Source: Heterodontus francisci
Lineage: Eukaryota
Length of the DNA: 64,000 nt
Assembly (NCBI RefSeq): GCF_036365525.1
Contig: NC_090378.1
Location: 120,451,593 to 120,515,592 of the forward strand
Direction: 5' to 3'
Notes under the pieces: generated by a model
Seen by the model: the letters and a program-made list of their open reading frames with translations, nothing else
Database searches by the model: none
What the model was told of the DNA's origin: nothing
Part shown: positions 1 to 64,000 of the stretch, piece after piece
Layout: every line of letters starts with the position of its first letter
Numbering within the stretch: the stretch's first letter is position 1
Translations under genes and position numbers: made by a program

Positions 1-3000
1 GACTGTGTGTCCATTGTTATATATTATATATTATTGTGGGATGTGTCAGTACAGGAGGTGGGACCGTGTGTCCATTATTATATATAACTGTGGGATGTGT
101 CAGTACAGGAGGTGGGACAGTGTGTCCATTATTATATATTATATATAAATGTGGGATGTGTCATTGCAGGTGGTGGGACCGTGTGTCCGTTATTATATAT
201 TATATATAAATGTGGGATGTGTCATTGCAGGTGGTGGGACTGTGTGTCTGTTATTATATATTATATCTAACTGTGGGACATGTCACTACAGGAGGTGGGA
301 CTGTGTGTTTATTTTTATATATTATATCTAACTTTGGGACGTGTCAGTACCAGAGGTGGGACTGTGTGTCCATTATTATATATAACTGTGGGATGTGTCA
401 GTACAGGAGGTAGGACAGTGTTTCCATTATTATATATTATATATAAATGTGGGATGTGTCATTGCAGGTGGTGGGTCTGTGTGTCCGTTATTTTATATTA
501 TATCTAACTGTGGGATGTGTCAATACAGGAGGTGGGACTTTGTGTCTATTATTATTTATTATATATAACTGTGGGATGTTTCAGTACCGGAGGTGGGACT
601 GTGTGTCCATTATCATATATTATATATAATTGTGGGATGTGTCAGTACAGGAGGTGGGACTGTGTGTCCATTATTATATATTATATATAACTGTGGGATG
701 TGTCAGTACCGGAGGTGGGACTGTGTGTCCATTATCATATATTATATATAATTGTGGGATGTGTCAGTGCAGGAGGTGGGACTGTGTGTCCATTAATATA
801 TATTATATATAACTGTAGGATGTGTTAGTACAGGAGGTGGGACTGTGTTTCCATTATTATTTATTATATATAACTGTGGGATGTGTCAGGACACGAGGTG
901 GGACTGTGTTTCCATTATTATTTGTTATATATAATTGTGGGATGTGTCAGTACAGGAGGTGGGACGGTGTGTCCATTATTATATGTTATATATACCTGTG
1001 GGATGTGTCAGTACAGGAGGTGGGACTGTGTGTCAATTATTATTTATTATATATAACTGTGGGACGTGTCAGTGCAGGAGGTGGGACTGTGTGTCCATTA
1101 TTATATATTATATATGATTGTGGGATGTGTCAGTACAGGAGGTGGGACTGTGTGTCCATTATTATATATAACTGTGGGATGTGTCAGTACTGGAGGTGGG
1201 ACAGTGTGTCCATTATTATTTATTATATATAACTCTGGGATGTGTCAGTACAGGAGGTGGGACTGTGTATCCATTGTTATACATTATATATTACTGTGGG
1301 ATGTGTCAGTGCAGGAGGTGGGACTGTGTTTCCATTATTATTTATTATATATAACTCTGGGATGTGTCAGTACAGGAGGTGGGACGGTGTGTCCATTATT
1401 ATATGTTATATATACCTGTGGGATGTGTCAGTACAGGAGGTGGGACTGTGTGTCAATTATTATTTATTATATATAACTGTGGGACGTGTCAGTGCAGGAG
1501 GTGGGACTGTGTGTCCATTATTATATATTATATATGATTGTGGGATGTGTCAGTACAGGAGGTGGGACTGTGTGTCCATTATTATATATAACTCTGGGAT
1601 GTGTCAGTACTGGAGGTGGGACAGTGTGTCCATTATTATTTATTATATATAACTCTGGGATGTGTCAGTACAGGAGGTGGGACTGTGTATCCATTGTTAT
1701 ACATTATATATTACTGTGGGATGTGTCAGTGCAGGAGGTGGGACTGTGTTTCCATTATTATTTATTATATATAACTCTGGGATGTGTCAGTACAGGAGGT
1801 GGGACTGTGTGTCCATTGTTATATGTTATATATTATTGTGGGATGTGTCAGGGCAGGAGGTGGGACTATGTGTCCATTATTATATATAACTGTGGGATGT
1901 GTCAGTACAGGAGGTGGGACTGTGTGTCCATTATTATATATAACTGTGGGATGTGTCAGTACAGGAGGTGGGACTGTGTGTCCATTATTATTTATTATAT
2001 ATAACTCTGGGATGTGTCAGTACAGGAGGTGGGACTGTGTGTCCATTATTATATATAACTGTGGGATGTGTCAGTACAGGAGGTGGGACTGTGTGTCCAT
2101 TATTATATATAACTGTGGGAAGTGTCAGTCCAGGAGGTGGGACTGTGTGTCCATTATTATATATAACTGTGGGATGTGTCAGTACAGGAGGTGGGACTGT
2201 GTGTCCATTATTATTTATTATATATATCTCTGGGATGTGTCAGTACAGGAGGTGCGACTGTGTGTCCATTATTATATATTATATATAACTGTGGGATGTG
2301 TCAGTACAGTAGGTGGGACTGTGTGTCTATGAGTATATATTATATATTATTGTGGGACGTGTCAGTACCGGAGTTTGGACTGTGTGTCCATTATTATAAA
2401 TTATATATAACTGTGGGACATGTCACTACAGGAGGTGGGACTGTGTGTCCATTATTATATATTATATCTAACTGTGGGATGTGTCAGTACAGGAGGTAGG
2501 ACAGTGTGTCCATTATTAAATATTATATATAACTGTGGGACGTGTCAGTACAGGAGGTGGGACAGTGTGTCCATTAATATATATTATATATAACTGGAGG
2601 ATGTGTTAGTACAGGAGGTGGGACTGTGTTTCCATTATTATTTATGATATATAACTGTGGGATGTGTCAGGACAGGAGGTGGGACTGTGTTTCCATTATT
2701 ATTTGTTATATATAATTGTGGGATGTGTCAGTACAGGAGGTGGGACTGTGTGTCCATTATTATATGTTATATATAACTGTGGGATGTGTCAGTACAGGAG
2801 GTGGGACTGTGTGTCAATTATTATTTATTATATATAACTGTGGGACGTGTCAGTACAGGAGGTGGGACTGTGTGTCCATTATTATATATTATATATGATT
2901 GTGGGATGTGTCAGTACAGGAGGTGGGACTGTGTGTCCATTATTATATATAACTGTGGGATGTGTCAGTACAGGAGGTGGGACTGTGTGTCCATTATTAT

Positions 3001-6000
3001 TTATTATATATAACTCTGGGATGTGTCAGTACAGGAGGTGGGACTGTGTATCCATTGTTATATATTATATATTATTGTGGGATGTGTCAGTGCAGGAGGT
3101 GGGACTGTGTGTCCATTATTATATATAACTATGGGATGCGTCAGTACAGGAGGTGGGACTGTGTGTCCATTATTATTTATTATATATAACTGTGGGATGT
3201 GTCAGTACAGGAGGTGGGACTGTGTGTCCATTATTATATATAACTGTGGGATGTGTCAGTACAGGAGGTGGGACTGTGTGTCCATTATTATAGATAACTG
3301 TGGGATGTGTCAGTACAGGAGGTGGGACTGTGTGTCCATTATTATTTATTATATATAACTCTGGGATGTGTCAGTACAGGAGGTGCGACTGTGTGTCCAT
3401 TATTATATATTATATATAACTGTGGGATGTGTCAGTACAGTAGGTGGGACTGTGTGTCTATGAGTATATATTATATATTATTGTGGGACGTGTCAGTACC
3501 GGAGTTTGGACTGTGTGTCCATTATTATAAATTATATATAACTGTGGGACATGTCACTACAGGAGGTGGGACTGTGTGTCCATTATTATATATTATATCT
3601 AACTGTGGGATGTGTAAGTACAGGAGGTAGGACAGTGTGTCCATTATTATCTATAATATATAACTGTGGGATGTGTCAGTACAGGAGGTGGGACAGTGTG
3701 TCCATTATTATATATTATATAAAACTGTGGGATGTGTCAGTGCAGGAAGTGGGACAGTGTGTCCATTATTTTATATTATATATAACTGTGGGATGTGTCA
3801 GTACAGGAGGTGGGACTGTGTGTCCATTATTATATATTAGATATAACTGTGGGATGTGTCAGTGCAGGAAGTGGGACTGTGTGTCCATTATTAAATATTA
3901 TATATAACTGTGGGATGTGTCAGTACAGGAGGTGGGACTGTGTGTCCATTATTATATATTATATATAACTGTGGGATGTGTCAGTTCAGGAGGTGTGACT
4001 GTGTGTCCGTTATTATATATTATATATAACTGTGGGATGTGTCAGTACAGGAGGTGGGACTGTGTGTCCATTATTTTATATTATATATAACTGTGGGATG
4101 TGTCAGTACAGGAGGTGGGACTGTGTGTCTATTATTATATATTAGATATAACTGTGGGATGTGTCAGTGCAGGAACTGGGACTGTGTGTCCATTATTACA
4201 TATTAGATATAACTGTGGGATGTGTCATTGCAGGTGGTGGGACTGTGTGTCCGTTATTATATATTATATCTAACTGTGGGATGTGTCAGTACAGGAGGTG
4301 GGACTGTATGTCCATTATTATATATTAGATATAACTGTGGGATGTGTCAGTGCAGGAGGTGGGACCGTGTGTCCATTATTTTATATTATATATAACTGTG
4401 GGATGTGTCAGCACAGGAGGTGGGACTGTGTGTCCATTATTATATATTATATATAACTCTGGGATGTGTCAGTACAGGAGGTGGGGCTGTGTGTCCATTA
4501 TTATTTAGTATATATAACTGGGGATGTGTCAGTACAGGAGGTGGGACTGTGTGTCCATTATTATTTATTATATATAACTGTGGGATGTGTCTTTACAGGA
4601 GGTGGGACTTTGTGTCCATTATTATATATTATGTATAACTGTGGGATGTGTCAGTACAGGAGGTGGGACTTTGTGTCCATTGTTATATATGATATATAAC
4701 TGTGGTATGTATCAGAACAGTAGGTGGGCCTGTGTGTCCATTATTATATATTAAATATAACTGTGGGATGTGTCAGTACAGGAGGTGGGACTGTGTGTCC
4801 ATTATTATTTATTATATATAACTGTGGGATGTGTCAGTACAGGAGGTGGGAATGTGTGTCCATTATTATTTATTATATATAACTGTGGGATGTGTCAGTC
4901 CAGGAGGAGGGACTGTGTGTCCATTATTATATATTATATATAACTGTGGGACGTGTCAGTGCAGGAGGTGGGACTGTGTGTCCATTATTATATACTATAT
5001 ATAACTGTGGGACATGTCAGTGCAGGAGGTGGGACTGTGTGTCCAATATTATTTATTATATATAACTGTTGGATGTGTCAGTACAGGAGGTGGGACTGTG
5101 TGTCTATTATTATATATTATTTCTCACTGTGGGATGTGTCAGTACAGGAGGTGGGACTGTAAATCCATTATTATATATTATATATAACTGTGGGATGTGT
5201 CAGTACAGGAGGTGGGACTGTGTGTCCAATATTATTTATTATATATAACTGTTGGATGTGTCAGTACAGGAGGTGGGACTGTGTGTTTATTATTATATAT
5301 TATTTCTCACTGTGGGATGTGTCAGTACAGGAGGTGGGACTGTAAATCCATTATTATATATTATATATAACTGTGGGATGTGTCAGTACAGGAGGTGGGA
5401 CTGTGTGTGCATTATTATATATTATATATAACTGTGGGACGTTTCAGTGCAGGAGGTGGGACTGTGTGTCCAATATTATTTATTATATATAACTGTGGGA
5501 TGTGTCAGTACAGGAGGTGGGACTGTGAATCCATTATTATATATTATATATAACTGTGGGATGTGTCAGTACAGGATGTGAGACCGTGTGTCCATTATTA
5601 TATATTATATATAACTCTGGGATGTGTCAGTACAGGAGGTGGGACTGTGTGTCCATTATTATTTAGTATATATAACTGTGGGATGTGTCAGTACAGGAGG
5701 TGGGACTATGTGACCATTATTATTTAGTATATATAACTGTGGGAGTGTCAGTACAGGAGGTGGGACTGTGTGTCCATTATTATATATTATATATAACTCT
5801 GGGATGTGTTTGTACAGGAGGTGGGACTGTGTGTCCATTATTATATATTATATATAACTCTGGGATGTGTCAGTACAGGAGGTGGGACTATGTGACCATT
5901 ATTATTTAGTATATATAACTATGGGATGTGTCAGTACAGGAGGTGGGACTGTGTGTCCATTATTATTTATTATATATAACTGTGGGATGTGTCAGTACAG

Positions 6001-9000
6001 GAGGTGGAACTGTGTGTCCATTATTATTTATTATATATAACTGTGGGATGTGTCAAAACAGGAGGTGGGACTGTGTGACCATTATTATATATTATATATA
6101 ACTGTGGGATGTGTCAGTACAGGAGGTGGGACTGTGTGTCCATTATTTTATATTATATATAACTGTGGGATGTGTCAGTGCAGGAGGTGGGACTGTGTGT
6201 CCATTATTTTATATTATATATAACTGTGGGATGTGTCAGTACAGGAGGTGGGACTGTGTGTCCATTATTTTATATTATATATAACTGTGGGATGTGTCAG
6301 TGCAGGAAGTGGGACTGTGTGTCCATTATTATATATTAGATATAACTGTGGGATGTGTCAGTACAGGAGGTGGGACTGTGTGTGCATTATTTTATATATA
6401 TATAACTGTGGGATGTGTCAGTACAGGAGGTGCGACTGTGTGTCCATTATTATATATTATATATAACCGTGGGATGTGTCAGTACAGGAGGTGGGACTGT
6501 GCGTCCATTATTATATATTATATATAACTGTTGGATGTGTCAGTCCAGGAGGTGGGACTTTGTTTCCATTATTATTTATTTTATATAACTGTGGGAAGTG
6601 TCAGTACAGGATGTGAGACTATGTGTCCATTATTATATATTATATATAACTGTGGGATGTGTCAGTGCGGGAGGTGGGACTGTGTGTCCATTATTATATA
6701 TTATATATAACTGTTGGATGTGTCAGTCCAGGAGGTGGGACTTTGTTTCCATTATTATTTATTTTATATAACTGTGGGATGTGTCAGTACAGGATGTGAG
6801 ACTATGTGTCCATTATTATATATTATATATAACTGTGGGATGTGTCAGTGCGGGAGGTGGGACTGTGTGTCCATTATTATATATTATATATAACTCTGGG
6901 ATGTGTCAGTGCAGGAGGTGGGACTGTGTGTCCAATATTATTTATTATATATAACTGTTGGATGTGTCAGTCCAGGAGGTGGGACTTTGTTTCCATTATT
7001 ATTTATTTTATATAACTGTGGGATGTGTCAGTACAGGATGTGAGACTGTGTGTCCAATATTATTTATTATATATAACTGTTGGATGTGTCAGTCCAGGAG
7101 GTGGGACTTTGTTTCCATTATTATTTATTTTATATAACTGTGGGATGTGTCAGTGCAGGATGTGAGACTATGTGTCCATTATTATATATTATATATAACT
7201 GTGGGATGTGTCAGTGCGGGAGGTGGGACTGTGTGTCCATTATTATATATTATATATAACTCTGGGATGTGTCAGTGCAGGAGGTGGGACTGTGTGTCCA
7301 TTATTATTTATTATATATAACTGTGGGATGTGTCAGTACAGGATGTGAGACTATGTGTCCATTATTATATATTATATATAACTGTGGGATGTGTCAGTGC
7401 GGGAGGTGGGACTGTGTGTCCATTATTATATATTATATATAACTCTGGGATGTGTCAGTGCAGGAGGTGGGACTGTGTGTCCATTATTATTTATTATATA
7501 TAACTGTGGGATGTGTCAGTACAGGAGGTGGGACTGTGTGTCCATTATTATATATAACTGTGGGATGTGTCAGTACAGGAGGTGGAACTGTGTGTCCATT
7601 ATTATTTATTATATATAACTGTGGGATGTGTCAGTACAGGAGGTGGAACTGTGTGTCCATTATTATTTATTATATATAACTGTGGGATGTGTCAGTACAG
7701 GAGGTGGGACTGTGTGTCCATTATTTTATATTATATATAACTGTGGGATGTGTCAGTGCAGGAGGTGGGACTGTGTGTCCATTATTTTATATTATATATA
7801 ACTGTGGGATGTGTCAGTGCAGGAGGTGGGACTGTGTGTCCATTATTTTATATTATATATAACTGTGGGATGTGTCAGTGCAGGAGGTGGGACTGTGTGT
7901 CCATTATTTTATATTATATATAACTGTGGGATGTGTCAGTACAGGAGGTGGGACTGTGTGTCCATTATTATATATTAGATATAACTGTGGGATGTGTCAG
8001 TACAGGAGGTGGGACTGTGTGTCCATTATTATATATTATATATAACTGTGGGATGTGTCAGTACAGGATGTGAGACTGTGTGTCCAATATTATTTATTAT
8101 ATATAACTGTTGGATGTGTCAGTCCAGGAGGTGGGACTTTGTTTCCATTATTATTTATTATATAGAAATGTGGGATGTGTCAGTACAGGTTGTGAGACTG
8201 TGTGTCCATTATTATTTATTTTATATAACTGTGGGATGTGTCAGTACAGGATGTGAGACTATGTGTCCATTATTATATATTATATATAACTCTGGGATGT
8301 GTCAGTACAGGAGGTGGGACTGTGTGTCCATTATTATTTAGTATATATAACTGTGGGATGTGTCAGCACAGGAGGTGGGACTGTATGTCCATTATTATTT
8401 ATTATATATAACTGTGGGATGTGTCAGTACAGGAGGTGGGACTGTATGTCCATTATTATTTATTATATATAACTGTGGGATGTGTCATTACAGGAGGTGG
8501 GACTGTATGTCCATTATTATTTATTATATATAACTGTGGGATGTGTCATTACAGGAGGTGGGACTGTGTGTCCATTATTATTTAGTATATATAACTGTGG
8601 GATGTGTCAGTACAGGAGGTGGGACTGTATGTCCATTATTATTTATTATATATAACTGTGGGATGTGTCAGTGCAGGAGGCGGGACTGTGTGTTCATTAT
8701 TATTTAGTATATATAACTGTGGGATGTGTCAGTACAGGAGCTGGGACTGTGTGTCCATTATTATATATTATATATAACTGTGGGATGTGTCAGTACCGGA
8801 GGTGGGACTGTGTGTCCATTATTATATATTATATATAACTGTGGAATGTGTCAGTACCGGAGGTGGGACTTTGTGTCCATTGTTATATATGATATATAAC
8901 TGTGGGATGTGTCAGTACAGGAGGTGGGACTGTGTGTCCATTATTATTTATTATATATAACTGTGGGATGTGTCAGTACAGGAGGTGGGACTGTGTGTCC

Positions 9001-12000
9001 ATTATTATATATAACTGTGGGATGTGTCAGTACAGGAGGTGGGACTGTGTGTCCATTATTATAGATAACTGTGGGATGTGTCAGTACAGGAGGTGGGACT
9101 GTGTGTCCATTATTATTTATTATATATAACTCTGGGATGTGTCAGTACAGGAGGTGCGACTGTGTGTCCATTATTATATATTATATATAACTGTGGGATG
9201 TGTCAGTACAGTAGGTGGGACTGTGTGTCTATGAGTATATATTATATATTATTGTGGGACGTGTCAGTACCGGAGTTTGGACTGTGTGTCCATTATTATA
9301 AATTATATATAACTGTGGGACATGTCACTACAGGAGGTGGGACTGTGTGTCCATTATTATATATTATATCTAACTGTGGGATGTGTAAGTACAGGAGGTA
9401 GGACAGTGTGTCCATTATTATCTATAATATATAACTGTGGGATGTGTCAGTACAGGAGGTGGGACAGTGTGTCCATTATTATATATTGTATATAACTGTG
9501 GGATGTGTCAGTGCAGGAAGTGGGACAGTGTGTCCATTATTTTATATTATATATAACTGTGGGATGTGTCAGTACAGGAGGTGGGACTGTGTGTCCATTA
9601 TTATATATTAGATATAACTGTGGGATGTGTCAGTGCAGGAAGTGGGACTGTGTGTCCATTATTAAATATTATATCTAACTGTGGGATGTGTCAGTACAGG
9701 AGGTGGGACTGTGTGTCCATTATTATATATTATATATAACTGTGGGATGTGTCAGTTCAGGAGGTGTGACTGTGTGTCCGTTATTATATATTATATATAA
9801 CTGTGGGATGTGTCAGTACAGGAGGTGGGACTGTGTGTCCATTATTTTATATTATATATAACTGTGGGATGTGTCAGTACAGGAGGTGGGACTGTGTGTC
9901 CATTATTACATATTAGATATAACTGTGGGATGTGTCATTGCAGGTGGTGGGACTGTGTGTCCGTTATTATATATTATATATAACTGTGGGATGTGTCAGT
10001 ACAGGAAGTGGGACTGTATGTCCATTATTATATATTAGATATAACTGTGGGATGTGTCAGTGCAGGAGGTGGGACTGTGTGTCCATTATTACATATTAGA
10101 TAAAACTGTGGGATGTGTCATTGCAGGTGGTGGGACTGTGTGTCCGTTATTATATATTATATATAACTGTGGGATGTGTCAGTGCAGGAAGTGGGACAGT
10201 GTGTCCATTATTTTATATTATATATAACTGTGGGATGTGTCAGCACAGGAGGTGGGACTGTGTGTCCATTATTATATATTATATATAACTCTGGGATGTG
10301 TCAGTACAGGAGGTGGGGCTGTGTGTCCATTATTATTTAGTATATATAACTGGGGATGTGTCAGTACAGGAGGTGGGACTGTGTGTCCATTATTATTTAT
10401 TATATATAACTGTGGGATGTGTCATTACAGGAGGTGGGACTGTGTGTCCATTATTATATATTATGTATAACTGTGGGATGTGTCAGTACAGGAGGTGGGA
10501 CTTTGTGTCCATTGTTATATATGATATATAACTGTGGTATGTATCAGAACAGTAGGTGGGCCTGTGTGTCCATTATTATATATTAAATATAACTGTGGGA
10601 TGTGTCAGTACAGGAGGTGGGACTGTGTGTCCATTATTATTTATTATATATAACTGTGGGATGTGTCAGTACAGGAGGTGGGAATGTGTGTCCATTATTA
10701 TTTATTATATATAACTGTGGGATGTGTCAGTCCAGGAGGAGGGACTGTGTGTCCATTATTATATATTATATATAACTGTGGGACGTGTCAGTGCAGGAGG
10801 TGGGACTGTGTGTCCATTATTATATACTATATATAAAAGTGGGACATGTCAGTGCAGGAGGTGGGACTGTGTGTCCAATATTATTTATTATATATAACTG
10901 TTGGATGTGTCAGTACAGGAGGTGGGACTGTGTGTCTATTATTATATATTATTTCTCACTGTGGGATGTGTCAGTACAGGAGGTGGGACTGTAAATCCAT
11001 TATTATATATTATATATAACTGTGGGATGTGTCAGTACAGGAGGTGGGACTGTGTGTGCATTATTATATATTATATATAACTGTGGGACGTTTCAGTGCA
11101 GGAGGTGGGACTGTGTGTCCAATATTATTTATTATATATAACTGTGGGATGTGTCAGTACAGGAGGTGGGACTGTGAATCCATTATTATATATTATATAT
11201 AACTGTGGGATGTGTCAGTACAGGATGTGAGACCGTGTGTCCATTATTATATATTATATATAACTCTGGGATGTGTCAGTACAGGAGGTGGGACTGTGTG
11301 TCCATTATTATTTAGTATATATAACTGTGGGATGTGTCAGTACAGGAGGTGGGACTATGTGACCATTATTATTTAGTATATATAACTGTGGGAGTGTCAG
11401 TACAGGAGGTGGGACTGTGTGTCCATTATTATATATTATATATAACTCTGGGATGTGTCAGTACAGGAGGTGGGACTATGTGACCATTATTATTTAGTAT
11501 ATATAACTATGGGATGTGTCAGTACAGGAGGTGGGACTGTGTGTCCATTATTATTTATTATATATAACTGTGGGATGTGTCAGTACAGGAGGTGGGACTG
11601 TGTGTCCATTGTTATATATTATATATTATTGTGGGATGTGTCAGTGCAGGAGGTGGGACTGTGTGTCCATTATTACATATTAGATATAACTGTGGGATGT
11701 GTCATTGCAGGTGGTGGGACTGTGTGTCCATTATTATATATTATATATAACTGTGGGATGTGTCAGTGCAGGAAGTGGGACAGTGTGTCCATTATTTTAT
11801 ATTATATATAACTGTGGGATGTGTCAGTACAGGAGGTGGGACTGTGTGTCCATTATTATTTATTATATATAACAGTGGGATGTGTCAGTACAGGATGTGA
11901 GACTGTGTGTCCAATATTATTTATTATATATAACTGTTGGATGTGTCAGTCCAGGAGGTGGGACTTTGTTTCCATTATTATTTATTATATAGAAATGTGG

Positions 12001-15000
12001 GATGTGTCAGTACAGGTTGTGAGACTGTGTGTCCATTATTATTTATTTTATATAACTGTGGGATGTGTCAGTACAGGATGTGAGACTATGTGTCCATTAT
12101 TATATATTATATATAACTCTGGGATGTGTCAGTACAGGAGGTGGGACTGTGTGTCCATTATTATTTAGTATATATAACTGTGGGATGTGTCAGCACAGGA
12201 GGTGGGACTGTATGTCCATTATTATTTATTATATATAACTGTGGGATGTGTCATTACAGGAGGTGGGACTGTATGTCCATTATTATTTATTATATATAAC
12301 TGTGGGATGTGTCATTACAGGAGGTGGGACTGTGTGTCCATTATTATTTAGTATATATAACTGTGGGATGTGTCAGTACAGGAGGTGGGACTGTATGTCC
12401 ATTATTATTTATTATATATAACTGTGGGATGTGTCAGTGCAGGAGGTGGGACTGTGTGTCCATTATTATTTAGTATATATAACTGTGGGATGTGTCAGTA
12501 CAGGAGGTGGGACTGTATGTCCATTATTATTTATTATATATAACTGTGGGATGTGTCATTACAGGAGGTGGGACTGTGTGTCCATTATTATATATTATAT
12601 ATAACTGTGGGATGTGTCAGTACCGGAGGTGGGACTTTGTGTCCATTGTTATATATGATATATAACTGTGGGATGTGTCAGTACAGGAGGTGGGACTGTG
12701 TGTCCATTATTATTTATTATATATAACTGTGGGATGTGTCAGTACAGGAGGTGGGAATGTGTGTCCATTATTATTTATTATATATAACTGTGGGATGTGT
12801 CAGTCCAGGAGGAGGGACTGTGTGTCCATTATTATATATTATATATAACTGTGGGACGTGTCAGTACAGGAGGTGGGACTGTGTGTCTATTATTATATAT
12901 TATTTCTCACTGTGGGATGTGTCAGTACAGGAGGTGGGACTGTGAATCCATTATTATATATTATTTATAACTGTGGGATGTGTCAGTACAGGAGGTGGGA
13001 CTGTGTGTGCATTATTATATATTATATATAACTGTGGGACGTTTCAGTGCAGGAGGTGGGACTGTGTGTCCAATATTATTTATTATATATAACTGTGGGA
13101 TGTGTCAGTACAGGAGGTGGGACTGTGAATCCATTATTATATATTATATATAACTGTGGGATGTGTCAGTACAGGAGGTGGGACTGTGTGTGCATTATTA
13201 TATATTATATATAACTGTGGGACGTTTCAGTGCAGGAGGTGGGACTGTGTGTCCAATATTATTTATTATATATAACTGTGGGATGTGTCAGTACAGGAGG
13301 TGGGACTGTGAATCCATTATTATATATTATATATAACTGTGGGATGTGTCAGTACAGGATGTGAGACCGTGTGTCCATTATTATATATTATATATAACTC
13401 TGGGATGTGTCAGTACAGGAGGTGGGACTGTGTGTCCATTATTATTTAGTATATATAACTGTGGGATGTGTCAGTACAGGAGGTGGGACTATGTGACCAT
13501 TATTATTTAGTATATATAACTGTGGGAGTGTCAGTACAGGAGGTGGGACTGTGTGTCCATTATTATATATAACTATGGGATGTGTCAGTACAGGAGGTGG
13601 GACTGTGTGTCCATTATTATTTATTATATATAACTGTGGGATGTGTCAGTACAGGAGGTGGGACTGTGTGTCCATTATTATATATAACTGTGGGATGTGT
13701 CAGTACAGGAGGTGGGACTGTGTGTCCATTATTATTTATTATATATAACTGTGGGATGTGTCAGTACAGGAGGTGGGACTGTGTGTCCATTGTTATATCT
13801 TATATATTATTGTGGGATGTGTCAGTGCAGGAGGTGGGACTGTGTGTCCATTATTACATATTAGATATAACTGTGGGATGTGTCATTGCAGGTGGTGGGA
13901 CTGTGTGTCCATTATTATATATTATATATAACTGTGGGATGTGTCAGTGCAGGAAGTGGGACAGTGTGTGCATTATTTTATATATATATAACTGTGGGAT
14001 CTGTCAGTGCAGGAAGTGGGACTGTGTGTCCATTATTTTATATTATATATAACTGTGGGATGTGTCAGTGCAGGAGGTGGGATTGTGTGTCCATTATTAT
14101 TTATTATATATAACAGTGGGATGTGTCAGTACAGGATGTGAGACTGTGTGTCCAATATTATTTATTATATATAACTGTTGGATGTGTCAGTCCAGGAGGT
14201 GGGACTTTGTTTCCATTATTATTTATTATATAGAAATGTGGGATGTGTCAGTACAGGATGTGAGACTGTGTGTCCATTATTATTTATTTTATATAACTGT
14301 GGGATGTGTCAGTACAGGATGTGAGACTGTTTGTCCATTATTATTTATTTTATATAACTGTGGGATGTGTCAGTACAGGATGTGAGACTATGTGTCCATT
14401 ATTATATATTATATATAACTCTGGGATGTGTCAGTACAGGAGGTGGGACTGTGTGTCCATTATTATTTAGTATATATAACTGTGGGATGTGTCAGTACAG
14501 GAGGTGGGACTGTATGTCCATTATTATTTATTATATATAACTGTGGGATGTGTCATTACAGGAGGTGGGACTGTATGTCCATTATTATTTATTATATATA
14601 ACTGTGGGATGTGTCATTACAGGAGGTGGGACTGTGTGTCCATTATTATTTAGTATATATAACTGTGGGATGTGTCAGTACAGGAGTGGGACTGTATGTC
14701 CATTATTATTTATTATATATAACTGTGGGATGTGTCAGTGCGGGAGGTGGGACTGTGTGTCCATTATTATTTAGTATATATAACTGTGGGATGTGTCAGT
14801 ACAGGAGGTGGGACTGTATGTCCATTATTATTTATTATATATAACTGTGGGATGTGTCATTACAGGAGGTGGGACTGTGTGTCCATTATTATATATTATA
14901 TATAACTGTGGGAAGTGTCAGTACAGGAGGTGGGACTGTGTGTCCATTATTATATATTATATATAACTGTGGGATGTGTCAGTACAGGAGGTGGGACTGT

Positions 15001-18000
15001 GTGTCCATTATTATTTATTATATATAACTGTGGGATGTGTCAGTACCGGAGGTGGGAATGTGTGTCCATTATTATTTATTATATATAACTGTGGGATGTG
15101 TCAGTACAGGAGGTGCGAATGTGTGTCCATTATTATTTATTATATATAACTGTGGGATGTGTCAGTACAGGAGGTGGGAATGTGTGTCCATTATTATTTA
15201 TTATATATAACTGTGGGATGTGTCAGTACAGGAGGTGGGACTGTGTGTCCATTATTATTTATTATATATAACTGTGGGATGTGTCAGTACAGGAGGTGGG
15301 AATGTGTGTCCATTATTATTCATTATATATAACTGTGGGATGTGTCAGTACAGGAGGTGGGAATGTGTGTCCATTATTATTTATTATATATAACTGTGGG
15401 ATGTGTCAGTACAGGAGGTGGGAATGTGTGTCCATTATTATTTATTATATATAACTGTGGGATGTGTCAGTCCAGGAGGAGGGACTGTGTGTCCATTATT
15501 ATATATTATATATAATTGTGGGATGTGTCAGTACAGGAGGTGGGACTGTGAATCCATTATTATATATTATTTATAACTGTGGGATGTGTCAGTGCAGGAG
15601 GTGGGAATGTGTGTCCATTATTATATATTATATATAATTGTGGGATGTGTCAGTACAGGAGGTGGGACTGTGAATCCATTATTATATATTATTTATAACT
15701 GTGGGATGTGTCAGTGCAGGAGGTGGGACTGTGTGTGCATTATTATATATTATATATAACTGTGGGACGTTTCAGTGCAGGAGGTGGGACTGTGTGTCCA
15801 ATATTATTTATTATATATAACTGTGGGATGTGTCAGTACAGGAGGTGGGACTGTGAATCCATTATTATATATTATATATAACTGTGGGATGTGTCAGTAC
15901 AGGAGGTGGGACTGTGTGTGCATTATTATATATTATATATAACTGTGGGATGTGTCAGTACCGGAAGTGAGACTGTGTTTTCATTATTATATCTTAGATA
16001 TAACTGTGGGATGTGTCAGTGCAGGAGGTGGCACTGTGTGTCCATTATTATTTATTATATATAACTGTGGGATGTGTCAGTACCGGAAGTGAGACTGTGT
16101 TTTCATTATTATATCTTAGATATAACTGTGGGATGTGTCAGTGCAGGAGGTGGCACTGTGTGTCCATTATTATTTATTATATATAACTGTGGGATGTGTC
16201 AGTACAGGAGGTGGCACTGTGTGTCCATTATTATTTAGTATATATAACTGTGGGATGTGTCAGTACAGGAGGTGGGACTGTGTGTCCATTATTATTTAGT
16301 ATATATAACTGTGGGATGTGTCAGTACAGGAGGTGGGACTGTGTGTCCATTATTATTTAGTATATATAACTGTGGGATGTGTCAGTACAGGAGGTGGGAC
16401 TGTGTGTCCATTATTATTTAGTATATATAACTGTGGGATGTGTCATTACAGGAGGTGGGACTGTGTGTCCAATATTATTTATTATATATAACTGTGGGAT
16501 GTGTCAGTACCGGAAGTGAGACTGTGTTTTCATTATTATATCTTAGATATAACTGTGGGATGTGTCAGTGCAGGAGGTGGCACTGTGTGTCCATTATTAT
16601 TTATTATATATAACTGTGGGATGTGTCAGTACAGGAGGTGGCACTGTGTGTCCATTATTATTTAGTATATATAACTGTGGGATGTGTCAGTACAGGAGGT
16701 GGGACTGTGTGTCCATTATTATTTAGTATATATAACTGTGGGATGTGTCAGTACAGGAGGTGGGACTGTGTGTCCATTATTATTTAGTATATATAACTGT
16801 GGGATGTGTCAGTACAGGAGGTGGGACTGTGTGTCCATTATTATTTAGTATATATAACTGTGGGATGTGTCAGTACAGGAGGTGGGACTGTGTGTCCATT
16901 ATTATTTAGTATATATAACTGTGGGATGTGTCAGTACAGGAGGTGGGACTGTGTGTCCATTATTATTTAGTATATATAACTGTGGGATGTGTCAGTACAG
17001 GAGGTGGGACTGTGTGTCCATTATTATTTAGTATATATAACTGTGGGATGTGTCAGTACAGGAGGTGGGACTGTGTGTCCATTATTATTTAGTATATATA
17101 ACTGTGGGATGTGTCAGTACAGGAGGTGGGACTGTGTGTCCATTATTATTTAGTATATATAACTGTGGGATGTGTCAGTACAGGAGGTGGGACTGTGTGT
17201 CCATTATTATTTAGTATATATAACTGTGGGATGTGTCAGTACAGGAGGTGGGACTGTGTGTCCATTATTATTTAGTATATATAACTGTGGGATGTGTCAG
17301 TACAGGAGGTGGGACTGTGTGTCCATTATTATTTAGTATATATAACTGTGGGATGTGTCAGTACAGGAGGTGGGACTGTGTGTCCATTATTATTTAGTAT
17401 ATATAACTGTGGGATGTGTCAGTACAGGAGGTGGGACTGTGTGTCCATTATTATTTATTATATATAACTGTGGGATGTGTCATTACAGGAGGTGGGACTG
17501 TATGTCCATTATTATTTATTATATATAACTGTGGGATGTGTCAGTGCGGGAGGTGGGACTGTGTGTCCATTATTATTTAGTATATATAACTGTGGGATGT
17601 GTCAGTACAGGAGGTGGGACTGTGTGTCCATTATTATATATTATATATAACTGTGGGATGTGTCAGTGCAGGAGGTGGGAATGTGTGTCCATTATTATAT
17701 ATTATATATAACTGTGGGATGTGTCAGTACAGGAGGTGGGAATGTGTGTCCATTATTATTTATTATATATAACTGTGGGATGTGTCAGTACAGGAGGTGG
17801 GACTCTGAATCCATTATTATTTATTATATATAACTGTGGGATATGTCAGTCCAGGAGGTGGGACTGTGTGTCCATTATTATTTATTATATATAACTGTGG
17901 GATGTGTCATTACAGGAGGTGGGACTGTATGTCCATTATTATTTATGATATATAACTGTGGGATGTGTCAGTGCGGGAGGTGGGACTGTGTGTCCATTAT

Positions 18001-21000
18001 TATTTAGTATATATAACTGTGGGATGTGTCAGTACAGGAGGTGGGATTGTATGTCCATTATTATTTATTATATATAACTGTGGGATGTGTCATTACAGGA
18101 GGTGGGACTGTGTGTCCATTATTATATATTATATATAACTGTGGGATGTGTCAGTACCGGAGGTGGGACTGTGTGTCCATTATTATATATTATATATAAC
18201 TGTGGGATGTGTCAGTACCGGAGGTGGGACTGTGTGTCCATTATTATATATTATATATAACTGTGGGATGTGTCAGTACCGGAGGTGGGACTTTGTGTCC
18301 ATTGTTATATATGATATATAACTGTGGGATGTGTCAGTACAGGAGGTGGGACTGTGTGTCCATTATTATTTATTATATATAACTGTGGGATGTGTCAGTA
18401 CAGGAGGTGGGAATGTGTGTCCATTATTATTTATTATATATAACTGTGGGATGTGTCAGTCCAGGAGGAGGGACTGTGTGTCCATTATTATATATTATAT
18501 ATAACTGTGGGACGTGTCAGTACAGGAGGTGGGACTGTGTGTCTATTATTATATATTATTTCTCACTGTGGGATGTGTCAGTACAGGAGGTGGGACTGTG
18601 AATCCATTATTATATATTATTTATAACTGTGGGATGTGTCAGTACAGGAGGAGGGACTGTGTGTCCATTATTATATATTATATATAACTGTGGGACGTGT
18701 CAGTACAGGAGGTGGGACTGTGTGTCTATTATTATATATTATTTCTCACTGTGGGATGTGTCAGTACAGGAGGTGGGACTGTGAATCCATTATTATATAT
18801 TATTTATAACTGTGGGATGTGTCAGTCCAGGAGGAGGGACTGTGTGTCCATTATTATATATTATATATAACTGTGGGACGTTTCAGTGCAGGAGGTGGGA
18901 CTGTGTGTCCAATATTATTTATTATATATAACTGTGGGATGTGTCAGTACAGGAGGTGGGACTGTGAATCCATTATTATATATTATATATAACTGTGGGA
19001 TGTGTCAGTACAGGAGGTGGGACTGTGTGTGCATTATTATATATTATATATAACTGTGGGACGTTTCAGTGCAGGAGGTGGGACTGTGTGTCCAATATTA
19101 TTTATTATATATAACTGTGGGATGTGTCAGTACCGGAAGTGAGACTGTGTTTTCATTATTATATCTTATATATAACTGTGGGATGTGTCAGTACAGGAGG
19201 TGGGACTGTGTGTCCATTATTATTTATTATATATAACTGTGGGATGTGTCATTACAGGAGGTGGGACTGTATGTCCATTATTATTTATTATATATAACTG
19301 TGGGATGTGTCATTACAGGAGGTGGGACTGTGTGTCCATTATTATTTATTATATATAACTGTGGGATGTGTCAGTACAGGAGGTGGGACTGTGTGTCCAT
19401 TATTATTTATTATATATAACTGTGGGATGTGTCATTACAGGAGGTGGGACTGTATGTCCATTATTATTTATTATATATAACTGTGGGATGTGTCATTACA
19501 GGAGGTGGGACTGTGTGTCCATTATTATTTAGTATATATAACTGTGGGATGTGTCAGTACAGGAGGTGGGACTGTATGTCCATTATTATTTATTATATAT
19601 AACTGTGGGATGTGTCAGTGCGGGAGGTGGGACTGTGTGTCCATTATTATTTCGTATATATAACTGTGGGATGTGTCAGTACAGGAGGTGGGACTGTATG
19701 TCCATTATTATTTATTATATATAACTGTGGGATGTGTCATTACAGGAGGTGGGACTGTGTGTCCATTATTATATATTATATATAACTGTGGGATGTGTCA
19801 GTACCGGAGGTGGGACTTTGTGTCCATTGTTATATATGCTATATAACTGTGGGATGTGTCAGTACAGGAGGTGGGACTGTGTGTCCATTATTATTTATTA
19901 TATATAACTGTGGGATGTGTCAGTACAGGAGGTGGGAATGTGTGTCCATTATTATTTATTATATATAACTGTGGGATGTGTCAGTCCAGGAGGAGGGACT
20001 GTGTGTCCATTATTATATATTATATATAACTGTGGGATGTGTCAGTACAGGAGGTGGGACTGTGAATCCATTATTATATATTATATATAACTGTGGGATG
20101 TGTCAGTACAGGAGGTGGGACTGTGTGTCCATTATTATTTATTATATATAACTGTGGGATGTGTCATTACAGGAGGTGGGACTGTGTGTCCATTATTATA
20201 TATTATATATAACTGTGGGACGTGTCAGAACAGGAGGTGGGACTGTGTGTCTATTATTATATATTATTTCTCACTGTGGGATGTGTCAGTACAGGAGGTG
20301 GGACTGTGAATCCATTATTATATATTATTTATAACTGTGGGATGTGTCAGTACAGGAGGTGGGACTGTGTGTGCATTATTATATATTATATATAACTGTG
20401 GGACATTTCAGTGCAGGAGGTGGGACTGTGTGCCCAATATTATTTATTATATATAACTGTGGGATGTGTCAGTACAGGAGGTGGGACTGTGAATCCATTA
20501 TTATATATTATATATAACTGTGGGATTGTCAGTACAGGAGGTGGGACAGTGTGTGCATTATTATATATTATATATAACTGTGGGACGTGTCATTACAGGA
20601 GGTGGGACTGTGTGTCCGATATTATTTATTATATATAACTGTGGGATGTGTCAGTACCGGAAGTGAGACTGTGTTTTCATTATTATATCTTAGATATAAC
20701 TGTGGGATGTGTCAGTACAGGAGGTGGGACAGTGTGTCCATTATTATTTAGTATATATAACTGTGGGATGTGTCAGTACAGGAGGTGCGACTGTGTGTCC
20801 ATTATTATTTATTATATATAACTGTGGGATGTGTCAGTACAGGAGGTGGGACTCTGAATCCATTATTATTTATTATATATAACTGTGGGATATGTCAGTC
20901 CAGGAGGTGGGACTGTGTGTCCATTATTATTTATTATATATAACTGTGGGATGTGTCATTACAGGAGGTGGGACTGTATGTCCATTATTATTTATTATAT

Positions 21001-24000
21001 ATAACTGTGTGATGTGTCAGTGCGGGAGGTGGGACTGTGTGTCCATTATTATTTAGTATATATAACTGTGGGATGTGTCAGTACAGGAGGTGGGATTGTA
21101 TGTCCATTATTATTTATTATATATAACTGTGGGATGTGTCATTACAGGAGGTGGGACTGTGTGTCCATTATTATTTGGTATATATAACTGTGGGATGTGT
21201 CAGTACAGGAGGTGGGACTGTGTGTCCATTATTATATATTATATATAACTGTGGGATGTGTCAGTACCGGAGGTGGGACTTTGTGTCCATTGTTATATAT
21301 GATATATAACTGTGGGATGTGTCAGTACAGGAGGTGGGACTGTGTGTTCATTATTATATATTATATATAACTGTGGGATGTGTCAGTACAGGAGGTGGGA
21401 CTGTGTGTCCATTATTATTTATTATATATAACTGTGGGATGTGTCAGTACAGGAGGTGGGAATGTATGTCCATTATTATTTATTATATATAACTGTGGGA
21501 TGTGTCAGTCCAGGAGGAGGGACTGTGTGTCCATTATTATATATTATATATAACTGTGGGATGTGTCAGTACAGGAGGTGGGACTGTGTGTCCATTATTA
21601 TTTATTATATATAACTGTGGGATGTGTCAGTACAGGAGGTGGGAATGTATGTCCATTATTATTTATTATATATTACTGTGGGATGTGTCAGTACAGGAGG
21701 TGGGACTGTGTGTTCATTATTATATATTATATATAACTGTGGGATGTGTCAGTACAGGAGGTGGGACTGTGTGTCCATTGTTATTTATTATATATTACTG
21801 TGGGATGTGTCAGTACAGGAGGTGGGACAGTGTGTTCATTATTATATATTATATATAACTGTGGGATGTGTCAGTACAGGAGGTGGGACTGTGTGTCCAT
21901 TATTATTTATTATATATAACTGTGGGATGTGTCAGTACAGGAGGTGGGAATGTATGTCCTTTATTATTTATTATATATAACTGTGGGATGTGTCAGTCCA
22001 GGAGGAGGGACTGTGTGTCCATTATTATATATTATATATAACTGTGGGACGTGTCAGTACAGGAGGTGGGACTGTGTGTCTATTATTATATATTATTTCT
22101 CACTGTGGGATGTGTCAGTACAGGAGGTGGGACTGTGAATCCATTATTATATATTATTTATAACTGTGGGATGTGTCAGTACAGGAGGTGGGACTGTGTG
22201 TGCATTATTATATATTATATATAACTGTGGGACGTTTCAGTGCAGGAGGTGGGACTGTGTGTCCAATATTATTTATTATATATAACTGTGGGATGTGTCA
22301 GTACAGGAGGTGGGACTGTGAATCCATTATTATATATTATATATAACTGTGGGATGTGTCAGTACAGGAGGTGGGACTGTGTGTGCATTATTATATATTA
22401 TATATAACTGTGGGACGTTTCAGTGCAGGAGGTGGGACTGTGTGTCCAATATTATTTATTATATATAACTGTGGGATGTGTCAGTACCGGAAGTGAGACT
22501 GTGTTTTCATTATTATATCTTATATATAACTGTGGGATGTGTCAGTACAGGAGGTGGCACTGTGTGTCCATTATTATTTATTATATATAACTGTGGGATG
22601 TGTCAGTACAGGAGGTGGGACTGTGTGTCCATTATTATTTAGTATATATAACTGTGGGATGTGTCAGTACAGGAGGTGGGACTGTGTGTCCATTATTATT
22701 TGGTATATATAACTGTGGGATGTGTCAGTACAGGATGTGGGAATGTGTGTCCATTATTATTTATTATATATAACTGTGGGATGTGTCAGTACAGGAGGTG
22801 GGACTGTGTGTCCATTATTATTTAGTATATATAACTGTGGGATGTGTCAGTACAGGAGGTGGGACTGTGTGTCCATTATTATTTGGTATATATAACTGTG
22901 GGATGTGTCAGTACAGGATGTGGGAATGTGTGTCCATTATTATTTATTATATATAACTGTGGGATGTGTCAGTACAGGAGGTGGGACTGTGTGTCCATTA
23001 TTATTTGGTATATATAACTGTGGGATGTGTCAGTACAGGATGTGGGAATGTGTGTCCATTATTATTTATTATATATAACTGTGGGATGTGTCAGTACAGG
23101 AGGTGGGACTGTGTGTCCATTATTATTTGGTATATATAACTGTGGGATGTGTCAGTACAGGATGTGGGAATGTGTGTCCATTATTATTTATTATATATAA
23201 CTGTGGGATGTGTCAGTACAGGAGGTGGGGCTGTGTGTCCATTATTATTTGGTATATATAACTGTGGGATGTGTCAGTACAGGATGTGGGAATGTGTGTC
23301 CATTATTATTTATTATATATAACTGTGGGATGTGTCAGTACAGGAGGTGGGACTGTGTGTCCATTATTATATATTATATATAACAGTGGGATGTGTCAGT
23401 ACAGGAGGTGGGAATGTGTGTCCATTATTATTTATTATATATAACTGTGGGATGTGTCAGTACAGGAGGTGGGACTGTGTGTTCATTATTATTTATTATA
23501 TATAACTGTGGGATGTGTCAGTACAGGAGGTGGGACTCTGAATCCATTATTATTTATTATATATAACTGTGGGATATGTCAGTCCAGGAGGTGGGACTGT
23601 GTGTCCATTATTATATATTATATATAACTGTGGGATGTGTCAGTACAGGAGGTGGGACTCTGAATCCATTATTATTTATTATATATAACTGTGGGATATG
23701 TCAGTCCAGGAGGTGGGACTGTGTGTCCATTATTATATATTATATATAACTGTGGGATGTGTCAGTACAGGAGGTGGGAATGTGTGTCCATTATTATTTA
23801 TTATATATAACTGTGGGATGTGTCAGTACAGGAGGTGGGACTGTGTATCCATTATTATATATTATATATAACTGTGGGATGTGTCAGTACAGGAGGTGGG
23901 ACTCTGAATCCATTATTATTTATTATATATAACTGTGGGATATGTCAGTCCAGGAGGTGGGACTGTGTGTCCATTATTATATATTATATATAACTGTGGG

Positions 24001-27000
24001 ATGTGTCAGTACAGGAGGTGGGACTCTGAATCCATTATTATTTATTATATATAACTGTGGGATATGTCAGTCCAGGAGGTGGGACTGTGTGTCCATTATT
24101 ATATATTATATATAACTGTGGGATGTGTCAGTACAGGAGGTGGGAATGTGTGTCCATTATTATTTATTATATATAACTGTGGGATGTGTCAGTACAGGAG
24201 GTGGGACTGTGTGTTCATTATTATTTATTATATATAACTGTGGGATGTGTCAGTACAGGAGGTGGGACTCGGAATCCATTATTATTTATTATATATAACT
24301 GTGGGTTGTGTCAGTCCAGGAGGTGGGACTGTGTGTCCATTATTATATATTATATATAACTGTGGGACGTGTCAGTGCAGGAGGTGGGACTGTGTTTCCA
24401 ATATTATTTATTATATATAACTGTGGGATGTGTCAGTACCGGAAGTGAGACTGTGTTTTCATTATTATATATTATATATAACTGTGGGTTGTGTCAGGAG
24501 AGGTGGTGGGACTGTGTGTCCATTATTATTTATTATATAGAACTGTGGGATGTGTCAGTACAGGTTGTGAGACTGTGTGTCCATTATTATATATTATATA
24601 TAACTGTGGGATGTGTCAGTACAGGAGGTGGGACTGTGTGTCCATTATTATTTAGTATATATAACTGTGGGATGTGTCAGGACAGGAGGTGGGACTGTGT
24701 GTTCATTATTATTTATTATATATAACTGTGGGATGTGTCAGTACAGGAGGTGGGACTCTGAATCCATTATTATTTATTATATACAACTGTGGGATATGTC
24801 AGTCCAGGAGGTGGGACTGTGTTTCCAATATTATTTATTATATATAACTGTGGGATGTGTCAGTACCGGAGGTGAGACTGTGTTTTCATTAGTATATCTT
24901 ATATATAACTGTGGGATGTGTCAGTGCAGCAGGTGGGACTGTGTGTCCATTATTATTTATTATATATAACTGTGGGATGTGTCAGTACAGGATGTGAGAC
25001 TGTGTGTCCATTATTATATATTATATATAACTGTGGGAAGTGTCGGTGCAGGAGGTGGGACTGTGTGTCCATTATTATATATTATATATAACTGTGTGAT
25101 GTGTCAGTGCAGGAGGTGGGACTGTGTGTCCATTATTATATATTATATATAACTGTGGGATGTGTCAGTACAGGAGGTGGGACTGTGTGTCCATTATTAT
25201 ATATTATATATAACTGTGGGACGTGTCAGAACAGGAGGTGGGACTGTGTGTCTATTATTATATATTATTTCTCACTGTGGGATGTGTCAGTACAGGAGGT
25301 GGGACTGTGAATCCATTATTATATATTATTTATAACTGTGGGATGTGTCAGTACAGGAGGTGGGACTGTGTGTGCATTATTATATATTATATATAACTGT
25401 GGGACATTTCAGTGCAGGAGGTGGGACTGTGAATCCATTATTATATATTATTTATAACTGTGAGATGTGTCAGTACAGGAGGTGGGACTGTGTGTGCATT
25501 ATTATATATTATATATAACTGTGGGACGTGTCATTACAGGAGGTGGGACTGTGTGTCCGATATTATTTATTATATGTAACTGTGGGATGTGTCAGTACCG
25601 GAAGTGAGACTGTGTTTTCATTATTATATCTTAGATATAACTGTGGGATGTGTCAGTACAGGAGGTGGGACTGTGTGTCCATTATTATTTAGTATATATA
25701 ACTGTGGGATGTGTCAGTACAGGAGGTGGGACTCTGAATCCATTATTATTTATTATATATAACTGTGGGATATGTCAGTCCAGGAGGTGGGACTGTGTGT
25801 CCATTATTATTTATTATATATAACTGTGGGATGTGTCAGTACAGGAGGTGGGAATGTGTGTCCATTATTATTTATTATATATAACTGTGGGATGTGTCAG
25901 TACAGGAGGTGGGACTCTGAATCCATTATTATTTATTATATATAACTGTGGGATATGTCAGTCCAGGAGGTGGGACTGTGTGTCCATTATTATTTATTAT
26001 ATATAACTGTGGGATGTGTCATTACAGGAGGTGGGACTGTATGTCCATTATTATTTATTATATATAACTGTGTGATGTGTCAGTGCGGGAGGTGGGACTG
26101 TGTGTCCATTATTATTTAGTATATATAACTGTGGGATGTGTCAGTACAGGAGGTGGGATTGTATGTCCATTATTATATATTATATATAACTGTGGGATGT
26201 GTCAGTACAGGAGGTGGGACTGTGTGTCCATTATTATTTATTATATATAACTGTGGGATGTGTCAGTACAGGAGGTGGGACTGTGTGTCCATTATTATAT
26301 ATTATATATAACTGTGGGATGTGTCAGTACAGGAGGTGGGACTGTGTGTCCATTATTATTTATTATATATAACTGTGGGATGTGTCAGTACAGGAGGTGG
26401 GAATGTATGTCCATTATTATTTATTATATATAACTGTGGGATGTGTCAGTCCAGGAGGAGGGACTGTGTGTCCATTATTATATATTATATATAACTGTGG
26501 GATGTGTCAGTACAGGAGGTGGGACTGTGAATCCATTATTATATATTATATATAACTGTGGGATGTGTCAGTACAGGAGGTGGGACTGTGTGTCCATTAT
26601 TATTTATTATATATAACTGTGGGATGTGTCATTACAGGAGGTGGGACTGTGTGTCCATTATTATATATTATATATAACTGTGGGACGTGTCAGAACAGGA
26701 GGTGGGACTGTGTGTCTATTATTATATATTATTTCTCACTGTGGGATGTGTCAGTACAGGAGGTGGGACTGTGAATCCATTATTATATATTATTTATAAC
26801 TGTGGGATGTGTCAGTACAGGAGGTGGGACTGTGTGTGCATTATTATATATTATATATAACTGTGGGACATTTCAGTGCAGGAGGTGGGACTGTGTGCCC
26901 AATATTATTTATTATATATAACTGTGGGATGTGTCAGTACAGGAGGTGGGACTGTGAATCCATTATTATATATTATATATAACTGTGGGATTGTCAGTAC

Positions 27001-30000
27001 AGGAGGTGGGACAGTGTGTGCATTATTATATATTATATATAACTGTGGGACGTGTCATTACAGGAGGTGGGACTGTGTGTCCGATATTATTTATTATATA
27101 TAACTGTGGGATGTGTCAGTACCGGAAGTGAGACTGTGTTTTCATTATTATATCTTAGATATAACTGTGGGATGTGTCAGTACAGGAGGTGGGACAGTGT
27201 GTCCATTATTATTTAGTATATATAACTGTGGGATGTGTCAGTACAGGAGGTGGGACTGTGTGTCCATTATTATTTATTATATATAACTGTGGGATGTGTC
27301 AGTACAGGAGGTGGGACTCTGAATCCATTATTATTTATTATATATAACTGTGGGATATGTCAGTCCAGGAGGTGGGACTGTGTGTCCATTATTATTTATT
27401 ATATATAACTGTGGGATGTGTCATTACAGGAGGTGGGACTGTATGTCCATTATTATTTATTATATATAACTGTGTGATGTGTCAGTGCGGGAGGTGGGAC
27501 TGTGTGTCCATTATTATTTAGTATATATAACTGTGGGATGTGTCAGTACAGGAGGTGGGATTGTATGTCCATTATTATTTATTATATATAACTGTGGGAT
27601 GTGTCATTACAGGAGGTGGGACTGTGTGTCCATTATTATTTGGTATATATAACTGTGGGATGTGTCAGTACAGGAGGTGGGACTGTGTGTCCATTATTAT
27701 ATATTATATATAACTGTGGGATGTGTCAGTACCGGAGGTGGGACTTTGTGTCCATTGTTATATATGATATATAACTGTGGGATGTGTCAGTACAGGAGGT
27801 GGGACTGTGTGTTCATTATTATATATTATATATAACTGTGGGATGTGTCAGTACAGGAGGTGGGACTGTGTGTCCATTATTATTTATTATATATAACTGT
27901 GGGATGTGTCAGTACAGGAGGTGGGAATGTATGTCCATTATTATTTATTATATATAACTGTGGGATGTGTCAGTCCAGGAGGAGGGACTGTGTGTCCATT
28001 ATTATATATTATATATAACTGTGGGATGTGTCAGTACAGGAGGTGGGACTGTGTGTCCATTATTATTTATTATATATAACTGTGGGATGTGTCAGTACAG
28101 GAGGTGGGAATGTATGTCCATTATTATTTATTATATATTACTGTGGGATGTGTCAGTACAGGAGGTGGGACTGTGTGTTCATTATTATATATTATATATA
28201 ACTGTGGGATGTGTCAGTACAGGAGGTGGGACTGTGTGTCCATTATTATTTATTATATATTACTGTGGGATGTGTCAGTACAGGAGGTGGGACTGTGTGT
28301 TCATTATTATATATTATATATAACTGTGGGATGTGTCAGTACAGGAGGTGGGACTGTGTGTCCATTATTATTTATTATATATAACTGTGGGATGTGTCAG
28401 TACAGGAGGTGGGAATGTATGTCCATTATTATTTATTATATATAACTGTGGGATGTGTCAGTCCAGGAGGAGGGACTGTGTGTCCATTATTATATATTAT
28501 ATATAACTGTGGGACGTGTCAGTACAGGAGGTGGGACTGTGTGTCTATTATTATATATTATTTCTCACTGTGGGATGTGTCAGTACAGGAGGTGGGACTG
28601 TGAATCCATTATTATATATTATTTATAACTGTGGGATGTGTCAGTACAGGAGGTGGGACTGTGTGTGCATTATTATATATTATATATAACTGTGGGACAT
28701 TTCAGTGCAGGAGGTGGGACTGTGTGTCCAATATTATTTATTATATATAACTGTGGGATGTGTCAGTACAGGAGGTGGGACTGTGAATCCATTATTATAT
28801 ATTATATATAACTGTGGGATGTGTCAGTACAGGAGGTGGGACTGTGTGTGCATTATTATATATTATATATAACTGTGGGACGTTTCAGTGCAGGAGGTGG
28901 GACTGTGTGTCCAATATTATTTATTATATATAACTGTGGGATGTGTCAGTACCGGAAGTGAGACTGTGTTTTCATTATTATATCTTATATATAACTGTGG
29001 GATGTGTCAGTACAGGAGGTGGCACTGTGTGTCCATTATTATTTATTATATATAACTGTGGGATGTGTCAGTACAGGAGGTGGGACTGTGTGTCCATTAT
29101 TATTTAGTATATATAACTGTGGGATGTGTCAGTACAGGAGGTGGGACTGTGTGTCCATTATTATTTGGTATATATAACTGTGGGATGTGTCAGTACAGGA
29201 GGTGGGAATGTGTGTCCATTATTATTTATTATATATAACTGTGGGATGTGTCAGTACAGGAGGTGGGACTGTGTGTTCATTATTATTTATTATATAAAAC
29301 TGTGGGATGTGTCAGTACAGGAGGTGGGACTCTGAATCCATTATTATTTATTATATATAACTGTGGGATATGTCAGTCCAGGAGGTGGGACTGTGTGTCC
29401 ATTATTATATATTATATATAACTGTGGGATGTGTCAGTACAGGAGGTGGGACTCTGAATCCATTATTATTTATTATATATAACTGTGGGATATGTCAGTC
29501 CAGGAGGTGGGACTGTGTGTCCATTATTATATATTATATATAACTGTGGGATGTGTCAGTACAGGAGGTGGGAATGTGTGTCCATTATTATTTATTATAT
29601 ATAACTGTGGGATGTGTCAGTACAGGAGGTGGGACTGTGTATCCATTATTATATATTATATATAACTGTGGGATGTGTCAGTACAGGAGGTGGGACTCTG
29701 AATCCATTATTATTTATTATATATAACTGTGGGATATGTCAGTCCAGGAGGTGGGACTGTGTGTCCATTATTATATATTATATATAACTGTGGGATGTGT
29801 CAGTACAGGAGGTGGGACTCTGAATCCATTATTATTTATTATATATAACTGTGGGATATGTCAGTCCAGGAGGTGGGACTGTGTGTCCATTATTATATAT
29901 TATATATAACTGTGGGATGTGTCAGTACAGGAGGTGGGAATGTGTGTCCATTATTATTTATTATATATAACTGTGGGATGTGTCAGTACAGGAGGTGGGA

Positions 30001-33000
30001 CTGTGTGTTCATTATTATTTATTATATATAACTGTGGGATGTGTCAGTACAGGAGGTGGGACTCTGAATCCATTATTATTTATTATATATAACTGTGGGT
30101 TGTGTCAGTCCAGGAGGTGGGACTGTGTGTCCATTATTATATATTATATATAACTGTGGGACGTGTCAGTGCAGGAGGTGGGACTGTGTTTCCAATATTA
30201 TTTATTATATATAACTGTGGGATGTGTCAGTACCGGAAGTGAGACTGTGTTTTCATTATTATATATTATATATAACTGTGGGTTGTGTCAGGAGAGGTGG
30301 TGGGACTGTGTGTCCATTATTATTTATTATATAGAACTGTGGGATGTGTCAGTACAGGTTGTGAGACTGTGTGTCCATTATTATATATTATATATAACTG
30401 TGGGATGTGTCAGTACAGGAGGTGGGACTGTGTGTCCATTATTATTTAGTATATATAACTGTGGGATGTGTCAGGACAGGAGGTGGGACTGTGTGTTCAT
30501 TATTATTTATTATATATAACTGTGGGATGTGTCAGTACAGGAGGTGGGACTCTGAATCCATTATTATTTATTATATACAACTGTGGGATATGTCAGTCCA
30601 GGAGGTGGGACTGTGTTTCCAATATTATTTATTATATATAACTGTGGGATGTGTCAGTACCGGAGGTGAGACTGTGTTTTCATTAGTATATCTTATATAT
30701 AACTGTGGGATGTGTCAGTGCAGCAGGTGGGACTGTGTGTCCATTATTATTTATTATATATAACTGTGGGATGTGTCAGTACAGGATGTGAGACTGTGTG
30801 TCCATTATTATATATTATATATAACTGTGGGAAGTGTCGGTGCAGGAGGTGGGACTGTGTGTCCATTATTATATATTATATATAACTGTGTGATGTGTCA
30901 GTGCAGGAGGTGGGACTGTGTGTCCATTATTATATATTATATATAACTGTGGGATGTGTCAGTACAGGAGGTGGGACTGTGTGTCCATTATTATATATTA
31001 TATATAACTGTGGGACGTGTCAGAACAGGAGGTGGGACTGTGTGTCTATTATTATATATTATTTCTCACTGTGGGATGTGTCAGTACAGGAGGTGGGACT
31101 GTGAATCCATTATTATATATTATTTATAACTGTGGGATGTGTCAGTACAGGAGGTGGGACTGTGTGTGCATTATTATATATTATATATAACTGTGGGACA
31201 TTTCAGTGCAGGAGGTGGGACTGTGAATCCATTATTATATATTATTTATAACTGTGAGATGTGTCAGTACAGGAGGTGGGACTGTGTGTGCATTATTATA
31301 TATTATATATAACTGTGGGACGTGTCATTACAGGAGGTGGGACTGTGTGTCCGATATTATTTATTATATATAACTGTGGGATGTGTCAGTACCGGAAGTG
31401 AGACTGTGTTTTCATTATTATATCTTAGATATAACTGTGGGATGTGTCAGTACAGGAGGTGGGACTGTGTGTCCATTATTATTTAGTATATATAACTGTG
31501 GGATGTGTCCGTACAGGAGGTGGGACTCTGAATCCATTATTATTTATTATATATAACTGTGGGATATGTCAGTCCAGGAGGTGGGACTGTGTGTCCATTA
31601 TTATTTATTATATATAACTGTGGGATGTGTCAGTACAGGAGGTGGGAATGTGTGTCCATTATTATTTATTATATATAACTGTGGGATGTGTCAGTACAGG
31701 AGGTGGGACTCTGAATCCATTATTATTTATTATATATAACTGTGGGATATGTCAGTCCAGGAGGTGGGACTGTGTGTCCATTATTATTTATTATATATAA
31801 CTGTGGGATGTGTCATTACAGGAGGTGGGACTGTATGTCCATTATTATTTATTATATATAACTGTGTGATGTGTCAGTGCGGGAGGTGGGACTGTGTGTC
31901 CATTATTATTTAGTATATATAACTGTGGGATGTGTCAGTACAGGAGGTGGGATTGTATGTCCATTATTATTTATTATATATAACTGTGGGATGTGTCATT
32001 ACAGGAGGTGGGACTGTGTGTCCATTGTTATATATGATATATAACTGTGGGATGTGTCAGTACAGGAGGTGGGACTGTGTGTCCATTATTATATATTATA
32101 TATAACTGTGGGATGTGTCAGTACCGGAGGTGGGACTTTGTGTCCATTGTTATATATGATATATAACTGTGGGATGTGTCAGTACAGGAGGTGGGACTGT
32201 GTGTCCATTATTATTTATTATATATAACTGTGGGTTGTGTCGGTCCAGGAGGTGGGACTTTGTGTCCATTGTTATATATGATATATAACTGTGGGATGTG
32301 TCAGTACCGGAGGTGGGACTTTGTGTCCATTGTTATATATGATATATAACTGTGGGATGTGTCAGTACAGGAGGTGGGAATGTATGTCCATTATTATTTA
32401 TTATATATAACTGTGGGATGTGTCAGTCCAGGAGGAGGGACTGTGTGTCCATTATTATATATTATATATAACTGTGGGACGTGTCAGTACAGGAGGTGGG
32501 ACTGTGTGTCTATTATTATATATTATTTCTCACTGTGGGATGTGTCAGTACAGGAGGTGGGACTGTGAATCCATTATTATATATTATTTATAACTGTGGG
32601 ATGTGTCAGTACAGGAGGTGGGACTGTGTGTGCATTATTATATATTATATATAACTGTGGGACGTTTCAGTGCAGGAGGTGGGACTGTGTGTCCAATATT
32701 ATTTATTATATATAACTGTGGGATGTGTCAGTACAGGAGGTGGGACTGTGAATCCATTATTATATATTATATATAACTGTGGGATGTGTCAGTACAGGAG
32801 GTGGGACTGTGTGTGCATTATTATATATTATATATAACTGTGGGACGTTTCAGTGCAGGAGGTGGGACTGTGTGTCCAATATTATTTATTATATATAACT
32901 GTGGGATGTGTCAGTACCGGAAGTGAGACTGTGTTTTCATTATTATATCTTATATATAACTGTGGGATGTGTCAGTACAGGAGGTGGCACTGTGTGTCCA

Positions 33001-36000
33001 TTATTATTTATTATATATAACTGTGGGATGTGTCAGTACAGGAGGTGGGACTGTGTGTCCATTATTATTTAGTATATATAACTGTGGGATGTGTCAGTAC
33101 AGGAGGTGGGATTGTATGTCCATTATTATTTATTATATATAACTGTGGGATGTGTCATTACAGGAGGTGGGACTGTGTGTCCATTGTTATATATGATATA
33201 TAACTGTGGGATGTGTCAGTACAGGAGGTGGGACTGTGTGTCCATTATTATATATTATATATAACTGTGGGATGTGTCAGTACCGGAGGTGGGACTTTGT
33301 GTCCATTGTTATATATGATATATAACTGTGGGATGTGTCAGTACAGGAGGTGGGACTGTGTGTCCATTATTATTTATTATATATAACTGTGGGTTGTGTC
33401 GGTCCAGGAGGTGGGACTTTGTGTCCATTGTTATATATGATATATAACTGTGGGATGTGTCAGTACCGGAGGTGGGACTTTGTGTCCATTGTTATATATG
33501 ATATATAACTGTGGGATGTGTCAGTACAGGAGGTGGGAATGTATGTCCATTATTATTTATTATATATAACTGTGGGATGTGTCAGTCCAGGAGGAGGGAC
33601 TGTGTGTCCATTATTATATATTATATATAACTGTGGGACGTGTCAGTACAGGAGGTGGGACTGTGTGTCTATTATTATATATTATTTCTCACTGTGGGAT
33701 GTGTCAGTACAGGAGGTGGGACTGTGAATCCATTATTATATATTATTTATAACTGTGGGATGTGTCAGTACAGGAGGTGGGACTGTGTGTGCATTATTAT
33801 ATATTATATATAACTGTGGGACGTTTCAGTGCAGGAGGTGGGACTGTGTGTCCAATATTATTTATTATATATAACTGTGGGATGTGTCAGTACAGGAGGT
33901 GGGACTGTGAATCCATTATTATATATTATATATAACTGTGGGATGTGTCAGTACAGGAGGTGGGACTGTGTGTGCATTATTATATATTATATATAACTGT
34001 GGGACGTTTCAGTGCAGGAGGTGGGACTGTGTGTCCAATATTATTTATTATATATAACTGTGGGATGTGTCAGTACCGGAAGTGAGACTGTGTTTTCATT
34101 ATTATATCTTATATATAACTGTGGGATGTGTCAGTACAGGAGGTGGCACTGTGTGTCCATTATTATTTATTATATATAACTGTGGGATGTGTCAGTACAG
34201 GAGGTGGGACTGTGTGTCCATTATTATTTAGTATATATAACTGTGGGATGTGTCAGTACAGGAGGTGGGACTGTGTGTCCATTATTATTTGGTATATATA
34301 ACTGTGGGATGTGTCAGTACAGGAGGTGGGAATGTGTGTCCATTATTATTTATTATATATAACTGTGGGATGTGTCAGTACAGGAGGTGGGACTGTGTGT
34401 TCATTATTATTTATTATATATAACTGTGGGATGTGTCAGTACAGGAGGTGGGACTCTGAATCCATTATTATTTATTATATATAACTGTGGGATGTGTCAG
34501 TGCAGGAGGTGGGACTGTGTGTCCATTATTATATATTATATATAACTGTGGGATGTGTCAGTGCAGGAGGTGGGACTGTGTGTTCATTATTATTTATTAT
34601 ATATAACTGTGGGATGTGTCAGTACAGGAGGTGGGACTCTGAATCCATTATTATTTATTATATATAACTGTGGGTTGTCTCGGTCCAGGAGGTGGGACTG
34701 TGTGTCCATTATTATATATTATATATATCTGTGGGACGTGTCAGTGCAGGAGGTGGGACTGTGTTTCCAATATTATTTATTATATATCACTGTGGGATGT
34801 GTCAGTACCGGAAGTGAGACTGTGTTTTCATTATTATATATTATATATAACTGTGGGTTGTGTCAGGAGAGGAGGTGGGACTGTGTGTCCATTATTATTT
34901 ATTATATAGAACTGTGGGATGTGTCAGTACAGGAGGTGGGACTGTGTGTCCATTATTATTTAGTATATATAACTGTGGGATGTGTCAGTACAGGAGGTGG
35001 GAATGTGTGTCCATTATTATTTATTATATATAACTGTGGGATGTGTCAGTACAGGAGGTGGGAATGTGTGTCCATTATTATATATTATATATAACTGTGG
35101 GAGTGTCAGTACAGGTTGTGAGACTGTGTGTCCATTATTATATATTATATATAACTGTGGGATGTGTCAGTACAGGAGGTGGGAATGTGTGTCCATTATT
35201 ATTTATTATATATAACTGTGGGATGTGTCAGTACAGGAGGTGGGACTGTGTATCCATTATTATATATTATATATAACTGTGGGATGTGTCAGTACAGGAG
35301 GTGGGACTCTGAATCCATTATTATTTATTATATATAACTGTGGGATATGTCAGTCCAGGAGGTGGGACTGTGTGTCCATTATTATATATTATATATAACT
35401 GTGGGATGTGTCAGTACAGGAGGTGGGACTCTGAATCCATTATTATTTATTATATATAACTGTGGGATATGTCAGTCCAGGAGGTGGGACTGTGTGTCCA
35501 TTATTATATATTATATATAACTGTGGGATGTGTCAGTACAGGAGGTGGGAATGTGTGTCCATTATTATTTATTATATATAACTTGGGATGTGTCAGTACA
35601 GGAGGTGGGACTGTGTGTTCATTATTATTTATTATATATAACTGTGGGATGTGTCAGTACAGGAGGTGGGACTCTGAATCCATTATTATTTATTATATAT
35701 AACTGTGGGTTGTGTCAGTCCAGGAGGTGGGACTGTGTGTCCATTATTATATATTATATATAACTGTGGGACGTGTCAGTGCAGGAGGTGGGACTGTGTT
35801 TCCAATATTATTTATTATATATAACTGTGGGATGTGTCAGTACCGGAAGTGAGACTGTGTTTTCATTATTATATATTATATATAACTGTGGGTTGTGTCA
35901 GGAGAGGTGGTGGGACTGTGTGTCCATTATTATTTATTATATAGAACTGTGGGATGTGTCAGTACAGGTTGTGAGACTGTGTGTCCATTATTATATATTA

Positions 36001-39000
36001 TATATAACTGTGGGATGTGTCAGTACAGGAGGTGGGACTGTGTGTCCATTATTATTTAGTATATATAACTGTGGGATGTGTCAGGACAGGAGGTGGGACT
36101 GTGTGTTCATTATTATTTATTATATATAACTGTGGGATGTGTCAGTACAGGAGGTGGGACTCTGAATCCATTATTATTTATTATATACAACTGTGGGATA
36201 TGTCAGTCCAGGAGGTGGGACTGTGTTTCCAATATTATTTATTATATATAACTGTGGGATGTGTCAGTACCGGAGGTGAGACTGTGTTTTCATTAGTATA
36301 TCTTATATATAACTGTGGGATGTGTCAGTGCAGCAGGTGGGACTGTGTGTCCATTATTATTTATTATATATAACTGTGGGATGTGTCAGTACAGGATGTG
36401 AGACTGTGTGTCCATTATTATATATTATATATAACTGTGGGAAGTGTCGGTGCAGGAGGTGGGACTGTGTGTCCATTATTATATATTATATATAACTGTG
36501 GGATGTGTCAGTACAGGAGGTGGGACTGTGTGTCCATTATTATATATTATATATAACTGTGGGACGTGTCAGAACAGGAGGTGGGACTGTGTGTCTATTA
36601 TTATATATTATTTCTCACTGTGGGATGTGTCAGTACAGGAGGTGGGACTGTGAATCCATTATTATATATTATTTATAACTGTGGGATGTGTCAGTACAGG
36701 AGGTGGGACTGTGTGTGCATTATTATATATTATATATAACTGTGGGACATTTCAGTGCAGGAGGTGGGACTGTGAATCCATTATTATATATTATTTATAA
36801 CTGTGAGATGTGTCAGTACAGGAGGTGGGACTGTGTGTGCATTATTATATATTATATATAACTGTGGGACGTGTCATTACAGGAGGTGGGACTGTGTGTC
36901 CGATATTATTTATTATATATAACTGTGGGATGTGTCAGTACCGGAAGTGAGACTGTGTTTTCATTATTATATCTTAGATATAACTGTGGGATGTGTCAGT
37001 ACAGGAGGTGGGACTGTGTGTCCATTATTATTTAGTATATATAACTGTGGGATGTGTCAGTACAGGAGGTGGGACTCTGAATCCATTATTATTTATTATA
37101 TATAACTGTGGGATATGTCAGTCCAGGAGGTGGGACTGTGTGTCCATTATTATTTATTATATATAACTGTGGGATGTGTCAGTACAGGAGGTGGGAATGT
37201 GTGTCCATTATTATTTATTATATATAACTGTGGGATGTGTCAGTACAGGAGGTGGGACTCTGAATCCATTATTATTTATTATATATAACTGTGGGATATG
37301 TCAGTCCAGGAGGTGGGACTGTGTGTCCATTATTATTTATTATATATAACTGTGGGATGTGTCATTACAGGAGGTGGGACTGTATGTCCATTATTATTTA
37401 TTATATATAACTGTGTGATGTGTCAGTGCGGGAGGTGGGACTGTGTGTCCATTATTATTTAGTATATATAACTGTGGGATGTGTCAGTACAGGAGGTGGG
37501 ATTGTATGTCCATTATTATTTATTATATATAACTGTGGGATGTGTCATTACAGGAGGTGGGACTGTGTGTCCATTATTATTTGGTATATATAACTGTGGG
37601 ATGTGTCAGTACAGGAGGTGGGACTGTGTGTCCATTATTATATATTATATATAACTGTGGGATGTGTCAGTACCGGAGGTGGGACTTTGTGTCCATTGTT
37701 ATATATGATATATAACTGTGGGATGTGTCAGTACAGGAGGTGGGACTGTGTGTCCATTATTATTTATTATATATAACTGTGGGTTGTGTCGGTCCAGGAG
37801 GTGGGACTTTGTGTCCATTGTTATATATGATATATAACTGTGGGATGTGTCAGTACCGGAGGTGGGACTTTGTGTCCATTGTTATATATGATATATAACT
37901 GTGGGATGTGTCAGTACAGGAGGTGGGAATGTATGTCCATTATTATTTATTATATATAACTGTGGGATGTGTCAGTCCAGGAGGAGGGACTGTGTGTCCA
38001 TTATTATATATTATATATAACTGTGGGACGTGTCAGTACAGGAGGTGGGACTGTGTGTCTATTATTATATATTATTTCTCACTGTGGGATGTGTCAGTAC
38101 AGGAGGTGGGACTGTGAATCCATTATTATATATTATTTATAACTGTGGGATGTGTCAGTACAGGAGGTGGGACTGTGTGTGCATTATTATATATTATATA
38201 TAACTGTGGGACGTTTCAGTGCAGGAGGTGGGACTGTGTGTCCAATATTATTTATTATATATAACTGTGGGATGTGTCAGTACAGGAGGTGGGACTGTGA
38301 ATCCATTATTATATATTATATATAACTGTGGGATGTGTCAGTACAGGAGGTGGGACTGTGTGTGCATTATTATATATTATATATAACTGTGGGACGTTTC
38401 AGTGCAGGAGGTGGGACTGTGTGTCCAATATTATTTATTATATATAACTGTGGGATGTGTCAGTACCGGAAGTGAGACTGTGTTTTCATTATTATATCTT
38501 ATATATAACTGTGGGATGTGTCAGTACAGGAGGTGGCACTGTGTGTCCATTATTATTTATTATATATAAATGTGGGATGTGTCAGTACAGGAGGTGGGAC
38601 TGTGTGTCCATTATTATTTAGTATATATAACTGTGGGATGTGTCAGTACAGGAGGTGGGACTGTGTGTCCATTATTATTTGGTATATATAACTGTGGGAT
38701 GTGTCAGTACAGGAGGTGGGAATGTGTGTCCATTATTATTTATTATATATAACTGTGGGATGTGTCAGTACAGGAGGTGGGACTGTGTGTTCATTATTAT
38801 TTATTATATATAACTGTGGGATGTGTCAGTACAGGAGGTGGGACTCTGAATCCATTATTATTTATTATATATAACTGTGGGATGTGTCAGTGCAGGAGGT
38901 GGGACTGTGTGTCCATTATTATATATTATATATAACTGTGGGATGTGTCAGTGCAGGAGGTGGGACTGTGTGTTCATTATTATTTATTATATATAACTGT

Positions 39001-42000
39001 GGGATGTGTCAGTACAGGAGGTGGGACTCTGAATCCATTATTATTTATTATATATAACTGTGGGTTGTCTCGGTCCAGGAGGTGGGACTGTGTGTCCATT
39101 ATTATATATTATATATATCTGTGGGACGTGTCAGTGCAGGAGGTGGGACTGTGTTTCCAATATTATTTATTATATATCACTGTGGGATGTGTCAGTACCG
39201 GAAGTGAGACTGTGTTTTCATTATTATATATTATATATAACTGTGGGTTGTGTCAGGAGAGGAGGTGGGACTGTGTGTCCATTATTATTTATTATATAGA
39301 ACTGTGGGATGTGTCAGTACAGGAGGTGGGACTGTGTGTCCATTATTATTTAGTATATATAACTGTGGGATGTGTCAGTACAGGAGGTGGGAATGTGTGT
39401 CCATTATTATTTATTATATATAACTGTGGGATGTGTCAGTACAGGAGGTGGGAATGTGTGTCCATTATTATATATTATATATAACTGTGGGAGTGTCAGT
39501 ACAGGTTGTGAGACTGTGTGTCCATTATTATATATTATATATAACTGTGGGATGTGTCAGTACAGGAGGTGGGACTGTGTGTCCATTATTATTTAGTATA
39601 TATAACTGTGGGATGTGTCAGTACAGGAGGTGGGAATGTGTGTCCATTATTATTTATTATATATAACTGTGGGATGTGTCAGGACAGGAGGTGGGACTGT
39701 GTGTTCATTATTATTTATTATATATAACTGTGGGATGTGTCAGTACAGGAGGTGGGACTCTGAATCCATTATTATTTATTATATATAACTGTGGGATATG
39801 TCAGTCCAGGAGGTGGGACTGTGTTTCCAATATTATTTATTATATATAACTGTGGGATGTGTCAGTACCGGAGGTGAGACTGTGTTTTCATTAGTATATC
39901 TTATATATAACTGTGGGATGTGTCAGTGCAGCAGGTGGGACTGTGTGTCCATTATTATATATTATATATAACTGTGGGATGTGTCAGTACAGGAGGTGGG
40001 ACTGTGTGTCCATTATTATTTAGTATATATAACTGTGGGATGTGTCAGTACAGGAGGTGGGACTGTGTGTCCATTATTATATATTATATATAACTGTGGG
40101 ATGTGTCAGTACAGGAGGTGGGACTGTGTGTCCATTTTTATTTATTATATATAACTGTGGGATGTGTCAGTACAGGATGTGAGACTGTGTGTCCATTATT
40201 ATATATTAGATATAACTGTGGGATGTGTCAGTACAGGAGGTGGGACTGTGTGTCCATTATTATTTAGTATATATAACTGTGGGATGTGTCAGTACAGGAG
40301 GTCGGACTTTGTGTCCATTATTATTTATTATATATAACTGTGGGATGTGTCATTACAGGAGGTGGGACTGTGTGTCCATTATTATATATTATATATAACT
40401 GTGGGATGAGTCAGTACAGGAGGTGGGACTGTGTGTCCATTATTATATATTATATATAACTGTGGTATGTCTCAGTACAGGAGGTGGGACTGTGTGTCCA
40501 TTATTATATATTATATATAACTGTGGGATGTGTCAGTACAGGAGGTGGGACTGTGTGTCCATTATTATATATTATATATAACTGTGGGATGTGTCAGTAC
40601 AGGAGGTGGGACTGTGTGTCCATTATTATATATTATATATAACTGTGGGATGTGTCAGTACAGGAGGTGGGACTGTGTGTCCATTATTATATATTATATA
40701 TAACTGTGGGATGTGTCAGTACAGGAGGTGGGACTGTGTGTCCATTATTATATATTATATATAACTGTGGGATGTGTCAGTAAAGGAGGTGGCACTGTGT
40801 GTCCATTATTATATATTATATATAACTGTGGGATGTGTCAGTACAGGAGGTGGGACTGTGTGTCCATTATTATATATTATATATAACTGTGGGATGTGTC
40901 AGTACAGGAGGTGGGACTGTGTGTCCATTATTATATATTATATATAACTGTGGGATGTGTCAGTCCAGGAGGTGGGACTGTGTGTCCATTATTATATATT
41001 ATATATAACTGTGGGATGTGTCAGTACAGGAGGTGGGACTGTGTGTCCATTATTATATATTATATATAACTGTGGGATGTGTCAGTACAGGAGGTGGGAC
41101 TGTGTGTCCATTATTATATATTATATATAACTGTGGGCTGTGTCAGTACAGGAGGTGGGACTGTGTGTCCATTATTATATATTATATATAACTGTGGGAT
41201 GTGTCAGTACAGGAGGTGGGACTGTGTGTCCATTATTATATATTATATATAACTGTGGGATGTGTCAGTACAGGAGGTGGGACTGTGTGTCCATTATTAT
41301 TTATTATATATAACTGTGGGATGTGTCAGTACAGGAGGTGGGACTGTGTGTCCATTATTATATATTATATATAACTGTGGGATGTGTCAGTACAGGAGGT
41401 GGGACTGTGTGTCCATTATTATTTATTATATATAACTGTGGGATGTGTCAGTACAGGAGGTGGGACTGTGTGCTCATTATTATTTATTATATATAACTGT
41501 GGGACGTGTCAGTACAGGAGGTGGGACTGTGTGTTCATCATTATTTATTATATATAACTGTGGGACGTGTCAGTACAGGAGGTGGGACTGTGTGTCCATT
41601 ATTATATATTATATATAACTGTGGGATGTGTCAGTACAGGAGGTGGGACTGTGTGTACATTATTATTTATTATATATAACTGTGGGATGTGTCAGTACAG
41701 GAGGTGGGACTGTGTGTCCATTATTATATATTATATATAACTGTGGGATGTGTCAGTACAGGAGGTGGGACTGTGTGTCCATTATTATATATTATATATA
41801 ACTGTGGGATGTGTCAGTACAGGAGGTGGGACTGTGTGTCCATTATTATATATTATATATAACTGTGGGCTGTGTCAGTACAGGAGGTGGGACTGTGTGT
41901 CCATTATTATATATTACATATAACTGTGGGATGTGTCATTACAGGAGGTGGGACTGTGTGTCCATTATTATTTATTATATATAACTGTGGGATGTGTCAG

Positions 42001-45000
42001 TACAGGAGATGGGACTGTGTGTCCATTATTATTTATTATATATAACTGTGGGATGTGTCAGTACAGGAGGTGGGACTGTGTGTCCATTATTATATATTAT
42101 ATATAACTGTGGGATGTGTCAGTACAGGAGGTGGGACTGTGTGTCCATTATTATTTATTATATATAACTGTGGGATGTGTCAGTACAGGAGGTGGGACTG
42201 TGTGTCCATTATTATATATTATATATAACTGTGGGATGTGTCAGTACAGGAGGTGGGACTGTGTGTCCATTATTATTTATTATATATAACTGTGGGATGT
42301 GTCAGTACAGGAGGTGGGACTGTGTGTTCATTATTATTTATTATATATAACTGTGGGATGTGTCAGTACAGGAGGTGGGACTGTGTGTTCATCATTATTT
42401 ATTATATATAACTGTGGGACGTGTCAGTACAGGAGGTGGGACTGTGTGTCCATTATTATATATTATATATAACTGTGGGATGTGTCAGTACAGGAGGTGG
42501 GACTGTGTGTTCATTCTTATTTATTATATATAACTGTGGGATGTGTCAGTACAGGAGGTGGGACTGTGTGTCCATTATTATATATTATATATAACTGTGG
42601 GATGTGTCAGTACAGGAGGTGGGACTGTGTGTTCATTATTATTTATTATATATAACTGTGGGATGTGTCAGTACAGGAGGTGGGACTGTGTGTCCATTAT
42701 TATATATTATATATAACTGTGGGATGTGTCATTACAGGAGGTGGGACTGTGTGTCCATTATTATATATTATATATAACTGTGGGATGTGTCAGTACAGGA
42801 GGTGGGACTGTGTGTCCATTATTATATATTATATATAACTGTGGGATGTGTCAGTACAGGAGGTGAGACTGTGTGTCCATTATTATATATTATATATAAC
42901 TGTGGGATGTGTCAGTACAGGAGGTGGGACTGTGTGTCCATTATTATTTAGTATATATAACTGTGGGATGTGTCAGTACAGGAGGTCGGACTTTGTGTCC
43001 ATTATTATTTATTATATATAACTGTGGGATGTGTCATTACAGGAGGTGGGACTGTGTGTCCATTATTATATATTATATATAACTGTGGGATGTGTCAGTA
43101 CAGGAGGTGGGACTGTGTTTCCATTATTATATATTATATATAACTGTGGTATGTCTCAGTACAGGAGGTGGGACTGTGTGTCCATTATTATATATTATAT
43201 ATAACTGCAGGATGTGTCAGTACAGGAGGTGGGACTGTGTGTCCATTATTATATATTATATATAACTGTGGGATGTGTCAGTACAGGTGGTGGGACTGTG
43301 TGTCCATTATTATATATTATATATAACTGTGGGATGTGTCAGTACAGGAGGTGGGACTGTGTGTCCATTATTATATATTATATATAACTGTGGGATGTGT
43401 CAGTACAGGAGGTGGGACTGTGTGTCCATTATTATATATTATATATAACTGTGGGATGTGTCAGTACAGGAGGTGGGACTGTGTGTCCATTATTATATAT
43501 TATATATAACTGTGGGATGTGTCAGTACAGGAGGTGGGACTGTGTGTCCATTATTATATATTATATATAACTGTGGGATGTGTCAGTACAGGAGGTGGGA
43601 CTGTGTGTCCATTATTATATATTATATATAACTGTGGGATGTGTCAGTACAGGAGGTGGGACTGTGTGTCCATTATTATATATTATATATAACTGTGGGA
43701 TGTGTCAGTACAGGAGGTGGGACTGTGTGTCCATTATTATATATTATATATAACTGTGGGATGTGTCAGTACAGGAGGTGGGACTGTGTGTCCATTATTA
43801 TATATTATATATAACTGTGGGCTGTGTCAGTACAGGAGGTGGGACTGTGTGTCCATTATTATATATTATATATAACTGTGGGATGTGTCAGTACAGGAGG
43901 TGGGACTGTGTGTCCATTATTATATATTATATATAACTGTGGGATGTGTCAGTACAGGAGGTGGGACTGTGTGTCCATTATTATATATTATATATAACTG
44001 TGGGATGTGTCAGTACAGGAGGTGGGACTGTGTGTCCATTATTATATATTATATATAACTGTGGGCTGTGTCAGTACAGGAGGTGGGACTGTGTGTCCAT
44101 TATTATATATTATATATAACTGTGGGATGTGTCATTACAGGAGGTGGGACTGTGTGTCCATTATTATTTATTATATATAACTGTGGGATGTGTCAGTACA
44201 GGAGATGGGACTGTGTGTCCCTTATTATTTATTATATATAACTGTGGGATGTGTCAGTACAGGAGGTGGGACTGTGTGTCCATTATTATATATTATATAT
44301 AACTGTGGGATGTGTCAGTACAGGAGGTGGGACTGTGTGTCCATTATTATTTATTATATATAACTGTGGGATGTGTCAGTACAGGAGGTGGGACTGTGTG
44401 TCCATTATTATATATTATATATAACTGTGGGATGTGTCAGTACAGGAGGTGGGACTGTGTGTCCATTATTATTTATTATATATAACTGTGGGATGTGTCA
44501 GTACAGGAGGTGGGACTGTGTGTCCATTATTATTTATTATATATAACTGTGGGACGTGTCAGTACAGGAGGTGGGACTGTGTGTTCATCATTATTTATTA
44601 TATATAACTGTGGGACGTGTCAGTACAGGAGGTGGGACTGTGTGTTCATCATTATTTATTATATATAACTGTGGGACGTGTCAGTACAGGAGGTGGGACT
44701 GTGTGTCCATCATTATATATTATATATAACTGTGGGACGTGTCAGTACAGGAGGTGGGACTGTGTGTTCATTATTATTTATTATATATAACTGTGGGATG
44801 TGTCAGTACAGGAGGTGGGACTGTGTGTCCATTATTATATATTATATATAACTGTGGGATGTGTCAGTACAGGAGGTGGGACTGCGTGTTCATTATTATA
44901 TATTATATATAACTGTGGGATGTGTCAGTACAGGAGGTGGGACTGCGTGTTCATTATTATATATTATATATAACTGTGGGATGTGTCAGTACAGGAGGTG

Positions 45001-45990
45001 GGACTGTGTGTTCATTATTATATATTATATATAACTGTGGGATGTGTCAGTACAGGAGGTGGGACTGTGTGTTCATTATTATATATTATATATAACTGTG
45101 GGATGTGTCAGTACAGGAGGTGGGACTGTGTGTCCATTATTATATATTATATATAACTGTGGGATGTGTCAGTACAGGAGGTGGGACTGTGTGTTCATTA
45201 TTATATATTATATATAACTGTGGGATGTGTCAGTACAGGAGGTGGGACTGTGTGTTCATTATTATATATTATATATAACTGTGGGATGTGTCAGTACAGG
45301 AGGTGGGACTGTGTGTCCATTATTATATATTAGATATAACTGTGGGATGTGTCAGTACAGGAGGTGGGACTGTGTGTCCATTATTATATATTATATATAA
45401 CTGTGGGATGTGTCAGTACAGGAGGTGGGACTGTGTGTCCATTATTATATATTATATATAACTGTGGGATGTGTCAGTACAGGAGGTGGGACTGTGTGTC
45501 CATTATTATATATTATATATAACTGTTGGATGTGTCAGTACAGGAGGTGGGACTGTGTGTTCATTATTATATATTATATATAACTGTGGGATGTGTCAGT
45601 ACAGGAGGTGGGACTGTGTGTCCATTATTATATATTATATATAACTGTGGGATGTGTCAGTACAGGAGGTGGGACTGTGTGTCCATTATTATATATTATA
45701 TATAACTGTGGGATGTGTCAGTACAGGAGGTGGGACTGTGTGTCCATTATTATTTATTATATATAACTGTGGGATGTGTCAGTGCAGGAGGTGGGACTGT
45801 GTGTTCATTATTATATATTATATATAACTGTGGGATGTGTCAGTGCAGGAGGTGGGACTGTGTGTTCATTATTATATATTATATATAACTGTGGGATATG
45901 TCAATACAGGAGGTGGGAATGTGTGTCCATTATTATATATTATATATAACTGTGGGATGTGTCAGTACAGGAGGTGGGACTGTGTCTATT
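1..45990. repeat. Giant tandem array of a 61-bp unit (consensus aactgtgggatgtgtcagtacaggaggtgggactgtgtgtccattattatatattatatat), ~750 copies, truncated by the window start; 54-bp deletion variants in the first ~14 kb
   Basis: Unit read directly, with a 61-nt period throughout. 54-bp units lack 7 nt of the AT tract (e.g. ~1890-2170). Last partial unit ends at ...gggactgtgtctatt (45990). Confidence 0.99.
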
Positions 45991-45992
45991 GA

Positions 45993-46020
45993 GGTTTTTG
46001 TACGGCTCTGTCTCACTGTG
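45993..46020 (-). promoter_or_regulatory. Canonical 12-bp-spacer V(D)J recombination signal sequence of the V gene
   Basis: Minus strand reads CACAGTG (46020-46014), AGACAGAGCCGT (12 bp), ACAAAAACC (46001-45993). Heptamer and nonamer are both perfect consensus and abut the V coding end. Confidence 0.98.
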
Positions 46021-46322
46021 GATAGACCAGCTTTTATATTGCTGACAGTAATAATCTGCGACATCCTCATTCTGTACATTACTGATTGTCAGAGTGAATT
46101 TGAGGTTCTGTTGACTGCCGGTGAATCGTTCGGATGTTCCTGTGTATCGAGTTGTTGCACCATAGATCAGGAGAGTGGGTTTCTGACCGTCTCGCTGCTG
46201 ATACCAAGCTACATAACTGCTAACGGACTGGCTGGCCGTACAGGTGATCGTTGCGGTCTGTCCCAGTGTCACTGACAGTGCCGGTGGAGACTGGGTCATG
46301 ATGATGGTGTCTCCACTGATAC
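46021..46322 (-). CDS. IGKV: Immunoglobulin light chain variable exon, kappa type (shark type III/NS4-like), germline unrearranged, open frame
   Basis: Translates [101 protein letters not shown], with conserved Cys, WYQQ and DxADYYC. Phase-1 acceptor ttacccctcag at 46323. The 12-RSS fits kappa. Confidence 0.95.
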
Positions 46323-46508
46323 CTGAGGGGTAATAGAGAAACAGAGTGAAGTAAGAACTGTCACAGAAAGACCCTGTAAAATGAGATATTGTCAGAGAAA
46401 GTGACCGTTCTTCTTGTTTCAGCATTTTCTCTCCAATCACAAGTCAGTAGAATTGGACTGAAATAAACAGCAGGAAAATATTAAACGTGGAAGGAGAGAG
46501 ATTTGTAC

Positions 46509-46557
46509 CTGCGACGCAGAATGCCAGAGGCCAGATCAGCTGGATGGGTGAAATCAT
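46509..46557 (-). CDS. IGKV: Leader (signal peptide) exon of the V gene, MISPIQLIWPLAFCVA(G)
   Basis: accATG at 46557, 49-nt exon, donor G|gtacaa at 46508. A 186-bp phase-1 intron (46508-46323) joins it in frame to the V exon. Peptide is hydrophobic. Confidence 0.92.
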
Positions 46558-46617
46558 GGTGCCTGCTCCTGTCTCTGTGCCTGGTTACTGATAAACTCTC
46601 CCTTCACTGGGCTCTGC

Positions 46618-46697
46618 TTTATAAAGCTGCAGCCTGTGAGAGTCTGACTGCCTGTTTCTCAGTATGTAAATGGTATCACCCAGAGAAAGGCACGTCA
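46618..46697 (-). promoter_or_regulatory. V promoter: TATAAA (46623-46618), octamer variant ATTTACAT (46671-46664), CRE-like TGACGTG (46697-46691)
   Basis: Motifs lie ~60, ~110 and ~135 bp upstream of the leader ATG, the order and spacing typical of Ig light-chain V promoters. The octamer differs from ATTTGCAT at one base. Confidence 0.7.
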
Positions 46698-46701
46698 GCA
46701 A

Positions 46702-47000
46702 CTCTCACTTCCTCTTCTCTCTCCCTCTTCCCCCCTCTCTCACTCTGCCTCTCCTCCCTCCCTCTTCCTCACTTTCCCTCTCCTCCCTCCCTTCCTCTTC
46801 CTCTGTCTCCCTCTCTTCCTCTTCCTCACTCTCCCTCTCCTCCTTCTCTTCCACTTCCTCTGTCTCCCTCTCTCACGATCCCTCTCCCTCACTCACTCTC
46901 TTTCTCTCCCCTTCTGTCTATCCTTGTCTCTGTTTTGCTCTTTTGTGCTCTTTCTTTGTCATCCTCTCTTTCTGCCTTTCTCTCTCTGTTACTCTGTCTC
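46702..47000. repeat. CT-rich low-complexity polypyrimidine tract
   Basis: Nearly pure C/T on the + strand with short internal duplications (cttcctctgtctccctctct). Confidence 0.85.
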
Positions 47001-47003
47001 ACT

Positions 47004-47787
47004 GGCCTGGATTTTAAGGCTCCCTCGACATTGTGATCCCTGGTGGGAGATCCTGAAGTTGGCTCCGGATGAGGCCACCACGGACCTTGACGCCGGCAGA
47101 GCTACTCCCGATCCTCCCGGTGACGGGGAGGCTCCGTGCCGACCACTCGGCCGCTGGGCGACAGGACCACAATTTAAATAGTTAAATCAATAATATTAAT
47201 GAATTTAAATCTACTCACCCGTGATCTTGAGGGTCCGTCACAGTGTCGCACCTTCAGAACCCTGTCTGGGGAAACAAGGCACCACACTGGTGGGGAGGTG
47301 GGAGCAGGTCAGTTTCTCAGTGCAGGAGTTGGGGGGGAAACAGGGTCAAATAAACAGCAGGATGTAGGGGATGGTGGGAAGGGTGTACTTTAAACTTTGT
47401 GCAGTTTGGTGTGGGGAGGTCACATGTTAAATGTAACTGTTTTGGGGGGAAAGGGAATATAGTTGATGTAATTGTTATGGAGTTGGGTGAGAAAGGGGAA
47501 TTGGAACTTTATTGATGTAATTCTGGGAGGAAATCTCTTTAAAAAATGTCAATATCCCGGCAGGACTGACTGCCCTTTAAAAATGGTGTCATTGCCGGCA
47601 CACAGGCAGTTGACGCCATTGCCGGGGACGGACAGCCCATCCCCTCCACATGACTGAGGGGGGAGATGTGGCCCACCCCACATGGTTAAATGAGCCTCCG
47701 CACTTCAGATCACGATGGCTGTTTGGTGTGCGGCCCACACGGGCAGGCTGTCATTTTGTGAGCTCGCCGACGAGCTCACAGAATCCA
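47004..47787. mobile_element. Non-autonomous TIR DNA element (probably Harbinger-related MITE), right end running into the gap
   Basis: Starts ggcctggatttta; ends ...cagaatcca (partial inverted match) with a subterminal hairpin. Internal block caggactgactgccctttaaaaatgg is shared with the element at 51568. Confidence 0.6.
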
Positions 47788-48164
47788 NNNNNNNNNNNNN
47801 NNNNNNNNNNNNNNNNNNNNNNNNNNNNNNNNNNNNNNNNNNNNNNNNNNNNNNNNNNNNNNNNNNNNNNNNNNNNNNNNNNNNNNNNNNNNNNNNNNNN
47901 NNNNNNNNNNNNNNNNNNNNNNNNNNNNNNNNNNNNNNNNNNNNNNNNNNNNNNNNNNNNNNNNNNNNNNNNNNNNNNNNNNNNNNNNNNNNNNNNNNNN
48001 NNNNNNNNNNNNNNNNNNNNNNNNNNNNNNNNNNNNNNNNNNNNNNNNNNNNNNNNNNNNNNNNNNNNNNNNNNNNNNNNNNNNNNNNNNNNNNNNNNNN
48101 NNNNNNNNNNNNNNNNNNNNNNNNNNNNNNNNNNNNNNNNNNNNNNNNNNNNNNNNNNNNNNNN
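47788..48164. other. Assembly gap (377 N)
   Basis: Run of n characters. Confidence 1.
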
Positions 48165-48204
48165 TCTCCCTCTCCCTCTCTCTGTCTCAGTTTTCGAGCC
48201 TCTG

Positions 48205-48865
48205 GGCTGAATTTTACCAGCCCCTCCACTCGCGGGTCACAGCGCTGGGGCAGGTAAAATTATGTGGGGAGTCGCCCGCCTCGACCCCCCGTGTTGTGGA
48301 GAAGGGCTCGCCGCATATTACCAGTGGCGAGGGGACATTGGTGCCACCGCCCATTGCCACTGGTGGTGGGACCTTCATCTCCATATTAAAATGAACCTTA
48401 ATGATATGTAAATAAACTTACCTGCAGGTGCGGCTGTCCCACACCGATTTTACCACCACCGTTCGTACCTCGCGCACCTTCGGAACTCCGTACGGAATTC
48501 CGAGGCGGGAACCTGGTGGAGAGCGGGGAGGAATAAAACTTTCAGGGCGGGAGGGGTGGGGGAGCCGGGGAGCGGGGAAAACAATTTTGATTGGATGTGG
48601 GGATGGTGGGAAGAGGTTGAAGGGTAAAAGATTGAAGGTTGGGGTGAAAGTTCAGGTATTTGAAAAAGCCAGTTGTTGATCATTTCGGGCAATGAAATGA
48701 CCATTGGGGAGTTGGGGAAGGGCTTCCATCACAAAGATTTTTATTTAATAAAGTTTTACAATAATACACCTTTATTTAAATGAGCCCCTATGTGTAATTT
48801 CGCGGGGGCTCCGGGACGACACATCTGCACAGTCTCCATCCCGACAACACTCATAAAATTCATCC
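48205..48865. mobile_element. ~660-bp MITE with terminal inverted repeats (Harbinger-like)
   Basis: Left end ggctgaatttta and right end taaaattcatcc (11/12 inverted match). Flanks ctg/ttg are a possible degenerate 3-bp TSD. Inserted into a CT-rich tract. Confidence 0.65.
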
Positions 48866-49746
48866 TTGGATTTCTATCACCCTGTTCGTCCACCTCTCTG
48901 TATCTCTCTCAGTTATACTTTCACCCTCCTCTCTCTCATTGCATATCTGTCTTTCACATTCTTCCCATCTCGCTCTCCCTGTTTTGCTCTCCTCCCTGTC
49001 GCTCTGTCTCTTTCTCATTCTCCCTCATTTCTGGTCTCTCTCTCCCACTGTGTTTCTCTCTCCCTCTTTCCCTGTCTCTATCTCTCTGTCTTTGATCCTC
49101 TGCCTACTCATCTCTCTCTCCCACCCTCCATTGTTCTGTAATTCTGTAACTGATCTCTATAACAGGAGTTATTACTGGAGACTGGAACACTTTGAGACCT
49201 GGTGCAGCAGTTAAATGTCTCCCTCTCTATCTCTCTCTGTCTCACAGCCTCCACCTCACTCTCTCTTTCCCACAGTCTGCCAGGTGGAGCAGTTAAATGA
49301 AGGGTAAAACTCCCTCTGCTCTGCCCCATCAATGGATGTTAATTCTTGACCCCAGAAACATGCCTTCTCCTGGAGTAAGGCCCCATTCCCCACAGTGACC
49401 ATGCTTTGACCTCTCTCAGTAAGACTGGCAGATTATTGTCAAATTTAGGGCAGTTCTGTGCTGTTGGCCTATTCTCACTGGGACTGGTTTGGACAGAAAG
49501 CTCATTTCGTGAAGGCCCAGCAGAGAGAGGAGATCCTCACCCCATCAGTGTGAGCTGGAGGGACAGGACAGGGTCTGACCCACTGCCCCATCCTGTCAGC
49601 TCATAACATGTTCTAATCCCTTCCCGTCTCCATCCCTTTCCATGGTCAGGCTCCGGGTCATGGAGTTTTACTGGGATGAGGGGTCGACAATCACACATTT
49701 ACAACATAAAGGAGCTTTGCTTCACATCAACCATGGTGACCATGTT

Positions 49747-50840
49747 CCACTGGACCTCCAATAGGGACCAGTAAACATGGGCCTCCTTCCCACTGAACAC
49801 TCCAATCGGGACCAATAAACATGGGCCTCCTTCCCACTGGACCCTCCAATAGGGACCAGTAAACATGGGCCTCCTTCCCACTGGCCCTCCAATAGGGACC
49901 AGTAAACATGGGCCTCCTTCCCACTGGGCATCCAATAGGGACCAGCAAACATGGGCCTCCTTCCCACTGGCCCTCCAATAGGGACCAGTAAACATGGGCC
50001 TCCTTCCCACTGGGCATCCAATAGGGACCAGTAAACACGGGCCTCCTTCCCACTGGACCCTCCAATAGGGACCAGTAAACATGGGCCTCCTTCCCACTGG
50101 ACCCTCCAATAGGGACCAGTAAACATGGGCCTCCTTCCCACTGGGCATCCAATAGGGACCAGTAAACATGGGCCTCCTTCCCACTGGGCCTCCAGTAGGG
50201 CTCAGTAAACATGGGCCTCCTTCCCACTGGCCCTCCAATAGGGACCAGTAAACATGGGCCTCCTTCCCACTGGGCATCCAATAGGGACCAGCAAACATGG
50301 GCCTCCTTCCCACTGGGCCTCCAATAGGGACCAGTAAACACGGGCCTCCTTCCCACTGGACCCTCCAATAGGGACCAGTAAACATGGGCCTCCTTCCCAC
50401 TGGACCCTCCAATAGGGACCAGTAAACATGGGCCTCCTTCCCACTGGGCATCCAATAGGGACCAGTAAACATGGGCCTCCTTCCCACTGGGCCTCCAATA
50501 GGGACCAGCAAACATGGGCCTCCTTCCCACTGGGCCTCCAATAGGGACCAGTAAACACGGGCCTCCTTCCCACTGGACCCTCCAATAGGGACCAGTAAAC
50601 ATGGGCCTCCTTCCCACTGGACCCTCCAATAGGGACCAGTAAACATGGGCCTCCTTCCCACTGGGCATCCAATAGGGACCAGTAAACATGGGCCTCCTTC
50701 CCACTGGGCATCCAATAGGGACCAGTAAACATGGGCCTCCTTCCCACTGGGCCTCCAGTAGGGCTCAGTAAACATGGGCCTCCTTCCCACTGGCCCTCCA
50801 GTAGGGACCAGCAAACATGGGCCTCCTTCCCACTGGGCCT
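49747..50840. repeat. Minisatellite, 43-44-bp unit (ccactgggcctccaatagggaccagtaaacatgggcctccttc), ~25 copies
   Basis: Period read directly; bounded by the short direct repeat ccactgg(a/g)cct. Confidence 0.97.
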
Positions 50841-50899
50841 AAAGTAGTTGAGCTTCAAACCCCACATCCTCTCCATCATGTGAGCCTCTTATTTCTGTC

Positions 50900-51476
50900 C
50901 CCACAACATTGCCCGTCTCTACACTCCATCAGCCCCTTGACCACACAAACCCTTATCCCTGCTCATCTTGTCTCCAAACTTGATTATTCCCATGTCTGCT
51001 GCCGGCTTCTTTCATCCACTCTCCATAAACCCCGACTTGTCTGAAATGCAGTGGTCAGTACACTGTCTGACACCAAGTGCCGTTCCAACACTACCCCTGA
51101 CCTCACTGACCTACTACCCTGACCTCACTGACCTCTGTTTCCCTCCTCCCTACCCTCTGCCTCCTGCTGCAGACTCACATTCCCTCCCTCACTCTTCCAT
51201 CTTCTAACTCGCCTCTCCTGCCCATCGCTGCTTCCTTCATCCCATCATTGACAGCAGAGCCTTCAGATGCCTCGGCCCTGCTCTCTGAACTCCCGCCATT
51301 AATCCCTCCCCCTCTCCAGGTCTCTCTCTGCTCCATCAAACTCCATCCTTTCACCCAAGCCTTTGATCACTCTTCCGAAAGACTCCTCACCTCCTACCCC
51401 GTTCCTCTTACTGTGGCTCTGTGAAGCATCTTGTGATGTTTTGTACTTTAAAGGTGCTATATAAATGCAAGTTGTG
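50900..51476 (+). mobile_element. Degenerate L2-clade LINE 3' fragment
   Basis: Residual ORF2 C-terminal motif (TLIPAHLVSKLDYS, cf. TLIHAFVTSRLDYSN) and the typical tail ctgtgaagca...aaaggtgctatataaatgcaagttgt. Confidence 0.75.
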
Positions 51477-51567
51477 TGTGGATTTCCGGTGGGGACAGAA
51501 TTGGACACAGTTGTGATGGCCCCTGCAGTCAAATATCCTGCTAACAGGGTCCAGGTTTACACATGTA

Positions 51568-52340
51568 GGCTGGGATTTAGTTGAGGTCCCGATGTCGGGA
51601 TCCGTGACGGGGGATGGTGGCGGGGGCGCCGGAAGATCATTCTGACAGCGGCCGGACACGGAGTCCGACGCCAGGAGTGTCGGACCCGATCTTCCTGGTG
51701 GTGACGTGGCTCCAGGGCGGTCCCTCCGCTGCTGGGTGACGGGATCCGACTTTACATATTTAAATTAGGTAAATGAATAAATTTAAATAAAATCAACAGC
51801 AATCCTCCCGGCTGCCCGCGATCTTCCGAGCGGCGGCTGGCACTCACACCTTCACTTCCCCGTCCAGGGAAAACTAGCACCACCGAGGTGGGGATGGGGG
51901 GAGACTTAGGACCTTTAGTGCAGTGAGAGGGGGATCAGGATCCAATCAGCATTAATAGTGTAGGGGAGGGTGGGAAGGGGTGACCTCTGAACTTTGATCA
52001 GTTTGTGGGGAAAGGTCAAGTCTTGCTGGTAAGTGTTTTATTGGGGGAGAGGAGGACAACCATTACATTTAATTGTTATTGGGGGGAAGGGGCGAGAGTT
52101 TATTTTGCAGTTCATTGGGTGGGGAGGGGTTAGGCCATTAAAAATGTAAATGTAGCAGCAGGACTGGCTGTCCTTTCAAAATGGCACCAGCACCTGTGTA
52201 AAGGCAGCTGATGCTGTTGCCAGCGTCGCAGAGCACCCACCCTCCACGTGATTGAGGGGGCAGCACGACCATCGTTTTATGTTGGGCCACCGTGCGGTCG
52301 ATCGTGGTAGCATGGCGGCACGGGGACCACATGTGTGACC
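51568..52340. mobile_element. Non-autonomous DNA element, same family as 47004-47787 (right boundary uncertain, possibly ~52530)
   Basis: Starts ggctgggattta. Colinear similarity with the 47 kb element: AT-rich tttaaat block, G-rich block, caggactggctgtcctttcaaaatgg, ccctccacgtgattgagggg. Confidence 0.55.
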
Positions 52341-52595
52341 ACCATATTGTTCACCCACAGAATGGGGAAGTGGGTGAGGTAGGAATGTGCTGTCGGGGCC
52401 CATGGAACTGTTACCCCAGCATGAAGTGTCCCTCAGGAGGGGAGAGGGAATGTTCCGAGTCCTGAGCTCCATTTCCCACACCAGGCATTTTGTCTTCCAA
52501 TGAATGAATGCGATGCCAATTTCGAGTCCGGGTTAGGGACAGTCTCGTACTGTGGGCCCAGGTCTACAAGAGGGAATTGGAGATAGACCTGAAAA

Positions 52596-52700
52596 GGAAA
52601 GATTTGCTGGGTTATGGGGCTGGAGAGGGGCAGTGGGAGTAATTGGGTAGCTCACAGGCACGATGGGCTGAATGGCCTCCTTCTGTGCTGTAAGATTCTA
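52596..52700 (+). mobile_element. CR1-type LINE/SINE 3' tail fragment
   Basis: gggttatgggg...ggcacgatgggctgaatggcctccttctgtgctgtaagattcta, the characteristic shark CR1 tail. A related tail lies at ~54890-54954. Confidence 0.7.
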
Positions 52701-52944
52701 GGTAGTGTGTGCGGTTCACAGTTTTCTCCCGTGTCATTAACAAACGTCCAGCTGCTCCGAGCTCCTTCTTTCACTTCCTCTGTTAGTTAAGTTTCAATCT
52801 TCCGATCTGACAGTCTTTGCAGTTATTTTTTACATTGGGGATTTCTGCTGTGGTCGGAGTCTCTAATAATAACCGTCCAATCAAAGAAAATAACAGCAGC
52901 TAAGACCAGTCAGCACTGAGGACCCAGTCTCACTGGGGAACACA

Positions 52945-53590
52945 TTGGGAAGATCAAAGCCATTGTCTTCAGTTCCTGGTACAAACTCCATCCCTCTCCC
53001 TGAGCACTGTCTGCTGCCGAACCAGATTCTTTACAACCTTAGCCTCATCTTTGACCCTGATCTGACCCCAAATCCTCCACATCTCAATGATTATCCACTT
53101 CCCCCTCTGTAACATTACCCATCTCTGCCCCTCCCTCACTCCTTCCACTACTGAAACTCTTCTTCATGTCTTTGTCACCTCTAACTTTACTATTCCAGTG
53201 CTCTCCTGACCAGACTGCCATCCTCCACTCTCTGTATTCTTCAGCTCATCCGAAGCTCTGCTCTCTCTATCCTGTTCCAAACCAAGTCCTGTTCACCATC
53301 ACCCCCGTCCATGCTGACCTACATTGGGCTTCCATCCCCCAACACCATCACATTTCAATGTAAAATTCTACTCTCTGGATTTAAATCCCTCCGTAGTCTT
53401 GACCCACCCCCGTATCTAGAACCTCCTTTAACCTTGGTCTCCTTGAAACACTTCACCCTCCTTAAAACCCACATCTTTAACCAAGCATTTGGTCACCCCT
53501 CCTAATCTCTCTGTATTACTTGTGTCTGTTTTCCTGATGTCATGTGAGGTGGCGTGCGATGTTTCTCTACATTAAAGAGGTGACTTGTTG
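52945..53590 (+). mobile_element. Degenerate L2-clade LINE 3' fragment
   Basis: Decayed ORF2 end (gaaactcttcttcatgtctttgtcacctct ~ ETLLHVFVTS; ttcacccatcacccc-type block) and a tail similar to that at 51420-51476. Confidence 0.7.
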
Positions 53591-53594
53591 CTGA

Positions 53595-53880
53595 TATATA
53601 TCGATGATTTGGTCTTGGACAGAGGGAGCACGATCATTGGAATGTGCTGATTACACAGAAGGAGAGGTTTGACAAACAGGGAGGAGAAGAGACAAAGACT
53701 CGGGGAGAGGGATCAGGGAAGGGACAGATCGGAGACTGACACAATTCAATGTCGAGGGGTTTGAGATGATGGGTTTTGGAAGGAAAAGGAGTGAAAAGCT
53801 GATGAAGGATGTGTAGAAGCAGAGAGATCTCGGGTTCAATTACATCATTCCTTGAAAGTGGAAATGCAGATCGATAAACC
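53595..53880 (+). mobile_element. CR1 LINE reverse transcriptase fragment, degenerate
   Basis: Remnant motifs IYIDDL, QFNVE..EMMGFGRK, QRDLG, SLKV..QIDK. Confidence 0.65.
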
Positions 53881-54079
53881 CTTGAATTAAAACAATCAAC
53901 AGCGTTTGGAAACTAAAAACTACAGATAGTAGAAATCTGAAATCAAAACCGAGAATTCACTAAACATTCAGCAGCCTCTCGGGATTAAACTTCAGGTTTT
54001 TATTCAAATTGTATTCAATAAACATGTGAATCTGAGGAGAATACAGGACTATGGGGATAGAGCAGGGTAGTGGGATTGG

Positions 54080-54870
54080 GAATATAGGAACAGGAGGAGG
54101 CTGTTCAGCCCATCGAGCCTGTTCTATCCTCCAGTTAGATCATCTGATCTGTATCTGATCTCCATCTCCCTGCCTTGGTCCCATAACCCACAATACCCCG
54201 ACCCAACAAAATCTATCAAGCTCATTGTTAAATGTTTAAATTGATCTTCAGCCTCAACAGCTTTATGAGGGAGAGAGTTCCCGATTTCCACTCACCTTTA
54301 TGTGAAGAAATGCCTCCTGACATCACCCCGAGCTCTAATATTAAGATTATGTCCCCTTGTTCTCGACTCCCCCACCAGAGGAAACAGTTTCTCGCCATCT
54401 CTCCGAATCATCTTAATCCTTTATTCATCTTAAATACCTCAATGAGATCACCCCTAAATTCACATTACCCCATCACTGTGATCACTGACCTACATTGGCT
54501 CCTGTTCCAGCAACACCTCGATGTTGCCTCATCTTGCCTCACATTATCCCTACTCTCTGTCTCCTACCTCCTAACCAATTCCTTACCCATGTCAAAAGGT
54601 TTCCTCACATTCCATATGCTTCTATTTTGCGAACAGTCTCTTGTGTGGAACCTTCTCAAATGCCTTCTGGAAATCCATATAAATAACATCCATAGACATT
54701 CCCTTATCGACCACATTAGTGACCGCTTCAAAAAATACAACTCGGTTAGTTAAACATGTTTCACCCTTTTTAAATCCGTGCTGACTCTCTCTGATCAGTT
54801 TATATTTGTCAGTCATTCTGTCCCTAATAACAGATTCAAATAACTTCCCCACAACAGATATTAAACTGAG
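54080..54870 (-). mobile_element. CR1 LINE fragments (3' tail ~54080-54450; RT N-terminal part ~54590-54870)
   Basis: ORF 54622-54852 gives GKLFESVIRD...SQHGFKKGETCLTN...MDVIYMDFQKAFEKVPHKRL, classic CR1 RT. A reverse-complement CR1 tail lies at 54080-54150. Confidence 0.85.
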
Positions 54871-55493
54871 ATGTTAGTCGTGAATTACTCGAGCAAACAG
54901 CTGGCAGAGAGATGAGGGGCTGAACGGCCTCCTCCTGTGCTGTAGAATTATATGGCTCTTTGGCTGAAACATGTGGATTGGAACAGGAGGTGTGCTGGAG
55001 TTTAAACAATGAGTTAAATGTGGACGTAGTGTCATTAGTGGGTAATGCACAGTCTACATTGTGTCCATGACCCTCTCTAAAAGATGTCTTTCTCTTTTTC
55101 CCTTTTCAGATCCAGGGCTGTAATTAAGGAGCTGAAAGAATATTTAGTGAAGAAGTTTCCGGACTGTGCAGTGTGTGTGAAGGTGTTCGGCAGTGACTGA
55201 TGATTACAGCTCCTTGTTCAGTCTGCTCCGCCCTCACCACTGATCAAGCAATGTAACCTCCTGTCACACTGAGTGAAATTACAATCGATATCATAGTGTC
55301 AGTCCCAGAAAACAACAGCATCGCAGTCTGAGTGACTGGGACAGACATCACTGCCTCACATCAAAGAACAGGCCCCTTATCCCCTCTCACCATGTTCATA
55401 AACCATACAGTAGAGAAAATATACTGACAAACACCACCTTATATTAAACACTCACATCCATAGAACACCTTCAGAGGTAGAAGACAGGATAGA

Positions 55494-55572
55494 GATTGAG
55501 AGAGAGAATAAGAGAGAGTGAGATGGAGAGAGAGAGAGAGGGAGTGAGAGGGAGTGAGATGGAGACAGAGAC
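55494..55572. repeat. (GA)n-rich microsatellite
   Basis: Imperfect gagaga run. Confidence 0.8.
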
Positions 55573-55591
55573 TCTGTGTCAGCTCCTGTAC

Positions 55592-56035
55592 ATGGAAGAG
55601 TGAAGAAGTCTTATTGCAGTTGGATCAGACCTTGCTGAGACCACACCTGGAGAACTGTGGACAGTTTTGGTCTCTTTACCAAAGGAATGATATTCTGGCC
55701 TTGGAAGGAGAGCAGCAAAGATTCACCAGACTGATTCCTGGGATGAGGGGATTGTCCTATGAGGAGAGATTGAGTAGACTGGGATATTATTCCCTGAAAT
55801 GTAGAAGAATGAGAGGTGATCTGATTGAAAGATATACAATTTTTAATGTGATTGACAGGGTAGATACTGGGAGGATGTTTTCCCCTGGCTGGGGAATCTA
55901 GAACTAGGGGTCACAGTCTCAGAATAAGGGGTCGGCCATTTCGGATTGAGATCAGGAGAAAGTTCTTCACTCAAGGGGTTGTGAATCTTTGGAATTCTGT
56001 TTCCCAGAGAGTAGTGGATGCTCAGTCATTGAAGA
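55592..56035 (+). mobile_element. CR1 LINE ORF2 C-terminal fragment
   Basis: KSEEVLLQL..LLRPHLENCGQFWS...QQRFTRLIPGMRGLSYEERLSRLG...RRMRGDLIE, then TRGHSLRI and FFTQGVVNLWNS. Confidence 0.9.
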
Positions 56036-56166
56036 CAGGAGTCTATAGATTCGGAGTGCGCCTGTTCCTGCCCAATTTCTAATACAATAGTGGAATTACA
56101 CTCGAACCCTTGCTGCATGAAACGTATCAGCCATGGCTCAGTGTTTGCAGTAACGTTTATACTCAT

Positions 56167-59100
56167 CAGTCTCCAGACAGAGCACAATTCATCCAGTGCA
56201 GTCTCCAACCGGGGCTCCATTCATCCAGTGCAGACGCCAGCCAGGGCTCCATTCATCCAGTGCAGTCTCCAGCCAGGGCTCCATTCATTCAGTGCAGTCT
56301 CCAGCCGGGGCGCCATTCATCCAGTGCAGTCCCCAGCTAGGGCTCCATTCATCCAGTGCAGTCTCCAGCCAGGGCTCCATTCATCCAATGCAGTCTCTAG
56401 CCAGGGCTCCATTCATCCAGTGCAGTCTCCAGCCAGGGCTCCATTCATCCAGTTCAGTCTTCAGCCAGGTCTCCATTCATCCAGTGCCGTCTCCAGACAG
56501 GGCTCCATTCATCAAGTTCAGTCTTCAGCTAGGGCTCCATTCATCCAGTGCAATCTCCAGCCAGGGCTCCATTCATCCAGTGCAGTCTCCAGTCACGGCT
56601 CCATTCATCCAGTGCAGTCTCCAGTCAGGGCTCCGTTCATCCAGTGCAGTCACCAGTCAGGGTACCATTCATCCAGTTCAGTCTTCAGCCAGGGCTCGAT
56701 TCATCCAGTGCCGTCTCCAGTCAGGGCTCCATTCATCCAGTTCAGTCTTCAGCCAGGGCTCCATTCATCCAGTGCAGTCTCCAGCCAGGGTTCCATTCAT
56801 CCAGTGCAGTCTCCGGTCAAGGCTCCATTCATCCAGTTCAGTCTTCAGCCAGGGCTCGATTCATCCAGTGCCGTCTCCAGTCAGGGGTCCATTCATCCAG
56901 TGCAGTCTCTAGCCAGGGCTCCATTCATCCAGTGCCGTCTCCAGCCAGGGCTCCATTCATCCAGTGCAGTCTCCAGTCAGGGCTCCGTTCATCCAGTGCC
57001 ATCTCCAGTCAGGGCTCCATTCATCCAGTTCAGTCTCCAGCCAGGGCTCCATTCACCCAGTGCAGTCTCCAGTCAAGGCTCCATTCATCCAGTGCAGTCT
57101 GCAGCCAGGGCTGCATTCATCCATTGCAGTCTCCAGTCAGGGCTCCGTTCATCCAGTTCAGTCCTCAGCCAGGGCTCCATTCATCCAGTGCAGTCTCGAG
57201 CCAGGGCTCCATTCATCCAGTGCAGTCTCTAGCCAGGGCTCCATTCATCCAGTGCAGTCTCCAGCCAGGGCTCCATTCATCCAGTGCCGTTTCCAGCCAA
57301 GGCTCCATTCATCCAGTGCCGTCTCCAGTCAGGGCTCCATTCATCCAGTTCAGTCTTCAGCCAGGGCTCCATTCATCCAGTGCAGTCTCCAGCCAGGGTT
57401 CCATTCATCCAGTGCAGTCTCCGGTCAAGGCTCCATTCATCCAGTTCAGTCTTCAGCCAGGGCTCGATTCATCCAGTGCCGTCTCCAGTCAGGGGTCCAT
57501 TCATCCAGTGCAGTCTCTAGCCAGGGCTCCATTCATCCAGTGCCGTCTCCAGCCAGGGCTCCATTCATCCAGTGCAGTCTCCAGTCAGGGCTCCGTTCAT
57601 CCAGTGCCATCTCCAGTCAGGGCTCCATTCATCCAGTTCAGTCTCCAGCCAGGGCTCCATTCACCCAGTGCAGTCTCCAGTCAAGGCTCCATTCATCCAG
57701 TGCAGTCTGCAGCCAGGGCTGCATTCATCCATTGCAGTCTCCAGTCAGGGCTCCGTTCATCCAGTTCAGTCCTCAGCCAGGGCTCGATTCATCCAGTGCA
57801 GTCTCCAGTCAGGGCTCCATTCATCCAGTGCAGTCTCGAGCCAGGGCTCCATTCATCCAGTGCAGTCTCTAGCCAGGGCTCCATTCATCCAGTGCAGTCA
57901 CCAGCCAGGGCTCCATTCATCCAGTGCAGTCTCTAGTCAGGGCTCCAATCATCCAGTGCAGTCTCCAGCCAGGGATCCATTCATCCAGTGCAGTCTCCAG
58001 CCAGAGCTCCATTCATCCAGTGCAGTCTCCAGCCAAGGCTCCATTCATCCAGTGCAGTTTCCAGCCATGGCTCCCTTCATCCAATGCAGTCTCTTGCCAG
58101 GGCTCCATTCATCCAATGCAGACTCTAGCCAGTGCTCCATTCATCCAGTTCAGTCTACAGCCAGGGCTCCATTCATCCAGTGCAGTCTCCAGTCAGGGCT
58201 CCATTCGTCCAGTGCAGTCTCCAGCCAGGGCTCCATTCATCCAGTGCAGTCTCCAGCCAGAACTCCATTCATCCAGTGCAGTCTCCAGCCAGGGCTCCAT
58301 TCATCCAGTGCCGTCTCCAGCCAAGGCTCCATTCATATAGTGCAGTCTCCAGCCATGGCTCCATTCATCCAATGCAGTCTCTAGCCAGGGCTCCATTCAA
58401 CCAGTGCAGTCTCCAGCCAGGGCTCCATTCATCCAGTGCAGTCTCCGGTCAAGGCTCCATTCATCCAGTGCAGTCTCCAGTCAGGGCTCCGTTCATCCAG
58501 TGCAGTCTCCAGTCAGGGCTCCATTCATCCAGTTCAGTCTTCAGCCAGGGCTCGATTCATCCAGTGCCGTCTCCAGTCAGGGTTCCATTCATCCAGTGCA
58601 GTCTCCAGCCAGGGCTCCATTCATAAAGTGCAGTCTCCGGTCAAGGCTCCGTTCATCCAGTGCCGTCTCCAGTCAGGGCTCCATTCATCCAGTTCAGTCT
58701 CCAGTCAGGGCTCCGTTCATCCAGTGCCGTCTCCAGTCAGGGCTCCATTCATCCAGTTCAGTCTCCAGCCAGGGATCCATTCTTCCAGTGCAGTCTCCAG
58801 CCAGGGCTCCATTCATCCAGTGCAGTCTCCTGCCAGGGCTCCATTCATCCAGTGCCGTCTCCAGCCAAGGCTCCATTCATCCAGTGCAGTCTCGAGCCAG
58901 GGCTCCATTCATCCAGTGCAGTCTCCAGCCAGGGCTCCATTCATCCAGTGCAGTCTCCAGCTAGGGCTCCATTCATCCAGTTCAGTCTTCAGCCAGGGCT
59001 CGATTCATCTAGTGCCGTCTCCAGTCAGGGCTCCATTCATCCAGTTCAGTCTCCAGCCAGGGCTCCATTCATCCAGTGCAGTCTCCAGCCAGAACTCCAT

Positions 59101-60387
59101 TCATCCAGTGCAGTCTCCAGCCAGGGCTCCATTCATCCAGTGCCGTCTCCAGCCAAGGCTCCATTCATATAGTGCAGTCTCCAGCCATGGCTCCATTCAT
59201 CCAATGCAGTCTCTAGCCAGGGCTCCATTCAACCAGTGCAGTCTCCAGCCAGGGCTCCATTCATCCAGTGCAGTCTCCAGCCAGGGCTCCATTCATCCAG
59301 TGCCGTCTCCAGCCAAGGCTCCATTCATCCAGTGCAGTCTCGAGCCAGGGCTCCATTCATCCAGTGCAGTCTCCAGCCAGGGCTCCATTCATCCAGTGCA
59401 GTCTCCAGCTAGGGCTCTATTCATCCAGTTCAGTCTTCAGCCAGGGCTCGATTCATCTAGTGCCGTCTCCAGTCAGGGCTCCATTCATCCAGTTCAGTCT
59501 CCAGCCAGGGCTCGATTCATCTAGTGCAGTCTCCTGCCAGGGCTCCATTCATCCAGTGCAGTCTCCAGTTAGGGCTCCATTTATCCAGTGCAGTCTCCAG
59601 TCAGGACTCCATTCATCCAGTGCAGTCTCCAGCCAGGGCTCCATTCATCCAGTGCCGTCTCCAGCCAAGGCTCCATTCATCCATTGCAGTCTGCAGCCAT
59701 GGCTCCATTCATCCAATGCAGTCTCTATCCAGGGCTCTATTCAGCCAGTGCAGTCTCCAGCCAGGGCTCCATTCATCCAGTTCAGTCTTCAGCCAGGGCT
59801 CGATTCATCTAGTGCCGTCTCCAGTCAGGGCTCCATTCATCCAGTTCATTTTTCAGCCAGGGCTCCATTCATCCAGTGCAGTCTCCAGCCAGGGCTCCGT
59901 TCATCCAGTGCCTTCTACAGTCAGGGCTCCATTCATCCAGTTCAGTCTTCAGCCAGGGCTCGATTCATGCAGTGCCGTCTCCAGTCAGGGCTCCATTCAT
60001 CCAGTGCAGTGTCTAGCCAGGGCTCCATTCATCCAGTGCAGTCTCCAGCCAGGGCTCCATTCATCCAGTGCAGTCTCTAGCCAGGGCTCCATTCATCCAG
60101 TGCAGTCTCCAGCCTGGGCTCCATTCATCCAGTGCAGTCTCTAGCCAGGGCTTCATTCATCCAGTGCAGTCTCTAGCCAGGGCTCCATTCATCCAGTGCC
60201 GTCTCCAGTCAGGGCTCCATTCATCCAGTGCAGTCTCCAGCCAAGGCTCCATTCATCCAGTGCAGTCTCCAGCCAATGCTCCATTCATCCTTTGCAGTCT
60301 CCAGCCATGGCTCCATTCATCCAATGCAGTCTCTATCCAGGGCTCCATTCATCCAGTGCAGTCTCCAGCCAGGGCTCTGTTCATCCA
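56167..60387. repeat. Minisatellite, 32-bp unit (ccattcatccagtgcagtctccagccagggct), ~130 copies
   Basis: Period read directly; internal block duplications at offsets of 608 bp (19 units) and 832 bp (26 units). Confidence 0.98.
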
Positions 60388-60517
60388 TCATATCAGTAAA
60401 AAGTACAAGGTGAAAACCATCAATCTGTAATAGTGGACTCTGTCCTCAGGATGGGGGAGCAGGGAGCTGCATGGATTGGTGAAGAGACATCCTCTTTACT
60501 CTCAGATACACACCTCC

Positions 60518-62331
60518 CTGACCTCCATCCCTCCCTCTATCTGACCTCCATCCCTCTCTCTATCTGAGCTCTATCCCTCCCTCTATCTGATCTCCATCCC
60601 TCCCTCTCTCTGACCTCCATCCCTCCCTCTATCTGACCTCCATCCCTCCCTCTATCTGACCTCCATCCCTCCCTCTATCTGATCTCCATCCCTCCCTCTA
60701 TCTGATCTCCATCCCTCCCTCTATCTGACCTCCATCCCTCCCTCTATCTGATCTCCATCCCTCCCTCTATCTGACCTCCATCCCTCCCTCTATCTGATCT
60801 CCATCCCTCCCTCTATCTGATCTCCATCCCTCCCTCTATCTGACCTCCATCCCTCCCTCTATCTGACCTCCATCCCTCCCTCTATCTGATCTCCATCCCT
60901 CCCTCTATCTGACCTCCATCCCTCCCTCTATCTGATCTCCATCCCTCCCTCTATCTGATCTCCATCCCTCCCTCTATCTGACCTCCATCCCTCCCTCTAT
61001 CTGATCTCCATCCCTCCCTCTATCTGACCTCCATCCCTCCCTCTATCTGACCTCCATCCCTCCCTCTATCTGACCTCCATCCCTCCCTCTATCTGATCTC
61101 CATCCCTCCCTCTATCTGATCTCCATCCCTCCCTCTATTTGATCTCCATCCCTCCCTCTATCTGACCTCCATCCCTCCCTCTATCTGATCTCCATTCCTC
61201 CCTCTATCTGAGCTCCATCCCTCCCTCTATCTGAGCTCCATCCCTCCCTCTATCTGATCTCCATCCCTCCCTCTATCTGAGCTCCATCCTTCCCTCTATC
61301 TGATCTCCATCCCTCCCTCTATCTGAGCTCCATCCCTCCCTTTATCTGAGCTCCATCCCTCCCTCTATCTGAGCTCCATTCCTCCCTCTATCTGATCTCC
61401 ATCCCTCCCTCTATCTGAGCTCCATCCCTCCCTCTATCTGAGCTCCATCCCTCCCTCTATCTGATCTCCATCCCTCCCTCTATCTGAGCTCCATCCCTCC
61501 CTTTATCTGAGCTCCATCCCTCCCTCTATCTGAGCTCCATCCCTCCCTCTATCTGATCTCCATCCCTCCCTCTATCTGAGCTCCATCCCTCCCTCTATCT
61601 GAGCTCCATCCCTCCCTCTATCTGAGCTCCATCCCTCCCTCTATCTGATCTCCATCCCTCCCTCTATCTGAGCTCCATCCCTCCCTCTATCTGAGCTCCA
61701 TCCCTCCCTCTATCTGATCTCCATCCCTCCCTCTATCTGAGCTCCATCCCTCCCTTTATCTGAGCTCCATCCCTCCCTCTATCAGAGCTCCATCCCTCCC
61801 TCTATCTGATCTCCATCCCTCCCTCTATCTGAGCTCCATCCCTCCCTCTATCTGAGCTCCATCCCTCCCTCTATCTGAGCTCCATCCCTCCCTCTATCTG
61901 AACTCCATCCCTCCCTCTATCTGAGCTCCATCCCTCCCTCTAACTGATCTCCATCCCTCCCTCTATCTGAGCTCCATCCCTCCCTCTATCTGATCTCCAT
62001 CCCTCCCTCTATCTGAGCTCCATCCCTCCCTTTATCTGAGCTCCATCCCTCCCTCTATCTGAGCTCCATCCCTCCCTCTATCTGATCTCCATCCCTCCCT
62101 CTATCTGAGCTCCATCCCTCCCTCTATCTGAGCTCCATCCCTCCCTCTATCTGAGCTCCATCCCTCCCTCTATCTGAACTCCATCCCTCCCTCTATCTGA
62201 GCTCCATCCCTCCCTCTAACTGATCTCCATCCCTCCCTCTATCTGAGCTCCATCCCTCCCTCTATCTGATCTCCATCCCTCCCTCTATCTGATCTCCATC
62301 CCTCCCTCTATCTGATCTCCATCCCTCCCTC
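60518..62331. repeat. Minisatellite, 23-bp pyrimidine-rich unit (ctga[c/t/g]ctccatccctccctctat), ~79 copies
   Basis: Period read directly; c/t variants on the left, g variants only from ~61210 onward apart from one early copy. Confidence 0.98.
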
Positions 62332-62641
62332 CAGAGCTTTCTGCAAATAAACACAGAATGGATGAAAGATACAATAAAAGAATTATGAAGATGATTATCA
62401 GAGATGTGTCATTATTATAGTTAAAAAGGTCTCCTTCTCAGTGAAGATATATCCTGCTGAGTAATATATACAGACAGGCTGTGCTAAAGTTGGACAATGT
62501 TGAGATGTAGATTTTATATTTTACCAAAAAGCAGAATTGAGTAAACAAGATGTGAACAAGATGAATAGAAATTGTTTACAGACACTGATGACAGTCTCTG
62601 TGTTCCTCAGGCGGTCCCAGTCGTGTTGTTCACAAACCATG

Positions 62642-63323
62642 GGGGGAGTTTTATTCCCTCCCCCATGACGGGTTTGGAGGTGGGAGAGCCGATAATGGGG
62701 TGGGATGGTGACGGGGGAGGGACCACCGCCAATTAAGGCCCTTTAGAGGGTAATTAATTCCCAATTACCTCATTGCACTGCCACCACAATTAGCCCAGCT
62801 GTGGGCGGGGCCTGTCGCCACACGGGGAGCATAACAAGAAAAACCGTGCGAGTTGCTTCCTGGCTCCGTTTGGGGAGGGGAGAGTCCCTTGTTAAAAGAC
62901 ACTTCGTGCCTGAACACGGAACCCAGTATCGGGAATGGGGGCCCGCTGAGAGTCAATCCCCCTTCCCTTGATGCTGACCCCCCCTACACACCTCTCCCAT
63001 ATGACCCCCACCCCGCGGAACCACTCCTGCCCTGACCTACCTGTGACCTGGTTCCTGCACCGCTCCGAGGCCTCGGGTTGGTTCTCCACTGTCAGCAGCC
63101 ACTGCCTCCACTGTGGCGTTGCTCAGTTCCTCTGATTGGCCGGCAGTTCTCAGAGGGCGGGACTTCAGTGTGGTCCTTGATCCCGTGAAAGGTCCACTGC
63201 TGTCCAGTTACGCGCCTAATTGGTACTTTATTTGGTGAGCCTCCCACAGAAGGAGAAACGCGGGGCTCTTGGTGGGTCTTTTGCTGGAGTCGGGACCCTG
63301 TCACCTGGATAAACTCCTGACCC
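62642..63323. mobile_element. ~680-bp MITE with imperfect TIRs and 3-bp target-site duplication (Harbinger-like)
   Basis: Ends gggggagtttta ... taaactcctgaccc, flanked on both sides by ATG (equivalently CAT). Confidence 0.65.
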
Positions 63324-63705
63324 ATGTTTTGCAGTCAACCTGCTCTTCTTAACGGCAGGCTGTCCCTTTTAAAGGAAATCTGAACTGAATAATATTAATG
63401 CAATTGAAATGGTTTCAAACTGAATGCTGGCATGATGGATGTGATGCTGGAGGCATCAGCGGTGAAGGTGGTTAGGAAGAAAGACATTATGGATCCTCGG
63501 AGTGGGGGGAGGGTGGGGTGCGTGCGGGGTGGTCAGGAGGCATTGGTGGGAGTGTGAGGATGAGGTGGAGAATCTGACTGTCAGGAGTGAGTCCTGAGTG
63601 CCAGGGATTGTTACTGGGTGAGTGATGGGGGTCTGGTACAATGAGCAGCAGAAGAGGTTGGTGCTGTGCTTGGTGGGAGATGTCCTGTGAAGATACAATC
63701 ACCGA

Positions 63706-63930
63706 CCTTGACCACCCCTGAGAGGTCACTGAACTTCCCGCGACATTACTGTCAGGTCCTCAGGTCCAACTCCAGGAATTGACCTCCCTGGTCACCGCGC
63801 CCATTCTCTTCTCAGCGTTTTGCTTTGAGGGCCTCCTGGCACCTTGTGCAAACATTGATTTTCTCCTCCTTTGTAACTATTCTTTTCATGTCTCCAGTGT
63901 CACATTGGGAACCCTGGGAGCCCTCTCTCT
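63706..63930 (-). mobile_element. Degenerate Myb/SANT-like DNA-binding ORF of a PIF/Harbinger transposon
   Basis: With frameshifts and stops it reads RERAPR..NVTLE...QRRR..MFAQGARRPSKQ/TLRREW/VTREVNSWSWT/RT*Q*CRGKFSDLSGVVK. This matches the RAPRF...W..VA.EVN....RTW.QCRKKFNDL pattern of Harbinger Myb-like (NAIF1/MSANTD-type) proteins. Confidence 0.75.
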
Positions 63931-63934
63931 GCTC

Positions 63935-64000
63935 TCCAGTCTGTGTAATCAGGTATAACACACTTCACAATCCAGTCTGTGTACTCAGATACATCACACT
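63935..64000. repeat. Start of a 36-bp tandem repeat at the window edge
   Basis: tccagtctgtgtaatcaggtataacacact (63935) and tccagtctgtgtactcagatacatcacact (63971). Confidence 0.55.

What the first reader, a model, noticed from the sequence alone, without database searches (positions are those of the whole stretch)
1..46020. A >46-kb satellite begins 2 bp after the RSS of an intact V-kappa, occupying the V-J interval
Seen: the V gene has an open frame, good splice sites and a perfect 12-RSS. The 61-bp array starts 2 nt beyond the nonamer and continues without interruption to the window edge, with no J or C. Established: cartilaginous-fish light chains are arranged as compact V-J-C clusters with V and J close together, and rearrangement occurs within a cluster. 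Inference: either this cluster has a hugely inflated, probably length-polymorphic V-J spacer that RAG must span or excise, or the V has been orphaned. A VNTR here could act as an allele-specific modulator of cluster usage or of allelic exclusion.
Basis: partly seen in the sequence, partly recalled or inferred. Interest (0 to 1): 0.85.

Follow-up and report, generated by a model that had tools for sequence, protein, structure and literature searches.

The report
Satellite-swollen shark kappa V-J gap
An intact shark antibody light-chain V gene is followed straight after its recombination signal by at least 46 kb of a 61-base tandem repeat, where textbooks expect about 0.5 kb to the J segment. 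The repeat grew out of the old V-J spacer and looks like a passenger that V-J joining cuts out, with no function shown.

Summary
A 61-bp tandem array of about 755 units runs unbroken from base 1 to about 45990. It stops 2 to 8 nt from the consensus 12-RSS of an intact minus-strand kappa-type V gene. The window holds no J, no C and no second RSS.

- RNA contigs of the same species show the predicted leader-V splice and V-J-joined transcripts of this V family. One contig of a paralogue runs V, RSS, satellite.
- Three Chiloscyllium punctatum gene models read through their V RSS into DNA whose translation matches the first satellite unit (13/17, 11/16 and 9/12 residues). The junction is therefore ancient, and the unit derives from the ancestral V-J spacer.
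- The array has a homogenised V-proximal zone, 2-3 kb block duplications and a decayed far end.

Published nurse-shark kappa clusters have V-J spacers of about 500 bp.

Best reading: this is one member of a multi-copy kappa cluster family whose V-J interval is inflated by a passenger satellite, with J probably just past the window edge. An orphan V is not excluded. The units are only weak RSS look-alikes. The "QQNLK" motif is family-wide, so it is not diagnostic. A regulatory or VNTR role has no support.

This scan had already found the same arrangement at more than 10 other kappa clusters of this genome.

The parts
1..45990 (-). 61-bp satellite array of about 755 units, uninterrupted, running off the left edge of the window. 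It fills the DNA 3' of the V RSS, which is the V-J interval if J lies beyond the edge.
   Evidence: TRF; segmentation and unit spacings; internal structure; first unit read.
45993..46020 (-). Consensus 12-RSS of the V: heptamer CACAGTG 46020-46014, 12-nt spacer 46013-46002, nonamer ACAAAAACC 46001-45993.
   Evidence: Sequence. It scores 16/16 in the consensus count. Its translation is conserved in C. punctatum gene models.
46021..46322 (-). V exon of a kappa-type (type III / NS4) light-chain V, open, 100 codons plus 2 nt of the split codon.
   Evidence: Translation; Pfam V-set E=1.4e-17; best hits are shark V genes at 72-79% and tetrapod IGKV at about 60%; heavy RNA contig depth for the family.
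46323..46508 (-). Leader intron, 186 nt, GT..AG, phase 1.
   Evidence: Sequence. RNA contigs skip exactly 186 nt between 46322 and 46509. RNA depth is zero over 46328-46411.
46509..46557 (-). Leader exon coding part (MISPIQLIWPLAFCVA plus 1 nt). The 5' UTR extends to about 46600-46630.
   Evidence: the RNA depth profile ends between 46608 and 46635; the leader is nearly identical in C. punctatum proteins.
46617..46671 (-). Promoter elements: TATA box (TTTATAAAG, 46625-46617) and an octamer-like ATTTACAT (46671-46664), one mismatch from ATTTGCAT.
   Evidence: Function is inferred from position and from the RNA depth that starts downstream.

Best explanation
This is one copy of a multi-copy shark kappa (type III / NS4) light-chain cluster. 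Its V-J interval has been inflated from the ancestral few hundred bases to at least 46 kb by tandem amplification of a 61-bp piece of the original V-J spacer. The array was built and is kept homogeneous by unequal exchange and block duplication. It is carried as a passenger. When RAG joins the V 12-RSS to a J 23-RSS lying beyond the left edge of the window, the whole array would be cut out on the signal-joint circle, so the coding product is unaffected.

Shown here: the V is intact, the array abuts its RSS, this junction is ancient and shared by paralogues, and the family is spliced, V-J joined and expressed.

Inferred: this particular copy has its J-C just past the window edge, it is itself used, and the array has no function of its own.
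For: Array and junction:
- The array is real and uninterrupted.
- The V, its splice sites and its 12-RSS are intact.

Expression (RNA run X5):
- Depth is zero in the intron and upstream of the promoter, and very high on the leader and V exon.
- Joints skip the predicted 186-nt intron.
- Loose ends at the V 3' end read into a J segment encoding TFGKGTKI.
- One 103-nt contig of a paralogue (14 differences) spans V, RSS and satellite.

Family size (DNA run X1): flank contigs have depth about 100-112 against 4-10 for contigs private to single paralogues. That suggests some 15-30 near-identical copies.

Age of the junction: C. punctatum gene models P0003, P0004 and P0009 read through the RSS into a tail that matches the first unit at 13/17, 11/16 and 9/12 residues. 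The tail of P0004 scores E=2e-7. The satellite consensus translates to the same peptide.

Array history:
- The V-proximal 100 units are 96-97.5% identical to their neighbours.
- Blocks of 33-48 units are duplicated at lags of 72, 95 and 106 units.
- The last 3 kb before the window edge drops to about 87% and is rich in short units, as expected near an array end.

Distance is no obstacle to RAG: mouse Igk joins V and J across 3.1 Mb (abstract of PMC13190342).

Unchecked scan notes report sister clusters with J 15-51 kb from V behind the same satellite.
Against: No J or C of this copy is in the window, so linkage to a J is extrapolated.

Expression is shown only for the family. Contigs cannot separate this copy from near-identical paralogues.

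Satellite depth in DNA contigs is about 0.5-1.1 million, against 110-365 for the V family. That is several times more than 755 units per V copy, so some arrays may lie elsewhere, or beside V genes less than 85% alike.

Satellite sequence appears in RNA contigs at a level that DNA carry-over does not explain. 'Pure passenger' is therefore an assumption, not a result.

Array length rests on the assembly alone.
Confidence: 0.6

Rival explanations
1. Orphan V. The array or a later rearrangement has separated this V from any usable J-C. The V is then an intact but unused relic, or is used only by rare joining to another cluster.
For: No J, C or 23-RSS anywhere in the 64-kb window. Expression cannot be assigned to this copy. 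Scan notes list both 'V without J' and 'J-C without V' windows.
Against: The V, promoter, splice sites and RSS show no decay at all. The 'V without J' and 'J-C without V' notes are what a 48-kb array does to 64-kb windows. Sister clusters are reported with J behind arrays of similar size. The array changes character near the window edge, as if about to end.
Confidence: 0.15
2. Functional satellite. The array is a working part of the cluster. It could be a field of over 1,200 co-oriented heptamer-like sites that RAG meets when scanning from J. It could be a transcribed spacer or insulator. It could be a length-variable element that sets how often a cluster or allele rearranges.
For: - There are 1,242 CACAGT on the V-coding strand and none on the other.
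- 492 units read as a 12-13/16 23-RSS in V orientation, which only 2.3% of shuffled units reach.
- The junction and unit are conserved between species.
- Satellite sequence is present in RNA contigs although the intron and upstream flank are at zero.
- In mice, RAG scans chromatin in an orientation-dependent way for convergent RSSs (abstract of 10.1101/2020.06.30.181222).
- The mouse Vk-Jk interval holds the regulatory elements Cer and Sis (PMC11153149).
Against: No unit scores 14/16 or more, and the nonamer lacks the A-run, while the true RSS scores 16/16. One orientation for all units is automatic in a tandem array. Conservation of the first unit shows descent, not selection on the array. 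No joint or loose end pointing to RAG cuts inside units was seen, though contigs would hardly show them. No allele sizing was possible.
Confidence: 0.2
3. Artefact. The V-array junction or the array length comes from misassembly of a genome-wide satellite next to a V gene.
For: Long tandem arrays are error-prone to assemble. The satellite is far more abundant in DNA contigs than this one array. No listed DNA contig of this exact copy bridges the junction (table 8).
Against: An RNA contig of a paralogue bridges V, RSS and satellite. DNA contigs cover the RSS bin at depth 132, and the loose ends listed show none that leaves the RSS for other sequence. Three independent C. punctatum gene models carry the same junction. 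The array has a structured, non-uniform interior and is not a collapsed or copied block.
Confidence: 0.05

Closest known systems
Nurse-shark NS4 / horn-shark type III (kappa) V-J-C miniclusters (Lee et al. 2000, PMC2193156; review PMC5192425)
   Same: Same V type. The genes share a split leader, a leader intron of the same size (186 bp in NS4, 186 nt here), an octamer-type promoter and a classical RSS on the V. Both are multi-copy families of tens of genes, and kappa is the highly expressed light chain there.
   Different: Published split NS4 genes have a V-J intervening sequence of 502-524 bp. Here at least 46 kb of satellite follows the RSS and no J is in reach.
Mouse Igk Vk-Jk intervening region with Cer and Sis elements (PMC11153149, PMC5859386)
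   Same: Both are non-coding DNA of tens of kb between the nearest V and J that deletional V-J joining removes. In mice this interval shapes V usage.
   Different: The mouse elements are unique CTCF-bound sequences in a translocon locus. Here the interval is a 61-bp satellite inside a single-V cluster. No factor binding is known or was tested.
Cryptic RSSs used during linear RAG scanning (10.1101/2020.06.30.181222; PMC13190342)
   Same: The units carry CAC-anchored heptamer-like motifs. All are in the orientation of the V RSS, which is convergent with a J RSS.
   Different: The match is weak (12-13 of 16, poor nonamer). No evidence of cutting exists. The orientation bias follows from the tandem structure.
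Ordinary minisatellite or satellite arrays with higher-order block duplication
   Same: Head-to-tail units, local homogenisation, duplicated multi-unit blocks and decayed edges.
   Different: The array starts at a fixed, species-conserved point 2 nt after a functional RSS, and it recurs at paralogous gene clusters.

Membership tests
Ig kappa-type (type III / NS4) germline V segment | Split leader, phase-1 intron and an open V exon with conserved Cys23, Trp41 and Cys104 | tested here: met
   RNA joints confirm the splice for the family.
Ig kappa-type (type III / NS4) germline V segment | V-set domain closest to kappa V genes | tested here: met
   Pfam V-set E=1.4e-17. Best hits are C. punctatum and S. 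torazame V genes at 72-79%, then tetrapod IGKV at about 60%.
Ig kappa-type (type III / NS4) germline V segment | 12-spacer RSS directly 3' of the V exon | tested here: met
   CACAGTG, 12 nt, ACAAAAACC; 16/16 to consensus.
Cartilaginous-fish V-J-C minicluster | J segment within about 0.5 kb of the V (502-524 bp in NS4) | tested here: not met
   No J, FGxGT or 23-RSS in the 46 kb downstream or anywhere else in the window. Reference distance from PMC2193156.
Cartilaginous-fish V-J-C minicluster | One J and one C exon in cis, same orientation | not testable with these tools
   They would lie beyond the left edge of the window.
Cartilaginous-fish V-J-C minicluster | Rearranged and expressed in lymphoid tissue | tested here: inconclusive
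   Shown for the V family: V-J joined contigs and huge exon depth in X5. Not resolvable for this copy.
Satellite / minisatellite array | Many head-to-tail copies of one unit with local homogenisation | tested here: met
   About 755 units, 92% matches, block duplications.
Satellite / minisatellite array | Length polymorphism between alleles (VNTR) | not testable with these tools
   All runs laid were contigs. No long reads were available.
Array of cryptic RSSs | CAC-anchored heptamer and an A-rich nonamer at 12 or 23 nt | tested here: inconclusive
   492 units reach 12-13/16 as a 23-RSS and none reaches 14. The nonamer ACACAGTCC lacks the A-run. 2.3% of shuffled units do as well.
Array of cryptic RSSs | Cut or joined by RAG in lymphocytes | not testable with these tools
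   This needs joint-capture or read-level data from shark lymphoid DNA.

The most novel reading that the evidence does not exclude
The satellite is a conserved working part of elasmobranch kappa clusters. It would be a transcribed 15-50 kb field of more than a thousand heptamer-like sites, all convergent with the J RSS. This field spaces V from J and slows or filters RAG's path between them. Each cluster would then rearrange rarely and independently, giving a sequence-encoded means of cluster and allelic exclusion in a genome with dozens of identical clusters.
Probability: 0.1. Interest if true: 0.85.

Novelty: new variant of a known kind. Interest (0 to 1): 0.55.

Why it matters
Shark light-chain genes are the textbook example of compact "miniclusters", with V and J about 0.5 kb apart. 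That compactness is often taken as the ancestral state and as the reason rearrangement stays within a cluster.

A kappa family whose V-J interval is 15 to over 46 kb of satellite has two consequences. The compact picture came partly from cloning and short-read methods that cannot see such arrays. RAG in sharks must also routinely synapse and excise tens of kb.

The finding also provides natural material for an open question: how dozens of near-identical clusters are kept from all rearranging in one B cell. Clusters with different array lengths can be compared for usage.

If the array is only a passenger, the point is mainly one of genome architecture and annotation. Gene models will miss J-C or read through the RSS, as the C. 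punctatum models do.

Tried and rejected
I used the read-through tails of the protein models instead.
- Scanning metagenome contigs for the unit: 0 hits. This says nothing about shark genomes.
- Searching the literature for a satellite in a shark V-J interval: nothing in the held library. Most of the older shark Ig papers are not in it.
- Using QQNLK as a copy-specific tag: rejected, because the motif is family-wide.
- Gene conversion between the real RSS and the variant units with a perfect heptamer: rejected as unsupported. The 18 H-type units lie in block-duplicated stretches of the array, so they probably descend from one event. Only 2 of their 3 changes go towards the real RSS, which has a chance probability of about 0.26 (the probability is my own arithmetic).
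- Raw-shift autocorrelation for higher-order repeats: misleading, because 54-64-nt units shift the phase. Replaced by a unit-based comparison.
- Copy number of the satellite from contig depth: only an order of magnitude can be given.
The exons were searched by reference separately.
Full report
**Observation**

Tandem Repeats Finder reports one 61-bp array from 76 to 45985, with 754.8 copies, 92% matches and 0% indels. Bases 1-75 are the same repeat.

Segmenting on a conserved 12-mer gives 756 anchors. Every gap between neighbours is 53-64 nt, so no transposon or unique stretch interrupts the array. Base composition is flat over the array (GC 0.37-0.39, GC skew about +0.45) and changes abruptly at 46 kb.

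On the minus strand, directly beside the array, lies a complete germline V gene:
- ATG at 46557.
- Leader exon to 46509, ending in phase 1.
- A 186-nt GT..AG intron.
- An open V exon at 46322-46021 with the canonical Cys, Trp and Cys.
- Heptamer CACAGTG, a 12-nt spacer and nonamer ACAAAAACC, ending at 45993.
- Two bases, then the first repeat unit, which is 5 nt shorter than the others.

A TATA box (46625-46617) and an octamer-like ATTTACAT (46671-46664) lie upstream.

The V exon hits Pfam V-set at E=1.4e-17. Its best database relatives are V genes of Chiloscyllium punctatum (72-79% identity) and Scyliorhinus torazame (72%). Tetrapod kappa V genes follow at about 60%. It is therefore a kappa-type (type III / NS4) V of an elasmobranch.

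The window has no J and no C:
- No FGxGT occurs in any frame.
- The J sequence recovered from RNA has no match.
- The only exact 23-RSS-type nonamer is the complement of the V's own nonamer.
- There is no C-exon match, though the query was only 40 aa.

**Is the junction real, and is the gene family used?**

One look-up found runs of the same species (organism A), a close relative (organism B) and others, all kept as contigs. I laid four runs on 45880-46700 at 85% likeness.

Run X5 behaves as RNA:
- Depth is zero over the leader intron (46328-46411) and upstream of the promoter (46636-46700).
- Depth on the leader and V exon is in the millions.
- Joints skip exactly 186 nt between 46322 and 46509, with the ends expected of GT..AG on the minus strand.
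- Loose ends at the 3' end of the V read, on the coding strand, into a J segment encoding TFGKGTKI.

The V family is therefore spliced as predicted, V-J joined and highly expressed.

One 103-nt X5 contig covers 45959-46062, that is V end, RSS and satellite, with 14 differences and one gap. This is a germline transcript of a paralogous cluster that has the same junction.

In the DNA run X1 the RSS bin is covered at depth 132. The loose ends listed include none that leaves the RSS for non-satellite DNA.

The leader, intron and promoter contigs of X1 have depth about 100-112, against 4-10 for contigs private to single paralogues. That suggests some 15-30 near-identical copies.

The contigs cannot tell this copy from its near-identical sisters, so its own use is not shown.

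Only the Leu codon varies, with 38% of RNA depth reading Thr.

**Origin of the array**

Three C. punctatum gene models from an independent assembly read through their V RSS into the DNA behind it. After the nonamer-encoded YKN, their tails match the translation of the window's first unit at 13/17, 11/16 and 9/12 residues. The distance from the nonamer to the stop in the AT-rich part is nearly the same (17 residues in P0003 as in the window, 16 in P0004). The tail of P0004 scores E=2e-7 against 5.8 billion proteins. The satellite consensus translates to the same peptide.

The sequence that starts 2 nt after the nonamer is therefore not a recent insertion. It is the old V-J spacer, older than the split of the two species, and the 61-bp unit is a piece of it that was amplified.

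The C. punctatum V genes mostly sit on short contigs (0.6-16 kb). That is what a short-read assembly would give if an array followed, but it proves nothing.

A close relative (organism B) has the V exon at 97% identity, the leader region at 96.5% and abundant satellite. No contig links them.

**Anatomy of the array**

Only 248 distinct unit sequences make up the 755 units. Three zones can be told apart:
- The 100 units nearest the V are 96-97.5% identical to their neighbours, which points to recent local amplification.
- The middle (about 40-20 kb) consists of multi-unit blocks of 33-48 units duplicated at lags of 72, 95 and 106 units.
- The far 3 kb at the window edge falls to about 87% identity and is rich in short units.

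The third zone is the usual look of an array end. I take it as a weak sign that the array stops soon after the window does.

This structured interior also argues against a copy-paste assembly artefact.

**RSS likeness**

The V-coding strand carries 1,242 CACAGT and the other strand none. Read as heptamer, 23 nt, nonamer, 492 units reach 12-13 of 16 consensus positions, typically CACAGTT, 23 nt, ACACAGTCC. None reaches 14, whereas the true RSS scores 16. Among composition-matched shuffled units, 2.3% do as well. The nonamer lacks the A-run that matters for RAG binding (established knowledge). The units are weak cryptic signals at best, and their single orientation follows from the tandem structure.

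There are 29 perfect heptamers. Eighteen belong to one variant that also shares 'AGA' with the real spacer. These lie in the block-duplicated part of the array, so they probably descend from one event. Only two of their three changes go towards the real RSS. That gives no support for conversion from the RSS.

**Abundance and transcription**

Satellite bins in X1 sum to about 0.5-1.1 million, against 110-365 for the V family. That is several-fold more than 755 units per V copy. Further V subfamilies less than 85% alike, arrays without a V, or counting error could explain the excess. I cannot decide which.

In X5 the satellite bins reach 40,000-127,000 while the intron and upstream flank are at zero. 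With the DNA ratio of about 10,000 to 1, carry-over DNA giving that much satellite would put the flank at about 12, which would have been seen. The satellite is therefore transcribed at a low level. This fits read-through germline transcripts such as the bridging contig, and sterile transcripts of unrearranged shark IgL genes are known (PMC5192425). Strand and extent cannot be read from contigs.

**Comparison with what is known**

Split nurse-shark NS4 genes have a 186-bp leader intron and a V-J intervening sequence of 502-524 bp. The family has about 50 members (PMC2193156). Reviews and a 2025 genome paper describe all cartilaginous-fish Ig genes as miniclusters (PMC5192425 and PMC12227049). 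I found no paper in the held library that describes a satellite in a shark V-J interval.

Distance itself is no obstacle to RAG. Mouse Igk joins across 3.1 Mb (PMC13190342). The mouse Vk-Jk interval carries the regulatory elements Cer and Sis (PMC11153149). That is the nearest functional analogue, but nothing here tests such a role.

**Earlier notes of this scan**

The scan has already met the same arrangement on other DNA of this genome. More than ten kappa clusters over about 7 Mb of the same piece carry the 61-bp satellite right after the V RSS. Their reported V-J distances are 15-51 kb, and four were followed up. These are unchecked notes.

I re-tested three of their claims here. The junction is real and conserved between species. 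The family is joined and expressed. The units look only weakly like an RSS. All three held.

**Verdict**

The most likely reading, at about 0.6, is a rearranging kappa cluster whose V-J interval is swollen by a passenger satellite grown from the ancestral spacer, with J-C just beyond the window. Alternatives:
- An orphan V, about 0.15.
- A satellite with a function of its own, about 0.2.
- An assembly artefact, about 0.05.

It is a new variant of a known kind of locus. It is moderately surprising to a comparative immunologist, and no function has been shown.

Noticed in passing
window 46708-46906: A polypyrimidine/polypurine (CT-rich) low-complexity tract of about 200 bp starts about 40 bp upstream of the octamer-like motif of the V promoter.
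   Followed up: no
window 49747-50840, 56167-60387, 60518-62331: Three further tandem arrays lie upstream of the V: 43-bp units x25, 32-bp units x132 and 23-bp units x79. None is related to the 61-mer. Another first-stage note reads this region as a decayed gene. The long ORFs there are repeat translations.
   Followed up: no
window 54622-54852 (-) and 55554-55901 (+): ORFs that look by eye like fragments of a LINE reverse transcriptase and its C-terminal region. Not checked against Pfam.
   Followed up: no
window 47788-48164: A run of 377 N: an assembly gap or masked stretch.
   Followed up: no
window 5131-40799 (29 sites): There are 29 units with a perfect CACAGTG heptamer. Eighteen belong to one variant (CACAGTG AGAAAT...AATAG) and lie in block-duplicated stretches of the array. 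They probably trace to one event amplified, not repeated conversion from the real RSS.
   Followed up: yes
window about 45932, in DNA run X1: Two contigs join a satellite unit to non-satellite sequence on the side away from the V (loose end 'before 45932', agreement 0.73). These may be far ends of arrays elsewhere in the genome.
   Followed up: no
window 45880-45991, in RNA run X5: Satellite sequence is present in RNA contigs (summed depth 40,000-127,000) although the intron and upstream flank are at zero. This points to low-level transcription of the arrays, probably read-through from unrearranged V promoters.
   Followed up: partly
proteins P0003, P0006-P0008 versus P0001, P0002, P0004, P0009: C. 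punctatum kappa V genes fall into two FR3 types: GSGSGTSF, and the one-residue-longer GTQVSSTHF. The window's GSQQNLKF has the shorter length. Both types carry the satellite-like tail after the RSS.
   Followed up: no
protein P0005 (S. torazame): This gene model splices the V exon straight to a C exon on a 21-kb contig. In that catshark assembly V and C are therefore less than 21 kb apart, either because the array is small there or because it was collapsed.
   Followed up: no
proteins P0074, P0103, P0104: Ig V-like proteins filed under Salmonella and Klebsiella on contigs of about 300 bp. They are most likely vertebrate DNA contaminating bacterial assemblies. Not pursued.
   Followed up: no
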